Shown in pieces: positions 1-64,000 of a stretch of DNA of 64,000 nt. The DNA comes from a virus: positions 1 to 64,000 of the IMG/VR virus record IMGVR_UViG_3300002053_001113; one strand, given 5' to 3'. Under the pieces are notes generated by a model that had not been told where the DNA came from, did not search any database, and saw only the letters and a list, made by a program, of their open reading frames with translations. Numbering within the stretch: position 1 is the first letter of the stretch; every line of letters starts with the position of its first letter. Position numbers and translations under genes: made by a program.

Positions 1-1
1 T

Positions 2-157
2 GGAGGCACAATGTTAGATATACCAGACATTATACAACATTACACGGTTACATTACATAAAAAGAAAAGAACACAGTTTACACCAGACTTTTGGTGTAGA
101 GAGACAGAACAGGACACTTGGATTATCTACCCATGGGAACCCAAAGGAGGTAAATAA
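2..157 (+). CDS. Phosphoribosyltransferase (Gpt/HPRT-like), C-terminal part, truncated by window edge
   Basis: Manual translation GGTMLDIPD...TLHKKKRTQFTPDFW...WIIYPWE; end of PRPP loop (xGGT) and the WxxYPWE terminus typical of type I PRTases. Confidence 0.7.
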   Translation, partial: GGTMLDIPDIIQHYTVTLHKKKRTQFTPDFWCRETEQDTWIIYPWEPKGGK

Positions 158-158
158 A

Positions 159-338
159 ATGCCAATGAGAAAAGTTAGATGTGCAGTATGTAATAGAAAG
201 GATGTAGTGGATACATTAAGTCATACACCACAGGTACAGATTATGATTAAACCAGATGTTTGGGTTTGTAGGAGTTGTGTGTGTGATGTTTTATTGAGAT
301 TAAAAAAGGAAAATTGGACAACATTTGCAGGGGTTTAA
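159..338 (+). CDS. Small Zn-finger protein (59 aa)
   Basis: Manual translation MPMRKVRCAVC...VWVCRSCV; two CxxC motifs; GGAGGT RBS upstream. Confidence 0.65.
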   Translation: MPMRKVRCAVCNRKDVVDTLSHTPQVQIMIKPDVWVCRSCVCDVLLRLKKENWTTFAGV

Positions 339-439
339 ATTGTTAATTAAAGATATGGTTTATTATATTAGTATTTGCTGGGTTGATTGGAAAGATTTTA
401 TTAATGTTAAGTAATAAAAAAAGTTAGGAGGCAAAAAGA

Positions 440-1000
440 ATGGGGGAAGAACAAACCAAACTTAAGGAGTTTGATAAACAAGGACGAAAGAAAAAAGGAT
501 TTTTTAAGAAACTTTTAGATAAGACAGTAATACCAGACATGATAGCAGAGAAGAAAAAACAAAAAGAGTGGGAAAGGCAAGTAAGAGAAGAGGCTAGGCA
601 GGAAGCAAAAAAAGAAATGAAAGAGGAATATAAAAGATATATAATAGAGGAGGAAAAAGCTAAAATGATGAAGAAGAAAAAACCTATGTCAGAAAAGTTA
701 GAAAAATTTGGGAAAGCATTTGACATGGGAACAATTGGAAGCAGTGAAAAAATAAGAGAAATGTTAGGTAGTGATACTGGAACAAAAGTTGCAAGTGATG
801 ATAAAATAAAAAAGATGATAAGTAGCAATGAGGGCGAAAGCAAAGTAATGGGAGATGAAAAAATTAAAAACTTAATGTCTTTTAGGGGAAGTGGGGTTGA
901 ACGCAAACACATTCCACGAAAACGTAAAACAAAGAAAACAAAAACAAAGAAGAAGGAAGAGACATCTGACGAGAAGATTAAAAGAATGCTAAAGTGGTAA
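440..1000 (+). CDS. Basic/charged hypothetical protein with internal (D/E)KIxxM/L repeats
   Basis: ORF track; AGGAGG RBS; SEKIREML, DDKIKKMI, DEKIKNLM, DEKIKRML. Confidence 0.75.
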   Translation: MGEEQTKLKEFDKQGRKKKGFFKKLLDKTVIPDMIAEKKKQKEWERQVREEARQEAKKEMKEEYKRYIIEEEKAKMMKKKKPMSEKLEKFGKAFDMGTIGSSEKIREMLGSDTGTKVASDDKIKKMISSNEGESKVMGDEKIKNLMSFRGSGVERKHIPRKRKTKKTKTKKKEETSDEKIKRMLKW

Positions 1001-1001
1001 A

Positions 1002-1280
1002 ATGACAACAATTAATATATTAGATAAAGAGTGTTGGGTTTGTGGGGCAAAAGGTAAAATAACCTCACATCATGCAATTCCTCAACACATAAAACCAATT
1101 AAAAATATTGTAGTACCAGTATGTACTCGTTGCCACAAAAGGATTAATAATACTGATATAAGTAGTATGTTTGCTTATGCAGTAAAGATAGAAAAAGTGG
1201 CAGAGGATACAAGGAACAGTGCAAGTAAACTTAAAAATATGGTGGAGGAGGTTATATCACAAAAGAAAAATGAAGGCTGA
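1002..1280 (+). CDS. HNH-like endonuclease
   Basis: CWVC...SHHAIP...N...VCTRCHKRIN pattern. Confidence 0.7.
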   Translation: MTTINILDKECWVCGAKGKITSHHAIPQHIKPIKNIVVPVCTRCHKRINNTDISSMFAYAVKIEKVAEDTRNSASKLKNMVEEVISQKKNEG

Positions 1281-1455
1281 AAAACACGTTAGTATGACAG
1301 GTAGTAATGAGTTGTTTGGCGGTGCTAGGTTAAAAGGAACGCCAGTATGGCAATGTAATATCTGCCATAAAAAATTCCAAAAGAAAATAATGGCTATAAG
1401 CCACGTATTAAATAAACATGGAGGAAAGAAAGATGAGTCAAGTGACAGTGACTAA
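1270..1455 (+). CDS. C2H2 zinc-finger protein
   Basis: WQCNICHKKF...SHVLNKH; start moved to the ATG at 1270. Confidence 0.7.
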   Translation: MKAEKHVSMTGSNELFGGARLKGTPVWQCNICHKKFQKKIMAISHVLNKHGGKKDESSDSD

Positions 1456-1666
1456 ATTATCTCTTTGGAGTATTGTGGGCTATTTTGTTTTTTATTTGGT
1501 TACACACGTTATAATTGGAGTTTTACAGAGAAAGAGTTTAAATAAGTTGGAACAAAATCCTAATAATGAAGAGATAAAAAAAGAGGTTAAAATATTAACC
1601 TTTTTATTAAAGTGGTATCCAGCAATTTATGTTGTGTTTGTAATTTTGATGTTTTATGCTTTTTAA
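1433..1666 (+). CDS. Small 2-TM membrane protein
   Basis: Two hydrophobic segments; GGAGG upstream of the ATG at 1433. Confidence 0.65.
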   Translation: MSQVTVTKLSLWSIVGYFVFYLVTHVIIGVLQRKSLNKLEQNPNNEEIKKEVKILTFLLKWYPAIYVVFVILMFYAF

Positions 1667-2938
1667 ATGAATAACTTTAAAATACAAGTAGAGGACGAAA
1701 GTAGTTTATTACCTGAGTTTATAGTAGATGAAAATACCAATTTTATGTTATTATATGATTGGCAAAGGAGAGCAATTGAGTTCTTTAATAAAAATAATAC
1801 CTGTATTTTTGAGGTTACAACTGGAGCAGGAAAAACTTTTTTTGCAATTGAAATTATAAAACGTTTGTTTAAAGAAGATGAAGATTTAAAAGTTTTAATA
1901 GTTGTTCCTAAAAATATTATACTTGAGGATACTTGGTTTAAACAATTATATGAATTTGGTTTTACAATGGCTGATGTTGGAGTTTATTATGGTTTTACAA
2001 AAGAGTATGGGAGAAAGATTACAATAACAAATATGCAAAATTTAGAGAAAGTAGCATTAGAAATGTTTGATATGGCAATTTTTGATGAAATACATAATTA
2101 TGGTACTAAACGTTTATTACCATTTTTAAAGTATCCTTTTAAGTATAAGATTGGTTTAAGTGCTACTGTGGAGAGGGGAGATAAAATGCATTGGGAGATA
2201 ATTAAAATATTTAATTATAAAGTTTTTAAATATACACCACAGGAGGCTTTACGTGATGATATACTTAATCCATTTAACTTTGTTAATATTGCTGTAGAAA
2301 TGGATGATGAAAATTATGAAAGATATGATATATTAACACAGGAAATTAACACATTGCTAAGAATGGGTGGTGGTTATAAAAAAATAATGGCAAGTGGAAC
2401 AGGATTAAAAAATAAGTTATTAAAAAAGATGACAGAAAGGAAAGAGTTAGTTAATAATTATTCACGTAAGTTTGATGTTGTTAAATTAATTTGTGAGGAA
2501 CACAAACAAGATAAGATAATTATTTTTAATGAGTTTAATGAGCAGACATCACGTTCATATTGGTATTTGTTAGATATAGGTGTGAAGGCTTGTGTTGTTC
2601 ATAGTACAATGCCAAAGAAAAAAAGAGAAGAGAATTTAATAGGTTTTAAAAATGATAGATACCAAGTAATGTTGGCAACTAAGGTTTTAGATGAGGGTTA
2701 TAACTTACCAAAATTAGATGTGGCAATAATAGCAGCTGGGAACAGTACCAGTAGACAAACAATACAAAGAATGGGTAGGGTTTTGCGTAAGAAAAATAAA
2801 GAGAGTATGTTATATCAGGTTTATGTTAAAAATACAATAGAGGAAAATTATTCAGAAGAGCGTGCTAAATTATTTAAGGAGTTATGTACAAAATATCATG
2901 AATATTTATATAAACTTGATGGGGAGTTGGTGTTATAA
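1667..2938 (+). CDS. Superfamily 2 DEAD/H helicase (XPB/Rad25/ResIII-like)
   Basis: Q motif DWQ, Walker A TTGAGKT, DEIH, motif III LSAT, V LDEGYNLP, VI QRMGRVLR. Confidence 0.93.
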   Translation: MNNFKIQVEDESSLLPEFIVDENTNFMLLYDWQRRAIEFFNKNNTCIFEVTTGAGKTFFAIEIIKRLFKEDEDLKVLIVVPKNIILEDTWFKQLYEFGFTMADVGVYYGFTKEYGRKITITNMQNLEKVALEMFDMAIFDEIHNYGTKRLLPFLKYPFKYKIGLSATVERGDKMHWEIIKIFNYKVFKYTPQEALRDDILNPFNFVNIAVEMDDENYERYDILTQEINTLLRMGGGYKKIMASGTGLKNKLLKKMTERKELVNNYSRKFDVVKLICEEHKQDKIIIFNEFNEQTSRSYWYLLDIGVKACVVHSTMPKKKREENLIGFKNDRYQVMLATKVLDEGYNLPKLDVAIIAAGNSTSRQTIQRMGRVLRKKNKESMLYQVYVKNTIEENYSEERAKLFKELCTKYHEYLYKLDGELVL

Positions 2939-3999
2939 TGCCGACAGAAGGATTAGGTTTTGGAAGAAGACATTTAATAAGTAAAATTATAACAGAGAAT
3001 TGGAAAGTTGATAAACCTGAAGATAAGAACTATACTTATAATGAATTATTGTTTATTATACAGGAGATGTTAGATGAGGAAGGTAAACAATATTTTGAAC
3101 CAAGAACAACACAAAGAGGATTTCAAATTTTTAGAGATTTTGTTAAACATTTGATGTATAGGAATTTAGCAAATTTTGATAGTATGATTTTGATAACAGC
3201 CGAGAAAGGTGTTGGTAAGAGTTCGGCAGCAATAATGTTGGCAAGGGAATGGTGTAAAATGATTGGAATACGTTTTAATCCAAAACGTCATATTGCATAC
3301 AACAACTCAGAAGTAATGGCTAAGATAGAGTTGTTAAGGAAGTTTGAACCTTTAATTTGTGATGAGGCGATTCGGTTTGCAAGTGCAGCAGATTGGAACC
3401 GTCGTGAGAATAAGGAACTAAAAAAGAGATTAGCACAGGTACGTACCAAACATTTATTTTATATTTTGTGTTTTCCACTTAAGATTTATAAGTTGGAAAA
3501 AACTTACTTGGAGAGTTATGTTAATTATTGGGTTGATTTGTTTGGCAGAGGTAGAGGTGCCATTTATGTTAAAGATAGAAACCCAGTACATGATAGCTGG
3601 CGCATGAAGGAGTTTTTAAAGATAGGAAGTTATACTGAATTTACGATATTGAGTAAAGTGAGAGAAAAACTAAAAAAACATCCTAACTTTTGGCAAATAA
3701 TTAAATTTCCAAAACCACCAAATTGGTTATATGAAAGATATTTAAAAATAAGGGAAAAAAATATTTATGATGATGAAAATGTAATGCAGAATGTAACAAA
3801 GGAAGATATACATAATTCTTTGTTAATTTTAGCCTTACGTGACATAATGATGCACGATACAACATTAACAATGAATAGGGTTATATTACATATTAAGAAT
3901 GAATATGATATTAATATAACAAAGGGAATGGTTCAAAGTGCTATTAATGATGCAAAACAATTGATATCCAAAATAAGAGAGCAGGCCATACAACCATGA
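2938..3999 (+). CDS. P-loop ATPase, probable virion morphogenesis/genome extrusion (Zot/FtsK-HerA-like)
   Basis: Walker A ITAEKGVGKS, Walker B LICDEA, downstream QVRTKHLFYILCFP with arginine-finger-like R. Confidence 0.8.
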   Translation: MPTEGLGFGRRHLISKIITENWKVDKPEDKNYTYNELLFIIQEMLDEEGKQYFEPRTTQRGFQIFRDFVKHLMYRNLANFDSMILITAEKGVGKSSAAIMLAREWCKMIGIRFNPKRHIAYNNSEVMAKIELLRKFEPLICDEAIRFASAADWNRRENKELKKRLAQVRTKHLFYILCFPLKIYKLEKTYLESYVNYWVDLFGRGRGAIYVKDRNPVHDSWRMKEFLKIGSYTEFTILSKVREKLKKHPNFWQIIKFPKPPNWLYERYLKIREKNIYDDENVMQNVTKEDIHNSLLILALRDIMMHDTTLTMNRVILHIKNEYDINITKGMVQSAINDAKQLISKIREQAIQP

Positions 4000-4403
4000 C
4001 GGATGAGATTAGAGAAAAAGTTTGGAATATTATGTTAGTTGTTCAAGAGATTAAGGATTTTCCACAAACTTATAATACTATCTTAGGTAAAGATAGAAAA
4101 GATGGAACATTACAAACTATTTTAAGACGAAAACTTAATAAATTATGTAAAGAAGGTACTATTTGTAGAACCACAATTCCTGGAACAAGATTTGGTAAGA
4201 CAGTTTTTTATTGTTTGCCAAAAAAATATCATATTTTAATTGAAGCAACAAGAATTGGCAGTAGTGTTTATTGTTTTTTTGATTTTGAAAAATTAGGTAG
4301 GTATTATGTTAAAATTTCACCATATTGGAAATTAGAAAAAGGAAATTGGAACAAAAAAGATGAAAAAATTATTTTTGAAGGAAATGTCTTAAAGTGGATT
4401 TAA
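3996..4403 (+). CDS. Probable winged-helix DNA-binding protein
   Basis: TILRRKLNKLCKEGTICR...GKTVFY wHTH-like pattern. Confidence 0.5.
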   Translation: MTDEIREKVWNIMLVVQEIKDFPQTYNTILGKDRKDGTLQTILRRKLNKLCKEGTICRTTIPGTRFGKTVFYCLPKKYHILIEATRIGSSVYCFFDFEKLGRYYVKISPYWKLEKGNWNKKDEKIIFEGNVLKWI

Positions 4404-4458
4404 AATCAACAAGTTTATATATTAGATATTCTATAACAGTTTTGTAGGGGGTTTTATA

Positions 4459-4875
4459 ATGACAATACCAGAACTGGTTATAATAATATTTTTAACTCAC
4501 TACACCGTTTATTTATTAAAACTCACCAACAAAAAGTTTAGACAGAGAATACAAGGTACAAATAAAAAGTTAAATAAGCTACGTAAGATTCCTGTTAAAT
4601 CTTTGGAAGACCAAAAAAAATTTTTAGATATAAAGTATCCAAAAAGACAAAAGAAAAAATTTAAGTTTACGTGGAAATGGTTGTTAAATATTTTATTTCA
4701 TTTAGCTTTATATATTGGTTTTATACAAGGCTACAGAATATTTTTTAGATGGATTGGGTTTGAGCTTAAATTTTGGATGATAATACCTGTTGTGTTTTTG
4801 TTACCAATAATAATAAATTTGATTTTACGTAGGTTCAATTTAGAAAAAAGTGATATCACAAATTATTTAAAATAG
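4459..4875 (+). CDS. Membrane protein (3 TM)
   Basis: ORF track; hydrophobic segments; BRE/TATA at 4404-4421. Confidence 0.7.
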   Translation: MTIPELVIIIFLTHYTVYLLKLTNKKFRQRIQGTNKKLNKLRKIPVKSLEDQKKFLDIKYPKRQKKKFKFTWKWLLNILFHLALYIGFIQGYRIFFRWIGFELKFWMIIPVVFLLPIIINLILRRFNLEKSDITNYLK

Positions 4876-4886
4876 GAGGGATATAT

Positions 4887-5399
4887 ATGACAGTTTTAGT
4901 AACGGTTGGTAGACGAGTACCTCGTTCTTGGTTTAGAAGACAGGCAACAAAGGTTAAAGGACTTTTGTCATTTCAAGAAAATATGTGGATTATGATTTCT
5001 CAGAGTCTTAATATGGCAAAGAAAAAGGCAAATGCAAGTGGTAAAATAAAGTTTGTTCTGACAAAGGAAAGAGAAGAAGAAGATATGAATTATTTTATTG
5101 AATGGATTAAAATTATTATACAAGGTACAAAGGAACAGGAAGAGGAGGAATATAATGAGGCAATGCAAATGTATCAACCTTTAAACAAAGTATTTAAAAA
5201 AGATTTTCCAAGAGATGACAACCTTGCTAAACATTTTAAAACAAAAGTTCTGTCTGGAACAAAGGTTGATGAGGCATATAATAAAGGTTATGGTGCTATA
5301 AAAGATGGTAATATGGCCAACAAATTATTGGAGATGGGCATACTTACGCATATAGAATGGATAAAGGATTTTGATACTAGAAAGGGAGATTATTTCTAA
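4887..5399 (+). CDS. Hypothetical protein
   Basis: ORF track; GGAGG RBS. Confidence 0.75.
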   Translation: MTVLVTVGRRVPRSWFRRQATKVKGLLSFQENMWIMISQSLNMAKKKANASGKIKFVLTKEREEEDMNYFIEWIKIIIQGTKEQEEEEYNEAMQMYQPLNKVFKKDFPRDDNLAKHFKTKVLSGTKVDEAYNKGYGAIKDGNMANKLLEMGILTHIEWIKDFDTRKGDYF

Positions 5400-5404
5400 A
5401 AAAG

Positions 5405-5423
5405 AAAGTATATATATAAAGGA
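5405..5423 (+). promoter_or_regulatory. Putative late promoter (A-rich + TATATATATAAAGGA)
   Basis: Same motif recurs at 22563, 29959, 33590 and 35526, each upstream of structural genes. Confidence 0.7.
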
Positions 5424-5445
5424 GTTCTGATATTGTAGTAATTTA

Positions 5446-5718
5446 ATGAGGGTAAAGACTATTATTAAAGTCTTGTGTTTGTTAATGGTGTTGGGTATTT
5501 CAGGATGCCAGAGAACAGAATATTTTTGTGATTGTGAAAAAATGGGGTATGTTCCGGTGGAAAAAGCAAACGAAGTAATTATTCTAACTAATGAGTTAAT
5601 TGATGCAGCTAATGTTTGTTATGGTTCTGAAATTCATCATATTCCTTTTTTTAGAAGGGGAATTCCTGGAGATGAAGTTTTTAATATAAGTGTTATAAAG
5701 GGTGGTGAGGTGTCTTAA
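5446..5718 (+). CDS. Putative lipoprotein
   Basis: Signal peptide with lipobox ISGC. Confidence 0.6.
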   Translation: MRVKTIIKVLCLLMVLGISGCQRTEYFCDCEKMGYVPVEKANEVIILTNELIDAANVCYGSEIHHIPFFRRGIPGDEVFNISVIKGGEVS

Positions 5719-5719
5719 G

Positions 5720-8700
5720 ATGGCTGAAGTTAGAAGTTTAGGAGGTGGTAGGGTTACTACAACAAGTTCAACTGCAAGATACATAGGTGGGGTTGGACCA
5801 AGTCGTATTATTAGAAGTGGAGGAGGTGGAGGTGCAGGAGGTGGAGCAGCTGCAGCACCAGCACCAGCACCAGCACCAAAAGTTGTTAGTACAAGAGTAC
5901 AAAGGTTGCCAAGTGGCGAAAGTATAATAACAAAAACTTATGATACTGGTAAAGTTGAATCAACAACAAAAACAGTTTCTGGAGAGTATGTGCCAACAAA
6001 GGCTGAAGGAAAGGTTACAGTTGTTGGAGATACAACTGCAGAAGAAGAAGTTTCTTATTTTAGAGGAAGACCAGGAACTGCTGTAAAACTACCAAGTGGT
6101 AAAGTAATTTATGGTGGAACACCAGGACACACACTAGGTGATGTTAGTTTAGCAGCTGAAAAACGTGTTCAAACGTATGTTGGAGGAGTTAAAGTTGCTG
6201 ATACTCAACGTGTTAAGGTTGGTGATGAGTGGGTTAGACCTGAGACTGTTTTAGCAAGACCTGAAAAATATTCTACAGGACAATATCAAGAAGCACTTAA
6301 AAAACAAGCTGAATATGAGGGTATGAGGTATTTAAGTAAAGAAGAAGCACTAAAACGTACTGAGGCACAACGTAAGGTGGTTGCAGAAAAAGAAGGTAGA
6401 GTATATGAACCACTTGAGTCAGTAAAGAAAATAGTAGATAAATTAGAAACAACAACTGCAAAGTTAGAAACTCCAACAAAGCTTGGACCAGAGGAACAAA
6501 AGCCAGAAGTATTGGAACCAATAATTAGTGAGGCAGTTACACCAGAGATTGTTAAATTAACTGAAAAAGAATTTACTGCAGGAGATGCAGCAGATTTAAA
6601 TAAGTGGAGAACAAGGTTAGAGGATAGTGCAACCACGTTAGAGAAAGATATTATGGATTATAATGCTTATAAGGCAGAGGTTCAAGCTGAAATAGAAGCA
6701 AGAGCAGCAGATGTTGATGTATATTCACAAAGAGAAATTGATGATTATAATGCATGGCAAACTGAAAAAATAGCAGAAGTTGATGCTAGGCGTATGGCAT
6801 TAGAGGAGAGAAAATCAAAAATTGATGCTGATTTACAGGCTTTTGACGCTAAGCGAACTGCTTTTAATGTTTTTGTAGAGGAGCAAAATGCTAGAAGTGA
6901 GGCACAACTAAAAGATTTGGAAAAAATAAAAGCAGCTGAGGAAGCTTGGAAAGAAAAGTGGTTTGAGAAAAAAACTGAGGATGGGCAAGAAGTTTGGGTT
7001 GAGAAAAAAGGATTTTTTGAGAAACCAGTTTCTTGGCTGTTAGGTCCTGCAAAAATTGTAGCACAACCAATAGAAGGATTTATTAGAGGTCAGGACAGGA
7101 AAGGAGAATGGAAAGATGTTGTAAAGATGCAGGAAGACTATATGAAAAAGTATTATCCTGTTGACCAAGAGGCTGTTACTAAAGCTGCATTAGCAGCATT
7201 AGAAGATATAAGAAAACAAACTGAGGCTGGAACATTAACTTATAATGAAGCCAATGTAATGGCTCAGAAAGTGCAGGAAGGTAAATTATTACTTCAACAA
7301 CCAATGACTACTGAAGGACCAATTGAGGCTACTATATTAACAGCAGCAGGGATTGAAACATCACAAGGTAAGGCAAAAGAGTTAGCTACAGAATTTGAAG
7401 TTTATAGACAAAGAAAAGAACGAGCAACTATATTACCAGAATATGCTGCAAGCCCAGGTATTACACAAGATTGGGTTGAACAAAAAAGAGTAATGACAGA
7501 ATTAGAAAAAAGAGCAGATGAGGCATATACAAAAGGAGCTGCAAGAGAATATGGAACAATAGCAGCTGCAATTGTTGCACCAGCTATTATTGGACATGGT
7601 TTGACAGCTTTGGCAGCAAGTAAAGCTCCATTAGTAAGATTAGCAGCACCTGCTGTGCCTGCAGTTGGTAAAGTGTTAATGGGTACTTGGTTAGCTGGTG
7701 AAGCAGCACAAACAGGAGTTGGAATAGCAGAATTATCTGAAGCTGAAAGTGATATTGAAAAAGAGGCAGCAGTAAGAAGATTGACAGGTGTTGGATTAAG
7801 AGGTTTAGGGGCAGCAGCTGGAATAAGATGGACTATGGCAACAGAGGGTAAACCTCTTACTAAATTATTTGAAGCAGCAAAACCAATTACAGAACCTATA
7901 AAAACATTTGCTACAAAAATTACTCCGCCCTCTGTTCAAGTAGCACCAACACGTGCAGCAGCTGGTGTTGAAAGGTGGTTGCTTGGAACTAAACTTGGAC
8001 AAACCTTATGGCCAAGTGTTACAGCTTATCCTCCTGGTTGGCCACCAACTGTTACAACTGGTCCTAGAGTAGTACCACCAGAAACTATACCTGAATGGAG
8101 AGTTCCAGAGGGGGTTAGAGTTGGAGAAACTGGTGAATTATATCCAACTTATGCTGAAGGAGAGTATCAATATACATTAACAGGAAGAAGATTAGCACCA
8201 AGAGAAATTAGGGAACCATACAGAGTTTGGGCAGAAGAACCATATTTTGGTCCTGAGGTTCCGCGTGTTTTAACAAGTCAATATGAACCTTTTACTACGA
8301 GAGCAACAAGGATAACAATGGTAAGAGACCCATATACTGGTGAACTAAAGGTTGTTACTGATATAGTTCCGCGCCAACCTGTTGTTGTAAAAGGTAGACC
8401 TGGTGAAGAGATGCCAGGTGTGGAAGAAGTGTTTTTGGCAAAGGAGAAGGTAGAAGGTTTAATACCAAGAGCAACAGAAGAAGGTGTTAAATGGGTTCCA
8501 ATTGAGGAGAAAATGCCAAGTTTAACAGAAAAATGGTTTAGTGCTGTTGATACTGAAACAGGAATAAGATATGATATTTATCCTGACCAATTATTAAAAG
8601 CTGGAGACTATACACTTATTACTGACCCACAAAGTGGTAGGATAATTGGAAGAGCAGATAAATTTACACAATGGACAGAGATTGATAGACCAATAGACCA

Positions 8701-9946
8701 ATTAGTTATAGATAAAATCAAACAACAATATAAAATTAATTTGCAAGAATATTATCAAGTTCCAGAAACAACACAAACTGATATAAGGCAATGGACAGGT
8801 AGAGCAGAGCCCGAAGCTAAGACGTTTTGGCAGAGACTTGGTGAAAAAACAGGAGTGCTTAAACCAAAAGTAGTTGAACCAAGTGTTGTGACAGAACCAG
8901 TAGTTGTTGTTAAAAAAGCGGAAACAGGAAAACCTTATCAATATGAAGTTACGGCTGAGGGTGTTGATATTGCATTAGATGTGTTACCACCAGAACAACA
9001 AAGTATATGGAAAATGAAATTAGATGCAGCTAAAGCAGCTGAGGCAAAAGCAAGATATGAAGCTTTATCAGAAAAATCTAAAGGTGGTAAAAAAGTTGTT
9101 GAAGAAGAGGAGGAAGTAATGGCAAGCTTAGCAGAGCAAAGAAAGGTAGCAGAATCACAATTATGGGAAACAGCTGGATATGTTGCTAGACAACAGTTAC
9201 CAGTAATAAGAGCATATCCTGAGTATGCAGCTAGAACTGTTCCTGGGTTAGCTACTAGACAGCCAACACTTGCACCAGAAGCTGTAGCAGTTGCAAAGAC
9301 AACGGGTGTACCTATTGCTGCTACAGTACCTCTTTATGGTTTAGAAAGTGTATCAGTTCCAGTTGAATTGCCAGTACAAAGAATAGAGAATATATTAGGT
9401 ACACAACCAGCACTTGATGTTTTACCAGAATTGAAATTAGAATATGAGGGTGTTGTATTACCAATAAGTGAGGTTACTCCTGAATTAGATACTGTCGAAA
9501 GAACTGTAATAGAAAGAATAACCGAAGTTGAAAGAGTTCCTGAAACTGAGATTGTTCCAGGAATAGGTGTAACACCATCATTAACAGGAATTAAACCAGG
9601 TTGGTTGACAGGTCTTGGAATACCAGCAATAGGTTTACCAGCTGCAGGAAAAGGTGTTGATTATTTAAGAGGAACAATGGGTTGGACAGTTCTTAATCCT
9701 GTTAGAGATTTCCCAAGTGAGTTTTTAGCTAGACAGAGAGAAAAAGATAGGCAGAGACAAATGCAACAAATGATAAGTAGGACATTACCAACTTTTGGTA
9801 CAACACAACAGATAGGGCAAAGAATGATGACAGGAATGGGCGGAAGTGAATTACTTAAAGGAAAAATTACCACAACCTCAGTTCCAACAACTCAAGGACT
9901 AATGACTGGTATGGCTGGTGAAGATTTACTTAAAGGAAAAATATAG
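5720..9946 (+). CDS. Very large (~1400 aa) coiled-coil/low-complexity protein, possible internal virion protein
   Basis: Gly/Ala/Pro N-terminus, long coiled coil, central hydrophobic Ala-rich segments, C-terminal duplicated MTGMxGxxLLKGKI; start at ATG after GGTGAGGTG. Confidence 0.8.
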   Translation: MAEVRSLGGGRVTTTSSTARYIGGVGPSRIIRSGGGGGAGGGAAAAPAPAPAPKVVSTRVQRLPSGESIITKTYDTGKVESTTKTVSGEYVPTKAEGKVTVVGDTTAEEEVSYFRGRPGTAVKLPSGKVIYGGTPGHTLGDVSLAAEKRVQTYVGGVKVADTQRVKVGDEWVRPETVLARPEKYSTGQYQEALKKQAEYEGMRYLSKEEALKRTEAQRKVVAEKEGRVYEPLESVKKIVDKLETTTAKLETPTKLGPEEQKPEVLEPIISEAVTPEIVKLTEKEFTAGDAADLNKWRTRLEDSATTLEKDIMDYNAYKAEVQAEIEARAADVDVYSQREIDDYNAWQTEKIAEVDARRMALEERKSKIDADLQAFDAKRTAFNVFVEEQNARSEAQLKDLEKIKAAEEAWKEKWFEKKTEDGQEVWVEKKGFFEKPVSWLLGPAKIVAQPIEGFIRGQDRKGEWKDVVKMQEDYMKKYYPVDQEAVTKAALAALEDIRKQTEAGTLTYNEANVMAQKVQEGKLLLQQPMTTEGPIEATILTAAGIETSQGKAKELATEFEVYRQRKERATILPEYAASPGITQDWVEQKRVMTELEKRADEAYTKGAAREYGTIAAAIVAPAIIGHGLTALAASKAPLVRLAAPAVPAVGKVLMGTWLAGEAAQTGVGIAELSEAESDIEKEAAVRRLTGVGLRGLGAAAGIRWTMATEGKPLTKLFEAAKPITEPIKTFATKITPPSVQVAPTRAAAGVERWLLGTKLGQTLWPSVTAYPPGWPPTVTTGPRVVPPETIPEWRVPEGVRVGETGELYPTYAEGEYQYTLTGRRLAPREIREPYRVWAEEPYFGPEVPRVLTSQYEPFTTRATRITMVRDPYTGELKVVTDIVPRQPVVVKGRPGEEMPGVEEVFLAKEKVEGLIPRATEEGVKWVPIEEKMPSLTEKWFSAVDTETGIRYDIYPDQLLKAGDYTLITDPQSGRIIGRADKFTQWTEIDRPIDQLVIDKIKQQYKINLQEYYQVPETTQTDIRQWTGRAEPEAKTFWQRLGEKTGVLKPKVVEPSVVTEPVVVVKKAETGKPYQYEVTAEGVDIALDVLPPEQQSIWKMKLDAAKAAEAKARYEALSEKSKGGKKVVEEEEEVMASLAEQRKVAESQLWETAGYVARQQLPVIRAYPEYAARTVPGLATRQPTLAPEAVAVAKTTGVPIAATVPLYGLESVSVPVELPVQRIENILGTQPALDVLPELKLEYEGVVLPISEVTPELDTVERTVIERITEVERVPETEIVPGIGVTPSLTGIKPGWLTGLGIPAIGLPAAGKGVDYLRGTMGWTVLNPVRDFPSEFLARQREKDRQRQMQQMISRTLPTFGTTQQIGQRMMTGMGGSELLKGKITTTSVPTTQGLMTGMAGEDLLKGKI

Positions 9947-9957
9947 GTGATGTTAAG

Positions 9958-10266
9958 ATGAACAAAAAAGGATATAGTACTGGTTTTACCTGGGTTTATG
10001 GATTAATAATATTGTTTGGATTAGGTATAATGTATATTGTGTTCAACCAAGTATTTGTAGCACACCTAGTGCCAACTGTTAAAGGCATAGCAAACGACAC
10101 TATGATAAGTGGTGATATTGATAATGCTACATTAACAGAAATAAATAGTGGAATTGATAAATATATGACGTTTTTTCATACTCTTCCATTTATATTATTT
10201 TTTATAGTTGTAATATATATGATAATTGCAGCTATAAGAAAGGAAAGAGAGAGTGAATATCGTTAG
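9958..10266 (+). CDS. 2-TM protein with class III (prepilin-like) signal MNKKG; possible minor virion protein
   Basis: MNKKG followed by a hydrophobic helix; second TM LPFILFFIVVIYMII. Confidence 0.7.
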   Translation: MNKKGYSTGFTWVYGLIILFGLGIMYIVFNQVFVAHLVPTVKGIANDTMISGDIDNATLTEINSGIDKYMTFFHTLPFILFFIVVIYMIIAAIRKERESEYR

Positions 10267-10277
10267 GAGGTAAAAAA

Positions 10278-11510
10278 ATGGATATAAAAAACTTTAAATT
10301 GTCTAATGTGTTTGGAGGAAAGGTACCAGGATTAGATGCACCAATAGATATAAAGGGGTCTACTTCAAGTATTGAGGCTGATGCTTTTAAAGCAGCAGGT
10401 TTGACTGCTAATGCAAGTCAAATTATGGGTGGCGACCGCTTGTTACGTGCTGACCCGATGGGTATTGGAGATTTAAAATTTAATACTGAGAAGATAGGAT
10501 GGACAAGGATGAAAAAACAAGAAGGTTTACCATTATTTGGTGATATTGATAGAGATAGAAAATTAAATGTTTTTGATTGTGAACCATATAATAGAATGAA
10601 ACAAGCAGTAGCGCACAAAGTTGGTGAAGCTACCACTTATACTTATGAGGCACCAACTGGTTCTGATGTTGAAATGACAGTTTATCCAACTGATGTTATA
10701 ACTGATGCAGAAGATATAACAACTGATGAGGAGGCAAGAAAGAATGCTTTACAGAGATTTTGGGAGGCAACTGGCATTCCACAAGCAGCAGCAAAAGCAA
10801 GAGCACAGAGTGCATGGGAGGAGCAGGTTAGAGAAAAAGCAAGAGAAGAGGCTTTAGGACAAGTTTATAAGATTAAAGCAGAGGACATATATAAAGAGGA
10901 GCTAAAAAAGGCTGTACCAATGCCAACACCTAGACCAACTACAACTTTAAGAGGAACCCCAAGAGCAGCAGCAGCAGCAACAGGAGGTGCTATAACAGGA
11001 ATACAAACAGGATTAGGTCAATTTGGTAGAGATTTAACAGGAGCAAGTTATGCGGGAGCACCAGTAGCGCTTGGGTCAAAAATTGATAGTTTAATTGGAT
11101 TAAGGACAAGTCCATATACTGCTCCGGCAGTGATTGGTCAAGTTGGAACAGCACCGTTTGAATATAGAGTTGCAGAGGCAGTAGGACCACCAGGAAGTGC
11201 TACTTACAGTTTAAGAGTTGCAGAGGCAGTAGGTACACAGGAGGATGTTGCAAAAGCAGCGGAAGAGGCTAGGAAAAGACCGGTAGTACAAACGCAGCTA
11301 CCACCAACAAGACCAGCCTCTTACCCTGCTTATCCTCAAATGGGTTCACAAGTACCTATGAGACAAACAATGGTTCAACCACCACCACAGTTTGCTCCTG
11401 AGAGAGAAGTAGTAAGTCCTTACAGTAAAAGACCGGTAAGTTATATAAGAGGACCTTATAAAAGAAGACCTAGAGTACAATACCCAATACCACAGTACCC
11501 CCAATATTAA
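10278..11510 (+). CDS. Hypothetical Ala/Pro-rich protein with DxDxD motif
   Basis: ORF track; GGAGGT RBS; DIDRDRKLNVFDCEP. Confidence 0.78.
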   Translation: MDIKNFKLSNVFGGKVPGLDAPIDIKGSTSSIEADAFKAAGLTANASQIMGGDRLLRADPMGIGDLKFNTEKIGWTRMKKQEGLPLFGDIDRDRKLNVFDCEPYNRMKQAVAHKVGEATTYTYEAPTGSDVEMTVYPTDVITDAEDITTDEEARKNALQRFWEATGIPQAAAKARAQSAWEEQVREKAREEALGQVYKIKAEDIYKEELKKAVPMPTPRPTTTLRGTPRAAAAATGGAITGIQTGLGQFGRDLTGASYAGAPVALGSKIDSLIGLRTSPYTAPAVIGQVGTAPFEYRVAEAVGPPGSATYSLRVAEAVGTQEDVAKAAEEARKRPVVQTQLPPTRPASYPAYPQMGSQVPMRQTMVQPPPQFAPEREVVSPYSKRPVSYIRGPYKRRPRVQYPIPQYPQY

Positions 11511-11527
11511 AGATTAGTGGTGATTAT

Positions 11528-14500
11528 ATGAATAAAGGACTACTCATACTTATAACATTGATTATATCTGTATTGGTTTCTAATTTAGTGAGTGGTGTTG
11601 AATGGAGTTATTTAAATCAGAGCGCTGCATTTAGTCCAATCGAAGAACCAACAGATATTTTCTGGTATGATTTAACAGGAGAATTATATGCAGTGGGGCA
11701 GAGTGCTGATAATTTTTGGAATTGGTCAATTGGGCAGAATTATATGATACAACAAAATTTTTGGGCACTAACTGAACCAAGAGTAAATGGTATGTGGGTA
11801 AAAGATGAGTTGTTATATTTAACTGAAATAGACACAGATAGTCTTTTAAGATACAATATATCAAGTCATGCAAAAACAGATTTAGGTAATATTTTTTCAG
11901 GATATGAGGATTATCCATATGGTATAGCATTTCATGAAAAATCACAAAAGTGGTATTTGGTAGGCAGTGCTTCAGATAAAATAACAGAGTATGATGAGAG
12001 TTGGAGCTATACTGGAAATAATTGGAGTGTATGTACAGGACCAACAGGAATAACAATAGTTGAAGACGATTTTTATGTAATGTGTGGAAATGACACAGTA
12101 CATAAATATAATTATTCTGATTGGGCAGATTTAGGAGAAGTTGTTGATTTATCAAGCAATGATACTGCTATGCATGGTATTAGTTATGATTTTACTAACC
12201 AAAGATGGTTGGCTACTGGTAGAGCTAATGATGTAATATATATGTATGAGGGAGGTAATTATAGTGGAATGTTTCTACCATCCAATCTTAATGACAATTT
12301 GGAACATTATTATACTGTTGACAACACTAATATATCTGGTAGTACAGTTTATGATGTAGTTGGCTCTGAAGACGGAACAAACAATGGTGGAACACTTGGT
12401 GTGTCTGGTATCATAAATGAGGCTGTACAATATGATGGTTCTAATAATAATTATACTTCTTATCCAGTTACTAATTTAGATTTTTCGCAAGATTATAGTA
12501 TAAGTTTGTGGTTTAATTTAAATGCAGTTGGAAATCCTGATACACTTTTAAATAAAGGCGCAAGCTTATATTTTTATACAAATGGTGCTGGTGATTTAAG
12601 TGTTAATTATTATGATGGTGGTTCATGGATTGAAGTATGTAGTCCTTTTATGTCAACAGGAACTTGGTATCATTTGGTTTTGACTTGGGACGAAAGTATT
12701 AGTAAGGCAACTTGTTATATTAATGGTACACTAAATGGAAGCACATCAGGGACAGATTGGACTAATAATACTAATGATATATATATAGGAACAGAACCAG
12801 GAGGGTTAAACGGGCTTAACGGTAAAGTTGATGAGATTGGAGTTTGGAGTAGATTATTAAAATCTGATGAAATATCAACACTATATAACTATCAGGCTGC
12901 AGGTCTTCAACCACCATTTTCTGATGTATATTCTAATTATACAATTAATATAACCAATAATGATATTTATAATCACACTAATGAGGTTATTACAATTAAT
13001 GGAAGTGATTTGGGAGATTGTTTAAATAATTTAAATGGTGCTAGGCTTTACAAAAATAATGTGGAGCATCCTTTTGAATGGAGGAATAGTAGTGTTAAAT
13101 CAAGAGGGTTTTATTTTATTAATAATGATACATTAGAAGTTGGGCAGAGTGATATTTATAATTTAAGATGTTATGATAATATATATACAGATGGTAGTAG
13201 TAATGTTTTTTTAGTGAAGACAGATTTTGAGGATGGAACAGAGCAAGGTTGGCAACTTTTAAGTGCACTTGCTGGTGCTGATAGTGGGAGTGCTTATAAT
13301 AGTAATTATGGATATTATTGTAATGCATCAACATTTAATGGAGGATGTTATTTTAATAATACAGATGTGACAAGTGGTGAGGTTTGGCTTGCTGTAGATT
13401 TTGTTGGTGCACACGTAGGAGACCAGCCTAATATTGGTATGACAAATGGAGTAATACTTGGTGGTGGTAGCCATTGGGCAGTTGTTTATGAAAAATTAAA
13501 TGCAGGAAATCATAATTGGACTATGTTTGGCCAGAGTGAGGTTGTTGTTGGACCAGGAAATGCTTATGAATGGTACAATATACTTATGAGATGGAATATA
13601 ACAGCACACACTTATGGTGTAGAGATTTATAATAGTTCAAATAATATAAAAGTAGTTAATAATTTGTCAACACAATTAGATGATTTTGGAACACCAACCT
13701 TTCAATATATTGAGATGAGAGATTGGAGTGGTAGTATTAATAGTTTTACAAAAATTGATAATGTTTTTGCTAGTACTACTCCTTTGGATACTTATAGTGT
13801 ACCAAGTGATGTAAGTGTTACAGAACCAGTTGGTCCTTTGCCAGAGTGGTGGAACGACGGTTATTTAAATCGTTCATGCTTTTTTATTGATTCAAATTAT
13901 AATGAGAATGATTATAGTATATTATTGTTAATTAATGATAGTTATGTTGATAATACTACATATTGGCTATATGGTGAGGAAGATAAACGTGTTGTATTAC
14001 ATCATACACAGACAGAGCTTCCATATTGGCACCAGTATTATCAACCAACACTACACGTTGATGAGCTTTGGTTTATGATGAATTTAACAACAAACTCAGC
14101 TGAGAGTTATGTGTGTGTTTATTATAATAATGCAAGCGTTTCAAATACAGAAAATGCAACCAATACATTTTATTATACTGCATATGATGATTCTAGTTGG
14201 ACTGAATTTGTTAATCCTGGAGGAAGTGAAGCAGCAACTGAAAAATTTAGAAAATTAAATCATAATATATCAGGCGATAATTTTTCATTTGGATACCGAT
14301 ACAATAATATTAATATTAACTATGTAAATTTTAATTATCATGGAGTTAATAGAGTAATGGTGTCTCAAGCAGGTTATTGGCCACCCTCATATTATATTAC
14401 AGAAGATTTAGATATAGGTGGTGGAAACACTATTGGTTTTAACCGATATCAAGGTGTTCATGGAAGTGGTGGAATCTATGAACAGCTTAATACACAAGCT

Positions 14501-16951
14501 GATGCTGTCAATTCCTGGGTAGTAGAGATGACAGTATTTGGTGGAAAAGCAAATTTAACTAATCATAAAATAAGTAATCGTAGTCAATATGATGAGAATT
14601 TTACAAGTAAGACTTGGGATAAAACTGGTGTTGAATTTGATAGATTAAGTGTTAGTTGTCAAGATAATGGTGCTGCAGTGTGGACAGCAAGTGGTAGTAG
14701 GCCTGTTTTGGAGTGTACAAGTAGTACAGGAAATGAAGTTGATAGAAAATATCATTGGTTTTGGGTACGTAAATTTAAGGGAGACCCAGTTGTAACTTAT
14801 ACAGAGACTTTACCGGGTGCACCGTCAACTATATCTGTAGATGAAGTTAATATAACACCACAATATCCAACTCCAACTGATAATTTAAATTGTACTTTTA
14901 TCACAAGTGGTACGTTTGATACAACTTATAATGCAAGTATAACTTGGTATAAGAGTACTGACAACATAAGTTGGAGTAATGTAAACACTTATGATTATAC
15001 AATGACAGGATTGAGTAATGGTACTTATTATACCACTGGGAGTGGAACCGGAAGTGTGACTGAGACATTAGAGGACTATAATTATTGGAAGTGTAATGTG
15101 TTTGCTGAAGTAAATCCAAACTCCACACTAAATAGTTCACCTGTGGGGTTGCATCCATTTGAAAACTTAACACTACATTCCCCGGCAGATAACAATGCTT
15201 CAAATCAAACTCTAAATGTAACGTTTAGTGTAATTGATTTTGATGAAGGAATAGTGTGTGCCTTGAATAGTTCATTTGGAATGACAAGTTGGGAAAATGT
15301 ATCTAGTGGTGTTAATACAACTATAGCATTAGGAAGTAGTTGGAGTTATGAGGAGAATGCAGATAGTAATGGTTATGAACAATTATCAGGACCTTATAGA
15401 ACGAACTTTTATGTAAATTATACAAAACCAGCTGGAACAATAAATGCAAGTTGGCTAATAAAGATTGGTACCTCCTCAGCAGTTCCAACTAATTATTCAA
15501 TACCAAGTGATTGTTTGAATTATAGTAATAATTTGCAAATGAGAGCAATGATACATGGAAAACAGAATTATTATTTGTATTGTTATAATGGAACCTGGAA
15601 GCAATTAGCCAATGTAAATGATAGTACAAGTTGTGGCGTATTTACGAATAATAATTGGTTTAGTAGGTTGACAGATGGAGATTGGAATACTTATGGTATT
15701 AGTTATGATGCAAATGGATGGTGGGGGAGCTGTTCAAGTGATAATAATGGTAGAATATATGAGGAGGCAATGTATTTTAACGTAATTCCAACAGATGGTA
15801 TATATACTTGGAATGTTTTATGTAATTCAACAACAGGATACCCAAGTGATTTAACAAGTGAGACGAGGATATATATACAGGACACACAGGCTCCGGTTGT
15901 ACAGCAGTTATATATAACACCACAATATCCAAGATATAATGATACTTTAAATTGTAATTTTAATATAACTGATGAAAATGAATTTAATGTAAGTGTAACT
16001 TGGTATAATAGTAGTGATAATATAACGTGGAATAATGTTCCAACTTATGATTACACGTTTACAAGTATAACAAGTGGACAGCTGTACACAACAGGGGTTG
16101 GAACTGGAAGTGTTACACAACAACTTGGTAATTATAGTTATTGGAAATGTGAAGTTACCACCTCTACATTGTTTTATGGAACATCACAAAATAGTAGTGT
16201 GACAGGAATACACCCTTTTCATAATTTAACTTTATATTTACCAGCTGACAATACATTATCAAATGAAACTTTAAATGTGACTTTTAGTGTTATTGATTTA
16301 GATGAAGGAATAACTTGTTTTTTAAACACAACACAGGGATATACAAATTGGACAAGTGTTTCAAGTGGTGTAACAACATCAATAAATATATCATTAGTTG
16401 ATGCAACTATTAATTGGAGTATAACGTGTAATTCAACAAGTGGATATCCATATACACTAACAAGTGAAACAAGGACTTATATATATGACAACCAGGCTCC
16501 AGTTGTTAATTCAGTTTACACGTTACCACAATATTTAAATTGGAATGATAATATGAGTTGTAATTTTAATGTAAGTGATAATAATCAAATGAACGTAAGT
16601 ATTACTTGGTATAACAGTAGTGATAATATAACTTGGAATAATGTTCCAACTTATGATACAACATTTAATAATGTTGTGAGTAATACATTATATAGTACAA
16701 CAGTTGGTAATGGAACATTAACCCAAAATAAAGATAACTATACATATTGGAAGTGTGGTATTAATGTTATCAGTTTATTATTTAGCACAACACAGAATGC
16801 AACTTGGAAGGGTGTACACCCATTACATAATTTAAGTATATATACACCAGCAAATAACACAATAACAAATCAACCATGGTTTATAACCTATAGTGTTGTT
16901 GATGAAGACGAAGGAATTGTTTGCCAACTTAATACGGTGAAAATAGGATGA
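11528..16951 (+). CDS. Giant secreted glycoprotein/adhesin (beta-propeller-like N-terminus, LamG, DUF2341-like, Ig-like repeats)
   Basis: Signal peptide; LamG (SISLWF...WYHLVLTWD...YING...GKVDEIGVWSRLL); DUF2341-like WWNDGYLNR...ELPYW...VYYNN; three Ig-like repeat pairs; abundant N-x-S/T. Confidence 0.85.
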   Translation: MNKGLLILITLIISVLVSNLVSGVEWSYLNQSAAFSPIEEPTDIFWYDLTGELYAVGQSADNFWNWSIGQNYMIQQNFWALTEPRVNGMWVKDELLYLTEIDTDSLLRYNISSHAKTDLGNIFSGYEDYPYGIAFHEKSQKWYLVGSASDKITEYDESWSYTGNNWSVCTGPTGITIVEDDFYVMCGNDTVHKYNYSDWADLGEVVDLSSNDTAMHGISYDFTNQRWLATGRANDVIYMYEGGNYSGMFLPSNLNDNLEHYYTVDNTNISGSTVYDVVGSEDGTNNGGTLGVSGIINEAVQYDGSNNNYTSYPVTNLDFSQDYSISLWFNLNAVGNPDTLLNKGASLYFYTNGAGDLSVNYYDGGSWIEVCSPFMSTGTWYHLVLTWDESISKATCYINGTLNGSTSGTDWTNNTNDIYIGTEPGGLNGLNGKVDEIGVWSRLLKSDEISTLYNYQAAGLQPPFSDVYSNYTINITNNDIYNHTNEVITINGSDLGDCLNNLNGARLYKNNVEHPFEWRNSSVKSRGFYFINNDTLEVGQSDIYNLRCYDNIYTDGSSNVFLVKTDFEDGTEQGWQLLSALAGADSGSAYNSNYGYYCNASTFNGGCYFNNTDVTSGEVWLAVDFVGAHVGDQPNIGMTNGVILGGGSHWAVVYEKLNAGNHNWTMFGQSEVVVGPGNAYEWYNILMRWNITAHTYGVEIYNSSNNIKVVNNLSTQLDDFGTPTFQYIEMRDWSGSINSFTKIDNVFASTTPLDTYSVPSDVSVTEPVGPLPEWWNDGYLNRSCFFIDSNYNENDYSILLLINDSYVDNTTYWLYGEEDKRVVLHHTQTELPYWHQYYQPTLHVDELWFMMNLTTNSAESYVCVYYNNASVSNTENATNTFYYTAYDDSSWTEFVNPGGSEAATEKFRKLNHNISGDNFSFGYRYNNININYVNFNYHGVNRVMVSQAGYWPPSYYITEDLDIGGGNTIGFNRYQGVHGSGGIYEQLNTQADAVNSWVVEMTVFGGKANLTNHKISNRSQYDENFTSKTWDKTGVEFDRLSVSCQDNGAAVWTASGSRPVLECTSSTGNEVDRKYHWFWVRKFKGDPVVTYTETLPGAPSTISVDEVNITPQYPTPTDNLNCTFITSGTFDTTYNASITWYKSTDNISWSNVNTYDYTMTGLSNGTYYTTGSGTGSVTETLEDYNYWKCNVFAEVNPNSTLNSSPVGLHPFENLTLHSPADNNASNQTLNVTFSVIDFDEGIVCALNSSFGMTSWENVSSGVNTTIALGSSWSYEENADSNGYEQLSGPYRTNFYVNYTKPAGTINASWLIKIGTSSAVPTNYSIPSDCLNYSNNLQMRAMIHGKQNYYLYCYNGTWKQLANVNDSTSCGVFTNNNWFSRLTDGDWNTYGISYDANGWWGSCSSDNNGRIYEEAMYFNVIPTDGIYTWNVLCNSTTGYPSDLTSETRIYIQDTQAPVVQQLYITPQYPRYNDTLNCNFNITDENEFNVSVTWYNSSDNITWNNVPTYDYTFTSITSGQLYTTGVGTGSVTQQLGNYSYWKCEVTTSTLFYGTSQNSSVTGIHPFHNLTLYLPADNTLSNETLNVTFSVIDLDEGITCFLNTTQGYTNWTSVSSGVTTSINISLVDATINWSITCNSTSGYPYTLTSETRTYIYDNQAPVVNSVYTLPQYLNWNDNMSCNFNVSDNNQMNVSITWYNSSDNITWNNVPTYDTTFNNVVSNTLYSTTVGNGTLTQNKDNYTYWKCGINVISLLFSTTQNATWKGVHPLHNLSIYTPANNTITNQPWFITYSVVDEDEGIVCQLNTVKIG

Positions 16952-19900
16952 GGAAAATTTTATTAATTGGAATATGTATTTTTTTATTAGTTGTAGGTAT
17001 GGCAAGCGCTAAGAATTTAAAATATACTGAAAATTACATACCAGATAATATGGTTATTAAAGAAGGTGATAGTGGTTGGTTTCACCATAACAAAACTTTC
17101 TTTAATGTTACACCATTTAGTTATGATGAAGAAGACGGCTATGTAGAATTACAGATAGAAAATAAATTCTCAAATAAAAATGATTGGGACATAATAATAG
17201 GATTTGATGAAAATACTAGAATACAAGTATTATATTTTAATGAGATAGAAAAAATAGAGGAGGATTTTTTGATAGAGGAAGGAGTGACAGAAAAAGCTAT
17301 AAGGAAGAGTATTAAACAAGCCTTTGAAAAAAATAATTTAAAACACAGTTTGGAGAACAAAGAGGAGTGGAAGGAGTTTAAGAATGCTAAACTTAAAAAG
17401 AATGATTTATTGACGTTTGAATTTCAGTTATACACTGAATTTCAACCATATACAACAATTACAGAGAAGTATGATATTTGTATTAAACCATCAGATATGA
17501 CAATTGAAGAGGCAGATGAGGCAGGTATGTTGATATGTATAGACCCCTGGTATAATGTAACTTATTATGCTATACAGGAGTTTGCTAATGAAACTGCAGC
17601 ATCAGGAACTTGGTATTATGGTGGTGCTGATAATGCACCCAGAGTTTTAGATGGTCTTTATGGTACTCATGATAGTGCAAGCACACAGAATGGTGTTGAG
17701 CGTTATGTTTATATGAATTATACTAAACCAGCGTTGGCACTAAACACAAGTAAATGGAGATATAGTTGGAGTGCTTATACTAATTCATTAGTAAATGTGA
17801 CAATGTCAGACAATATGGACTGTTGGAATTATGATGCTAATAAATTAATATTTAGACTGGGTAGTATAGGTTTTGCAAGTGATGATACTTATGTGAGAGC
17901 TTATTGTTATAATGGTAGCTGGAAAATGGTTGGTAATAACTACCAATATTTACTTGGCTCAACTGTTGGTGGACACGTTAGAGAGGAGGCAATGTTATGG
18001 AATTTTGATAATACCTGGCCAATAGTACATGATTATAATTTAATACCACCACAACCGTTGGTTGGGGATTTCCTTGCCTATATTAATATAACTGATAATG
18101 ATGGAGTAGGTGGAGGAATAGATTGGTGTAATTTTACATTTAGAATGCCAAATGGAACTTTAATTTTAAATAATTCTCCTGGTTATTATCAAGGAGGTAA
18201 TATTTGGTATAGTGATAATATTACTATGCAACAAATTACAGAATTTTTAGGAACCTGGAATGTAAGTGTAACTTGTGCTGACAATTGGACTGTACCTGCT
18301 ATAAATGGTGCTAATTGGAGTTTTGAAATTTTAAGTATTGGGGGAGCTGTTGTAAGCGGAGTGACAACTTATATTAATCATACACCAGCACAAGATGGGT
18401 TGTATAGATGGAATATTAGTTGTACAGCAAATGGCAACCCAGACCCAATATATAGTGCTAATTACCAAACACTATATGATACAACACCCCCAAATGTAAC
18501 TAACTATGTGAACGAAAGTAAACCATTTTTTCCAGAAATAGATGATGATGTTCACATTAATGTAACAGTAACTGATAACTATAATACCACACATTGTAAA
18601 TTACAAGTTAATGACAATGGTAGCTGGTTTAATGCCTCCACGTATTATGTTGGAAATAATAATAGTGTTGTACAGATGTTATATACGATAAGAAATGTTA
18701 GTCAGGCAAACAATAGTTTAGTTTATTGGACTGCTTGGTGTAATGACAGCGCTGGCAATGTATTTAATGGGTTGCAACAAGCTTATTGGGTACGACAGGA
18801 AGATAATAATGGAAGTTGGTTTAATGGTACATGGACAAATGAAAATAATACAATAGATGGAAACTGGTCAAGTTGGGGATATTTAACAAGTCCAGGATGT
18901 GGAAATGTAGGTTATGGACAATTTTATTTTAACTATACAATTCCAGAAGGAGCATTAAGAGCAAACTTTTCATTTAGAAGAGGCGGGTTGTCAAACAGTT
19001 CTTATATAGTTGATGATGTTGATGCTGGGTGTATTGAGAATAATAATGGAATATTGATTATGCGTGCAGCTATACAAAGTGGGTTTACAAGTCTACCACA
19101 ATGCAACTTTTATGGTTATCAAAGATGGCAATGTTGGAATGGTAGTACTTGGCAAACAATTTATAATAAAGCTTTCTCCTACCCAAATGTGTATAGTGAT
19201 GCTTATATTTATGAGGAGACTACGTATTGGGAATATAATGATGATATACAAACTATTAACGTGACTGATGTTACATTGCCAGCAATTTCAGTGGGCGATG
19301 GAAATAGTTTCAGTACAAATAATCGTTCTGTAATAAGTAATGCCTTACATAATTTAAGTTTAAATATAACCTATTTTGATTATAACTTGTTCCAAACGTT
19401 TATTAATATAAGTTGTGATACAAGTGGAGAGATTTATTATTGGGAGGAACTGAATTGGAATCAGACAAGTTATACACACATTGATGAAGTTGATTTAACT
19501 GGGTTGCCAATGCAAAGATGTGTATTTTTAACAGGAGCAAGTGATGACCACACTGATAACACAATAGGTGATTATAAGGTTAAAAAAATTGATAAAGGAT
19601 TTGAATGGGAAACAGATAGAGGAATAAAGATTAAAATTGAGAATTTAGATACTGGTAGTGGTGATATTGATAGTATGGAAAGTACAAAAAAGGATGACAG
19701 ATATTCATTTAGTTTTAATTACAAGGATAAAAAGAATAAGAGGACATTTATAGTTGAAAGTGATAAGATACTTTATCCAATAATTGACAGTAATTACCCA
19801 GCTCATTTTGTAGCTTGGAACCCAGAAACAAAAAGTGGAAATTGGATAGACTTTGCAGAATATGATGTAAATGGACTTGTTAAGAAAGATAAGGAAATAA

Positions 19901-21618
19901 AAATAAAACAGATTAATGATTATAGATATGAGGTTGAAGTAAAGAGTGATAAAGATATTGATAGTTTAGGATTTAATTCAATAGGTGGAACCAATGTTAA
20001 TAATGCAAGTTACAGCTTTTATATAGGAGGAGCTGTAAATGTAACTGGGCTTAATGTATATGATAATGGTAGTATCAGTAATTTTTCAGTTGTTGTAACA
20101 ACAAACAACTCCTATCCAGGATATAATGGAACCCAGTACATAAATTCCACTCAAGGGTGGGTGCAAAATTTATCAAATGGAACTTACACCTTTACCTTTG
20201 TGCACCCACACTTTTATAATCAAACTTACTTTATAAATATAACTAACAATTCACAAGACTTTCAATGGAGTAGTTATCAAGGAATAGTGAATATAAGAGC
20301 AAGAAATGTTAAGACATTGGTGTATTTAAATGAGCTTAACATTACTGTTACTAATGAAGATTCAGCACAAGCTGATGTGCAGAATAATGTAAGTGTTGGT
20401 GTGTTTTATCTTAATGCAACAAGTTATAATTTAACTTTGGAAAAAACTGATTATGTAACCTATTCAGAAATATTCAATTTAAGTTATCTGGAGAATAAAA
20501 CAATAATAGTTGAAATGCCATTCTTAGCTACTTTTAGATTATGGGATGAAAGAACACACGACCCATTTAATATAAGCAGTCCTGATAAAATAAGTTTCTT
20601 ATTATTCTGCCCCGATGAAACTTATACCACAGAGATAACTGCTGTTAATAGTTCAATACCAATAACTTGCAATTATATTAAATTTAAGTTTGTGTTAGAT
20701 TATGGAGCTACAAGTTATTATCGTACATTTATACTTGACCCAGATGAGGCACTTGATGTAGATATATATCTAATAGATTTATTAACAACACAATATATTT
20801 ATAACAGTTTAATATTAGACGATTTACTATCAAGTTATGATAATCCAAGTATTTATGTAAATAAGATAATTAATGACCAGACTGTACAAATAACGGCTGA
20901 TTACGTTGATGTGGAAAATAAAATTGGAGCATATTTGATAGAGAATCATGAATATATAATAGAGGTGCACAGTGATAATAATCCTGTAAGAGTGCTTGGG
21001 TTCTACTCTGCAGATATAAGTGGAGAAAAAGTATTAAAACTTTATGATATAACATTACAACCAACACCTTCTGGAGTAATTAAAGATATAAGTTATGTTG
21101 TTGATATTGTTAATACTACAGGTGATGATATATTAACTGCTGTTTATGATGATAAACAAAATCTAACGACTGCTGTAACCTTTACTGTGGTTAGAGATAC
21201 CTATAATGGAACTGTGTTATATACAAGTACAGTAAGTGGTGAATCACAAATACAGTTTGAATATAATATTACACCATATGAGAATGTAACACTTTTTGCT
21301 GAGATGCAAATACAAAGACCAACAGGTGACTTTACATATACAAAGAGAATAAGAGAGGTTACACAAATAACTTTGGAGATATTCCAATTTGTAAGTCAAA
21401 GCTGGTTTAATTGGTTCTTTACAATATTGTTAAGTGTAATAGCAATTTATGCTACGATTAAAACAGCAAATCAGGTCACAGCAGCATTACTTGGATTAGC
21501 AGCATTATTTGTAATATTTGGTTGGTATGGAGTAAGTTGGGGTGTGCTTGGTTTATGCATACTTGTGGCGTTACTTGCAATTCTTAAAGAAGGAAGTGGA
21601 GGTCGTAAGATAATATGA
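16948..21618 (+). CDS. Giant membrane-anchored glycoprotein/adhesin
   Basis: Signal peptide, Ig-like/PEGA-like segments, many N-x-S/T, C-terminal TM helices. Confidence 0.85.
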   Translation: MRKILLIGICIFLLVVGMASAKNLKYTENYIPDNMVIKEGDSGWFHHNKTFFNVTPFSYDEEDGYVELQIENKFSNKNDWDIIIGFDENTRIQVLYFNEIEKIEEDFLIEEGVTEKAIRKSIKQAFEKNNLKHSLENKEEWKEFKNAKLKKNDLLTFEFQLYTEFQPYTTITEKYDICIKPSDMTIEEADEAGMLICIDPWYNVTYYAIQEFANETAASGTWYYGGADNAPRVLDGLYGTHDSASTQNGVERYVYMNYTKPALALNTSKWRYSWSAYTNSLVNVTMSDNMDCWNYDANKLIFRLGSIGFASDDTYVRAYCYNGSWKMVGNNYQYLLGSTVGGHVREEAMLWNFDNTWPIVHDYNLIPPQPLVGDFLAYINITDNDGVGGGIDWCNFTFRMPNGTLILNNSPGYYQGGNIWYSDNITMQQITEFLGTWNVSVTCADNWTVPAINGANWSFEILSIGGAVVSGVTTYINHTPAQDGLYRWNISCTANGNPDPIYSANYQTLYDTTPPNVTNYVNESKPFFPEIDDDVHINVTVTDNYNTTHCKLQVNDNGSWFNASTYYVGNNNSVVQMLYTIRNVSQANNSLVYWTAWCNDSAGNVFNGLQQAYWVRQEDNNGSWFNGTWTNENNTIDGNWSSWGYLTSPGCGNVGYGQFYFNYTIPEGALRANFSFRRGGLSNSSYIVDDVDAGCIENNNGILIMRAAIQSGFTSLPQCNFYGYQRWQCWNGSTWQTIYNKAFSYPNVYSDAYIYEETTYWEYNDDIQTINVTDVTLPAISVGDGNSFSTNNRSVISNALHNLSLNITYFDYNLFQTFINISCDTSGEIYYWEELNWNQTSYTHIDEVDLTGLPMQRCVFLTGASDDHTDNTIGDYKVKKIDKGFEWETDRGIKIKIENLDTGSGDIDSMESTKKDDRYSFSFNYKDKKNKRTFIVESDKILYPIIDSNYPAHFVAWNPETKSGNWIDFAEYDVNGLVKKDKEIKIKQINDYRYEVEVKSDKDIDSLGFNSIGGTNVNNASYSFYIGGAVNVTGLNVYDNGSISNFSVVVTTNNSYPGYNGTQYINSTQGWVQNLSNGTYTFTFVHPHFYNQTYFINITNNSQDFQWSSYQGIVNIRARNVKTLVYLNELNITVTNEDSAQADVQNNVSVGVFYLNATSYNLTLEKTDYVTYSEIFNLSYLENKTIIVEMPFLATFRLWDERTHDPFNISSPDKISFLLFCPDETYTTEITAVNSSIPITCNYIKFKFVLDYGATSYYRTFILDPDEALDVDIYLIDLLTTQYIYNSLILDDLLSSYDNPSIYVNKIINDQTVQITADYVDVENKIGAYLIENHEYIIEVHSDNNPVRVLGFYSADISGEKVLKLYDITLQPTPSGVIKDISYVVDIVNTTGDDILTAVYDDKQNLTTAVTFTVVRDTYNGTVLYTSTVSGESQIQFEYNITPYENVTLFAEMQIQRPTGDFTYTKRIREVTQITLEIFQFVSQSWFNWFFTILLSVIAIYATIKTANQVTAALLGLAALFVIFGWYGVSWGVLGLCILVALLAILKEGSGGRKII

Positions 21619-22037
21619 ATATAGTTATTAAGTTAATGGTTTTTAGTATAGTATTAAATTTTGCCACAGGTGTAATGATGGCAGCTATACCTGCTTTTGA
21701 TGTTTCAAATACTGGAGGACTTGTTTATGAGACTGATTATGCAGGAGAGTTTGTGAGTGGAATGAATCAAACAATTCAACCAGTGAGTGAGTTAGAGAGT
21801 AAAGGAGACCAAATTTATAGGTTGTTAGACTTAATGAATTTAGGATTTATAAATAAATTGATACAGACAATAGATAAATATATGTTTGGGTTTGTAAATA
21901 TTTTACAAGCAGTTATTGGGCCTGCATTAGACCCAGCAGTACGAACGATAGTATTTAGTGGACTAAAAACTATAATAACAATAGGTTATTTATTTGGAGC
22001 ATTCTATCTATTTACAGGTAGAGATGTGAGGGACTAA
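21615..22037 (+). CDS. Membrane protein, probable virion component
   Basis: N- and C-terminal hydrophobic segments; coupled to the upstream adhesin. Confidence 0.72.
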   Translation: MNIVIKLMVFSIVLNFATGVMMAAIPAFDVSNTGGLVYETDYAGEFVSGMNQTIQPVSELESKGDQIYRLLDLMNLGFINKLIQTIDKYMFGFVNILQAVIGPALDPAVRTIVFSGLKTIITIGYLFGAFYLFTGRDVRD

Positions 22038-22038
22038 A

Positions 22039-22329
22039 ATGGTTAATGCAACAGGATGGACAGAACTTTTGGATGCGAACTTAATTGGTGCAGCTTTTAC
22101 TATGTTTGATACTGCATTTGTTGGGTGGACTGTTGCTATATTATTTTTTGTTTTTCAGTTTATGATAATAGTAAAAACCAGAAACGTGACTATTGCTTGG
22201 ACTGTTGGAATATTGTTCGCAAGTCTTTATGCTGTAAGTGCATTTGTAAAACCAATTAGCATACAAGTAATATTTTTATTGTTGGTTTTTGAATTAGCAG
22301 GCATAATATATTTATTATTGTGGAAATAA
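22039..22329 (+). CDS. Small 3-TM membrane protein
   Basis: Almost entirely hydrophobic; within the virion cluster. Confidence 0.72.
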   Translation: MVNATGWTELLDANLIGAAFTMFDTAFVGWTVAILFFVFQFMIIVKTRNVTIAWTVGILFASLYAVSAFVKPISIQVIFLLLVFELAGIIYLLLWK

Positions 22330-22330
22330 A

Positions 22331-22558
22331 ATGGCGAAACGAAAAGTTATCATTACAAATAACAGAGAAATTTATGAAAAACTTAATATGCTAAATTTTT
22401 CACCCGAGGTTGTATTAAAAGGTGTGAAAGAACTTCAAATTAATAGAATATTGAATAACATTAATAGTTCAAGTAAAATCTTAGATAGTGAGATTTTAGG
22501 CGACTATATACTTATTAAAAAAATTGGTCCAATTAACTATCAAGTATATTTAAAGTAA
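22331..22558 (+). CDS. Hypothetical protein
   Basis: ORF track; tightly packed. Confidence 0.55.
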   Translation: MAKRKVIITNNREIYEKLNMLNFSPEVVLKGVKELQINRILNNINSSSKILDSEILGDYILIKKIGPINYQVYLK

Positions 22559-22562
22559 TATC

Positions 22563-22584
22563 AAAAAAATATATATATAAAGGA
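22563..22584 (+). promoter_or_regulatory. Putative late promoter of capsid genes
   Basis: AAAAAAATATATATATAAAGGA, about 40 bp upstream of the capsid gene. Confidence 0.72.
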
Positions 22585-22625
22585 GAAGGATTACTTATAT
22601 TACAAAGAAACGGAGGTATAATACA

Positions 22626-22850
22626 ATGTTTATGCAAATAGCAATTGGGGCAATTGGAATTGGTGTTGTGTTAATGGTAGGTTATTTAGTTATTGCTCAG
22701 GTAAGAGCTGCACTACCAACCACAATTAATGATAGCAATTTGACAGCAGCTTTGTCAAGTACACAAGCAACAGTATTTGCAGGATTTGGGTTAATCGCTG
22801 TAGGTATAATTGTGTTAGCAGCATTTGGACTGATTAACATCTTTAAATAA
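22626..22850 (+). CDS. Major capsid protein-like paralog 1 (fusellovirus VP1/His1-type two-helix hydrophobic protein)
   Basis: 74 aa, two hydrophobic helices flanking a polar loop with N-sequons; LVIAQV resembles SSV1 VP1 VIVSQV; CGGAGG RBS. Confidence 0.75.
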   Translation: MFMQIAIGAIGIGVVLMVGYLVIAQVRAALPTTINDSNLTAALSSTQATVFAGFGLIAVGIIVLAAFGLINIFK

Positions 22851-22880
22851 GACTTGCTGAAAAGCGGAGGTAATTAGAAG

Positions 22881-23177
22881 ATGTTTATGCAGATAGCAAT
22901 TGGAGCTATAGGAATTGGCGTTGTACTAATGGTTGGCTATTTAGTAATAGCACAGGTTAGAGGTGCTTTGCCAGTACCACAGATTAGCAATCCGTGTTAT
23001 GGAACAAACCTAACAGGTGATTGTGCAGGAGGTGACAACACCAGTTTATTGATTAATGACCCAGGTTATGTTTCAGGAATAACAGGAACACAAGCGACAG
23101 TATTTGCAGGGTTTGGTTTGCTTGCTGTAGGAATTATTGTACTTGCTGCATTTGGTTTAATTAATATTTTCAAATAG
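22881..23177 (+). CDS. Capsid protein-like paralog 2 with a Cys-pair loop insertion
   Basis: Helices near-identical to paralog 1; longer loop PCYGTNLTGDC. Confidence 0.75.
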   Translation: MFMQIAIGAIGIGVVLMVGYLVIAQVRGALPVPQISNPCYGTNLTGDCAGGDNTSLLINDPGYVSGITGTQATVFAGFGLLAVGIIVLAAFGLINIFK

Positions 23178-23234
23178 GCAGGTTCATACAACGATAGAGT
23201 TTTAATAAAAAAACACAACGGAGGGATAGCCAAA

Positions 23235-23456
23235 ATGTTTATGCAGATAGCAATTGGGGCAATCGGCATTGGCGTAGTCCTTATGGTTGGATACCTTGTG
23301 ATAGCACAGGTAAGAGCTGCATTGCCAGCTTCTGCTGACGGAAACGTCACTGCAGGTTTGGCAAGCACGCAGGCTACTGTGTTTGCAGGTTTCGGCCTAA
23401 TTGCCGTCGGTATAATTGTACTGGCTGCATTTGGACTCATCAACATCTTTAAATAA
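23235..23456 (+). CDS. Capsid protein-like paralog 3
   Basis: Identical helices, short loop ASADGNVTAG; CGGAGG RBS. Confidence 0.75.
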   Translation: MFMQIAIGAIGIGVVLMVGYLVIAQVRAALPASADGNVTAGLASTQATVFAGFGLIAVGIIVLAAFGLINIFK

Positions 23457-23512
23457 ATTTAAAGATGCAAAATGCTGTATAGTATGGTAAATTTTTTTAT
23501 TTTTTTTCTATT
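23445..23512 (+). terminator. Hairpin plus T-tract terminator after the capsid genes
   Basis: CATCTTTAAAT-AA-ATTTAAAGATG inverted repeat followed by TTTTTTTATTTTTTTTCT. Confidence 0.55.
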
Positions 23513-23558
23513 TCTACCAAAACATTTAAATAGTAGAAGGTTAGTATTATTTAGTAAA

Positions 23559-23693
23559 ATGTTAAAAACAATAAAGGTGAAGGAAAGAACTCATTCTAGA
23601 CTTAAGGAAGTTGGGCAAATGGGGGAGACATTTGATAGTTTATTTAATAGGCTAATAGACGAGTTTAAGAAAAACAATGGGGAGGGAGGTTAG
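23559..23693 (+). CDS. Ribbon-helix-helix DNA-binding protein (VapB/CopG-like), leaderless
   Basis: MLKTIKVKERTHSRLKEVG...ETFDSLFNRLI; TATA element (CAAAACATTTAAATA) about 25 bp upstream. Confidence 0.75.
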   Translation: MLKTIKVKERTHSRLKEVGQMGETFDSLFNRLIDEFKKNNGEGG

Positions 23694-23696
23694 AAA

Positions 23697-24017
23697 ATGT
23701 TAATAGAACTTTTTATATTTTTTCAGATTGTTGTACTGGTATTGTTTGCAGTTTCTTTTTTTACCAAACAAGAGGTACTTTGGGCACTGACCATTGTAGT
23801 TGCTGGAATTTTGATGTTTACTGCCTATCATGTTGAAACTTATGTGTATGAATATAATACTACCACAGGTGCTTATGACCCAATGATAGTTTCACACAAT
23901 TATCCATATTTAATGGGCATCAATTTATTATTTTTTGTATTGGCTTTAATATTTGGCTTATTTGATTTGTTTGATAAGTATGGTATAAAGCTTAAAAAGA
24001 AAAGACGGCAGGTGTGA
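23697..24017 (+). CDS. 3-TM membrane protein
   Basis: ORF track; GGAGG RBS. Confidence 0.72.
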   Translation: MLIELFIFFQIVVLVLFAVSFFTKQEVLWALTIVVAGILMFTAYHVETYVYEYNTTTGAYDPMIVSHNYPYLMGINLLFFVLALIFGLFDLFDKYGIKLKKKRRQV

Positions 24018-24018
24018 T

Positions 24019-25950
24019 ATGAGGTTAAAGGCTCTAGTAATTTTAATAATGCTGGTTCTACTTTGTAATCTTTCTTTTGCTTATAATATTTTTAGTCCAG
24101 AGAGTCCACCAGGTGTTGCACCAGGACAAGTTTGTTTAATTTCTGGTGGAACTGGGTGCAATATGAGCGGACCAATTTATATGAATAATAATAATATTTA
24201 TGATGGTGTATTTATTAATGCGACGTGGGTTGGAATAATTTATATTAATGCAACACAAGTTTTAAATGAGTATTGGGTAAATGAAAGTGGAGACATAATG
24301 ACTGGAGATTTAAATATGAACAATAATGATATTCAGAATGTTGGTGAGTTTACAAACTTTTTTGATACTATGTGTCCTGGTAATCAATATATTTATGATA
24401 TAAATGATAATGGTAGTTTTTCGTGTGGGACACCAATTGACACCTGGTGGCCACTAGGCGGTAGTTTTTTATATAATTGTAGTGGAAGTTTATGTTTTGA
24501 TGAAAGTAAATTAAATGATACTATTGATGCAAGAGATACAGACACCTGGTGGCCAATTGCAGGTTATTTAATTAATGATAGTGGAAATTTAAATGTTAAT
24601 GAAAGTATGTTAAATAAAACAATAAGTGGAGTAATTAATTTTTCAGAACATTGGGTTGATGAGGAAGGAGACACAATGAGTGGAGATTTAAATATGTCTT
24701 TTCATAACATAAGTGAAGTTGCTACTATAAGAGCAGATTATTATGGTAGTAATTCACCAATTAGATTTGTTGATGAGAATGGAACTGTTATTGCTCAGAT
24801 GTCAACAACAAATTACACAGGTTGGGGTAGTGAGTATGGTGATATAGTGGCAAGGACAATAACAGTAGATAGGCTAATAATAAGAGGGTTATTGAATTAT
24901 AGTAATACAGAACCTCCAGATGTATGGGATGCTGACGAGATTTATATTAATGAATTTAATTTTACTTTTTATTTTAATGAAAGTATGTTGAACAATACTA
25001 TTGATACAAAAATTGTGGAGTTTAATTTTTCAAGATGGCCTTTGGGTGATGATTATTTAGTTAATTGTTCTGGAAGTTTATGTATGAATGAGAGTAAATT
25101 AAATGCAACTATTGAAACAGTTTCTAATGAGACAGACCCATATTTTCATTATTATTTTATTTATAATCAGTCAACAGGTTATTTAGAATTATGGGTTAAT
25201 AATACAAAACAACAGGAGTGGGGTAACTCTACTAATGTTTATGGTAAGGCAACATTTTATGGAAATTCATTCTTTCAAAATATGACTGGAAACGATTTAC
25301 TTATAGATGCAAATGTTAGAGTGGCTTATAATATAAATGTAAGTGGTTGGTATTATGGCAATGGAAGTAGGCTTGAGGGGGTTTGTCTAACAAATGGAAG
25401 TGGCTGTGGTCCTAACCAAACTGATACACGTATTAAGTCTACTCCACCTTATTTGTATGACAATAGCACACATATATTTTTTAATGAGAGTAGATTGAAT
25501 ATAACAATACAAGGTAATCTTAATGATACAGATACACACATACAAGGAGATGGTGTTTATTTATATGATAATTATACCACAATGTTTTTAAATGAAAGTA
25601 AGTTAAATAATACAATAACGTCGTTGGCAGATGTAAAGGCTTATGAATATAATTTTACAGTTGTGGTGAGTGGAGGGACAGGAAGTGCAGTATCAGGCCA
25701 GACTTTTAACTATTTGATTACACAAGTGACAGTATATCCGCCAACAACTCCTATAAGTTACCATTTTGAGCTTAATGAAACAACAAGTGGTGATATAATT
25801 GATAGAGATAGAAAGGCACACACAGGGGTTTGGGATATCTATAAACAACACAGTTTGAATGATAGTGTAACAGCAACTATCACAAATTCAAATCAGGATG
25901 GTAATTTTACTGTTAGAATAAAGTATATTGATAATGTAATACAGGTATAG
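24019..25950 (+). CDS. Secreted fibre-like glycoprotein with (F/M/V)NESxLNxTI repeats
   Basis: Signal peptide; about 6 NES(K/M/R)LNxTI repeats; two WV(N/D)ExGD(I/T)M(T/S)GDLNM motifs like phage fibre GDTMTG motifs. Confidence 0.78.
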   Translation: MRLKALVILIMLVLLCNLSFAYNIFSPESPPGVAPGQVCLISGGTGCNMSGPIYMNNNNIYDGVFINATWVGIIYINATQVLNEYWVNESGDIMTGDLNMNNNDIQNVGEFTNFFDTMCPGNQYIYDINDNGSFSCGTPIDTWWPLGGSFLYNCSGSLCFDESKLNDTIDARDTDTWWPIAGYLINDSGNLNVNESMLNKTISGVINFSEHWVDEEGDTMSGDLNMSFHNISEVATIRADYYGSNSPIRFVDENGTVIAQMSTTNYTGWGSEYGDIVARTITVDRLIIRGLLNYSNTEPPDVWDADEIYINEFNFTFYFNESMLNNTIDTKIVEFNFSRWPLGDDYLVNCSGSLCMNESKLNATIETVSNETDPYFHYYFIYNQSTGYLELWVNNTKQQEWGNSTNVYGKATFYGNSFFQNMTGNDLLIDANVRVAYNINVSGWYYGNGSRLEGVCLTNGSGCGPNQTDTRIKSTPPYLYDNSTHIFFNESRLNITIQGNLNDTDTHIQGDGVYLYDNYTTMFLNESKLNNTITSLADVKAYEYNFTVVVSGGTGSAVSGQTFNYLITQVTVYPPTTPISYHFELNETTSGDIIDRDRKAHTGVWDIYKQHSLNDSVTATITNSNQDGNFTVRIKYIDNVIQV

Positions 25951-25960
25951 GTGAGACAAA

Positions 25961-28045
25961 ATGAAAAAACTAATAATAATACCAATATGTTTGTTGTTTG
26001 TAATACCTTTTATTATGGCTGACCAGACTGTGAAAACTGTTGAAATACCTTTAGGATATGAGGCTATGGCAGGTGCTAATACAATTTATTATTATAATTT
26101 AAGTGTTGATTACCCAGATGGAATTGATAGAGTGTTGGCAATGGAAATATTAGTTAAAGGAGATTATGCTGCTAATACAATATCATATGCAGGATTTTTG
26201 GTTGATGATACAGTAGTATATTGCACACCATCACAATGGACTATTTATTTAACATCAAATAATTATGAAATGAGTTTTGATTGCACACCGTTATTACAAA
26301 GTGCTAATTGGCAAGGTGGAAATATAACTTTTGTAATGATGAGTGATACGCTTTCTGCTAATGTAAAAACAAGAGTTAAATTAACATATTACAATAATCC
26401 ATTAGCCAGTATGATTGTAACTGGAACTTATTATGAAAGTGGCGATATTGGAAGAGTTTATGTTCAAGTGGCTGATGATGGAGTTCCAGTTACCAATGCA
26501 AGTTGTTATGCTACTATTTATGCACCAGACTATACTATATGGGCTGATAGTCAATTATTAGTTGAACTACCAGGTGAATCAGGTATGTATGTTTATCCAT
26601 TTGTAGCACCCAACGAGACTGGTGTTTATGGCATAGCTGTGAGTTGTCAGTATGATTATAGTACATTTTGGGTATATCAGGCAGATGATATTGATTATGT
26701 TGATTATACTGTAACACTTGGTACTTGGGATGGAGGAGCTGCTATTAATTTAAATGATTATGCTGATGGTTTGTATATGGCGTTTACATCAGGAGGAGGA
26801 GCAACAAAAAGTGTTGATGTATATTATGATTTTGATATAACTGGTAAAGTAACTATAGATAATACAACAGATATATATTTACATTGGTTGGGAGAGGCTA
26901 CAGGTACACCAACACTTACTATGTATTGGTGGAATTGGACAAGTGGTGTTTGGGTAACTTTTCCAGACACATTAACACTTTCAGGAAAAGGAGGAACAGC
27001 TGCACCAACAGGCGCTGATGACTATTTATCAAGCAAATTTTTGTTTGACAATTATAATGATGTTATAAATAGTAGCAATATTATTAGAGTTAGAACACTG
27101 CTGGGGGGACCAGCAATTTTTAATTATTGGCATAATTGGTTGGCGTTACGTTTTAACTCACCATCTTCATCAACCTTAAGCCAAATTAGAGGTGGGGGAG
27201 AGATAAATGTAAAAAACAGATTAGAGGATATACCGTTTAATGTTTGGAATTATACAAACAGAACGCTAACAGCAACAGGACAACATTGGGTAGGAAAAAC
27301 TGAATATGTACCAAATGAGATAGGAAAGGTAGTTATTAGAGCTATTGATTCTAATGGAGAACCATTGGAGGGAGCTGATTGTGAGGTGGGTGTAGTTTAT
27401 CCAAATAATACTTTTTATATTAATAGAAGTAATATGACTGAGTGGGCAGGTAATATAACTGGTATTTATTATTTTGATTTCCTTGTTCCAGATGTTTCAG
27501 GAATATATACTTATGGTGTTGATTGTTTTAAAGGTGGAAAAGATTATTATATGTTAAATACGTTCCACGTGGTTGTTCCAGAAGTTTATGCAGTAAATAA
27601 TATAACATCTGAGGAGATTTGGAATTATACAAATAGAAATTTAACTTACTATCCACCAACCACAACTGCAGAAGGTGTTTGGAATTATACAAATAGAACG
27701 TTGACATATTATGAAGATGTTACAAATTATACCTTAATTCCAATTGATGTTTGGAATTATGCAAACAGGACACTAACGTATTATGATGTAAATAATATAA
27801 CACCAAATGATATCTGGGCATTTATTAATAGAAATTTAACTTACTACCCACCAACAACAACTGCAGAGCAAATTTGGAATTACACAAACAGGAATTTAAC
27901 TTATTATGAGGATACAACAAATTACACAAGAATACCAGATGATGTATGGGGTTATAGTGGTAATGTTACAAGTAATTTATTAGCACAATTTGCAACAGAC
28001 ATTTGGGGCTATGTGGCAAGATATACACACGGGGTGGTGATATAA
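25961..28045 (+). CDS. Secreted virion glycoprotein with Ig-like domains and C-terminal WNYTNRxLT repeats
   Basis: Signal peptide; two similar Ig-like modules (GRVYVQV...GMYVYPF and GKVVIRA...GIYYFDF); tandem W repeats. Confidence 0.78.
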   Translation: MKKLIIIPICLLFVIPFIMADQTVKTVEIPLGYEAMAGANTIYYYNLSVDYPDGIDRVLAMEILVKGDYAANTISYAGFLVDDTVVYCTPSQWTIYLTSNNYEMSFDCTPLLQSANWQGGNITFVMMSDTLSANVKTRVKLTYYNNPLASMIVTGTYYESGDIGRVYVQVADDGVPVTNASCYATIYAPDYTIWADSQLLVELPGESGMYVYPFVAPNETGVYGIAVSCQYDYSTFWVYQADDIDYVDYTVTLGTWDGGAAINLNDYADGLYMAFTSGGGATKSVDVYYDFDITGKVTIDNTTDIYLHWLGEATGTPTLTMYWWNWTSGVWVTFPDTLTLSGKGGTAAPTGADDYLSSKFLFDNYNDVINSSNIIRVRTLLGGPAIFNYWHNWLALRFNSPSSSTLSQIRGGGEINVKNRLEDIPFNVWNYTNRTLTATGQHWVGKTEYVPNEIGKVVIRAIDSNGEPLEGADCEVGVVYPNNTFYINRSNMTEWAGNITGIYYFDFLVPDVSGIYTYGVDCFKGGKDYYMLNTFHVVVPEVYAVNNITSEEIWNYTNRNLTYYPPTTTAEGVWNYTNRTLTYYEDVTNYTLIPIDVWNYANRTLTYYDVNNITPNDIWAFINRNLTYYPPTTTAEQIWNYTNRNLTYYEDTTNYTRIPDDVWGYSGNVTSNLLAQFATDIWGYVARYTHGVVI
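27595..28015 (+). repeat. In-frame tandem repeat encoding (I/V)WNYTNRxLTYY units
   Basis: About 7 imperfect copies, e.g. TTTGGAATTATACAAATAGAA; one further copy near 27243. Confidence 0.8.
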
Positions 28046-28046
28046 A

Positions 28047-28610
28047 ATGGATGAAAGAACGCCAGTGCATAGAATAGAAGGATTAGGTAGACAACAGCTT
28101 CCACCAGAGTTAATGCCTCGTCAAAGAAGAGCTTTACAACAACAAATGGCGCCAAATCCATTTGCTGTTGAACAATATAGAAATATTGGTCTGCCTGATA
28201 TGCCAGTAAGTTTTGGTGGGGGTATGACTGAAACTATGTTGAACAATAGCGAGGTTCCTGAAGAGATTAGGAATAGGTTTTGGTATATATTCCATAAAGA
28301 TAATGTATTAACATTTTTAGATGAGGACAGAAAGGAGAGTAAGTTATTAAATTATGATATTATTAAAATTGATATATTGAATAGTATTCCATATTATGAC
28401 TACACGTTTGAACAGGAATTACAGTTTGATATGTTGAGAAATGTTTTAGAGACTAAATTAGATAGAGCATTAGGATTTAAAGGCCAGAATATTAAAAATG
28501 AAAGAATAATGCTTCAATCACAATTTAGTGAACAGAGACATATAAGTGAAACAGGAGATGGAGGACCAATTAAAGAAGGGTTCTTTAAACGTTTGCTTGG
28601 CAGAAGGTAA
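28047..28610 (+). CDS. Hypothetical protein, virion/morphogenesis cluster
   Basis: ORF track; amphipathic C-terminus GFFKRLLGRR. Confidence 0.75.
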   Translation: MDERTPVHRIEGLGRQQLPPELMPRQRRALQQQMAPNPFAVEQYRNIGLPDMPVSFGGGMTETMLNNSEVPEEIRNRFWYIFHKDNVLTFLDEDRKESKLLNYDIIKIDILNSIPYYDYTFEQELQFDMLRNVLETKLDRALGFKGQNIKNERIMLQSQFSEQRHISETGDGGPIKEGFFKRLLGRR

Positions 28611-28626
28611 ATAGGGGGTTTTAGAA

Positions 28627-29286
28627 ATGGCGTTAGAATGGTTGACAAATATTTATCTATGGATAGGAATATCATTATTGTTTATATTGTTATTTGGAAT
28701 ATTAATGGTATTTTTAGTAATCTTGGCGAAGAAGACACACGCAATCGTGGAGTTTAAAGCTTGGAGAAAAGGAAAACCAATTGCTTTATTCTTTTTAGAA
28801 AATAGATATTGTGAGTGGAAGCCTGTTATACCCGAGGCAGGTATAATACAAGATGACAATTATGGTTCCTTTATAATAAATGAAAGAGCTACTTATGTTG
28901 ATAAAAGAACAAAGGCTGTTTTAATTCCTTTTGATGCTTCATTTGGTGCAAGTGTAAATGTGCATGCAGCAAAGTTAGCAGATGATTTACAATATGTAGT
29001 AAAAGATGAAGAGGAGCTAAAAAAATTACGTTATGCTATAGCACACAATTTAATTGATGACAACGTGACTATAACAGCACTTAAAACAAGCATACATTTT
29101 GGAGCAGTTAAAAATATGATGACTGCACTAATACCACATAATATAAGTGCTAAAATTGAGAAGATAGTTGCTTCAAGAATGAGAAATTATGGTAAAATTA
29201 ATGTGCCACATATAGCACTTTTATTTGCTGCTATATTAGGTGCAATTATAATTGGGTATTTAATAATAAGAGTAGCAGCTAAATAA
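28627..29286 (+). CDS. Membrane protein (N- and C-terminal TM)
   Basis: ORF track; two hydrophobic ends. Confidence 0.75.
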   Translation: MALEWLTNIYLWIGISLLFILLFGILMVFLVILAKKTHAIVEFKAWRKGKPIALFFLENRYCEWKPVIPEAGIIQDDNYGSFIINERATYVDKRTKAVLIPFDASFGASVNVHAAKLADDLQYVVKDEEELKKLRYAIAHNLIDDNVTITALKTSIHFGAVKNMMTALIPHNISAKIEKIVASRMRNYGKINVPHIALLFAAILGAIIIGYLIIRVAAK

Positions 29287-29287
29287 A

Positions 29288-29956
29288 ATGGCAACAGCAA
29301 CTGGACCTCCAGCAGCAAGTTATAAATTTAACACCTTTCAGGAGATTAAGTCTCATTCATCTATTTTGTATAATGAAAGAATGGCAATTCTTTTTTATTT
29401 GTTAGATATGAGAAGTATTGAAATGAATAGAGACTTTAGCGTTCATAGTATGTTGGAGGTTAGGGCAATATTAAAACAGATTTATAAGAATATAAGAATG
29501 TTGATACGTAACAACCCAACAGTTAGGGCGACATTAAACTTGGAGACAAAAGACCCAGGCATTTACATAACTGATTTTGCTATGGGCACAATTGATAGAA
29601 TGATTGAATATTGTGATACCAATGAATATACTACAAGGAGAATTTATATTATTATTAATGAGCTTAATAGGTTAGAGATGTTAATGAAGGACATTTTACA
29701 ATACTTCCATTACTTTATACGTCCTGATTTCAGGCAAAAACCAGATATTGAGATTGCTACTGAAAGCTATAAAGAAATAGCTGATAAACGTACTATTGAA
29801 GAATTAAAAGAGATTGTTGGAAAATCACACACTATTGATTTTGAAAATTTAGGAACAAGTAGAGTGGAATTAACACAGGAAATAGAATATGATAAAGTTG
29901 TTGATGGTCCTGAGGATGAGGATGAAGACGAAGATAATACACTTGATTCTAGTTAA
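29288..29956 (+). CDS. Hypothetical helical protein with acidic tail
   Basis: ORF track. Confidence 0.75.
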   Translation: MATATGPPAASYKFNTFQEIKSHSSILYNERMAILFYLLDMRSIEMNRDFSVHSMLEVRAILKQIYKNIRMLIRNNPTVRATLNLETKDPGIYITDFAMGTIDRMIEYCDTNEYTTRRIYIIINELNRLEMLMKDILQYFHYFIRPDFRQKPDIEIATESYKEIADKRTIEELKEIVGKSHTIDFENLGTSRVELTQEIEYDKVVDGPEDEDEDEDNTLDSS

Positions 29957-29958
29957 AT

Positions 29959-29977
29959 AAAAATATATATATAAAGA
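29959..29977 (+). promoter_or_regulatory. Putative late promoter
   Basis: AAAAATATATATATAAAGA. Confidence 0.7.
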
Positions 29978-30021
29978 AGGAGACTAATAATAGTTTTAAA
30001 TTAGAGGGTAATGGAGAAAAA

Positions 30022-33000
30022 ATGAGAATTATACTATTGTTTCTACCTTTATTTATGTTAATTATATTGCCTTTTGTTTTGGCTAATCCAGCACCTCAAG
30101 CTGAGATTACAACTGATACAACATTAATAGGAGATGCAAATGTAACACAATGGAATATAACAGGAGCAGTGCTTGATTGCCAAGGAGCAACTCTAACAAG
30201 AGAAAGTGGAACTGATTACATTATTCATTTAAATAATGGTGCAGTTGTGAAGAATTGCATCATAGATGACTCAGCTAGTTATCAGACAGTAACGATTGAC
30301 CAAAGCAATGTTGTGTTTGATAATAACACAGTTATTATGAATTATGATGGTCATCCTTTCTGGATTGGTGCGGTTAGCAATGTAAATATAACAAATAACC
30401 ATCTTGTTCAGTTATACGCTGATACTGGTTTTATTGGCAGCTCAGGGTCAAATAATATTAGGATAATTGGCAACAGATTAGACGGAGATGGTTCCAATCC
30501 AATAGGTATTTGGGGTGCTTCATATGATTATTTTATTGAGGATAATTATATTAATGGTAGCAGAGGAATAATTTTTGAGGAAGGGTCTCATGATATCACT
30601 ATTAGGAATAATACATTTGTGAATTATGAATCTGGTAGGGCAATCACTTTTGATGAAAATCAGAATATTCATGATGTCTTGATTGAAGACCATTATGTAT
30701 CAGGAACAGGTCAATTTATTTATGCTACAAATGCAAGTAACATAATGATAAGAGATAATATCTGGCAGGATGCCAATCCAAACAATTTTATTATGAGATT
30801 TGGTGATGGTAATAACCTTACTGTGTATAACAATACATTTAATAATTTAACCTTTGTAAATCCAGGAACTGATGTACGTATTATTGAATTTGATGGTGGT
30901 AATTTTAATAATGTTTTAGTTCAAGATAATTATATTAATAATATTGTGGTTAAAGATTATGATACTATACTTTCAACAACTGGGAATATGGTTAATTTTA
31001 CAATTGATGGTAACTATATTAATAATATTTGGTGGCCAGTGTGGAGTGATGATACAATACACGTTCTTGAAATAACATCACAGAATAATAATACTTATAT
31101 AACAAATAATCATATATCAAATGTTACAAATAATAATGCTAGCAATGGTGGCTTAATTCATATGAGAAATGATAATTTTAATATTGTGATAGATAACAAT
31201 ACATTTGCTGATTGTGTTTGGTATTCTGATGATAATTTTATTTGGTATGATGTACTTAACTTGGAGGGGGTTGGTATTAATGTAACTAATAATATATTTG
31301 AGGATTTTTATATGTATGGTAGTGATAATTATAATAACATAATTAATATCCACAATGCTTACAATATGTTAATTGATGGAAACACCTTTCAACGTTTATA
31401 TGCACCTGAGGGAATACTTAATATTGGAACTGCAGATAATATAATTGTATCTAATAATATTTTTACACAGTTTGGTGACCAGGGAGGTAGTATGTTTGGA
31501 ACTGGTAGTTCTTCAACTTATTTATTATTTAAAGATAACAATTGGTCTTATACTAATAATAGTGCTATGTTTTGTGGTAATTACATACTTAATATGACTG
31601 GAAACAGATTTAATAATCTTTTTATAGAGCAAGATATTAATATATTTTGTTTGCAACCAAATGATACCATAACTTATAATGTTTTTAATGATATAACATA
31701 TACAAGTGGGCAATTTTTTAATTTAGCAAGTGGTAGTAATTATTGGATTAATTATAATAATTTTAGCAATATTGATTTTATTAATGGATATCAGTTACTT
31801 TGGGACCAAGCAGATACTACTGATGTAGAATTTGTAGGAAATAGATTAATTAATATAACAGGAACATCAGGAGTTATACACCCTAATGGTGATAATTATT
31901 TAATTGAGGATAATTTATTTCAAAATTTTGATGGTTGGGCATTATTTTTTGATAAAGGAGATAATTATATAGTAAGAGAAAATAGATTTATTGATACAGG
32001 AACAATTGCAATGAATTCTAATAGTGGTGATTATCTAGAAAATTATTTGTTTGAAGATAATTTATTTCAAGATATAATCAATGATACATATATGGGAGGA
32101 GCACTTTTTTTCCATAATATAACTTGGAATAAAAATAATTTTAGCATAACCCGTAATTGTCTTGATATTTCTGGGGCATCACATTATTGTTTTTGGAATG
32201 GTGTGAGAGGGTTTAATAGTTTTACAAATAATAATTTTTTAACTAATGGTTTTAATATGAGTTGGTCTTTTCCAGCATCAGTAATATTATTTGATACAGA
32301 CCTTTTTGAAGAAGTATTGGTAGAAAACAATACAGGACCTTTTAGTATAGTTCCAAGGTTAAGATATGGTAGTGATATGAATTTGACAGTTAGAAATAAT
32401 AATATTGTTTATAATTATTTTCCAGAACATTCTTATTATGAGTATAATGCACAGGAGGCGTTTATCTATTTATATGAATATAGTGGGGAGACTGATACAG
32501 TTTATAATGTACTTTATGAAGGAAACACGTTTACTTCAAATGGTGATAGTACTATGATTTACCCAAGATTAATATCTCCTGATGATAATGTTTTAATAAA
32601 TGGAAATACATTTAATGGCGATATTGTGTATATATTTAGGACAGCAAACCAAGAGAATTATATTACTTATAGTGGAAATACATTAAATAATGTAAATGTT
32701 AATATGATACCATTCTTTGATTTTAATATATCATCATCACATGATTTTTTTAGTAAGGCAGATAGAATTGATTTAGATGCTAGACACATTTGGGGTGGTA
32801 ATATAGCAGGAATAACAGGAGATATGAATGATTTACAGATTGGCAATGTGGTACTGTTACCAGCTAATACCAATGTAAATTTGTTAAATTTAGTTTTAGA
32901 GGCTCCAATACTTAATAATGGTACAAATAATAGTTTTAATGTAGAAGGAATGACTTATGTAAATATAACCAATTATGTAGAAGAAGATGAAAATCAAACT

Positions 33001-33588
33001 CCGGAATTTACTGGAAATACAACCAATTTGGCTGTTAATGTTAATATACAAAATGTCTCATTAGTTTTAGATAATAACCAAGGCACTATTGAATGGGAGC
33101 AACCTGTAAATTTAACTGTTAATGGAAATATTGATGCTATAGTTGAAATAGGTACCAATACTATTGAGGTTAAAACAAATCTTAATCCAAGTATGAATAA
33201 ACCAGCAAGATTGACATTTAAAGATTTAACCTATACAAATGTTGACCAATTTGATGTATATAAAAATGGTGTAATTTGTACATCAAGCGAATGTTATGAT
33301 GAGGAATTTGTTGGTAACTATTATAGGTTGAGAGTTAGTAGTTTTAGTAATTTTACCTTACGTAATAGTTTTGATATGAATACTTATTTAGGAGTAAGAG
33401 ATGATTTGTTTGTGATATTAGGGGCGTTTGCTTTCTTGGTAGTTATGATTGGTGCTGCTATTGTATTAATGATACTTACTGGAAGCTTTGATACCACAAG
33501 CACATTAAGTATTATATTAGTTGCAGCATTAGGTTTTGCACTTTTAATGGCTGTATTAATGGCTATATTAACTAACTTTGTGGTATGA
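30022..33588 (+). CDS. Right-handed parallel beta-helix (pectin lyase/NosD-like) surface protein, membrane anchored
   Basis: Signal peptide, many NxxIxxNxF repeats, C-terminal domain plus 2 TM shared with the next gene. Confidence 0.85.
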   Translation: MRIILLFLPLFMLIILPFVLANPAPQAEITTDTTLIGDANVTQWNITGAVLDCQGATLTRESGTDYIIHLNNGAVVKNCIIDDSASYQTVTIDQSNVVFDNNTVIMNYDGHPFWIGAVSNVNITNNHLVQLYADTGFIGSSGSNNIRIIGNRLDGDGSNPIGIWGASYDYFIEDNYINGSRGIIFEEGSHDITIRNNTFVNYESGRAITFDENQNIHDVLIEDHYVSGTGQFIYATNASNIMIRDNIWQDANPNNFIMRFGDGNNLTVYNNTFNNLTFVNPGTDVRIIEFDGGNFNNVLVQDNYINNIVVKDYDTILSTTGNMVNFTIDGNYINNIWWPVWSDDTIHVLEITSQNNNTYITNNHISNVTNNNASNGGLIHMRNDNFNIVIDNNTFADCVWYSDDNFIWYDVLNLEGVGINVTNNIFEDFYMYGSDNYNNIINIHNAYNMLIDGNTFQRLYAPEGILNIGTADNIIVSNNIFTQFGDQGGSMFGTGSSSTYLLFKDNNWSYTNNSAMFCGNYILNMTGNRFNNLFIEQDINIFCLQPNDTITYNVFNDITYTSGQFFNLASGSNYWINYNNFSNIDFINGYQLLWDQADTTDVEFVGNRLINITGTSGVIHPNGDNYLIEDNLFQNFDGWALFFDKGDNYIVRENRFIDTGTIAMNSNSGDYLENYLFEDNLFQDIINDTYMGGALFFHNITWNKNNFSITRNCLDISGASHYCFWNGVRGFNSFTNNNFLTNGFNMSWSFPASVILFDTDLFEEVLVENNTGPFSIVPRLRYGSDMNLTVRNNNIVYNYFPEHSYYEYNAQEAFIYLYEYSGETDTVYNVLYEGNTFTSNGDSTMIYPRLISPDDNVLINGNTFNGDIVYIFRTANQENYITYSGNTLNNVNVNMIPFFDFNISSSHDFFSKADRIDLDARHIWGGNIAGITGDMNDLQIGNVVLLPANTNVNLLNLVLEAPILNNGTNNSFNVEGMTYVNITNYVEEDENQTPEFTGNTTNLAVNVNIQNVSLVLDNNQGTIEWEQPVNLTVNGNIDAIVEIGTNTIEVKTNLNPSMNKPARLTFKDLTYTNVDQFDVYKNGVICTSSECYDEEFVGNYYRLRVSSFSNFTLRNSFDMNTYLGVRDDLFVILGAFAFLVVMIGAAIVLMILTGSFDTTSTLSIILVAALGFALLMAVLMAILTNFVV

Positions 33589-33589
33589 T

Positions 33590-33609
33590 AAATATATATA
33601 TATAAAGGA
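33590..33609 (+). promoter_or_regulatory. Putative late promoter
   Basis: AAATATATATATATAAAGGA. Confidence 0.7.
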
Positions 33610-33651
33610 AAAGACAAATTAATCTATTAAAGTAGTGGGTAGAGCGTTAAG

Positions 33652-35523
33652 ATGAGAGTGAAGACATTAATATTACCTTTATTTATACTATTTCTAGTAC
33701 CCTTTGTTTTTGCTGCAGTACCAGTAATAGACACTGCTTTAATTAACATTACAGCACCATCTCCAGTTGATGATTTGCCTGGTTATTGTAAGGCAAATGA
33801 TAGTGATGGAGGAACACTTACGTATTATTATAGATGGTATAGTAATGGTGTTTTAAGATATGAGTGGGTTGAGGAGAGCAGTGCTGTCCAGGGAGCACAC
33901 AACGATGGTGTAGATAGAAAGTGGCCACATCTAATATATAACTTAACAGGAGATGATAGTTGGATTATGATTAGTGGCGCTAATAAAGATGAGGCAGAGG
34001 AGTTTTATGGATATAGATGGAATGGTACAGAATGGGTAGCAAACAGTAGTGTAGTTGCTGGTTTAAATACTGTATTATCAGGGAATCAAGATGCGTATAT
34101 AGCAGGTGGCTATAATGTAAGTGGAGATGGAAAATATGATGTGTGCATTACGGATTATAGTCTAAACAATAATAATATGCAATGGAATGGTACAGAATGG
34201 GTAGCGGGTGGAACAACTTGTATGTCTTCAATTGGTACAGGACCATACCCAAACGTTATGGAAAATTTATTTAATAATGGTGACTGGTATGGTTTTACTC
34301 ATACTTGTTGTAGTGGAGGCACAAACGGATGGACAAGGTCGCCAGGAGATGTAGGTTGGACAAGTGACAACACAGTATTTTCAACAATAATTGCAAGTGG
34401 CCACCACACTATATATGGTGCTTATATAAATAATGTTCCAACTGTTGTGTTTTTACACTCATCTTGGCACACAAACAGATTTTATGAATGGAATGGAACT
34501 GCTTTTGAATATAAACCACTTATGGACCTTTATACAGGACATTACTCCAAGTTTGGAGGACAATTTGTTTATGATTTTAATAATGAGGGAAAGTGGAGGA
34601 TTTTTGAAGGACACTACAATAGCGCGCAATTTAGGTCTTATTTGTTTAATGATTTATTTAATGTGGCAAGTGTACCAGAAAGCACATTATATAATGTTGA
34701 AAACATATCCTCTGATAGGACTTCCAATAGTGAAAATTGGACGTTATCGTGTATGGCAAGTGATGGCACAAGCAATAGTAGTTGGCTAAACGATACTGTT
34801 GTGATTGAGGTTTGTCCTGAGACTGTAAGTAATATAACAGAAAACACAAATTTATATGGTGAGGGTTGTGTTGTACAGACTGTGAACGTACAGGAGAATG
34901 GAAGAATTGATTGTGCAGGTGGAGGATTAACTGGCAGTGGAGGATTTACTTTAGCATTAACTGGTGAGAATTCTGCCTTAACTAATTGTACTTTACAGAA
35001 CGTGAATTTGGTGGTAGATGTGCCAAGTGGAGGCATAGTGTTTCCAACTTTAAATGCAACAATAACCGATACAACTAATAATATCGTTATACAGCCAAGG
35101 TCAATTTATGTTGATAGTACAGCATTACCAGATTTAGATGTACCAGCAAGTTTAACATTTAGGAATACTGGTTATACAACCTTGGAGCAATTTGATGTTT
35201 ACAAAGATGGTGTTGAGTGTACAGATTGCGTTGAGGGTGACATAGTAAATGGAACATTTAATATGAATGTAACAGGGTTTAGTAATTTTACATTAAGAGA
35301 TGGAATTGATTATGCTACATATAAGACAGTAAGAGATGATGCTATATACATACTTGGAGTATTTGCTTTAGTTGTTGTTTTATTAGCTGCCACCTTTGTT
35401 GTTATGTTTGTTTTTGGCAAGATGGAGATTGATGTTTTACTACCTATTATACTTGCCTTAGCAGCAGGAGCTGCTGTATTGATGGCTGTGTTTTATGTGA
35501 TTGCGCAGGCTATGATAGTTTAA
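33652..35523 (+). CDS. Membrane-anchored surface protein (Ig-like plus propeller-like WNGTEW repeats)
   Basis: Signal peptide; DSDGGTLTYYYRW Ig-like motif; WNGTEW repeats; C-terminal module homologous to 30022-33588. Confidence 0.82.
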   Translation: MRVKTLILPLFILFLVPFVFAAVPVIDTALINITAPSPVDDLPGYCKANDSDGGTLTYYYRWYSNGVLRYEWVEESSAVQGAHNDGVDRKWPHLIYNLTGDDSWIMISGANKDEAEEFYGYRWNGTEWVANSSVVAGLNTVLSGNQDAYIAGGYNVSGDGKYDVCITDYSLNNNNMQWNGTEWVAGGTTCMSSIGTGPYPNVMENLFNNGDWYGFTHTCCSGGTNGWTRSPGDVGWTSDNTVFSTIIASGHHTIYGAYINNVPTVVFLHSSWHTNRFYEWNGTAFEYKPLMDLYTGHYSKFGGQFVYDFNNEGKWRIFEGHYNSAQFRSYLFNDLFNVASVPESTLYNVENISSDRTSNSENWTLSCMASDGTSNSSWLNDTVVIEVCPETVSNITENTNLYGEGCVVQTVNVQENGRIDCAGGGLTGSGGFTLALTGENSALTNCTLQNVNLVVDVPSGGIVFPTLNATITDTTNNIVIQPRSIYVDSTALPDLDVPASLTFRNTGYTTLEQFDVYKDGVECTDCVEGDIVNGTFNMNVTGFSNFTLRDGIDYATYKTVRDDAIYILGVFALVVVLLAATFVVMFVFGKMEIDVLLPIILALAAGAAVLMAVFYVIAQAMIV

Positions 35524-35525
35524 AT

Positions 35526-35545
35526 AAAAATATATATATAAAGGA
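35526..35545 (+). promoter_or_regulatory. Putative late promoter
   Basis: AAAAATATATATATAAAGGA. Confidence 0.7.
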
Positions 35546-35720
35546 AAACGTATAAATTTAAGTAAAGAGAACGTAAAAATGAAGTTTAACCTGACATACA
35601 ATAATATAAAATTTATGTCAGTTGTGGCTAAAGATGAGAATGCTGCTTGGGAACAAGTTAAAAAAGCAGGAATTAGAAATAAAAGTAATATGTTAAAATT
35701 AATTAAAGTTGAGGTGTGAA

Positions 35721-35978
35721 ATGGCCAAAAAGAATACAGATTTAATGAAAGAGGCTAAAGATGTAATGAAAGTTGGTGCTACTACAATGGTAGGACACGG
35801 AGTTCTTGCTGGACTGAGTAATGTACCAGGTATGCCTGCACAAGCTGGGCAGACTGCCAAAATTGCAGGCAGTGGATTAACATTAGTTAATGTTGGACAA
35901 TTAGCTAAAAGTGGAATGACAGTAGTTAAGATGTTTGATACTGGAAAAAGTAAAAAACTTAAAAAGAGTTGGTGGTAA
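35721..35978 (+). CDS. Small Gly/Ala-rich basic protein
   Basis: GAGGTG RBS then ATG at 35721. Confidence 0.7.
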   Translation: MAKKNTDLMKEAKDVMKVGATTMVGHGVLAGLSNVPGMPAQAGQTAKIAGSGLTLVNVGQLAKSGMTVVKMFDTGKSKKLKKSWW

Positions 35979-35980
35979 GA

Positions 35981-36193
35981 ATGGGTGTTGTGGAGAATAT
36001 ATTAGGTAAGAGACCAGAGTGGGCAGCTTCTGTGGCTTATGTTGATAAACTTGCTAAGAAAGTACAAAAAAGATATAAAGTTAGCAAAGAAGATGCAAGA
36101 GATATACTTGATGAAGCAAGTGCTTATAATATTAATGACGAGGCAGACTTATTTTATGTTATTGAGGCAGAGATATTACCAAATTGGAGGTAA
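35981..36193 (+). CDS. Hypothetical protein
   Basis: ORF track; start moved to MGVVENILGK. Confidence 0.65.
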   Translation: MGVVENILGKRPEWAASVAYVDKLAKKVQKRYKVSKEDARDILDEASAYNINDEADLFYVIEAEILPNWR

Positions 36194-36199
36194 AACAAA

Positions 36200-36334
36200 A
36201 TGGCTAAGAAAAAATATGAGATGCCAACTGGTGTTGGGGCTGACCCATATGATGTTGCTGAAGAAACTAAGAAGCCAGTTCAAAAGGCAACACCTGCAGG
36301 TATAGTAAACAAGATTTTAAAGAAAAAGTATTAG
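36200..36334 (+). CDS. Small basic protein (44 aa)
   Basis: Manual translation MAKKKYEMPTG...IVNKILKKKY; GGAGGT RBS. Confidence 0.6.
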   Translation: MAKKKYEMPTGVGADPYDVAEETKKPVQKATPAGIVNKILKKKY

Positions 36335-36364
36335 AAATAATACGCTGGATAAGGAGGTAGAAAA

Positions 36365-36856
36365 ATGTTTGATATTGATAAAAGTATCAATAGAATAATT
36401 GGAACAAAGAAAAAATTTAAAGATAGTGATTTTGATGGTGTTCCTGACAGTAGAGACTGCCAACCATTTAATCCTTTAAGACAAGATAAAGTAGATATAT
36501 ATTATTATAAAAAAGGATTAGACCCTAGAACAAGTACATTTTGGGATAGTATATATAGAGAAGTACATTATGGAAATAAACCATCATTAGCAGTTACTAG
36601 AAACGAGTTTAATACCTATTGGGGATATGTTGATAGTAGAAATGTCGATACAACAACAAGGTCCACACAAGGTGTTTTAGAGTCTATTTTTGGTATGTAT
36701 AATGTTAGTAATCCATTAGCTACTCCTGCTGGTCAACAGAAAATAAGAAGTGTGGGTGTTGGTCATACAAGTATGAGTATTGGTGACGTAATTAAGTTAG
36801 GAGGAATATATTATATTGTTGCAAGTGAAGGATTTAAAAGATTATATGTGAGGTAA
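36365..36856 (+). CDS. YodL-like domain protein with N-terminal DxDxDG motif
   Basis: HTSMSIGDVIKL...YYIVASEGFKRL matches the YodL-like pattern; DSDFDGVPDSRDC. Confidence 0.65.
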   Translation: MFDIDKSINRIIGTKKKFKDSDFDGVPDSRDCQPFNPLRQDKVDIYYYKKGLDPRTSTFWDSIYREVHYGNKPSLAVTRNEFNTYWGYVDSRNVDTTTRSTQGVLESIFGMYNVSNPLATPAGQQKIRSVGVGHTSMSIGDVIKLGGIYYIVASEGFKRLYVR

Positions 36857-36861
36857 AGAAA

Positions 36862-37038
36862 ATGGACCCAGTAAAAAAGATTTTAGGAAAAGAACCAAAA
36901 CATTATCCAAAGCCAAAATATCCTTATTGTAATAAAGGACATCTTTTGGTTGAGGTATATAATGAAAAATATAATAGATATGATTGGGACTGTCCAACTT
37001 GTATTGAAGCAATGAGAAGAGCCCGTGAGGGGAGGTAA
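36862..37038 (+). CDS. Small Zn-binding protein (58 aa)
   Basis: Manual translation MDPVKKILGK...CNKGH...CPTC; GAGGT RBS. Confidence 0.6.
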   Translation: MDPVKKILGKEPKHYPKPKYPYCNKGHLLVEVYNEKYNRYDWDCPTCIEAMRRAREGR

Positions 37039-37043
37039 AGAAA

Positions 37044-37199
37044 ATGGAATTTTATGCAATGGCATTAAAGAAAAAAATTAATATACCAGATGTGAATGTA
37101 AGGAAAGTAGTGAGAAATGGAAGAGCCTTTTTAGTTGGAAAATATAAAGTTGGTAGCAAAGAATACGAGGCTTGGAGAGCACTTGGAAAGGTGAAATAA
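37044..37199 (+). CDS. Small basic protein resembling archaeal chromatin protein CC1/DUF5679
   Basis: Manual translation MEFYAMALKKKINIPDVNVRKVVRNGRAFLVGKYKVGSKEYEAWRALGKVK; GGAGGT RBS. Confidence 0.55.
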   Translation: MEFYAMALKKKINIPDVNVRKVVRNGRAFLVGKYKVGSKEYEAWRALGKVK

Positions 37200-37201
37200 A
37201 A

Positions 37202-37366
37202 ATGGCCTTTGATGAGCAGTTTGAAAAGGTTGGTGGCGGTCCAACTGGAAAAAGCTGGTGGAAGGAACAACGTAAAAGATTAGAACAGGAAAAAGAAAGA
37301 AGAAAAAAATCTGTTTTACGCAATCTACCAGAGGATACAATAAGGCGAATATTAGAAGAAGAATAG
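37202..37366 (+). CDS. Small charged protein
   Basis: GGTGA RBS, ATG at 37202. Confidence 0.6.
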   Translation: MAFDEQFEKVGGGPTGKSWWKEQRKRLEQEKERRKKSVLRNLPEDTIRRILEEE

Positions 37367-37757
37367 TCACATTAGTGTGAATAAAAGGTGAGGTGCTGAT
37401 AGGATGGCAAAAGGCAGAAAGAAAAAGAAGTAAATATGTTACTAAGGAGTTACTGATAAAATTGTTTTTTTAATTTTAAATTTTAAAATTTGAGGAGTAA
37501 CACATGGCGAAGGATGTTGATGATATAATTAAGGAGGAAATAAAAGAAGGTGTTGACTTCTTTTTTAGATGGAAGAAGGCAATAACAGCACACTTGAAGA
37601 AAAAATGAGATTTGGAAGAAAAACATTAGAAGAAATAAAAGAAGAGGATGAGATAATAAGAGCAAGTGATTTGGATTTAAAATTGAAAACACCGCAGTTT
37701 TGGAAACGTGATGATATGGGTGAGATATAATGGCAAGAATAAAACGGAGGTAGTAAA

Positions 37758-37928
37758 ATGTATTATCAAAGAGTTTCAAACAAAGATTTTGAACAAAACA
37801 TTAAAGGGAAGCTACCGTTTGGTGGGTGGGTTTTAATAAATGAGCCAACTATAAGACATCTGGGAGTTAAACCAGGTGATGTGATTGTTAATAAATACAG
37901 AACAATATATTTTAGGGTAAAAGGATAA
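37758..37928 (+). CDS. Hypothetical protein (56 aa)
   Basis: Manual translation; CGGAGGT RBS. Confidence 0.55.
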   Translation: MYYQRVSNKDFEQNIKGKLPFGGWVLINEPTIRHLGVKPGDVIVNKYRTIYFRVKG

Positions 37929-37929
37929 A

Positions 37930-38136
37930 ATGGCAACAATTAAAGATATGAAACCTTGGATGACACCAACCAAATTTGAACGAGAAAGGTTTAAATTAGT
38001 AAAAAAAGATGGAGAATTTTTTATTGGTTATAATGGTGATTTACTTATGTCTCTTCACACTACTGACAAAAAAGAGGCTGAAGAGATGTTTGGATTAAGA
38101 GTTGATAAAGTTATAGAAAATATTAATAGAGGGTGA
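37930..38136 (+). CDS. Hypothetical protein
   Basis: ORF track. Confidence 0.6.
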   Translation: MATIKDMKPWMTPTKFERERFKLVKKDGEFFIGYNGDLLMSLHTTDKKEAEEMFGLRVDKVIENINRG

Positions 38137-38141
38137 TATAA

Positions 38142-38363
38142 ATGCCAGCAAATCTAAGATTTTACAATAGAGACCCAAACGGGTTAGGTAGAGGACGTGG
38201 AGTCTATTATCATAGAGGACATGGATATTGGAGTAAGTATGATGTAGGTAGAGATGCTAAGATACAGGCGAGAGGATATAGAACACACAAGACAGGATTG
38301 AGTAAAACAACTGGTAAGGCAAGTAAGATAGCACAAGCAGGAGATGGCAAACTACCACGTTAA
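38142..38363 (+). CDS. Very basic Gly/Arg-rich small protein, possible nucleoprotein
   Basis: GLGRGRGVYYHRGHG; GGTGA RBS. Confidence 0.65.
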   Translation: MPANLRFYNRDPNGLGRGRGVYYHRGHGYWSKYDVGRDAKIQARGYRTHKTGLSKTTGKASKIAQAGDGKLPR

Positions 38364-38481
38364 ATCAAAACATTTAAATATCTTTTTCTTTAGTTAAAAG
38401 AATGTATAAATCACAACATTTATATAGTGGAATATATTATTTAATATAAGGCTTTAAATAAAATAGAGGGGGTGATTTATT

Positions 38482-38706
38482 TTGAAAAGAGGCACCTCTA
38501 TAAGGGGTAGAAAACGTGCCAAACGTTCTAAGCCTCCAAAATCACGTAGATATTGTTTGGCTTGTCAAAAGAGGACAAGTTTTAGATATGATAAAATTGT
38601 AGGTCATAGTAGATGTTGTGAATGTGGAGGAGCATTATCAAAACGTTTTACTCCAAAGGAGGTGGAAAAGTTTGTCAAAAGCAAACAGAAAAAAAAGAAC
38701 TTGTAA
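38482..38706 (+). CDS. Basic Zn-ribbon protein
   Basis: CLAC...CCECGG; BRE/TATA at 38409-38427. Confidence 0.6.
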   Translation: MKRGTSIRGRKRAKRSKPPKSRRYCLACQKRTSFRYDKIVGHSRCCECGGALSKRFTPKEVEKFVKSKQKKKNL

Positions 38707-38983
38707 AATATGTGGAGCACCAAGTTATGGTTTTAGATGTTTCAGTTGCCACGTGAGACGAGCAGGGTCACGTGTCAGCCAAATGCTACAAAGCAGAAAG
38801 CAGTTGAAAAGAAGAATGGGTATAGAAGATGTTTGGGATTACCAAATACATGACAAAAGTGAAAGTGACTATATGCCACGACAAAGAGATTAATGAGGAT
38901 ACAATAGTGAAAGCTTTGGAGGACAACTTGGAGTTTAAACTATTAATGGTTGAAGGAATTAGGACAAAGGTGACAGAAAAACA

Positions 38984-39142
38984 ATGAGGCCTCCTTATTG
39001 GTGTCCAAATGGGTGTGGTAAATGTGTGAGTTTGGTATTGGATAGTAATGTTCCAAAAGAGATAAGAGCTTATAGATGTAAAAGATGTGGTGAGTATTTT
39101 ACATTAAGGAGGTTAAAAAGATATCATAACTATGGAGGGTAA
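38984..39142 (+). CDS. Small Zn-ribbon protein
   Basis: Manual translation MRPPYWCPNGCGKC...YRCKRCG. Confidence 0.55.
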   Translation: MRPPYWCPNGCGKCVSLVLDSNVPKEIRAYRCKRCGEYFTLRRLKRYHNYGG

Positions 39143-39145
39143 AAA

Positions 39146-39391
39146 ATGGACGAGGATGAAACAACCTTAAGAATGAATTTAGTTGAGATGGTTAATGACC
39201 TAAAAGGAAAAAGAATATTAAAAGAAACACTGGTTGGGTTTTTACATCATTATGGTTTGGTGGAATACATACCTGAGGAAGATAAAAAACCAATAGGAAT
39301 TAAATTTAACAACCAATATTATGCCAGGAGTGAACAAGGTGAGTATGTTAAGGTTAATTATATATTAGGTTTGGAGGAGGGTGAAAAATGA
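39146..39391 (+). CDS. Hypothetical protein
   Basis: ORF track; GGAGG RBS. Confidence 0.65.
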   Translation: MDEDETTLRMNLVEMVNDLKGKRILKETLVGFLHHYGLVEYIPEEDKKPIGIKFNNQYYARSEQGEYVKVNYILGLEEGEK

Positions 39392-40047
39392 ATGTAAACG
39401 AGATATTTGAGAGCATACAAGGTGAAGGACCATTTACAGGCAAGCCTGCTGTGTTTGTGAGGCTGTGGGGTTGTATCAAACCATATTGTAGTTTCTGTGA
39501 TACAAAATATGCTTGGAGCAACAAAAAGAAAGAAGCAAAAGGTATGGACGTTAGTGATATCATAAAAAAGGTTGAGAAATATAAATCAAAATTTGTTGTA
39601 ATAACAGGAGGAGAACCTTTTGCACAGGAAAAGGTTTATTATTTAATTAACAGGCTATTAGGTGATGGATATAAAGTTCAAGTTGAAACAAGTGGAAAGG
39701 CAGAGATACTTAAAAATAGATTTGATGATTTTATGAGTGATAATTTAAGTATTATAATGTCACCAAAACAATACAATGGAAGATTTAAGGTATTTGACAA
39801 TAAAACACTTGATGTAGCTGACGTTTATAAGTTTGTTGTTGAAAATAAAGAAGAGTTGAATAATGTAATTGAATTTGTAAGGTGGAATAATATTGAGAAA
39901 AAACGTGTATTCCTAATGCCTAAAGGTGCTACACGTAAGGAGCAGTTAAAGATTAGCCAACAAGTGATTAAGTGGTGTATTGATAATGGTTTTAATTTTT
40001 CAACAAGATTACATATATTAATTTGGGATAGAAAAAGAAAGGTGTGA
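39388..40047 (+). CDS. queE: 7-carboxy-7-deazaguanine synthase (radical SAM)
   Basis: EIFESIQGEG...VFVRLWGC...CSFCDT, ITGGEP, ETSG, SPK, KFVV, RLH. Confidence 0.93.
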   Translation: MNVNEIFESIQGEGPFTGKPAVFVRLWGCIKPYCSFCDTKYAWSNKKKEAKGMDVSDIIKKVEKYKSKFVVITGGEPFAQEKVYYLINRLLGDGYKVQVETSGKAEILKNRFDDFMSDNLSIIMSPKQYNGRFKVFDNKTLDVADVYKFVVENKEELNNVIEFVRWNNIEKKRVFLMPKGATRKEQLKISQQVIKWCIDNGFNFSTRLHILIWDRKRKV

Positions 40048-40507
40048 ACAGGAGTAGTAATTACCCGAGATTGCTACGCTACAATAGGAGGGACTGAGGC
40101 ATCTGGAGTAGCAACCTAACTGCCGAACACCTCCAACTCCTTCACAAAACCTAAACAAAAAGGAAGTGGCTGAAATTAAGGCACGTGGATTAATCTCCTC
40201 TCTATAAGTCTGGGGTAAACGGTCTGGCAAGTCCTTTTATGAAAAAGGTGGAAATTCCAGTGGCAGGTGGAAGACCTTCCTTCCTTTATAACTCTCTGTT
40301 TTCATGGTGAATAGGTGTTCTGGGACCTCGTCTCCCAGCCCTCACCCTAATTTCTAAATTTTAATTTTAACACCAATGAGAACAATAGAAGTTTTTGGCT
40401 ACTATGCCAGCTATTACTACCACAGCCACGATTAAGGCAGTAACGAAGATTAGAGTAATCACCATACGTATCTTGTGTTTTGTTTTTCTATTCATTTATT
40501 GTGTGTT

Positions 40508-40684
40508 TTATACCTGTTCAATCATATAAATGTTTTCAGGTTGCATTAAGGCTAATTGTCTTTGTTCTTTTTTTGCTTCTTCAAAGCTGTTATATATAGT
40601 ATCTTCTTTCTCATCTACATCAACTGGTATGTAGGCTACTATTTTATATTTTCCACTATTTGGATATTTAACTCTTGCTGCCAT
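40508..40684 (-). CDS. Hypothetical protein
   Basis: ORF track, start at MAARV; GGTG RBS. Confidence 0.55.
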   Translation of the reverse strand: MAARVKYPNSGKYKIVAYIPVDVDEKEDTIYNSFEEAKKEQRQLALMQPENIYMIEQV

Positions 40685-41131
40685 TTTTTCCACCCCTCAT
40701 TATTCTATATAATATTAAAAAGATAAAGATTATAATCATTATTGTAAATCCAAATATCACTTGCTCATTACTTATTTGGAGTGCCATTTATTCATCCTCA
40801 TAATCTGGGAAAAATACTTTTTGAACTTCTTTTCCATCTTTAAATGCTTGTATTAATGTTTGACTATTCTCTTCATCTAACTCAAAAGTTACTCCTTCTC
40901 CTCTTGCTACATCAAACATTATTTCAACTCTTTGTTTCTTTCTCATTTTGTTCCACTCCGTTTCTTTTCTTTGATTTATACCACTGCCACTCAAATGTGA
41001 TAAGTGCTATAATAAGTAATGCTATTGCTAACCAATTTATAGCAGTAATAAGACAGGTGTAGATGGCTAATAACACAAACATCATCATCATTACACTTTC
41101 CACAACATCAAAAGGAAATGTTGTTCCATAT

Positions 41132-41461
41132 TTAATCTGTTTTCTTCCCATCTCTATCTCCCCATAAGTCACCAACTATAATATTACAATTATGCTTTTC
41201 TTTTAATACTTTTCTATGTTTTGCCACCAATGATTCACTTGTTGTGACAAACCTTTTTTGTTGTTCATTTGAAATTAAATATTGAAAAAAGTCGTATAAT
41301 GATATAATATCTCTTTCAGTAAGTTTTTCTATTTCCATAAACTCCAAATCAGCCTCCTCCTGTAATTCTTTGTCACTCATTTTACCTAACATATCAAATA
41401 TGTCTTTTGGTGTTGGTTTCTTTTTGTCACTTGTTATTCTCATTTTAACACTTGCCCTCAT
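41132..41461 (-). CDS. Hypothetical protein
   Basis: ORF track; part of an overlapping - strand gene chain. Confidence 0.6.
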   Translation of the reverse strand: MRASVKMRITSDKKKPTPKDIFDMLGKMSDKELQEEADLEFMEIEKLTERDIISLYDFFQYLISNEQQKRFVTTSESLVAKHRKVLKEKHNCNIIVGDLWGDRDGKKTD

Positions 41462-41951
41462 CTGGCTTTAAGCCAATTTTCCTATCTACTTTTAATGCTA
41501 TTTTCCTTGTCAAAGCAAACAGCTTATAAAAGTCTTCTATTGTCCATTTTGTATCTGTGAATCCGTGACCCATTTTCAATCCTATACTTTGTAGTTTCCT
41601 CACATCTCTTCTTATTGCATCCCATTCTTTTCCTTTAGGAACCTCTATATCATATAAATGGTCACTTGCTGCATTCATCATCATCTCAATTTCCTTTGCT
41701 AAATATTTCTCATAGTCACCATCATATACTTTATCTGCTATCTCCACAAACATCTTTAAGTATTGCATATAAGGAAACCCATAGTTTAAGGTATCTGGCG
41801 GACTTCCACTTATCATCAACTTTCTATTCTTAGGTGTTTCGTCCATCCACTTTTTGTATATCCTCATTTTACTTGCGTTAAAATGTTCAATATGTTCTGC
41901 AAACTTTACCAAACATATTACTAATCCTTTTCCATATTCTGATTTAGCCAT
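41445..41951 (-). CDS. Hypothetical protein
   Basis: ORF track; GGAGG RBS. Confidence 0.72.
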   Translation of the reverse strand: MAKSEYGKGLVICLVKFAEHIEHFNASKMRIYKKWMDETPKNRKLMISGSPPDTLNYGFPYMQYLKMFVEIADKVYDGDYEKYLAKEIEMMMNAASDHLYDIEVPKGKEWDAIRRDVRKLQSIGLKMGHGFTDTKWTIEDFYKLFALTRKIALKVDRKIGLKPDEGKC

Positions 41952-42129
41952 CTTTCTTCCTCCTCCTAAAATTTATAATCACAAGTATAATTATAATAAT
42001 GAAGGAGACAAGCAAGTAAATCTCCTCTACTAAATCACCAAACCACCCTGCTATTACATTATGAAATAAAGCCAATAGGCAGAGGACTATAATAATGAAA
42101 GTTAAAATTGGAAATCGTTCATCACTCAT
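41944..42129 (-). CDS. Small 2-TM protein
   Basis: Hydrophobic; coupled overlap. Confidence 0.6.
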   Translation of the reverse strand: MSDERFPILTFIIIVLCLLALFHNVIAGWFGDLVEEIYLLVSFIIIIILVIINFRRRKKDG

Positions 42130-42379
42130 TTTTTCTCTCCTTATATCTCTTTACATTAATGTTGTGGCAATGACGGCAAATTGATTTACTATAATTAGCC
42201 TTACGTTTAAGGCATTGATTACAATAACCAAGCCTCTTTGCCTTCTCTCTTCTCTTTGCCATATATTTTTTGTTATACTCCTGCCACTTCTTTTTGTTCT
42301 TTTCTATATATTTCTTACGTGTTTTAGCATACTTTCCACTCTCAACATATTTTCTCATATATTTATTTTTAATCACCAT
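42122..42379 (-). CDS. Basic Zn-finger protein
   Basis: CNQC...CRHC; K/R-rich. Confidence 0.62.
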   Translation of the reverse strand: MVIKNKYMRKYVESGKYAKTRKKYIEKNKKKWQEYNKKYMAKRREKAKRLGYCNQCLKRKANYSKSICRHCHNINVKRYKERKNE

Positions 42380-42708
42380 CTTTTATTATCCTCTATCATT
42401 CTTTTACTAATGGCTATTACATAACCAATCCAAATTAAAATAAACTCCAACAAGCAAAGGAAAATATAATCCCAAAAGGTTCGTTCACCATATAACACAA
42501 CATCAAAGTAAGCCATAACAGGTATCAAAAATAAAAAGACAGCTAAAATAAGTGGTAAATGTAATCTTATTTCTACTATGTCTTTAACCATATAACTTCC
42601 AATCTTATTTAATACTTTTGATAACTTACTTTCTCTTTTCATCCTCATTTCACCTGTTTTTTTGTTAAAACTATACTTTTTCATCATATTTATCAAAATC
42701 CGTCTCAT
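42373..42708 (-). CDS. 2-TM membrane protein
   Basis: ORF track. Confidence 0.6.
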   Translation of the reverse strand: MRRILINMMKKYSFNKKTGEMRMKRESKLSKVLNKIGSYMVKDIVEIRLHLPLILAVFLFLIPVMAYFDVVLYGERTFWDYIFLCLLEFILIWIGYVIAISKRMIEDNKRW

Positions 42709-43022
42709 TTAAACACTTGATTTCCACACGTTCTTGCGGTAGTTAATAGTTTAACACCCGCGGATTTATCCACCACTTAAACCTAATTTATCTACTTAGA
42801 TAGTTTAGGTTTAACGTGTGATTGTTGTTTAACGTGTATTGTGTAATAAAAGTGGTGAAAACGTGGAATTTCAGTGTTTGTGTGTGTTTAACCACCCTGT
42901 TTATATTAAATAACACCCCACACCATGATTTATACAATTAATCATAACATATATACCCACAATTATCATTAAAATTAGGATAGTGATTGTAAATATCCAC
43001 ACCCACACATTTTTATTCATAT

Positions 43023-43196
43023 TTAATCATCTTTATCAAGCAACATAACAACAATAAACTCTTCCACATTATTACTTTCCATTTGTGTGCTTTCAGTAGC
43101 TATAAAGGTTTCTGCCTCTGCTTTTGTGTCAAAAATATCTTTTTCATAGCCACAATACTCCCCATCAGTGTTTAAGGCTATTACTTGATATTTCAT
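43023..43196 (-). CDS. Small acidic protein (57 aa)
   Basis: Manual translation MKYQVIALNTDGEY...FDTKAEAE; coupled to the upstream gene. Confidence 0.55.
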   Translation of the reverse strand: MKYQVIALNTDGEYCGYEKDIFDTKAEAETFIATESTQMESNNVEEFIVVMLLDKDD

Positions 43197-43369
43197 TTTC
43201 TTACACCAGGAAAAGTTTTTACTAAATCACTATAATTTTTCATAATTTCAATTATTGTGTCTCTCTCTAATCCAGAGATTTGACTAACTGTCTTTACATC
43301 AAACATATTAGTCACTCCACTCTCTCTCACCTTTTCATATGCTTCAAAATCTTCTTTTGATATCTCCAT
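43193..43369 (-). CDS. DUF5049-like small protein
   Basis: Manual translation ...KVRESGVTNMFDVKTV...; the xRxSGxTNMFD motif. Confidence 0.65.
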   Translation of the reverse strand: MEISKEDFEAYEKVRESGVTNMFDVKTVSQISGLERDTIIEIMKNYSDLVKTFPGVRK

Positions 43370-43549
43370 GTTACTCCACCTCAGTATTTTATAATCTTAC
43401 CACAATTGCAACAAATAACTACCCCACCACTGGTTACTGCAATCTCTCTTCCTTCTTCACTGCATTTACATACGTCTTCTTCCAAAATAATCCACCCACC
43501 TATTTATGGTTAAAATAAAAAAATTCAAAAAAAAATTTACTGAAACAAT

Positions 43550-43954
43550 TTATATGGTGTTTTGAACATAATAAATGACATTACGTCCTGAAGTTCTTTT
43601 ATGGACACCTTTATGGCTTGCCTTTATTTTTGACAATACATAATGGGATTGGCGCCCATCCAAGCCATATGCCTTATTCAAAACATCTGATGACATCTCT
43701 GCACCTTTTAGCATCTTATCATAGACCTCTATCATAATCTGCTTCAGTCGTCCTCGCTTGCCAGTATTTCGCCTTTTACTTGGTCTTCCTCTGCTATTTA
43801 AACTGACATAGGGGTCAAGTTCCTTAGCAAGTGCAGCTAACTCAACTATGACAGCCTTTAGACGTTTAGCATAATCCACATAACGTCCTCTTTGGTTGTC
43901 ATATCTGTTTGCCTTCTCTGACAGTTCTGTCAGTTGTTCTATCAGTGTTTTCAT
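43550..43954 (-). CDS. Coiled-coil plus wHTH-like DNA-binding protein
   Basis: N-terminal coiled coil, GRP AT-hook-like segment, C-terminal helix-turn-helix/wing; GGAGG RBS. Confidence 0.6.
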   Translation of the reverse strand: MKTLIEQLTELSEKANRYDNQRGRYVDYAKRLKAVIVELAALAKELDPYVSLNSRGRPSKRRNTGKRGRLKQIMIEVYDKMLKGAEMSSDVLNKAYGLDGRQSHYVLSKIKASHKGVHKRTSGRNVIYYVQNTI

Positions 43955-44090
43955 ATATATTCCTCCTTCACCTTTTAAGTGAATATAAAATAAAAAAAGT
44001 CTGGATTAAGTTAGGAGAGACAATGGTGAAGAGGTGAAGAAACTCCACCCATTCCGCCTCTGCCTTCTCGTTCTAAAATCCAAACTTTTT

Positions 44091-44213
44091 TTATATGATA
44101 AGGCCATACTCTTTCAGTTTGGCCTCGGTGTCTATATTTTTTCCAGGCAACATTTTCTTTAATCCGTTCTCTACGATGTTGCCAAATCCTAAATGTTTTT
44201 CTACGTCGTCCAT
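44091..44213 (-). CDS. Small hypothetical protein (40 aa)
   Basis: Manual translation MDDVEKHLGFG...; GGAGGT RBS and TATA promoter at 44257-44276. Confidence 0.55.
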   Translation of the reverse strand: MDDVEKHLGFGNIVENGLKKMLPGKNIDTEAKLKEYGLII

Positions 44214-44401
44214 TTTAATGACCTCCTGTTATTACATTATTTTTTAAGTTGAATAAGTATATAAATTTTTTGATTATACGTTATTCTCATCAGTTAATTC
44301 TGCAATCCATTCATCAATTAAATCTCTTGCACTTTCTAAATCTTCAATTTCTGGAGATGTGCCAAACACATCTTCAAGCCATTTTCTATCAAGTTTTTCC
44401 A

Positions 44402-44632
44402 TTATTCTCCTCCCTCCACTTCTATGTCATAAACATAATTATCTTCATCTTGTGGCAAACCTTTTATATAGTTCTCTGCCTCTTCTTTTGTTTTAAAACC
44501 TGTTTTCAGTTTTTCAATTTTAATCACACTAAATCTCCGCCTCTTTTCCAAAACATCAACTAATATGTTTGCCACGGTGTTATTACTCTTGCCTTCCAAC
44601 AAATCAACTATTCTTTCAGCTATTGTCTTCAT
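44402..44632 (-). CDS. Hypothetical protein
   Basis: ORF track. Confidence 0.6.
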   Translation of the reverse strand: MKTIAERIVDLLEGKSNNTVANILVDVLEKRRRFSVIKIEKLKTGFKTKEEAENYIKGLPQDEDNYVYDIEVEGGE

Positions 44633-44819
44633 TTTCCACCTTTACAATATCATACTCACCAATTCTTTTGTATGTATCTTTCTTTGTTTTTATGTAAAAT
44701 TCTTCACCTGTTTTATATTCCACACACACCACAGTGCTTGAAGGTGGAATAATATATGCCTTGTCTTCTTTAATCAACTTGTCTATTGTTTTCTGGTTTA
44801 ATATCTCCTTTACTTTCAT
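44616..44819 (-). CDS. Hypothetical protein
   Basis: ORF track. Confidence 0.6.
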   Translation of the reverse strand: MKVKEILNQKTIDKLIKEDKAYIIPPSSTVVCVEYKTGEEFYIKTKKDTYKRIGEYDIVKVENEDNS

Positions 44820-44928
44820 TTTTCAATTACCCCCGTCACATATTTAAAACTTTCAATTACATCATCTGGTGCATTTGTTTTAATTAACCAATCATAAACA
44901 ACACCGTATTCGTCATCAAAATCTACAC

Positions 44929-45189
44929 TCATTTTCTTTCCTCCATTAGTTTCCTTGCCTTTGCTAAGGCTTGTTTTTTAGTATTAAAAGCAAAATACTC
45001 ACCTTTATCTTTTCCATCAGTTCTGCCTATCCAAACCCTATATTCTCCATAATTTAACTTATATTCCTCGTCCTCCTCATAAACCAAAATTGTTTTTGGT
45101 ATCTTATTTGATAGCGTAAAATATTCAACTGCAATCCAACTTTTGTCCTTTGGTTGTTCAACAACCTTTCCCCAATCTGTTAGTGCCAT
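44929..45189 (-). CDS. Hypothetical protein directly downstream of E1
   Basis: ATG immediately follows the E1 stop codon. Confidence 0.65.
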   Translation of the reverse strand: MALTDWGKVVEQPKDKSWIAVEYFTLSNKIPKTILVYEEDEEYKLNYGEYRVWIGRTDGKDKGEYFAFNTKKQALAKARKLMEERK

Positions 45190-45837
45190 TTAAATCATCT
45201 GTGGTAATGTATAATCTAAAGTTATAAAATTCTTTAATTCATAACCTTTATAAGCTTGAACAATAGTATTGCAAACAAGACTGGCAACACCCAAAACGGT
45301 GAAAATAATTGCTCTCTCTGTGCAACGTTCCTGCACTGCCTCTTCATCTGTAAATAATGTCTCCTCATACAACGCTACTCTTTTTTTGCTTGTCATATCA
45401 ACATTATAAACCTGTCCTTGTAGTCCTGCCATACGTGTATCAATAAACAATTGAACCTTATCTCTCTTACAAGCATCAAATACAACTTTTCTTGCCTTCA
45501 TTTTATCTACACAACAAATCACTATTTGACTGTCAAGTTTTTGTCCTTTGTATTCACCAAATGTTTCTACCTCTACCTCTTCATTAAACTCCTGCATCCA
45601 ATCTCTGGTAGCTTTTGCTTTACGCAAACCAATATCACTTTCCGTAAAAAATTGATTTGGTAAGTTGTGTTCTTCAACTTTATCAAAATCATAAAGAGCA
45701 AATTTTTGCAAACCCATTTTTGCCAAACTTACTGCAACATAACTACCAACTGCTCCACAACCAATAATAGCTATCTTGTTTTCTTGATAGTCATTTACAT
45801 TTATAATTCCAATTTGTCTATCATATCTTTTTGCCAT
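45190..45837 (-). CDS. E1-like ubiquitin-activating enzyme (ThiF/MoeB family)
   Basis: RYDRQ, IIGCGAVGS, YDFDKVEEHNLPNQ, CCVD, IDTR, candidate catalytic Cys in ERCTERA; start set at MAKRY. Confidence 0.92.
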   Translation of the reverse strand: MAKRYDRQIGIINVNDYQENKIAIIGCGAVGSYVAVSLAKMGLQKFALYDFDKVEEHNLPNQFFTESDIGLRKAKATRDWMQEFNEEVEVETFGEYKGQKLDSQIVICCVDKMKARKVVFDACKRDKVQLFIDTRMAGLQGQVYNVDMTSKKRVALYEETLFTDEEAVQERCTERAIIFTVLGVASLVCNTIVQAYKGYELKNFITLDYTLPQMI

Positions 45838-45838
45838 A

Positions 45839-46465
45839 TTAAACACCAAAAAACGGCAGTCCTTTTCTTTTTGTAGTTTCAACAACTATAAAACCTGTTC
45901 CACCACAACAACCACATTCCTGCCAGTCTCTATCATCCTCTTCAACCTTTTCCTCTATCTCCTCATATATTTTTCCAACATCAACCTCTTTACTAAAATC
46001 TATTGGAACATCTAAAAATGGTTCAATGTCATCAACACTCACATAATTTCCATTTTTAAGTTTTGAATCTAATCTACACTTATAACTCATTCCCCCCTTT
46101 CTTATGTTGCCTTTAAATGCTACAACAATACCAAAACACATATCACTCAAATTGCATAAACGTTGAAAACATTTATCATCATCTTTACTCCAAAATGTAT
46201 TCATAGTATTATGAGAATGCCACCAGCCTATTACACTACTCAACATCTTACAACTGGCATTCTTTGTAAAGTCCATCATAGCTTTCTCACTAATCTCAAA
46301 ATGTGAAGTTGTTTTTCTCTGTCCTAAAAGTATTGCCTTATTAACAACTAAATCGCCATTCTTCTTTATTTTACCTAATAACAAACCACCTATCTCTCCA
46401 TCTTTTACATTACGAGAGTAAGCTTCCATATATCTATATGCCTTCTCCTTTATAATCACTGTCAT
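45839..46465 (-). CDS. JAB/MPN+ (JAMM) metallo-isopeptidase
   Basis: EIGGLLLG ... IGWWHSHNTMNTFWSKDD (E, HxH, SxxD). Confidence 0.92.
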   Translation of the reverse strand: MTVIIKEKAYRYMEAYSRNVKDGEIGGLLLGKIKKNGDLVVNKAILLGQRKTTSHFEISEKAMMDFTKNASCKMLSSVIGWWHSHNTMNTFWSKDDDKCFQRLCNLSDMCFGIVVAFKGNIRKGGMSYKCRLDSKLKNGNYVSVDDIEPFLDVPIDFSKEVDVGKIYEEIEEKVEEDDRDWQECGCCGGTGFIVVETTKRKGLPFFGV

Positions 46466-47103
46466 TTTTTCACCTTTATGTATGGTTTTAAAATTTTAAT
46501 TGCATCCTTTTTAATTTTACCACTAAATTCAACTAATTCTCCTCGTCTATTATATTTCTTATGAAGTTTTTCTAACTTTGGAATTAGTTTGTTATTCCTA
46601 ATTTCAGTTGCCCATTTTGCTTGCAACCTAATCATATCATAATAAAAAGCTTCAGTTTCACCTCTCTCGGGGTCTCCATCTTCTAACAAATCTAATATTG
46701 TTCTCGCCAGCCAATACCAGTCTAAATTATGTTTCATAATATAAACATCATCTTCAGCACTACCCCAACAAATCTTATTTCCCCAGTGGTCTTTAATGTG
46801 ATAGTGATGCACTCCTTCCCCGCCTCCAACACCTCCATTTACTCTTTTTAAATAAACTCTCAAAACCTCTTCACCTACTCGTTGTGATATTCTAATTTTA
46901 AAACAGCCAATAGAACAAAGAAAAACTCCTTTATATTTTCGTCCTTTAGGAACAGGATTAATAGGATTTGTGATTATAGTAATGCCACGTGATGTCTGCT
47001 TAACAGAATTTATTCTTCCATCTTCTTTTAACATTTTTGCTGCTTGTGCCTTATTATACATTACCTCATACATTCTCCGTTTCTTATAAAAGTGCATAGC
47101 CAT
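46462..47103 (-). CDS. Prokaryotic E2-like ubiquitin-conjugating enzyme
   Basis: HHYHIKDHWGNKICWGS followed by W...ILDLLE helix mirrors the UBC HPN(I)...GxIC(L) active site; located between Ubl and JAB. Confidence 0.75.
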   Translation of the reverse strand: MAMHFYKKRRMYEVMYNKAQAAKMLKEDGRINSVKQTSRGITIITNPINPVPKGRKYKGVFLCSIGCFKIRISQRVGEEVLRVYLKRVNGGVGGGEGVHHYHIKDHWGNKICWGSAEDDVYIMKHNLDWYWLARTILDLLEDGDPERGETEAFYYDMIRLQAKWATEIRNNKLIPKLEKLHKKYNRRGELVEFSGKIKKDAIKILKPYIKVKK

Positions 47104-47132
47104 TTTAAAAATAAAAAAAAAGGTAACTGGAA

Positions 47133-47423
47133 TTACCAGCTACCTCTTACTTTTGTGGTTACAGCAATTTTACTGAATTTGTGCGCCTTTTCAGAAAGTG
47201 TAACCTTCTTCCAAGTTCGTCCTCTTTCAGGTATTGCCTCAACCTTAATTTCACTGTCGTCCGTAGGTATGTCAGCTTTTTCCAAAGCACGTTTAATTGT
47301 GTCAGACTTGGTCACCTCAATAAAGATTGGGTGTGCTCCAATTCTTCTAACCTCAACTAATTTGCCTTTAAGCCTATCTACCTCTTTGGCTTTCAGTTTT
47401 TTTAGTTCTGTCTTTGTTGGCAT
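47133..47423 (-). CDS. Ubiquitin-like (beta-grasp) protein, C-terminus VTTKVRG-SW
   Basis: VEVRRIG..IFIEV..DTIKRALEKADI...IKV...IAVTTKVRG beta-grasp pattern; GGAGGGTGG RBS; first gene of the E2-JAB-E1 operon. Confidence 0.78.
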   Translation of the reverse strand: MPTKTELKKLKAKEVDRLKGKLVEVRRIGAHPIFIEVTKSDTIKRALEKADIPTDDSEIKVEAIPERGRTWKKVTLSEKAHKFSKIAVTTKVRGSW

Positions 47424-47624
47424 TAATACCACCCTCCATTTTTTAATCACGTTTTCCACACGTGATATCTCACTACATAATTATATATAGTAAGCCTGAA
47501 AAACCTCGTTATTTCTAACGTGTCTTTGTTTAATCACTATTATCATTTTGTTTTAATTTTACTATTTAGATACATAATTTCTTTCTCTAATTCAAACGCC
47601 TCTTCATTTAGCTGTTCCAATTTA

Positions 47625-47924
47625 TCACAAACTTTTTGATATTTTCTTTGTGCTCTTTTTAGTTCTTTTTTTGTCTCGTCCATCTAAATCAGCCTCAAAT
47701 AAATTAATCTCATAACCGCCATAAGCAATAAGAGGAACACTTTCAGCAACCTTACTTTCTTCACAAAACCTCAGCGCCTCATCAAATGTGTCAAACACAA
47801 TATAATAGTCTTCGCCTTTCTCATTATTAAAATGTGGGTGGCACCAGACACGTATTTCTGGTTTGACTAATTTGCCACCTGTTTCTTGTGTTATATCTTT
47901 AAGTGCTGGAATCTTTAAAAGCAT
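47625..47924 (-). CDS. Hypothetical protein
   Basis: ORF track. Confidence 0.65.
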   Translation of the reverse strand: MLLKIPALKDITQETGGKLVKPEIRVWCHPHFNNEKGEDYYIVFDTFDEALRFCEESKVAESVPLIAYGGYEINLFEADLDGRDKKRTKKSTKKISKSL

Positions 47925-48331
47925 TTTCTTAACCTCTCATTTAAACATTCTAAAACATAATCAGTATAAGCTTTATGTTGTGCACCGTGGCTCCAAAATT
48001 TCAGATGTGCTATCTCGTGCGCCACTGTTTCTTTAATATCATTAAACTTTCTCAATTCACCTAACATTCTTTTAAATGTTTGTTTTGTCCTTCTATCAAC
48101 ATAAGTGCCATCTTTAGATGGAACAAATTTTGCCTTTGTAATATTAACCACAATCTTAAAGGTATCACTTTTCCTATTCAAAAAACACGTTCCTTTCTTT
48201 TTTAGCGTTCCATTTAAATAATACCTAAATATAATATCCTTTGGAACAGGCAGTTTTTCCCACTTAATCACATCTATAGCTACCTCTTTTAATATTTTCA
48301 ACTTTTCTTTTAATTCTGATAATTCAGTCAT
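47915..48331 (-). CDS. Zincin metallopeptidase (SprT/WLM/DUF45-like)
   Basis: TVAHEIAHLKFWSHGAQH (HExxH...H); start at MTELS. Confidence 0.75.
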   Translation of the reverse strand: MTELSELKEKLKILKEVAIDVIKWEKLPVPKDIIFRYYLNGTLKKKGTCFLNRKSDTFKIVVNITKAKFVPSKDGTYVDRRTKQTFKRMLGELRKFNDIKETVAHEIAHLKFWSHGAQHKAYTDYVLECLNERLRKCF

Positions 48332-48641
48332 CTTTTCTCCTCTTTGGTGTATTATATTTATCAATTACAATAGTATCTGGTTCTATTTCAATATATCGTT
48401 CGCCACAACCATCTTCAATAAAAAATCTACTTGTTATAATTGCTTTTCCAAGCTCCCACTCCCAAGTTTCATCATCTATAACTGAAACTTCAACTTCTCC
48501 TGGAAAATTAGCCATATCCCAAAAGTCACTAAAATCTCCACCATATAAGTGCCACTTTTCTTTACCAAAAACTTCATCAAGTTCATCAGCAAAATAATCT
48601 CTACAATCTTCATCTATATACAACTCACCTTTAGCAGTCAT
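48324..48641 (-). CDS. Acidic hypothetical protein
   Basis: ORF track. Confidence 0.65.
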   Translation of the reverse strand: MTAKGELYIDEDCRDYFADELDEVFGKEKWHLYGGDFSDFWDMANFPGEVEVSVIDDETWEWELGKAIITSRFFIEDGCGERYIEIEPDTIVIDKYNTPKRRKDD

Positions 48642-48988
48642 AGTATTATCACCTTTTTCTTAAATTTTTCTGCATAACTAATAGTATTTTCACTGCCACC
48701 TGTTCTATCTTTAGCTACAAAAGCATAAAGTATATCACAAGTTTCAGCTATTTTTTTATTCCTATCATAATAACGTTGTATCATATCACCTCTACTCTTA
48801 ATATCTTTTAAATCAGGAGTATGTATAATCACAGCCATTAGTCGTTCTCTTGCTCTTTCAACAGCCCAAGTGTCAACACCTTTACACCCACCACTTACAA
48901 CAATATCAGTCTTTTTTAAAGTATCAACTAATCTAATAACTTCTTCCTTGTTAGTTCTCCTTCTACTTCCTATAATACCTATTTTCAT
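48638..48988 (-). CDS. SLOG-superfamily protein (DprA/Smf/YspA-like)
   Basis: IGIIGSR, VVSGGCKGVDTWA, RNKKIA, GGSENTI. Confidence 0.85.
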   Translation of the reverse strand: MKIGIIGSRRRTNKEEVIRLVDTLKKTDIVVSGGCKGVDTWAVERARERLMAVIIHTPDLKDIKSRGDMIQRYYDRNKKIAETCDILYAFVAKDRTGGSENTISYAEKFKKKVIIL

Positions 48989-49056
48989 TTTTTATCTTCC
49001 AAACCTCTCTTAATTCAGCAAATATACTCTTTGCTCTGTGTTCTAATAGAACACCT

Positions 49057-49254
49057 TTAGCAGTCATTTTCCTCCTCCTCTGTCCATATATCTGTAATCT
49101 TAATAATGTTCTCCTCTTCAGTTTCCTCCTCCTCTAAATTACGCCAATAATGAGCTCTTTCCTCAGCCTCATTTTTATTTTTAGCTTTAACTTTAGCAGT
49201 CATAATCCGTTCAACAATTATTCCAACATTATAATATTTCTCTTCATTTGTCAT
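49057..49254 (-). CDS. Small acidic hypothetical protein
   Basis: ORF track; VKAKNKNEAEERA motif. Confidence 0.6.
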   Translation of the reverse strand: MTNEEKYYNVGIIVERIMTAKVKAKNKNEAEERAHYWRNLEEEETEEENIIKITDIWTEEEENDC

Positions 49255-49663
49255 CTTTCCAAACCTCTCTTAATTCAGCAAAGTGACTTTTAGCCTTATG
49301 GTCTATTAAATATCTAACATCATCAAATAACTCTTCTTTAAAAACCTCAAATTGTTCATTTGTCATTTTCTTTCTAAACAACTTTTCAAAATATTCTTTA
49401 TTAAAAGCCTCAAAAAACCTTTTTTTTCTCATCTCCTCTAATTCTTGTTTTTTCATTCTTAACAACTCCTTTACTCTACTTACAGGACCACGTTCATCTG
49501 TTATCAATTTATTCTCAATAAATTGATAGGCATCAGTTAAACGTTTCGTTCTTGTATAAGCTTTATAAGGAAACAATTTTGATAACACATAGAATAGGCC
49601 ATCCTCTTCCTTCTTATAAATATCATATCCTTTGTATTTAAAATGCCTTTTAATTGTCTTCAT
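49244..49663 (-). CDS. Hypothetical protein
   Basis: ORF track. Confidence 0.65.
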   Translation of the reverse strand: MKTIKRHFKYKGYDIYKKEEDGLFYVLSKLFPYKAYTRTKRLTDAYQFIENKLITDERGPVSRVKELLRMKKQELEEMRKKRFFEAFNKEYFEKLFRKKMTNEQFEVFKEELFDDVRYLIDHKAKSHFAELREVWKDDK

Positions 49664-49806
49664 CTTGAACTTCCATTTCTCTTAAAACATTATCTAATGA
49701 ATCTTGTATGCTTTCAACATCAAGCTCAACAAATTCCTCGGTTTCATCACCACAAAAATATAAAGGTATAATTATCTGTTCATCTCTATCTATTATGTCT
49801 TGCATT

Positions 49807-50082
49807 CTAACTTTCATTTTCAAATTCACCTCCATTCCAATCATAATAGAATTTTTTATCTTTTGCTATCTCTGTCATACGTTTATAGATTAAATCAAAT
49901 TCCTTATCACCAAAATTTATTTGGTGCTGACAACCATTTTCATCATCAAAAACAAGAATAAAAACATTACCGAAAATACCAACACTTCTATCCTCGTGCT
50001 CAATGTCTATGCCTAAATAATTCTCTACATTAATGTCCTTAATTTCTTTTTCCATTTCCTTCACCTTAGAAACAATCTTCAC
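49807..50082 (-). CDS. Hypothetical protein (contains D-x-S-V-G-I phage-type motif)
   Basis: ORF track; promoter at 50131-50150. Confidence 0.6.
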   Translation of the reverse strand: MKIVSKVKEMEKEIKDINVENYLGIDIEHEDRSVGIFGNVFILVFDDENGCQHQINFGDKEFDLIYKRMTEIAKDKKFYYDWNGGEFENES

Positions 50083-50130
50083 CTTGTTTCACCTTTTATA
50101 TTATTGTCACATATTTAGTAAGTAGATTAA

Positions 50131-50150
50131 CTATATAAAGTTTTTGATTA
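50131..50150 (-). promoter_or_regulatory. Early-type BRE/TATA promoter
   Basis: TAATCAAAAACTTTATATAG on the - strand; same class at 44257, 52045, 52633 and 58221. Confidence 0.7.
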
Positions 50151-50311
50151 TTCTTTCGTTCTATCCTCATTAATTCACCTGATTTACTATAAATTTCAAT
50201 TCAAATTTTGAACTGATTAAGGCCTGGTGTGTCTTACCAATCTTCTTCGTTACTCCTTAAAAAATGGAGTAACATCAACCAAAACAAAAAAAAAGAAAAA
50301 AATAGAAATAC

Positions 50312-50848
50312 TTAAGAAAACTTCTTAAGTATTTCTAAATAAGGTTTCTTTTGTTCCTCAAGACTTTGAATGTCTCTGTCAAGCCTATCTATCTCGTCTG
50401 TGGCTCGTCTTAGTTCTCTCTTTGCATACTCAACTTCTTCATTTAATTTTTCCTCTTGGAACTTTTTCTTAGCTGTTGCCAAGTTAGATTTTTTAATGTT
50501 TTCTAATTTCATTTTCTTTCCTCCATTTCTTTTCTCCTCACATAACTCAAACAATTTTAATACCAGTCTTGTTAAACTTACGTAATCTCTGTCTGCAGAT
50601 TCTGGCCAATCTCCTTTATTAGCTTTATAACCATAAACATCACTACAAAAGTCATATTTATAAGTTATACCTAACAATTGAAAAATTCTTGAATTAGCAC
50701 CGCCACAAGATAAGTGGTTGTTCATCACGTCATAAGTCATACGGTTTGGGCTTCCATTCTTATTAACAAGAAAATGAACTTTATCACCTTGTTTGAGTGT
50801 GTGTCCTTCAAGTTCGTTTCTCTCCCAATAGTCCATTTTGTTTTTCAC
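50312..50848 (-). CDS. Hypothetical protein with C-terminal coiled coil
   Basis: ORF track. Confidence 0.68.
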   Translation of the reverse strand: MKNKMDYWERNELEGHTLKQGDKVHFLVNKNGSPNRMTYDVMNNHLSCGGANSRIFQLLGITYKYDFCSDVYGYKANKGDWPESADRDYVSLTRLVLKLFELCEEKRNGGKKMKLENIKKSNLATAKKKFQEEKLNEEVEYAKRELRRATDEIDRLDRDIQSLEEQKKPYLEILKKFS

Positions 50849-50871
50849 CCCCCATAGTCTTACACTATGAT

Positions 50872-51099
50872 TTATATTTTAATTCCAAAAAACTTTAAAG
50901 CATCTTCTTCCTTAAAAAAGAGTTGTGCTCCACATATAGGACAGTCATAACTATCTGGTTCCCCACTTTCACCAGCACCCCACTCCTTTCTTTCATCTTG
51001 TTCATACTCGCCTTTACTATTTAAAGGAGTTCTTATCCAAATGTTTTGGACGTTATAAAGGTAAGTAATGTTTGCCTTACAACTTGGGCATTTTGTCAT
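50872..51099 (-). CDS. Double-CxxC Zn-ribbon protein
   Basis: CPSC...CPICG. Confidence 0.68.
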   Translation of the reverse strand: MTKCPSCKANITYLYNVQNIWIRTPLNSKGEYEQDERKEWGAGESGEPDSYDCPICGAQLFFKEEDALKFFGIKI

Positions 51100-51284
51100 T
51101 TTCTTTTCACCTTTACTTTATCTCTTATATCAAATTCATTACCATGAAAATCATTTATAAAAAATAATTCTTCAATCACTTCCTCGTCTTTTTTAAATTC
51201 ACAGTCCATATCTATCAGCATATTTTTTAGTTCATCAAATTCTTTCTTTTCTACTTCAATTTCAAACTTAATAGTTTCAGTCAT
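51096..51284 (-). CDS. Small acidic protein
   Basis: ORF track; coupled overlap. Confidence 0.55.
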   Translation of the reverse strand: MTETIKFEIEVEKKEFDELKNMLIDMDCEFKKDEEVIEELFFINDFHGNEFDIRDKVKVKRK

Positions 51285-51492
51285 CTATATCATTAATTAA
51301 ATTTTGTGCTTCTTTTAATGTATCACAATAATCAACAAGCTCACCACTTGGTTGTTTGTGTATTGTAATAATCTCGTCTCTATCATAATAATTACTACCA
51401 ACGTGATGATTGATTAGGTAGCCTTTGTATTTATATATACTATCCTCACTCACTCGCCCAACCAATTCAAATTTAGATTTTCTCTTTCTCAT
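51277..51492 (-). CDS. Hypothetical protein
   Basis: ORF track. Confidence 0.58.
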   Translation of the reverse strand: MRKRKSKFELVGRVSEDSIYKYKGYLINHHVGSNYYDRDEIITIHKQPSGELVDYCDTLKEAQNLINDIDD

Positions 51493-51516
51493 TTTTCCAC
51501 CTGTTAAATTTAAAGT

Positions 51517-51735
51517 TCAAAACCAAGTATCACATTTAAGGCAGTGTGACTTATCATCAACTTTAAATGCTCTAATTTGGAAACGCCACTTGCTAACATC
51601 TTTCTCTTGGCAGTTTTCAACTTCGTGGGCTCCACAATTAGGACAAATTAAACAATTGCACCCTTCCTTATTAATAGGTTTCACAACTATAATTTCAATA
51701 TCACTACTTTTGGATTCTTCCATATTAATCTCCAT
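51517..51735 (-). CDS. Zn-ribbon protein
   Basis: CPNCG...CLKCDTWF. Confidence 0.6.
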   Translation of the reverse strand: MEINMEESKSSDIEIIVVKPINKEGCNCLICPNCGAHEVENCQEKDVSKWRFQIRAFKVDDKSHCLKCDTWF

Positions 51736-52044
51736 CCTTAAGTATTTTATAATGCTTACCTTTAACTAAATTAAGCGTAAGATTTCCATCTTTATCTTGA
51801 GCATAAACCACATAGTCTCCATATCTTACCATTTAGCCTAACGCCTCATCTATAGCTTCTCTTATTTTGAATAATTTGTATTTATCATCCCAATTATTTT
51901 TTGGAACATCTAATATCAATTTTATTTCATCCAAAATTGCCTTTAGCATTTTATACTCAGAAAAATCTTCACCTTTTGTTCCTTCCATTAATCTTCACCT
52001 TTTGATTTAAACTTAAATACTCATATATTAAGTAAGTAGAATAA

Positions 52045-52064
52045 CTATATAAATTTTTTGATTA
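52045..52064 (-). promoter_or_regulatory. Early-type BRE/TATA promoter
   Basis: TAATCAAAAAATTTATATAG on the - strand. Confidence 0.7.
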
Positions 52065-52159
52065 TTCACTAAGACTACTCTCCACCAGCCAGATAATTAA
52101 CTATAAATTTCAATTCAAATTATGGATAGATTAGAATTATAGAATTTGAATGGTTTTAG

Positions 52160-52190
52160 ATGTTACTCCTCACGTATTTAGGAGTAACAT
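52160..52190. repeat. Inverted repeat ATGTTACTCCT-N9-AGGAGTAACAT
   Basis: Perfect 11-bp arms; related GTTACTCC-N9-GGAGTAAC at 50249-50273. Confidence 0.8.
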
Positions 52191-52230
52191 AGAAAAAACC
52201 AAAAAAAAAGAAATAAGGAAGTTTCCTTCC

Positions 52231-52551
52231 TTATTCCTTTTTAACAATCTTAAGCTCGTCATCACTTTCTTCAATTTTATAAGTGCTCCACCAACCTTTA
52301 CGTTCTGTCTTAATGTCACGTAAAATTGCGTTCACCAAAGCAGTCACTCTTGCTTCCTCAATTGGTCTGCCTTTGCTGTTTTTAGTTATGCCTTTTGCCT
52401 TAAAGTGGTTAAGGATTTTTTGAACCGCCTCGGCTCTATCCTTAACACCAGTTTCTGCAAGTGCCTTAAAAACAGACACAATAGTTGGCGTCTTATTTTC
52501 TGTCTTTGTTTCTTGTTTTTCTTTCTTTTGTTTTGCTTTCATTTGTTTCAC
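52231..52551 (-). CDS. Basic hypothetical protein, first early gene
   Basis: GGTGA RBS/GTG start; own promoter at 52633-52651; T-rich terminator. Confidence 0.7.
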   Translation of the reverse strand: MKQMKAKQKKEKQETKTENKTPTIVSVFKALAETGVKDRAEAVQKILNHFKAKGITKNSKGRPIEEARVTALVNAILRDIKTERKGWWSTYKIEESDDELKIVKKE

Positions 52552-52632
52552 CTTTTGTTGTTTTTGTTTTTTGTTGGAGTGGAAAATTGTTCGTTTTCCA
52601 ACCCAGTCTTATATATAAGTAAGTAGGCAGAC

Positions 52633-52719
52633 TTTATAAATGTTTTGATTATATGCTGTAAAATAGAATAAAAAAATCAAAACATTTATAAATGGATAAA
52701 AATCAAAACATTTATAAAT
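52633..52719. promoter_or_regulatory. Divergent BRE/TATA cluster (one - copy, two tandem + copies AATCAAAACATTTATAAAT)
   Basis: Direct repeats at 52675-52693 and 52701-52719; inverted copy at 52633-52651. Confidence 0.7.
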
Positions 52720-53232
52720 ACATTTATGTTACTATTATATGAGGAGTAACACGAGAAAATGGTGGGTGGAATAAATGTATTCTCAAATAAAATGATAGGA
52801 AACATTATTTTTCCATACATCTTTTTCAACCATTATTTGGCAAAGTATATATTATAGAATATATATTAGATACGATATGATATTAAATATCTTTTATAGA
52901 ATACATATTAAATAAGATATGATACAAAAGTTATGATTAAAAAGATGAATAAAATTTTGTTAAAACATCAAAAAAATTTTAACCAACTATAAAATTTAGG
53001 AGTAACATCAAATAAAAATTAAACAAATCAAACAAAATTAAACATCAAACAATACAAAACATCAAGTCAAAATTTAACTACAAAAAAATCAAATTCAACT
53101 TAAATCAAGTCAATTCAAATTCAAATATATTGATTTGAATTTTAATTTCAATTTGAAATTTCAAATTTAAAATTGTATTTTTCCATTTTTTTGGTGTTAC
53201 TCCAGATTTCAAATCTAACTAGGTGTTACTCC

Positions 53233-54312
53233 GTGAAAGCAGATAATTTTGATGTAAACTTATTTAACGAGTATTTGAAAAGTTCAAAATTTAAGTTGAG
53301 TGATGGTACACGTGATAAGTATGTTGGTACTGTGAGAAAATTTCTAACATCAAATCCAGACATTGACAGTATAGATGAATACAACAACTTTCTAACAGAA
53401 AACCCACAATATTTAAACCAATTTGCACTCTCTTATTTTATTAAATTTAAAATTGATGATAACACATTAAAGAACGCACTATTAAAAGGTTTAGTTAAAA
53501 AAGATTTAAAAGAACCAGAAATAACACGCAAGTCTTTAACAAACAAACAAATATCTCAAATAATTAATAAAATAGAAAACCCAGAACATCAACTTATAGC
53601 ACGTTTACAACGTGAAACTGGTGCACGTGCAGGAGATATAATAAGATTAAAAAAAGAGAATATAATTAAAGAAGAAACAAACGATAAAACAATATTAAAA
53701 TTAATCATTATTGGAAAAGGTAAAAAATTAAGCACAACCTATGTGGCTGATGAAGAACTACAAAACGACTTATGGGATTTCAAAGAAAAATATAGCAAAA
53801 CAATAATGTTCTCAAACTCAGATAAGCCAACTAAATATGTATTTTTGAGACCACCCAAATTTATCATAAAAAAAGAGCCTTATACACCATCCTCATTATC
53901 AGGATTAGCATACGGCCGATATTATGCAAGTCTAAAAGCTGCAATGGAAGAGTGTGGATTTAATACAAAAGATTGGAGCACACACGACTTTAGAAGAGAC
54001 TTCGCAAGAAGAATGTATGAACAATATGATAAAGATATATACAAATTACAAAAAGCTTTAAGACACAGAAGTATAGAAACAACAGCCATTTATCTAAGAC
54101 AATCGGGGTTAGACTTAAAAGAAGATTTAATTGAACAAACTAAAACACGTAAAAAAGAAGAACAAAAAAAACAAGACAAAAGACGTATAATTGTTCTTAA
54201 AGATAATGTTATAGAAGGTTGTAAAGTTGGAGATATAATTAAGATTGGTGAAAACATCAGTGATACTGACGTGGATATGTTAATCTCTGAGGGTATTCTA
54301 AAGGCTATATAA
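53233..54312 (+). CDS. Tyrosine recombinase/integrase (XerC/D-like)
   Basis: TGARAGDI (R), GKGKK, THDFRR (HxxR), LRHRSIETTAIY (H, Y); GTG start at 53233 proposed, ORF open from 53173. Confidence 0.92.
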   Translation: MKADNFDVNLFNEYLKSSKFKLSDGTRDKYVGTVRKFLTSNPDIDSIDEYNNFLTENPQYLNQFALSYFIKFKIDDNTLKNALLKGLVKKDLKEPEITRKSLTNKQISQIINKIENPEHQLIARLQRETGARAGDIIRLKKENIIKEETNDKTILKLIIIGKGKKLSTTYVADEELQNDLWDFKEKYSKTIMFSNSDKPTKYVFLRPPKFIIKKEPYTPSSLSGLAYGRYYASLKAAMEECGFNTKDWSTHDFRRDFARRMYEQYDKDIYKLQKALRHRSIETTAIYLRQSGLDLKEDLIEQTKTRKKEEQKKQDKRRIIVLKDNVIEGCKVGDIIKIGENISDTDVDMLISEGILKAI

Positions 54313-54890
54313 AAACAACCGAGTGATTTCCACCTAAAACATTACCCTATATTCTACACTATTTTTTGAAACGGTTGTCTTCCCCATATTACATTACAAA
54401 AAGGTATATATTACTATGGAAACCCACAATATATATGTGATTCTCAAAGCTGGGGTTTTTGTTTTAAGTAAAAAAACACGCAGAAAAAAACAAGGAGCAT
54501 TCAAAATCACAAAATTTCCAGAAAGAAATAGTAATTTCTTTTGGTATTTTTTGGAGGTTATATACCATAATGGTCACCATATATCATAATTATGAAACTA
54601 ACTTCACCAGGTGAATGAATAAGTAAGATGTTTATTAACTTAATAACTTAATTAGTTTCTTAGTTATTCTCACCTTGTTAAACCTAAGTATTCTGCGTGA
54701 TTATGTGGTCTATTCGCCCCTCTCTTATTTGCCGTCTGACTGTGAGCATCTAAACCATCAGACCTGCTGCGGCTTCACCTGTCATTCACGCTACCAAAAC
54801 CAAGAATGAACAAAATTCCACCTTGCAATTCTATACTCAAGTCTATACGTTTTCTCCACTACCAATTATATACTCTAACATAGAAATAAC

Positions 54891-55058
54891 TTACCATTTA
54901 CCACGGTCTTTTCCCCACCAAAAAACGTCTGCCAGCAACCGAATTATATACAGGAGTATAAGAATACCAATAGGTATTAAAATATATTGCTTTAATGTTA
55001 ATAGCAAAACAAAAAACACAATCAAAATTGCTAACCCTTTAAGTAGTATTCCTACCAT
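54891..55058 (-). CDS. Small membrane protein (55 aa)
   Basis: Manual translation MVGILLKGLAILIVFF...FWWGKDRGKW. Confidence 0.55.
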   Translation of the reverse strand: MVGILLKGLAILIVFFVLLLTLKQYILIPIGILILLYIIRLLADVFWWGKDRGKW

Positions 55059-55251
55059 TATAATCCTTTCTCCTTAAACTCATATTACTCTGATGCATTA
55101 TAATCATTTGTAATAGCTCTTTATCTTCTTGTAACTGATTATATAAAATAGCAAGTTTATCCATCTCTGCTAACAGTCGTTCCTCTTTATCATATAAATC
55201 ATCTAACTGTTTAAGTAGTTCAGGAATATCTTTTTTAACTGGTTGTGCCAT
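55039..55251 (-). CDS. Small coiled-coil protein
   Basis: ORF track. Confidence 0.6.
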   Translation of the reverse strand: MAQPVKKDIPELLKQLDDLYDKEERLLAEMDKLAILYNQLQEDKELLQMIIMHQSNMSLRRKDYNGRNTT

Positions 55252-55516
55252 TGTATTGCCACATTATATCTTCTTCTCTTATTGGTTGTGGATATGCGCC
55301 GGTAGAACTACACTTTGGTGTAACTAATTCACCATTAATATATGTCTCAACACAACCGCCAGGATATTCAACAGTAATTTCCTGTTTAAAAGCATCTTTA
55401 TTTCTAACTAACAATATTACCATTATGATAATCACAATTCCAAAAATTATACCCATTATTATTCTAATCTTTTTATTATCCATCTTTAACCTCCCGTAAG
55501 TTTCCATATAACCCAA
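55235..55516 (-). CDS. Single-TM protein
   Basis: ORF track; true start may be MDNKK. Confidence 0.6.
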   Translation of the reverse strand: MGYMETYGRLKMDNKKIRIIMGIIFGIVIIIMVILLVRNKDAFKQEITVEYPGGCVETYINGELVTPKCSSTGAYPQPIREEDIMWQYNGTTS

Positions 55517-55626
55517 GTGGCACCAAATATTAAGAATAAAATGCCTATTAGAATTAGTATTTTCTCAGGTTCTGCAGCTAAAGCACTTGCTCCAGTTACA
55601 TTGTACAATGATGCATTTGTAGGCAT

Positions 55627-56118
55627 TTAAGGTTGCCACCATTTTCTTTTCTTAAAATATTGTTTATCAACTTTTGCTTTTTTAAGAGCAGTTCTATATA
55701 TCAAAAATACAACAAGTGAAAGCACCACAGGTACAATAAAAAATACAGTTGACATAATACCATATGCTTGCATTCGTTCTGCTTTTGGAACATTAGCCTG
55801 CTCCTGTACTAAATCTGGATTAATAATACCCATAGTATTACTAAACACAGCCAACCCAACACTTAAAATTCCAAATACCACTATTAACAACATTAAATAT
55901 AATGCAAAGTGAGTTGGATAAATATTTCGTATTGTGTAAAACCCAATACCTAAAATTACTAAACCTTTTAATATTATAAGAGGCCAAATTGAACCTGTTA
56001 ATAAAAACAACGGGTTACTCTCACCTGGCAGTATAAATAAGGCTGTAATTAAATCAGCTATGTTAAGCAATACAAAAACTAAAAAAAGAACAAAAAGTAA
56101 TGGATTTTTTGGTTTCAT
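55627..56118 (-). CDS. DUF5658-like 4-TM membrane protein
   Basis: LNIADLIT...GESNPL motif. Confidence 0.65.
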   Translation of the reverse strand: MKPKNPLLFVLFLVFVLLNIADLITALFILPGESNPLFLLTGSIWPLIILKGLVILGIGFYTIRNIYPTHFALYLMLLIVVFGILSVGLAVFSNTMGIINPDLVQEQANVPKAERMQAYGIMSTVFFIVPVVLSLVVFLIYRTALKKAKVDKQYFKKRKWWQP

Positions 56119-56280
56119 CCTAATGAGACTGCGCTAAGCATAAATATAACTGCTAATAGTGCTCCACAAAAAGCTCCAAACAGTCCAACTTTTATCACAA
56201 ACCATCTATCTACTACTCTTTGTTCTGCCATAAACTCCTTAAAGGTTAGGCCATTACGCATTTGCTACCACCTCAACTAA

Positions 56281-56904
56281 TTAAAAATGGAAAAATATTA
56301 TATGTCTGCCATTAATTACTTGTCTGCCTATTTGAATAACAGTACTGTTGTCAACAGCTGTTGCCAAATCTTGTATAAAATTATTTAATTGTGATTCTGG
56401 AACAGTTGCCTCTACAACCTGTGCCTCCAATAGCCTTATAACAACTTTAATGTTGGTATCTCTTTGTGGTGGAGGCATAGCATATTCCTGCCCATATGCT
56501 TGCCTATACTCAGGTGGTATAGGAGCAGGTGGTGGTCTAGGTGGCTGTGGCATTTCACGCACTGTCTGTCTTATATTTTCCTCAAATCTCCTCTGCTCAT
56601 TTGGACTAGGCCTTGCCATTTTTGGTGGCTCCCTCACACCTTCTGGAAAAGGACTCGGACTATAATCCTCTGGTCTAGGTGGCACTTGCCTTTCCTGCTG
56701 CTGATTCTCCTCGTCATCTATCTTTTCTAATTTTCCCCCTCTTAATGCAAATTTTCCCATTTTCACTACTTCCTCCTTTAATTTTCGTATTTTTCTTTCG
56801 TATTTTGGATTACCCGTTGCTAATAATTTTTCTATTTTTTGTTGTTTCTGCCTCATCTTCTCTAATATTTTTCTCTTCTTTTTTTCACTTATTTCCTTTG
56901 GCAT
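56281..56904 (-). CDS. Pro-rich hypothetical protein
   Basis: ORF track. Confidence 0.7.
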   Translation of the reverse strand: MPKEISEKKKRKILEKMRQKQQKIEKLLATGNPKYERKIRKLKEEVVKMGKFALRGGKLEKIDDEENQQQERQVPPRPEDYSPSPFPEGVREPPKMARPSPNEQRRFEENIRQTVREMPQPPRPPPAPIPPEYRQAYGQEYAMPPPQRDTNIKVVIRLLEAQVVEATVPESQLNNFIQDLATAVDNSTVIQIGRQVINGRHIIFFHF

Positions 56905-57250
56905 ATTTATTCAACCTCGCTCTTGCTTCTGGTGTTAATATAGTCACCTTCTCAAAAGTTGACGTTCTTAATACTTGTGCATATTGTGATTCAGATAACA
57001 TAAGTTTAAGCTGTCCTTTATCAATTGTTTCTCTTTTTTGTGTAGATATCGTAACACTTATATTTGTATTCTCATCTTTATATTTTTCCCACTTTCTTTC
57101 CTTTAGATAGACTTTAATTTTATCTCTCAAACTTTCCTCTATTTTTTGTATCTCTGATAGTACATTATTAACTTCTTGCCATCTAGAAAGAATGGACGTA
57201 ATATTTTTTTCGTCCAAACCTTCTAGTAATATTTCTGTATTATTTACCAT
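56885..57250 (-). CDS. Hypothetical coiled-coil protein (phage-type)
   Basis: ORF track. Confidence 0.7.
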   Translation of the reverse strand: MVNNTEILLEGLDEKNITSILSRWQEVNNVLSEIQKIEESLRDKIKVYLKERKWEKYKDENTNISVTISTQKRETIDKGQLKLMLSESQYAQVLRTSTFEKVTILTPEARARLNKYAKGNK

Positions 57251-58165
57251 TTATATAACTCCTTTTTCCATTGGCAATTTTGCTAATGGAGTTAATAAAA
57301 GTCTTTGTGCCTTTTTCTGTAAAACATTCTCAACGTGTGGAGTTATATGTTCACCATGTGTTAAGTAACTGGTTACTGCATTGTACATATCCCACCTATT
57401 AAACTTGGCTTTCATTTTACTTTTATCAGTCCACACATAACTCACACTCTTTTTATTAGTTTTTTTGTCAGTCACTATAACAACATCAACACCAAGTTTT
57501 TGTAATATTTTCTCTCTGTGTTTCAATTGGTCAAACAACTTGCCTATAATCCTACAAGCCATTTTCCACTCAATGCTGTCCTTCATACTCTCTGAAACCC
57601 AGCCCTTTAAATCATCTCTGGCATTAATAATTGCTGATATACGTCCCTCTACAAAACCTTCTATTTCTCTGATACTTTTATCAATGTGTTTTACAGAAAC
57701 AACTTTCTCATAAGCACTTATTATCATACCATTCATACAAGCTAACCTCGTAAAACGTGGTACAACAAAAAGTCCTGTGGTTTTGTCATAGCTGTTAATT
57801 AATCTAATGCCTGTAGTAAATTCCTCATTAAGTTTATCATACTTAATGTTTCTGCCTTTGAATTCTATGTCTGCAAAAGCTCTGTTTCCTTGCTGTGTAA
57901 TCTCCATAGTAAAGTTAAGCCCCAATCTATTAAGTGCCTCTGCAAAGCTGTCAAAATACTGCTTGTGTGAAACAAGCTGGTAATGATTAACTACTGCAGC
58001 TGCAAACTTTCCTTTACTCACATTGTAGATGCCTTTAAACTTTTCAACATCTTTAAGAACTCCACCATCATCAATCTTTAAAGGCACTTCAACAGCCTTG
58101 TCTAGATTGGAGGTTGCATTCTTAATTTCTGCCAAGGTTTGGCATACGTAGGTTTGTTCTTTCAT
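57251..58165 (-). CDS. DUF932/DUF945-family protein
   Basis: YQLVSH, LINSYD, RLACMNGM, WDMYNAVTSYLTH. Confidence 0.82.
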   Translation of the reverse strand: MKEQTYVCQTLAEIKNATSNLDKAVEVPLKIDDGGVLKDVEKFKGIYNVSKGKFAAAVVNHYQLVSHKQYFDSFAEALNRLGLNFTMEITQQGNRAFADIEFKGRNIKYDKLNEEFTTGIRLINSYDKTTGLFVVPRFTRLACMNGMIISAYEKVVSVKHIDKSIREIEGFVEGRISAIINARDDLKGWVSESMKDSIEWKMACRIIGKLFDQLKHREKILQKLGVDVVIVTDKKTNKKSVSYVWTDKSKMKAKFNRWDMYNAVTSYLTHGEHITPHVENVLQKKAQRLLLTPLAKLPMEKGVI

Positions 58166-58220
58166 TTTTCTTTACCCCCTTTCGGTTTAACGGTTTAATA
58201 ACAATGTATAAATTAAACGA

Positions 58221-58240
58221 CTATATAAATGTTTTGATTT
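58221..58240 (-). promoter_or_regulatory. Early-type BRE/TATA promoter
   Basis: AAATCAAAACATTTATATAG on the - strand. Confidence 0.68.
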
Positions 58241-58904
58241 ACCTATTCATTCGTCTGAGTAAACTTTCAATTTCCTCATCAACTGGTCTAGGTCTTTTCT
58301 TCTCCTTCTTTTCTTGGAATACAAATTTATATAAAATTATTCCTATTAAACCAACAATAATCAAAATTAATGCAATAACAAATATAACACTTGATGAACC
58401 CTCTGAAAAACTTGGCAAACTAAAACTCTCCTTTTTAACTGGAGAAGCAGGTGGACCAAAAGCCAAATTATTAAAATTAAGTGTCCTTCTAAAATCCTCA
58501 TTAATTAAATCTACCTCTCCTGGCTCAGTTGCCGTTGTCCTGTTTTTTAAACTCTCGTTTGCCTCAATATCATCTTCTGATATTTTATCTAAATAATACT
58601 CCACAACAATATCATATTCATTTGTTGTGTTCTTGTCAGTCTTTAACCATATAATAGTTGGGTTTTTACATTTACAATTCCATAAGTCTGATTCTACCTC
58701 TTTACAATCAATAAAACTATACTCATTAGGTTTAATTTGTTGTTTTCCTCTTAATTTAACAACAATATCATCAATGCATTGACCTATTGTTGTAACATTA
58801 TAATCCACGCCCGAATCTAGACTATAGACTGGTATAACTAAAAGAAAAAACACTAAAACAAAACATAAAATTTTAGCTCTATTCATTTTCATCCACCTCA
58901 TCAA
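58239..58904 (-). CDS. Secreted type I membrane protein
   Basis: Signal peptide, Cys-rich ectodomain, C-terminal TM. Confidence 0.7.
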   Translation of the reverse strand: MMRWMKMNRAKILCFVLVFFLLVIPVYSLDSGVDYNVTTIGQCIDDIVVKLRGKQQIKPNEYSFIDCKEVESDLWNCKCKNPTIIWLKTDKNTTNEYDIVVEYYLDKISEDDIEANESLKNRTTATEPGEVDLINEDFRRTLNFNNLAFGPPASPVKKESFSLPSFSEGSSSVIFVIALILIIVGLIGIILYKFVFQEKKEKKRPRPVDEEIESLLRRMNR

Positions 58905-58991
58905 ATATTACAATAATTCTATGTATCACAATTGGTTTACCATAACCATTGAAATAATCCATCATTCGTAGTTCATCCTTAAACTCCTTTT

Positions 58992-59363
58992 TCATTTTAT
59001 CACTACTTTAATAAAACAACCTTTATTCCAAGTTTTATTTTTGCCCTTACCTTTCCAACGTGGTTTATCCCAAAGCCATAGTTCAAAACTTTCTCCATCT
59101 TTACCATACGTGTCTTTAAATTCACGTATATCTTTTTGATGTTTTAAATAATAATTTCCAGGTCCTAGATGTTTACTACTAATATATTTTCTTTGCTTAC
59201 CTTTAAAGGCAACAACATCAAATAAGCCAGCAAAATCTATTGTTCCAAACCTATAACGTATTGATTTAAAAACAATAATCCAACCAGCTTTAACTAACTC
59301 ATCTCTTATTCTCTTTTCCTTATTGTAACCCTTTTTAACCTTACTTACCATTTTGAAAATCAA
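58992..59363 (-). CDS. Holliday junction resolvase-like PD-(D/E)xK nuclease (Hjc-like)
   Basis: KGYNKEKRIRDELVKAGW...FDVVAFK...ISSK. Confidence 0.72.
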   Translation of the reverse strand: MIFKMVSKVKKGYNKEKRIRDELVKAGWIIVFKSIRYRFGTIDFAGLFDVVAFKGKQRKYISSKHLGPGNYYLKHQKDIREFKDTYGKDGESFELWLWDKPRWKGKGKNKTWNKGCFIKVVIK

Positions 59364-61176
59364 ATATGTTTTTTACAACAACAGGCTTAATAAAATATTC
59401 CAGTTCACGCCAAACATTACTTAAATCTATATGATTAATTTTTAAACCCTCCTTTTTAAATTCTTCCAAAGTACAATAGCTTTTACCTTTACCAACACCA
59501 ACGTGTTTTAAATTTGGTATCAAAAATTGTACACCACTTCCATATTTTTTTGATATTTGAGCTGGCAAACTATTTGGTGAGGTTTTTGCATACTGCTCAT
59601 AAACTCCAACATCTTTTCTCATAGCAGCTAACCCAACGTCCTTGTCTAAAAGCTCAAAAATTAAATTCTTTAAATATACTTTACTAAAATTAATTTGCCC
59701 ATTCTTAATTTTTGGAACAAGGTGCTCCCAAAAAATCTTACGTGACAACAGGCTATTACTCTTTTTGTTAATACCTAAATTTTTGATTCTAACCTCGCCA
59801 TCTTGTGTAACATAAATATAATTCTTTTTTAGCAAACCAAGTGGCTTATTAATAAAGTCATCTTCGTCCATTTCTACATCTGTTTCTCGTTCCTCTATTG
59901 CTCCTCCTTTAAAGAAAAACATATATTTAATCTCATCGTCAATACCCATATCAAATGTATCCTGTGGAAACGGAACTGTATCTTTTATATCTTTAATTAT
60001 TTTATCTTTTACCTTTAACATTCTACTTTTATTATTAAATCCATCAATAATATAAACACTATCAGTATCTGTGTAAATAACTTTATAGCCATTCTCCCTA
60101 AAAATTTTACGAGCATACTTTGTCCATTGTCTTCCAATTCTAGTACAATCTCCACCAGCAACTTTATCATAAACACGTGTATAATATGAGTTATTTAATA
60201 TTCCATAAATTGTATTAAGTATAATCTTAATTGTGTATTCACGTCTATCCTTTTTACTTTTAAACTCTAATCTTTCGTTGTACCATTTCTTTAATAACTG
60301 CGCCACGTCACTCATCTGGTCTCCATAATAAGTACCTTCAACTTTCCATTTCCCATCCCCAAACCAAACCTTTCTATCATTGGTATCAGTTGGTTGTTTA
60401 CGTCCATATAAATTACATTGAATCATTATATGAGGATACAAACTATTAAAGTCTAAACAGTATATATTTCCCTCAAATCTTTCACCAGCAGGATAGGCAA
60501 CATAACCACCCTTAATACCTGCACCTTCACTTTCATGTTTTCCATAAACCTCTGTCCATTTCATATCTCTACATATTGCCTTATAAGTAAACTTTGCTAT
60601 ACTGGTTGTTAAATAAACTTTTCTTTCAATATCATCTTTTGATATAAATGGTTTAAAACCTGCAAAATAATCTTCAACCCACTCATATAATTTTTTTGTA
60701 ATCTCTATATCACGTTTTGTATATTCTGTTATTTCTTTTCTTTCTTCTGCCGTCCAACTTTCTTTCATAAATAACTTATAATCAATTTCTTTTTTTCCAC
60801 TTTCCTTGTCAACAAGTCCAAGTGTTTTAGTTATATAATCAAGTGTATATCTCATCAATATATCCTTTAACAAGCCCTTTTTTATTTTCATTGCGCCTGC
60901 ACGTTTTTCAAATATCTCCAACAAGTCAATCATAATTCTATATTTTAAACTAATCCCTTCTCTAGAAAGTATAGGATTATCGTAATGTTTATTATTAAAA
61001 CCTACTAAAAATTTATGTGCGTTTATAATCCTTTGTACCTGTTCCAAATCTGTTAATATATAATATTTTTCTGTCTTATAACTATAACAACCAAACACCT
61101 TAAATTTATCCTTACTACTATCTGGCTTACCAAAAGTTTTGGTTTCAATATCATAAATTAAAACACTATCAGTCAT
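59341..61176 (-). CDS. polB: Family B DNA polymerase with 3'-5' exonuclease
   Basis: ExoI YDIET, ExoII GFNNKHYD, ExoIII YTKRD, motif A DFNSLYP, B KIILNTIYG, C YTDTDS, KKNY. Confidence 0.95.
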   Translation of the reverse strand: MTDSVLIYDIETKTFGKPDSSKDKFKVFGCYSYKTEKYYILTDLEQVQRIINAHKFLVGFNNKHYDNPILSREGISLKYRIMIDLLEIFEKRAGAMKIKKGLLKDILMRYTLDYITKTLGLVDKESGKKEIDYKLFMKESWTAEERKEITEYTKRDIEITKKLYEWVEDYFAGFKPFISKDDIERKVYLTTSIAKFTYKAICRDMKWTEVYGKHESEGAGIKGGYVAYPAGERFEGNIYCLDFNSLYPHIMIQCNLYGRKQPTDTNDRKVWFGDGKWKVEGTYYGDQMSDVAQLLKKWYNERLEFKSKKDRREYTIKIILNTIYGILNNSYYTRVYDKVAGGDCTRIGRQWTKYARKIFRENGYKVIYTDTDSVYIIDGFNNKSRMLKVKDKIIKDIKDTVPFPQDTFDMGIDDEIKYMFFFKGGAIEERETDVEMDEDDFINKPLGLLKKNYIYVTQDGEVRIKNLGINKKSNSLLSRKIFWEHLVPKIKNGQINFSKVYLKNLIFELLDKDVGLAAMRKDVGVYEQYAKTSPNSLPAQISKKYGSGVQFLIPNLKHVGVGKGKSYCTLEEFKKEGLKINHIDLSNVWRELEYFIKPVVVKNIFDFQNGK

Positions 61177-61508
61177 TTCCTTCCCTCGCTTCAAAAGTTG
61201 GTTCTGCTAACTCCAACAATTCTTTTTTAATTGTCTCCAGCTCCATTAGTGCCATAGCAATCTCTTTTGTTTGGACATCTTCACTAACACTATAATTAGA
61301 ATTAACAACAACACCTTTCACCTTTATATCAATATTTATCATCCAACCACCACTCTTCCATTGTCATCAACAAGTATCATACAAAAATGATGTCTACCAA
61401 AAGGATAACTCATCTCATTATCTATAGTTGTAGCTAAATGAAGCTCTTCATTAGCTACTTGATAACAGGCTTCTTTCCATTCATAATCACACCCTTCACA
61501 ATTTGGTA

Positions 61509-61868
61509 TCATAGTAATTTTCTAATTGTCTTTATCTTATTTTTCTTTCTCCATCTTTGTTCTTGTACTCCTCCAATTAAAACAACAATAATATCATAAG
61601 CCATTATAATAACAACTGCAATTAAAGTAATAGACATTAACCTCATTGCAGCTGATAATGTATTTCCAGCACTATCTTTTAAATAATCAAATTGGTCATC
61701 ACTTACTATAAGATACGTACTAAAAACCATAGATGAAACTATACTCAACATTGTCACAGTTAGTAATATTATATATACTCCATTAGCGTTTTTCTTTCTG
61801 TCTTTAAATCTATAATCATATTCCTTCTGTTGTAAGGGTGTCATACTCTTGTATGTTTGCCAATTCAT
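61509..61868 (-). CDS. 2-TM membrane protein
   Basis: ORF track. Confidence 0.65.
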   Translation of the reverse strand: MNWQTYKSMTPLQQKEYDYRFKDRKKNANGVYIILLTVTMLSIVSSMVFSTYLIVSDDQFDYLKDSAGNTLSAAMRLMSITLIAVVIIMAYDIIVVLIGGVQEQRWRKKNKIKTIRKLL

Positions 61869-62000
61869 TTTTTCTACGCCTCCTTCCTACTCTTTTATTA
61901 TTTATTTTATCTTTTATTTTGCCACACAACTTATAATAATCACATCTCTTACATATTAAACTCTTCTTACTATACTCTCTCGTACCAAAACATCTTGGCT

Positions 62001-62195
62001 TCATCTCATATACCTCGCAACTGAAAGGCCAGCACCTATTAATATTAAAACAGTTCCAACACCTGTCAGCCACCCTGGGATATTAATCTTAATTATATTA
62101 CTAAAAAAAGGCACAACAAAAATAATAATACCTAAAATCATTATTGGATGTGGTCTAGGTTTTTCAGGTTCAACGTAATATTGCTGCCCATTCAT
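62001..62195 (-). CDS. Small 2-TM protein
   Basis: ORF track; GAGGTGG RBS. Confidence 0.62.
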   Translation of the reverse strand: MNGQQYYVEPEKPRPHPIMILGIIIFVVPFFSNIIKINIPGWLTGVGTVLILIGAGLSVARYMR

Positions 62196-62204
62196 TCTTC
62201 CACC

Positions 62205-63392
62205 TCAAAAATTAAATATTCCAACTTGTTTTGTTTTTTCTAAATGTTGTGGTATTAACCAATTTTCAAACTTCTTTACTGCATTATAAACTCCATTCTC
62301 TATTGCAAAATCAATAAACTCTATGCTCTTTAATGTCTTCTCATTAATGTTTATAGCACGCAAATATTCTAAAAACTTCTCTTTATCATTAACAATATTA
62401 TTTAATAGGTTATTATAATAAATATATTGATATAAATTATGTAAAGAGATTAAAGTACCAGCATATATGTCTGTTCTATTTAAATCTTCAATGTCAACAA
62501 CCGTCCTACATACAGGACACTGGCACGGCAATTCTTTTAAGTGAGGATTTATTTTTTTAAACTTCTCACCAAAACTAAAATTAGGACCTATATCAAATGG
62601 CATATAATAGGTACGGTAAATACTTCCAATATTATAACTGCTACTATCATATGTCACTCCTATGTGTTGTAACTTACTTGCTGCATACACAATCGTTGGA
62701 ACAACGTGTTTTCCACTTGTACCAAAAAAATGTAACCATTTAAAACTCTCTTTCTCAAATTCTCCCTTTTCCCACAAAAACATAAAACCCATTGCTTGTA
62801 TCATTGGGTCCCATGGAGGCTTCATTCCAATTGCCCAACCATCAAACTTAAAATCCTTTACACGTTCATACCATATTTCCATTAACTTAATGTTTTCACC
62901 ATGTAAAACATTTAACAACTTTGCCTTATAGTTCTTTCTCTCCTTTTCAAACAACTCAAAGTTTTTTGCACTCTCCTCAAGTGAGGCTTTAAACTCATCA
63001 TAAGTTGGAGCCTTATCAAGTGTTGGAGGAATATCCAAGTTCATCATTATATCACAGTTTTCTTCCTGCCATCTCAAACTATCTATTGGTTGTATCTTAC
63101 AAGGTTGTCCTCTTATCTTAAAAGAGGCAATTTGAAACCCTGCACTATCCCCAACTAATATTTTATCTTTTGGATAACCAATCATTTCTCTAAAATTAGT
63201 ACTGGCGTTTTTGCCAACACCATAGATACCATAATAACAACTTTGTAAAGCAACGTTGTGTTCATAATGACTATCCTTAGTAAAGAACTTCATATCATAT
63301 TCCTTTCCATCTTTACCTTTATATTTCAGTCCTCTATTCCAAACACTATTAAACTGCTCGCCTATTGCTGGAACAAACTCTGCTTTACTCAT
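62205..63392 (-). CDS. dpdA: TGT-fold transglycosylase, probable DNA 7-deazaguanine insertion enzyme (DpdA-like)
   Basis: GDSAGFQ, MNLDIP, VLHG, GWAIG, LHFFG, YDSSS, Zn motif CQCPVC...HN. Confidence 0.8.
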   Translation of the reverse strand: MSKAEFVPAIGEQFNSVWNRGLKYKGKDGKEYDMKFFTKDSHYEHNVALQSCYYGIYGVGKNASTNFREMIGYPKDKILVGDSAGFQIASFKIRGQPCKIQPIDSLRWQEENCDIMMNLDIPPTLDKAPTYDEFKASLEESAKNFELFEKERKNYKAKLLNVLHGENIKLMEIWYERVKDFKFDGWAIGMKPPWDPMIQAMGFMFLWEKGEFEKESFKWLHFFGTSGKHVVPTIVYAASKLQHIGVTYDSSSYNIGSIYRTYYMPFDIGPNFSFGEKFKKINPHLKELPCQCPVCRTVVDIEDLNRTDIYAGTLISLHNLYQYIYYNNLLNNIVNDKEKFLEYLRAININEKTLKSIEFIDFAIENGVYNAVKKFENWLIPQHLEKTKQVGIFNF

Positions 63393-63859
63393 CTTAACAC
63401 CTTATCTCCTTTATAAGTTTTTCCTTCTAGTTTTCTAGTGTCAACTTCTTTAAAAGAATCTAAACCCCCAATAAGTACAAAATTATTTTCTCTCTTTAAT
63501 GATTGTAACTTAATTTGTACTTTCCAAGGTTCGATGACTTTAAGTTTTTTAATACCCAAGTCAGTTATTGAAACAACAAGTCTTGCCCACTTCAATATCT
63601 TCTCACTTAATTTTCTTAATTTTTTATAATCAACCTCAACTGTAATTATAATCCAGTGTTCTGTAGCATCAATTGCCCACTCAACAGTTTTATTATTAAC
63701 AGGAGAACATACTCCTGCACCAAAATATATTTGTTTTATACGTGGATTATGTTTTAAAGCGTGTCCTATCTGCCAAGTAGCAACATCTTTATGGCCAACA
63801 AAAAGTGTCCACATACCTTTTAACTCGCCTTCCTTCTCTTTGCCTATCCATAACTTCAT
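63389..63859 (-). CDS. Hypothetical protein co-transcribed with the dpdA-like gene
   Basis: Coupled overlap; WIGKEKEG...TLFV...QIYFGA. Confidence 0.72.
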   Translation of the reverse strand: MKLWIGKEKEGELKGMWTLFVGHKDVATWQIGHALKHNPRIKQIYFGAGVCSPVNNKTVEWAIDATEHWIIITVEVDYKKLRKLSEKILKWARLVVSITDLGIKKLKVIEPWKVQIKLQSLKRENNFVLIGGLDSFKEVDTRKLEGKTYKGDKVLR

Positions 63860-63999
63860 TTTAACATAACGTTTGCCATTTTTGGAACACTATCTAAAGA
63901 TTGTTGCCTTAACTTTTCTTGATTTTCAGTTAAAGCTTTTTGTAGTACAGGGCTCCAATAGTTCTTAATTAAGTATTTTATTTTATCTATTGCTGACTT
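63856..63999 (-). CDS. C-terminus of a gene truncated by the window edge
   Basis: Open frame KSAIDKIKYLIKNYW...NVMLK, overlapping the next start codon. Confidence 0.55.
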   Translation of the reverse strand, partial: KSAIDKIKYLIKNYWSPVLQKALTENQEKLRQQSLDSVPKMANVMLK

Positions 64000-64000
64000 T

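Follow-up and report, generated by a model that had tools for sequence, protein, structure and literature searches.

The DNA analysed here, a window of 64 kb from an 82,649-bp viral record, probably comes from an uncultivated marine virus of the assemblage that combines hairpin-type major capsid proteins (MCPs) with an ATPase of the B251/ORF16 family (the 'spindle-shaped' viruses), the most likely host being an archaeon. Of the signature gene pair of VP1/His1-type spindle viruses, sequence comparisons support the presence of one member, the gene for the B251/ORF16-family ATPase, and three small tandem proteins are the candidate MCPs. The spindle-shaped archaeal virus put forward in a preliminary description of the sequence is retained as regards its signature ATPase and its lack of tailed-virus hallmarks, whereas the capsid homology and the DPANN host that it included were not borne out.

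Genome Architecture and Relatives

The record (G000) contains 82,545 bp of unique sequence, its head and tail overlapping by 104 bp, and is classed as carrying direct terminal repeats; since a 140-aa phosphoribosyltransferase-like ORF also spans the junction of its ends, the 82.5-kb genome is complete and either circular or terminally redundant, although the CheckV completeness figure of 19 conflicts with the terminal repeat. Two arms can be distinguished, a structural arm on the + strand (0.4–40 kb) and an enzymatic arm on the − strand (40–80 kb). No tRNA, rRNA or other Rfam family was found in the record, and no cellular housekeeping genes, a point raised in the preliminary description, were seen. 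The comparison set comprised the relatives G001 and G003, contig C32 of G002, L002 and L003; L002, L003 and G003 have the structural block in collinear form, and across genomes of 82–125 kb it is strictly conserved, one relative of 125,063 bp also bearing terminal repeats. The lineage is widespread, with 883 homologs of the capsid-like proteins and 412 of the ATPase, and was detected in marine sediment and seawater metagenome runs.

The HK97 capsid, terminase and portal profiles (PF05065, PF03237, PF04860) were unmatched at E ≤ 1 throughout the 82,649 bp of the record, and PF03237 and PF05065 likewise had no match in G001 and G003. Capsid, portal, terminase and tail families were likewise absent from the 50 proteins compared with all of Pfam and the 30 compared with PHROGs, with the single exception of a phrog_10 match (61 residues, E 0.0061) in a coiled-coil region. 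The large virus without detectable HK97 capsid, portal and terminase that had been described from the window is thereby upheld for the remainder of the contig.

The Signature ATPase

The P-loop ATPase (2938–3999, + strand) matches phrog_5484 better than any other PHROG (E 7.3e-6, 206 of 239 profile positions covered), the controls SSV1 B251, ASV1 A232 and His1 ORF16 matching the same profile at 5e-101, 1e-106 and 3e-62, respectively. Because 9 of 14 cellular genomes used as controls also contain a match to phrog_5484, a weak match alone is not specific. In hhalign comparisons, the ATPase reached 94 % against His1 ORF16 (E 1.4e-7) and 96.8 % (E 3e-10, 180 columns) against a three-sequence spindle profile of SSV1 B251, ASV1 A232 and His1 ORF16, the values for four other P-loop proteins of the genome in the same test being at most 21 % on 16–64 columns. 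Judged from these alignments, the protein is specifically homologous to the ATPase that marks His1 and the fuselloviruses, and probably serves as a morphogenesis or DNA-handling motor. Its nearest structures (VirB4, HerA, GspE, TcpA, STIV2 B204, FtsK and Zot; Z 9.8–8.3, tied within about 1.5 Z) fail to separate AAA+ from FtsK/HerA-type folds; the Zot/HerA-like ATPase of the preliminary description is thus present, with Zot and HerA among its neighbours, and can now be placed in the B251/ORF16 family. A hydrophobic alpha-helical MCP together with an AAA+ ATPase has been described as a signature pair in the cited text (bioRxiv 2025.02.15.638363).

The ATPase gene lies between an SF2 helicase gene (1667–2938, + strand; XPB-like, Helicase_C 9e-21, ResIII 1.5e-17), with homologs in G001 (53 %) and G003 (39 %), and genes for three small conserved proteins (3996–5399, + strand; 135, 138 and 170 aa, with two TM segments in the second). 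The latter are without Pfam match, and their homologs adjoin the ATPase in G001 and in contig C32 of G002, that of the 170-aa protein being found also in G003.

Tandem Hairpin Proteins as Candidate Capsid Proteins

Three tandem genes on the + strand (22626–22850, 22881–23177 and 23235–23456) encode paralogs of 74, 98 and 73 aa, each with two predicted hydrophobic segments, which are candidate MCPs. The AF2 model of a hairpin protein consists of two helices (H2–29 and H38–72, mean pLDDT 84.4). A helical hairpin is a common shape among membrane proteins. Over the conserved helices, 12–20 of 28–30 codons differ synonymously between paralogs and 0–2 non-synonymously, and the paralogs are under strong purifying selection. 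The homologs were collected at E ≤ 0.01, the best 120 of the 883 being at least 78 % identical, and clustering at 50 % left 83 representatives, many with acidic N-terminal extensions; gene copies occur in L002, L003, G001 and G003. N-X-S/T sequons sit in the variable loop.

Each hairpin gene start is preceded by GGAGG, a strong Shine-Dalgarno sequence, and a promoter-like element, aaaaatATATATATAAAgga, lies upstream (22571–22581, + strand), with further copies at 5410, 29965, 33596 and 35532. All five matches (0.51 ± 0.67 expected) lie between genes and on the + strand, and the element also precedes the first capsid-candidate gene in L003 and G001. As points against the spindle-virus interpretation, this TATA-like element is also similar to the T4 late promoter, and terminator-like hairpins show a mild enrichment (15 vs 8.9 ± 3.2). 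Directly upstream of the hairpin genes lie three genes for small proteins (21615–22558, + strand; 140 aa with two predicted TM segments, 96 aa with three, and 75 aa, soluble) with collinear homologs in L002 and L003, and downstream one for a conserved 106-aa three-TM protein (23697–24017, + strand; homologs in L003 and G003).

The preliminary description of VP1-like capsid genes stands with respect to two-helix tandem proteins of the right size, and not with respect to homology: hhalign of the hairpin family against SSV1 VP1, a fusellovirus VP1/VP3 alignment and His1 VP21 gave probabilities of only 0.3–2.6 %, values that two-TM proteins without any relationship also reach. Nevertheless, little weight attaches to this missing link, since the same test also misses accepted homologs, fusellovirus VP1/VP3 against His1 VP21 scoring only 3.1 %. 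Structure prediction, which had been suggested as a check, returned the helical hairpin, but a Foldseek search with it against PDB and BFVD found nothing at E ≤ 0.001 (generic helical hairpins only, all E > 0.1), and no capsid family in PHROG or Pfam matched. The modelled hairpin proteins may thus be said to resemble VP1/VP21 in architecture only.

Secreted Giants and Other Genes of the Structural Arm

Six proteins of 623–1807 aa have N-terminal hydrophobic signals, three of them also C-terminal TM anchors, and together contain 274 N-X-S/T sequons vs 117 expected from composition-preserving shuffles, a 2.3-fold excess confined to the secreted set, since 14 non-secreted proteins have 32 vs 30.3 expected. 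D or E at position −2 is not a feature of these sequons (21 of 274). The membrane-anchored, N-glycosylatable adhesins noted earlier are therefore confirmed as predicted features, with the anchor in three of the six. The largest, a candidate adhesin of 1807 aa (11528–16951, + strand; Laminin_G_3 5.5e-25, DUF2341 5e-7), has 82 sequons vs 40.8 expected. It is followed by a 1556-aa candidate virion-anchored fibre or adhesin (16948–21618, + strand; C-terminal TM 1486–1552; 67 sequons vs 22.8), the C-terminal ~466 aa of which are kept across the lineage, with homologs in L002, L003, G001 and G003. Two variable, sequon-rich proteins of 643 and 694 aa (24019–28045, + strand; 44 sequons vs 12.2 and 26 vs 8.8) are host-recognition candidates and are missing from the collinear block of L003. 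The remaining two (30022–35523, + strand), of 1188 aa, with a right-handed beta-helix (Beta_helix 7.7e-9), and 623 aa, are candidate fibres or adhesins with double-TM anchors at 1122–1188 and 559–623 and 37 sequons vs 24.2 and 18 vs 8.3, respectively.

A 1414-aa Ala/Glu/Val/Pro-rich protein (5702–9946, + strand) that has a single TM segment is a compositional outlier (gene GC 0.38 vs 0.31, Asn 0.7 %, no sequons), without match in Pfam, PHROG or PDB and without homolog in G001 or G003. It is followed by a lineage core gene for a 102-aa two-TM protein starting MNKKG (9958–10266, + strand; TM 7–25 and 68–97), with homologs in G001 (69 %) and G003 (36 %) and no Pfam, PHROG or NCBIfam match, and by a 410-aa Pro/Ala/Gln-rich protein (10278–11510, + strand; Asn 1.7 %) with a weak phrog_23043 match (5.5e-4) and none in Pfam. 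A conserved trio (28047–29956, + strand; 187, 219 and 222 aa, the second with TM segments at its N and C termini) has homologs in L003 (36–58 %, the 219-aa one duplicated) and G003 (36–37 %) and probably represents morphogenesis or virion proteins; no Pfam or PHROG family was assigned apart from a sub-cutoff YfkB match to the 222-aa protein (E 0.0073, E ≤ 0.01 being otherwise unmatched). Towards the end of the arm lie a 73-aa basic protein (38142–38363, + strand), whose weak homolog ends the L003 structural block (32 %, 2e-7), and, as last gene, a QueE-like radical-SAM protein (39388–40047, + strand; Radical_SAM 2.9e-9).

The Enzymatic Arm

Pfam confirmed the polymerase, integrase, DNA-modification and ubiquitin genes listed in the preliminary description. 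They comprise a ThiF-type E1 and a JAB protease of a ubiquitin-like system (45190–46465, − strand; ThiF 1.1e-32, Prok-JAB 2.8e-8), a tyrosine integrase (53173–54312, + strand; Phage_integrase 1.3e-16), a family B DNA polymerase (PolB) with an N-terminal RNase H-like exonuclease domain (59341–61194, − strand; DNA_pol_B 8e-16, RNase_H_2 4e-5) and a TGT/DpdA-like transglycosylase (62205–63392, − strand; TGT 2.9e-11), the last forming a 7-deazaguanine DNA modification set with the QueE-like protein and, beyond the window, FolE (1.4e-53) and QueD (PTPS, 5e-29). A sliding clamp, a clamp loader, helicases, UDG and DUF932 are also present; a 719-aa P-loop protein (77427–79586 of the record) was assigned no family in the profile scans. 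In tblastn, PolB had only distant (~24 %) matches, to T4-like and haloviral PolBs, the best being T4-like phages. Several replication genes, such as those for the clamp loader and PolB, are phage-like in appearance, which counts against the spindle-virus interpretation.

Host

Indirect support for an archaeal host comes from the sequon excess of the secreted proteins only and the lack of D/E at −2, from the best NCBIfam family of the integrase (recomb_XerA_Arch, 1.6e-17), from the matches of the clamp to the PRK01115 sliding-clamp families, which are archaeal PCNA, and from sigma-70-like sites that are not enriched (100 vs 96.8 ± 9.6 expected). The DPANN archaeon (Woese- or Pacearchaeota-like) favoured at first is a doubtful candidate. 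The low GC (0.28–0.33 across G000, G001 and G003) and the marine occurrence of the lineage would suit it, DPANN archaea being present in marine sediment and seawater, and spindle-shaped viruses are on record for another DPANN lineage, the Nanohaloarchaeota (DNSV-1/2, 20.8–22.1 kb; bioRxiv 2025.02.15.638363). Nevertheless, nothing in the analyses indicates DPANN: the 29 integrase matches were all without an organism name, the sole organism label among seven clusters looked up was '[bacterium]', the adhesin module had viral or bacterial labels on its nearest ESM Atlas clusters, and the only genome-collection match was a MAG titled Thermotogaceae, of which two contigs (one whole, and a 4-kb stretch of the other) hold solely genes of this virus lineage. 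Moreover, other archaea, for instance Nitrosopumilales or Lokiarchaeia, would fit such GC and habitat equally.

Alternative Explanations

It is unlikely that the virion is of an undescribed type (enveloped, pleomorphic or otherwise membrane-derived), with hairpins unrelated to VP1 acting as envelope or matrix membrane proteins and the ATPase serving replication or another step. The missing sequence or fold link to VP1/VP21 would suit such a virion, as would the label 'DnaA-like replication initiation protein' given to B251-family proteins in database records, the position of the ATPase gene beside a helicase gene and 19 kb away from the hairpin genes, and genomes of 82.5 and 125 kb, which exceed 72.6 kb, the largest spindle-virus genome size found in the literature excerpts consulted. 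Against it stand the failure of hhalign with accepted homologs and the parallels with SSV1 and His1 in size, two helices, tandem paralogs, sequon loop, N-terminal extensions and gene module.

A large archaeal plasmid or a mobile element of another kind, with membrane and surface proteins that serve conjugation, adhesion or vesicle formation, is improbable. The capsid is only a candidate, integrase, DUF932 and replication genes are carried, and B251-type ATPases are also borne, according to the cited text, by PL6-family plasmids and the satellites termed SRCEs (bioRxiv 2025.02.15.638363). On the other hand, conjugation or partition families were absent from the Pfam, PHROG and NCBIfam scans, the structural block keeps its strict collinearity across the lineage, the hairpin gene has a strong promoter-like element and ribosome-binding site, and IMG/VR classes the records as viral. 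Hardly credible is a member of the Caudoviricetes in which divergence has put HK97 capsid, portal and terminase beyond detection and the small hydrophobic proteins are holins or other membrane proteins: the clamp loader and LamG adhesin have their nearest ESM Atlas clusters mostly among Viruses/Uroviricota, PolB is distantly T4-like, DpdA-type modification is common in tailed viruses and several proteins of 187–490 aa are without assigned fold, but a terminase large subunit can generally be detected, head, tail, connector and packaging families are missing from the 50 proteins compared with Pfam and the 30 compared with PHROGs (the phrog_10 match excepted), and for holins the conservation and number of the hairpin genes are far too high.

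Proposed Assembly and Comparison with Known Systems

For the preferred spindle-type virus, analogy with SSV1 and His1 suggests that the hairpin proteins would insert into the host membrane with the sequon-bearing variable loop facing outwards and glycosylated. Their capsid lattice would form around the DNA, aided by the ATPase and small TM proteins, and the virion may leave by budding or extrusion, with no terminase-type packaging step; the C-terminally anchored giant glycoproteins could be terminal fibres or adhesins recognising the host. With PolB, a clamp and its loader, helicases, UDG, 7-deazaguanine genes, a ubiquitin-like system and an integrase, the enzymatic arm would provide largely autonomous replication, protect the DNA and permit integration.

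The size and two-helix architecture of the hairpin proteins are those stated for His1-like MCPs (~80 aa, two hydrophobic segments; bioRxiv 2021.07.29.453957, in the text cited). VP1 and VP3 of SSV1 are paralogous and in tandem, as are the three hairpin genes, and the SSV1 VP1 ORF has 144 aa, a counterpart to the acidic N-terminal extensions of relatives of the hairpin proteins. The annotated order of His1 ORF21 and ORF23–27 (MCP, three-TM protein, signal-plus-anchor proteins) is mirrored in the present module. The genome is several times larger than those of cultivated lemon-shaped archaeal viruses, but the earlier statement of much smaller genomes for the VP1-type spindle viruses on record has to be revised, as large predicted spindle viruses have already been published for ANME-1, among them the incomplete 72.6-kb tepeuvirus PBV144 (PMC9894754). 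In the cited passages, the predicted ANME-1 viruses have an RNA-primed PolB, QueCDEF and a structural and an enzymatic arm (PMC9894754), and thus share PolB, Que genes and the two-arm layout with the genome reported here.

Genome form and lineage

The window makes up positions 1-64000 of a viral record (G000) that consists of one contig of 82,649 bp. The head and tail of the whole record overlap exactly over 104 bp, with no inverted repeat, and IMG/VR places the record in the class with direct terminal repeats. Once this redundancy is removed, a 140-aa phosphoribosyltransferase-like ORF carrying the motif VVDDVSDTGGT is seen to span the junction of the circularised genome, joining record positions 82280-82649 to window positions 1-157 and ending at position 157. 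Because of the overlap and of the ORF across the junction, G000 was treated as complete, with a circular or terminally redundant genome of 82,545 bp, although the CheckV figure of 19 for the record conflicts with the completeness derived from the terminal repeat. The GC content is 0.31, and the GC skew switches sign at about 40 kb. The + strand carries the genes between 0.4 and 40 kb, and the - strand those between 41 kb and about 79.6 kb. These arms converge at 40040-40347 of the window, where no Rfam family was found at the gathering threshold; neither tRNA, rRNA nor any other Rfam family was detected in G000.

Two relatives in IMG/VR carry both the capsid-like genes and the ATPase discussed below: G001, linear and 116,032 bp long, and G003, of 125,063 bp, with direct terminal repeats (87-bp overlap) and a GC content of 0.277, the range of the lineage being 0.28-0.33. 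The genes shared within the lineage comprise a helicase, the ATPase, a 170-aa protein, the MNKKG protein, the C-terminal part of a 1556-aa secreted giant, 3-TM proteins, the capsid genes, a trio at 28047-29956, the integrase, the family B DNA polymerase (PolB), the clamp loader, and the nuclease-helicase. The region surrounding the capsid genes is collinear in a relative's locus (L002), in a metagenome-assembled contig (L003), and in G003. A single ORF of ~5,294 aa occupies G001 1798-17682 (-), and its C-terminal part matches the 1556-aa giant. An array of 17 tRNA genes lies at G003 75007-79820 (15007-19820 of the excerpt L021), compared with none in G000 and one tRNA-Thr in G001; these 17 tRNAs are AT-rich and divergent, and their domain of life was not assignable by eye. 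Besides the possible sources of the record, two further studies contain 74-80 % of the sampled words from window positions 20001-30000, both of them marine sediment metagenomes, which may represent one campaign since both date from one year.

The signature ATPase

The 353-aa P-loop ATPase encoded at 2938-3999 (+) found its best match among 38,880 PHROGs in phrog_5484 (E 7.3e-6, profile positions 25-230 of 239), a family inside which a control scan placed SSV1 B251 (5e-101), ASV1 A232 (1e-106) and His1 ORF16 (3e-62). The PHROG match alone is insufficient, since the same profile also matches in 9 of 14 control cellular genomes, and the family claim is carried instead by a profile-profile comparison with negative controls. 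With a query profile built from 32 homologs of the ATPase, hhalign gave 94 % for His1 ORF16 (E 1.4e-7, 144 columns), 37-39 % for SSV1 B251 (37.5 % in the direct test), and 96.8 % for a three-sequence profile of ORF16, B251 and A232 (E 3e-10, 180 columns), whereas four other proteins of G000 used as negative controls in the same test (clamp loader, the two SF2 helicases, a 719-aa P-loop protein) reached at most 21 % over 16-64 columns. The protein is accordingly placed in the SSV1 B251/His1 ORF16 family of signature ATPases.

An AF2 model (pLDDT 80.3) has an ASCE P-loop core, and its structural neighbours at Z 9.8-8.0 include VirB4, HerA, GspE, TcpA, STIV2 B204, FtsK, RecA-like, AAA+, and Zot proteins. 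A choice between the RecA-like, AAA+, FtsK/HerA, VirB4, and Zot classes was dropped, these folds lying within ~1.5 Z of one another (Foldseek and VIA-align); the label Zot/HerA-like, used in the preliminary description, is compatible with the model but is not discriminated from the alternative folds. Searches by tblastn in GenBank phage and archaeal-virus records returned chance-level P-loop matches only, and a PDB sequence search with the ATPase profile gave nothing meaningful. Homologs number 412 at E<=0.001, and the contigs bearing them reach 183, 125, 107, 103, 97, and 93 kb; the intein domain PF14890 occurs in 15 of the 120 homologs listed. The copy in G003 (69646-70407) matches residues 141-345 only and was missed by the phrog_5484 profile.

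Candidate capsid proteins

Three tandem paralogs at 22626-23456 (+), each 73-98 aa long and bearing two hydrophobic segments, are preceded in every case (3/3) by a GGAGG box, and the AF2 model (pLDDT 84.4) is a two-helix hairpin (H2-29 and H38-72). Lengths, segments and modeled hairpin all agree with the small (~70-90 aa), hydrophobic, two-alpha-helix architecture described for the major capsid proteins (MCPs) of VP1/His1-type spindle-shaped viruses. The N-terminal 27 residues are identical among the paralogs and the C-terminal helices near-identical, while the loop between them differs and bears sequons. Since the helices, of 28-30 codons each, have accumulated 12-20 synonymous versus 0-2 non-synonymous differences, recent duplication or gene conversion is ruled out, and strong purifying selection must have acted on them. 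The family comprises 883 homologous proteins at E<=0.01, the best 120 of them all at least 78 % identical, and clustering at 50 % yields 83 representatives. In many relatives, the hairpin is preceded by a long acidic N-terminal extension; the SSV1 VP1 ORF is likewise extended (144 aa), the mature protein being its C-terminal 73 aa.

A family HMM run over G000 recovers the three paralogs only, and the proposal that the adhesins end in capsid-like hairpins, in the form of their C-terminal double-TM anchors, was rejected for this genome, where the anchors score E>0.5. Long proteins with a C-terminal match to the capsid family do occur elsewhere, for example P0193 (634 aa) and P0200 (730 aa), at E 2.5e-4 to 6e-4.

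Comparison of the family with SSV1 VP1 and His1 VP21 by hhalign gave 2.6 % and 1.8 %, respectively, and 0.3-1.4 % for the trimmed core, with unrelated two-TM proteins scoring no lower. These low values are uninformative because fusellovirus VP1/VP3 compared with His1 VP21, which served as the positive control, scored 3.1 % only, although these proteins are treated as homologs (bioRxiv 2021.07.29.453957), and the test is therefore without power. None of the three paralogs matched the VP1/VP3 PHROGs 11172 and 5402 at E<=0.1, whereas SSV1 and ASV1 proteins do so at 1e-12 to 1e-73; the fusellovirus VP1/VP3 families, a feature of strict Fuselloviridae membership, were thus not found, and His1 VP21 itself matches no PHROG. 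Foldseek searches of the hairpin model in PDB and BFVD returned generic helical hairpins only, none at E<=0.001 and uninformative on homology, and tblastn of a capsid candidate in GenBank phage and archaeal-virus records gave no match at E 10, in a search where the low-complexity filter may mask the query.

Because the ATPase, the hairpin architecture and context, and the absence of tailed-virus genes fit published assignment criteria, G000 can be read with moderate confidence, as judged from its genes, as a virus of the spindle-shaped group. The main rival, a different membrane-derived virion whose hairpins are not VP1 relatives, appears rather unlikely. Just as unlikely is a scenario in which the hairpins would have arisen independently of VP1 and the 80-125-kb genomes would form a separate high-rank lineage, with its own virion architecture or with the largest known lemon-shaped capsids, infecting abundant uncultivated marine archaea, such as DPANN; the lineage has its own replisome, a Ubl system, 7-deazaguanine DNA and, in the 125-kb relative, tRNA arrays.

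Tailed-virus hallmarks and cellular genes

Profile searches at E<=1 gave no match to the HK97 capsid (PF05065) or terminase (PF03237) in G000, G001 or G003, nor to the portal (PF04860) in G000; no terminase family appeared in any protein scan, and no portal family in the per-protein scans. Capsid families were likewise absent from 50 Pfam and 30 PHROG protein scans, save for a 61-residue match to phrog_10 (E 0.0061). At the profile level, none of the three Caudoviricetes features (HK97 MCP, terminase large subunit, and portal) was found, and the absence noted for the window in the preliminary description extends to the rest of the record. That description had also envisaged flanking cellular housekeeping genes, by which the small proteins could have been exposed as host pilins, and none were seen in any scan. 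A cryptic tailed virus is quite improbable, and so is a non-viral element.

Structural arm and secreted proteins

The stretch singled out in the preliminary description opens with an SF2 helicase (1667-2938, +; Pfam). Downstream of the ATPase, small conserved proteins are followed by two compositional outliers, the MNKKG protein (102 aa, two TM segments), two secreted giants, and three small proteins. Next come the three hairpin genes with a 3-TM protein behind them, a pair of variable secreted proteins, the conserved trio at 28047-29956, and a further pair of secreted proteins that end in double-TM anchors, one of which contains a right-handed beta-helix. The giants, both on the + strand, are 1807 aa long, with LamG and DUF2341 domains, and 1556 aa long, with a C-terminal anchor (Pfam and TM prediction). 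N-X-S/T sequons are strongly enriched in six secreted proteins, with 274 observed versus 117 expected from composition-preserving shuffles (z 3.1-11.1 per protein), compared with 32 versus 30.3 expected in fourteen non-secreted proteins. The extended bacterial sequon is PglB-type; it is not what is selected here, because D/E occupies position -2 in 21 of the 274 sequons (7.7 %) versus a D+E background of 10.7 %.

The two compositional outliers, at 5702-9946 (1414 aa) and 10278-11510 (410 aa), have a GC content of 0.37-0.38 versus 0.31 and an Asn content of 0.7-1.7 %, are rich in Ala, Glu, Val, and Pro, and match no family; for the 1414-aa protein, no homolog was found in G001 or G003, and a PDB sequence search gave nothing meaningful. 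An N-terminal tag, M-x-x-I-D-K-S-I...G, is shared by otherwise unrelated proteins at window positions 10278 and 36365 and at 11626 and 11856 (-) of the stretch beyond the window (L001), and is followed in those proteins by the motif D-x-D-G-V-P-D-x-x-D-C-x-P-x-N.

Enzymatic arm

Pfam matches identify PolB (59341-61194), a tyrosine integrase (53173-54312), a ThiF-type E1 together with a JAB protease (45190-46465), and a TGT-like transglycosylase (62205-63392), as well as radical-SAM proteins, GTP cyclohydrolase I, a QueD-type PTPS, a family-4-type UDG, an AAA+ clamp loader, a PD-(D/E)XK-plus-SF2 nuclease-helicase, a cupin, and a SLOG protein. Among NCBIfam models, the sliding clamp matches PRK01115 families (E 4e-8) and the integrase ranks archaeal XerA first (1.6e-17), both under the curated cut-off, compared with 4e-7, 5.6e-7 and 2.6e-6 for the bacterial-type Xer models PRK00283.1, XerC and XerD, respectively. 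By tblastn, PolB shows only ~24 % identity, to polymerases of T4-like cyanophages and pelagiphages and of some haloviruses. The 719-aa P-loop protein (G000 77427-79586), with a zinc-ribbon-like N-terminal half, and the adjoining 490-aa protein match no family; the former gave no tblastn match in GenBank phage and archaeal-virus records and nothing meaningful in a PDB search.

Putative regulatory signals

A promoter-like element of 20-25 nt, aaaaatATATATATAAAgga, is present in five copies in the window (5410, 22571, 29965, 33596, and 35532), all on the + strand, intergenic and within the structural arm, with a further occurrence at about 75580 (-) of G000. Its core, ATATATATAAA, occurs five times exactly in the window versus 0.51 +- 0.67 expected. 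The distance from the end of the element to the start codon is 26 nt at 5410 and 45-47 nt at 22571, 29965 and 33596, and the next listed ORF after the copy at 35532 begins 167 nt downstream. In L003 and G001, too, a copy stands ahead of the first capsid gene, and the element may act as a promoter of late or structural genes. Its sequence is similar to an archaeal BRE/TATA promoter and resembles the T4 late promoter as well; because of this double resemblance, it was counted for neither domain. Perfect hairpins of 13-17 pairs followed by T-runs are found at 47148-47118, 50337-50303 and 52242-52205 (-), at the ends of - strand genes and in one instance just past the Ubl gene, and look like intrinsic terminators. 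In the overall counts, Sigma-70-like sites are at shuffle level and terminator-like sites number 15 versus 8.9 +- 3.2, figures that are indecisive for either domain.

Host

Sequon statistics, the archaeal-virus family of the ATPase, and the XerA-type and PRK01115 matches lend indirect support to an archaeal host; to our knowledge, spindle-shaped viruses are specific to archaea. None of the 29 matches of an integrase search bore an organism name, the sole organism label in a cluster look-up was '[bacterium]', with no named archaeal match, and the neighbor taxa in the ESM Atlas were viral or bacterial. The DPANN host guessed in the preliminary description gained no support from any of the analyses and, considered on habitat and GC content, remains doubtful.

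The sole match among 185,579 species genomes was a MAG titled 'uncultured Thermotogaceae bacterium' (G002), at least two contigs of which, C38 (L003, 11.9 kb) and C32 (L008), are of the virus lineage. Homologs of G000 genes span the former, which has no cellular gene, and a 4-kb stretch of C32 is alike; the presence of these contigs in the MAG is probably due to mis-binning and not a sign of the host. When the MAG was searched at the DNA level with its own viral contig, the matches were short and imperfect (71-91 % identity), and none had spacer-like identity.

Significance

The spindle capsid protein family is regarded as ancient, and the cultivated spindle-shaped viruses have genomes of 9-30 kb. 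If the present reading is true, the spindle virion design extends towards the 'large virus' range, with a replisome, DNA hypermodification, Ubl conjugation, and tRNA arrays, large versions having been reported so far, in the literature searched, only for ANME-1 viruses. With 883 capsid-like and 412 ATPase homologs in public metagenomes, the lineage could represent a significant unrecognized share of the marine archaeal virome. The conserved helices beside a free, sequon-bearing loop offer a handle for structural work, and the glycoprotein adhesins one for host range.

Comparison with known spindle-shaped viruses

Among characterized viruses, His1 (Halspiviridae, NC_007914) provides, in ORF16, the closest relative of the ATPase. 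Its MCP (ORF21) has 73 aa and two TM segments, the same length and architecture as the product of 23235-23456, and is likewise followed by 3-TM proteins and then by proteins with a signal and a C-terminal anchor. The His1 genome differs in being linear, of 14.5 kb, with inverted repeats and a single MCP, in contrast to 82.5 kb, direct terminal redundancy and three paralogs in G000, and its MCP has no significant sequence similarity to the present candidates by hhalign, a test without power on accepted homologs. The PolB of G000 resembles RNA-primed polymerases, whereas that of His1, 'DNA polymerase type B' in the record, is protein-primed.

The tailed-spindle viruses (Bicaudaviridae and other large viruses, such as ATV, STSV1/2 and SMV1) have an MCP that is a larger helical-bundle protein and not a 73-aa two-TM hairpin; since their genomes of ~48-76 kb reside in lemon-shaped particles, spindle capsids can hold large DNA. 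With Fuselloviridae (SSV1 NC_001338, ASV1 NC_013585), the lineage shares the B251/A232 ATPase family, a tyrosine integrase, and tandem, paralogous hairpin capsid proteins (VP1 and VP3, the VP1 ORF being N-terminally extended), and the large end-filament protein of those viruses offers a further likeness. Fuselloviruses differ in their 15-24-kb genomes and hyperthermophilic Sulfolobales hosts, and hhalign to B251 gives only the 37-39 %.

The wyrdviruses, which infect Asgard archaea, and the viruses DNSV-1/2 of Nanohaloarchaeota are metagenomic and were assigned to the spindle-shaped group by a His1-like MCP of ~80 aa and an ATPase (bioRxiv 2021.07.29.453957, 2025.02.15.638363), the same two markers used here. 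The wyrdviruses are described as having 1-2 MCP paralogs, an adhesin in the morphogenetic module, a deep-sea sediment source, and an ATPase related to that of filamentous phages (bioRxiv 2021.07.29.453957). Compared by description, G000 is far larger than either the wyrdviruses (<=20 kb) or DNSV (20.8-22.1 kb) (bioRxiv 2021.07.29.453957, 2025.02.15.638363).

[quoted passage not shown] The ANME-1 viruses are described there as having an RNA-primed PolB, QueCDEF, a structural and an enzymatic arm, and hydrophobic alpha-helical MCPs, 1-2 per genome, and as coming from marine sediment and vent metagenomes. By description, the likeness to G000 covers the large genome, helical MCP, two arms, RNA-primed PolB, Que genes, and sediment source, and the differences lie, on the side of the present lineage, in sizes of 82.5 and 125 kb, a GC content of 0.28-0.33, three MCP paralogs, a Ubl system, and giant sequon-rich adhesins. 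In the literature searched, hairpin-MCP viruses are not described beyond 72.6 kb, and none in the range of 82-125 kb was found. Because a predicted spindle-shaped virus of 72.6 kb with the same two-arm split has been published, G000 and its relatives are placed within a known kind, probably as a new family-level lineage, with genome size and abundance as its notable distinctions.
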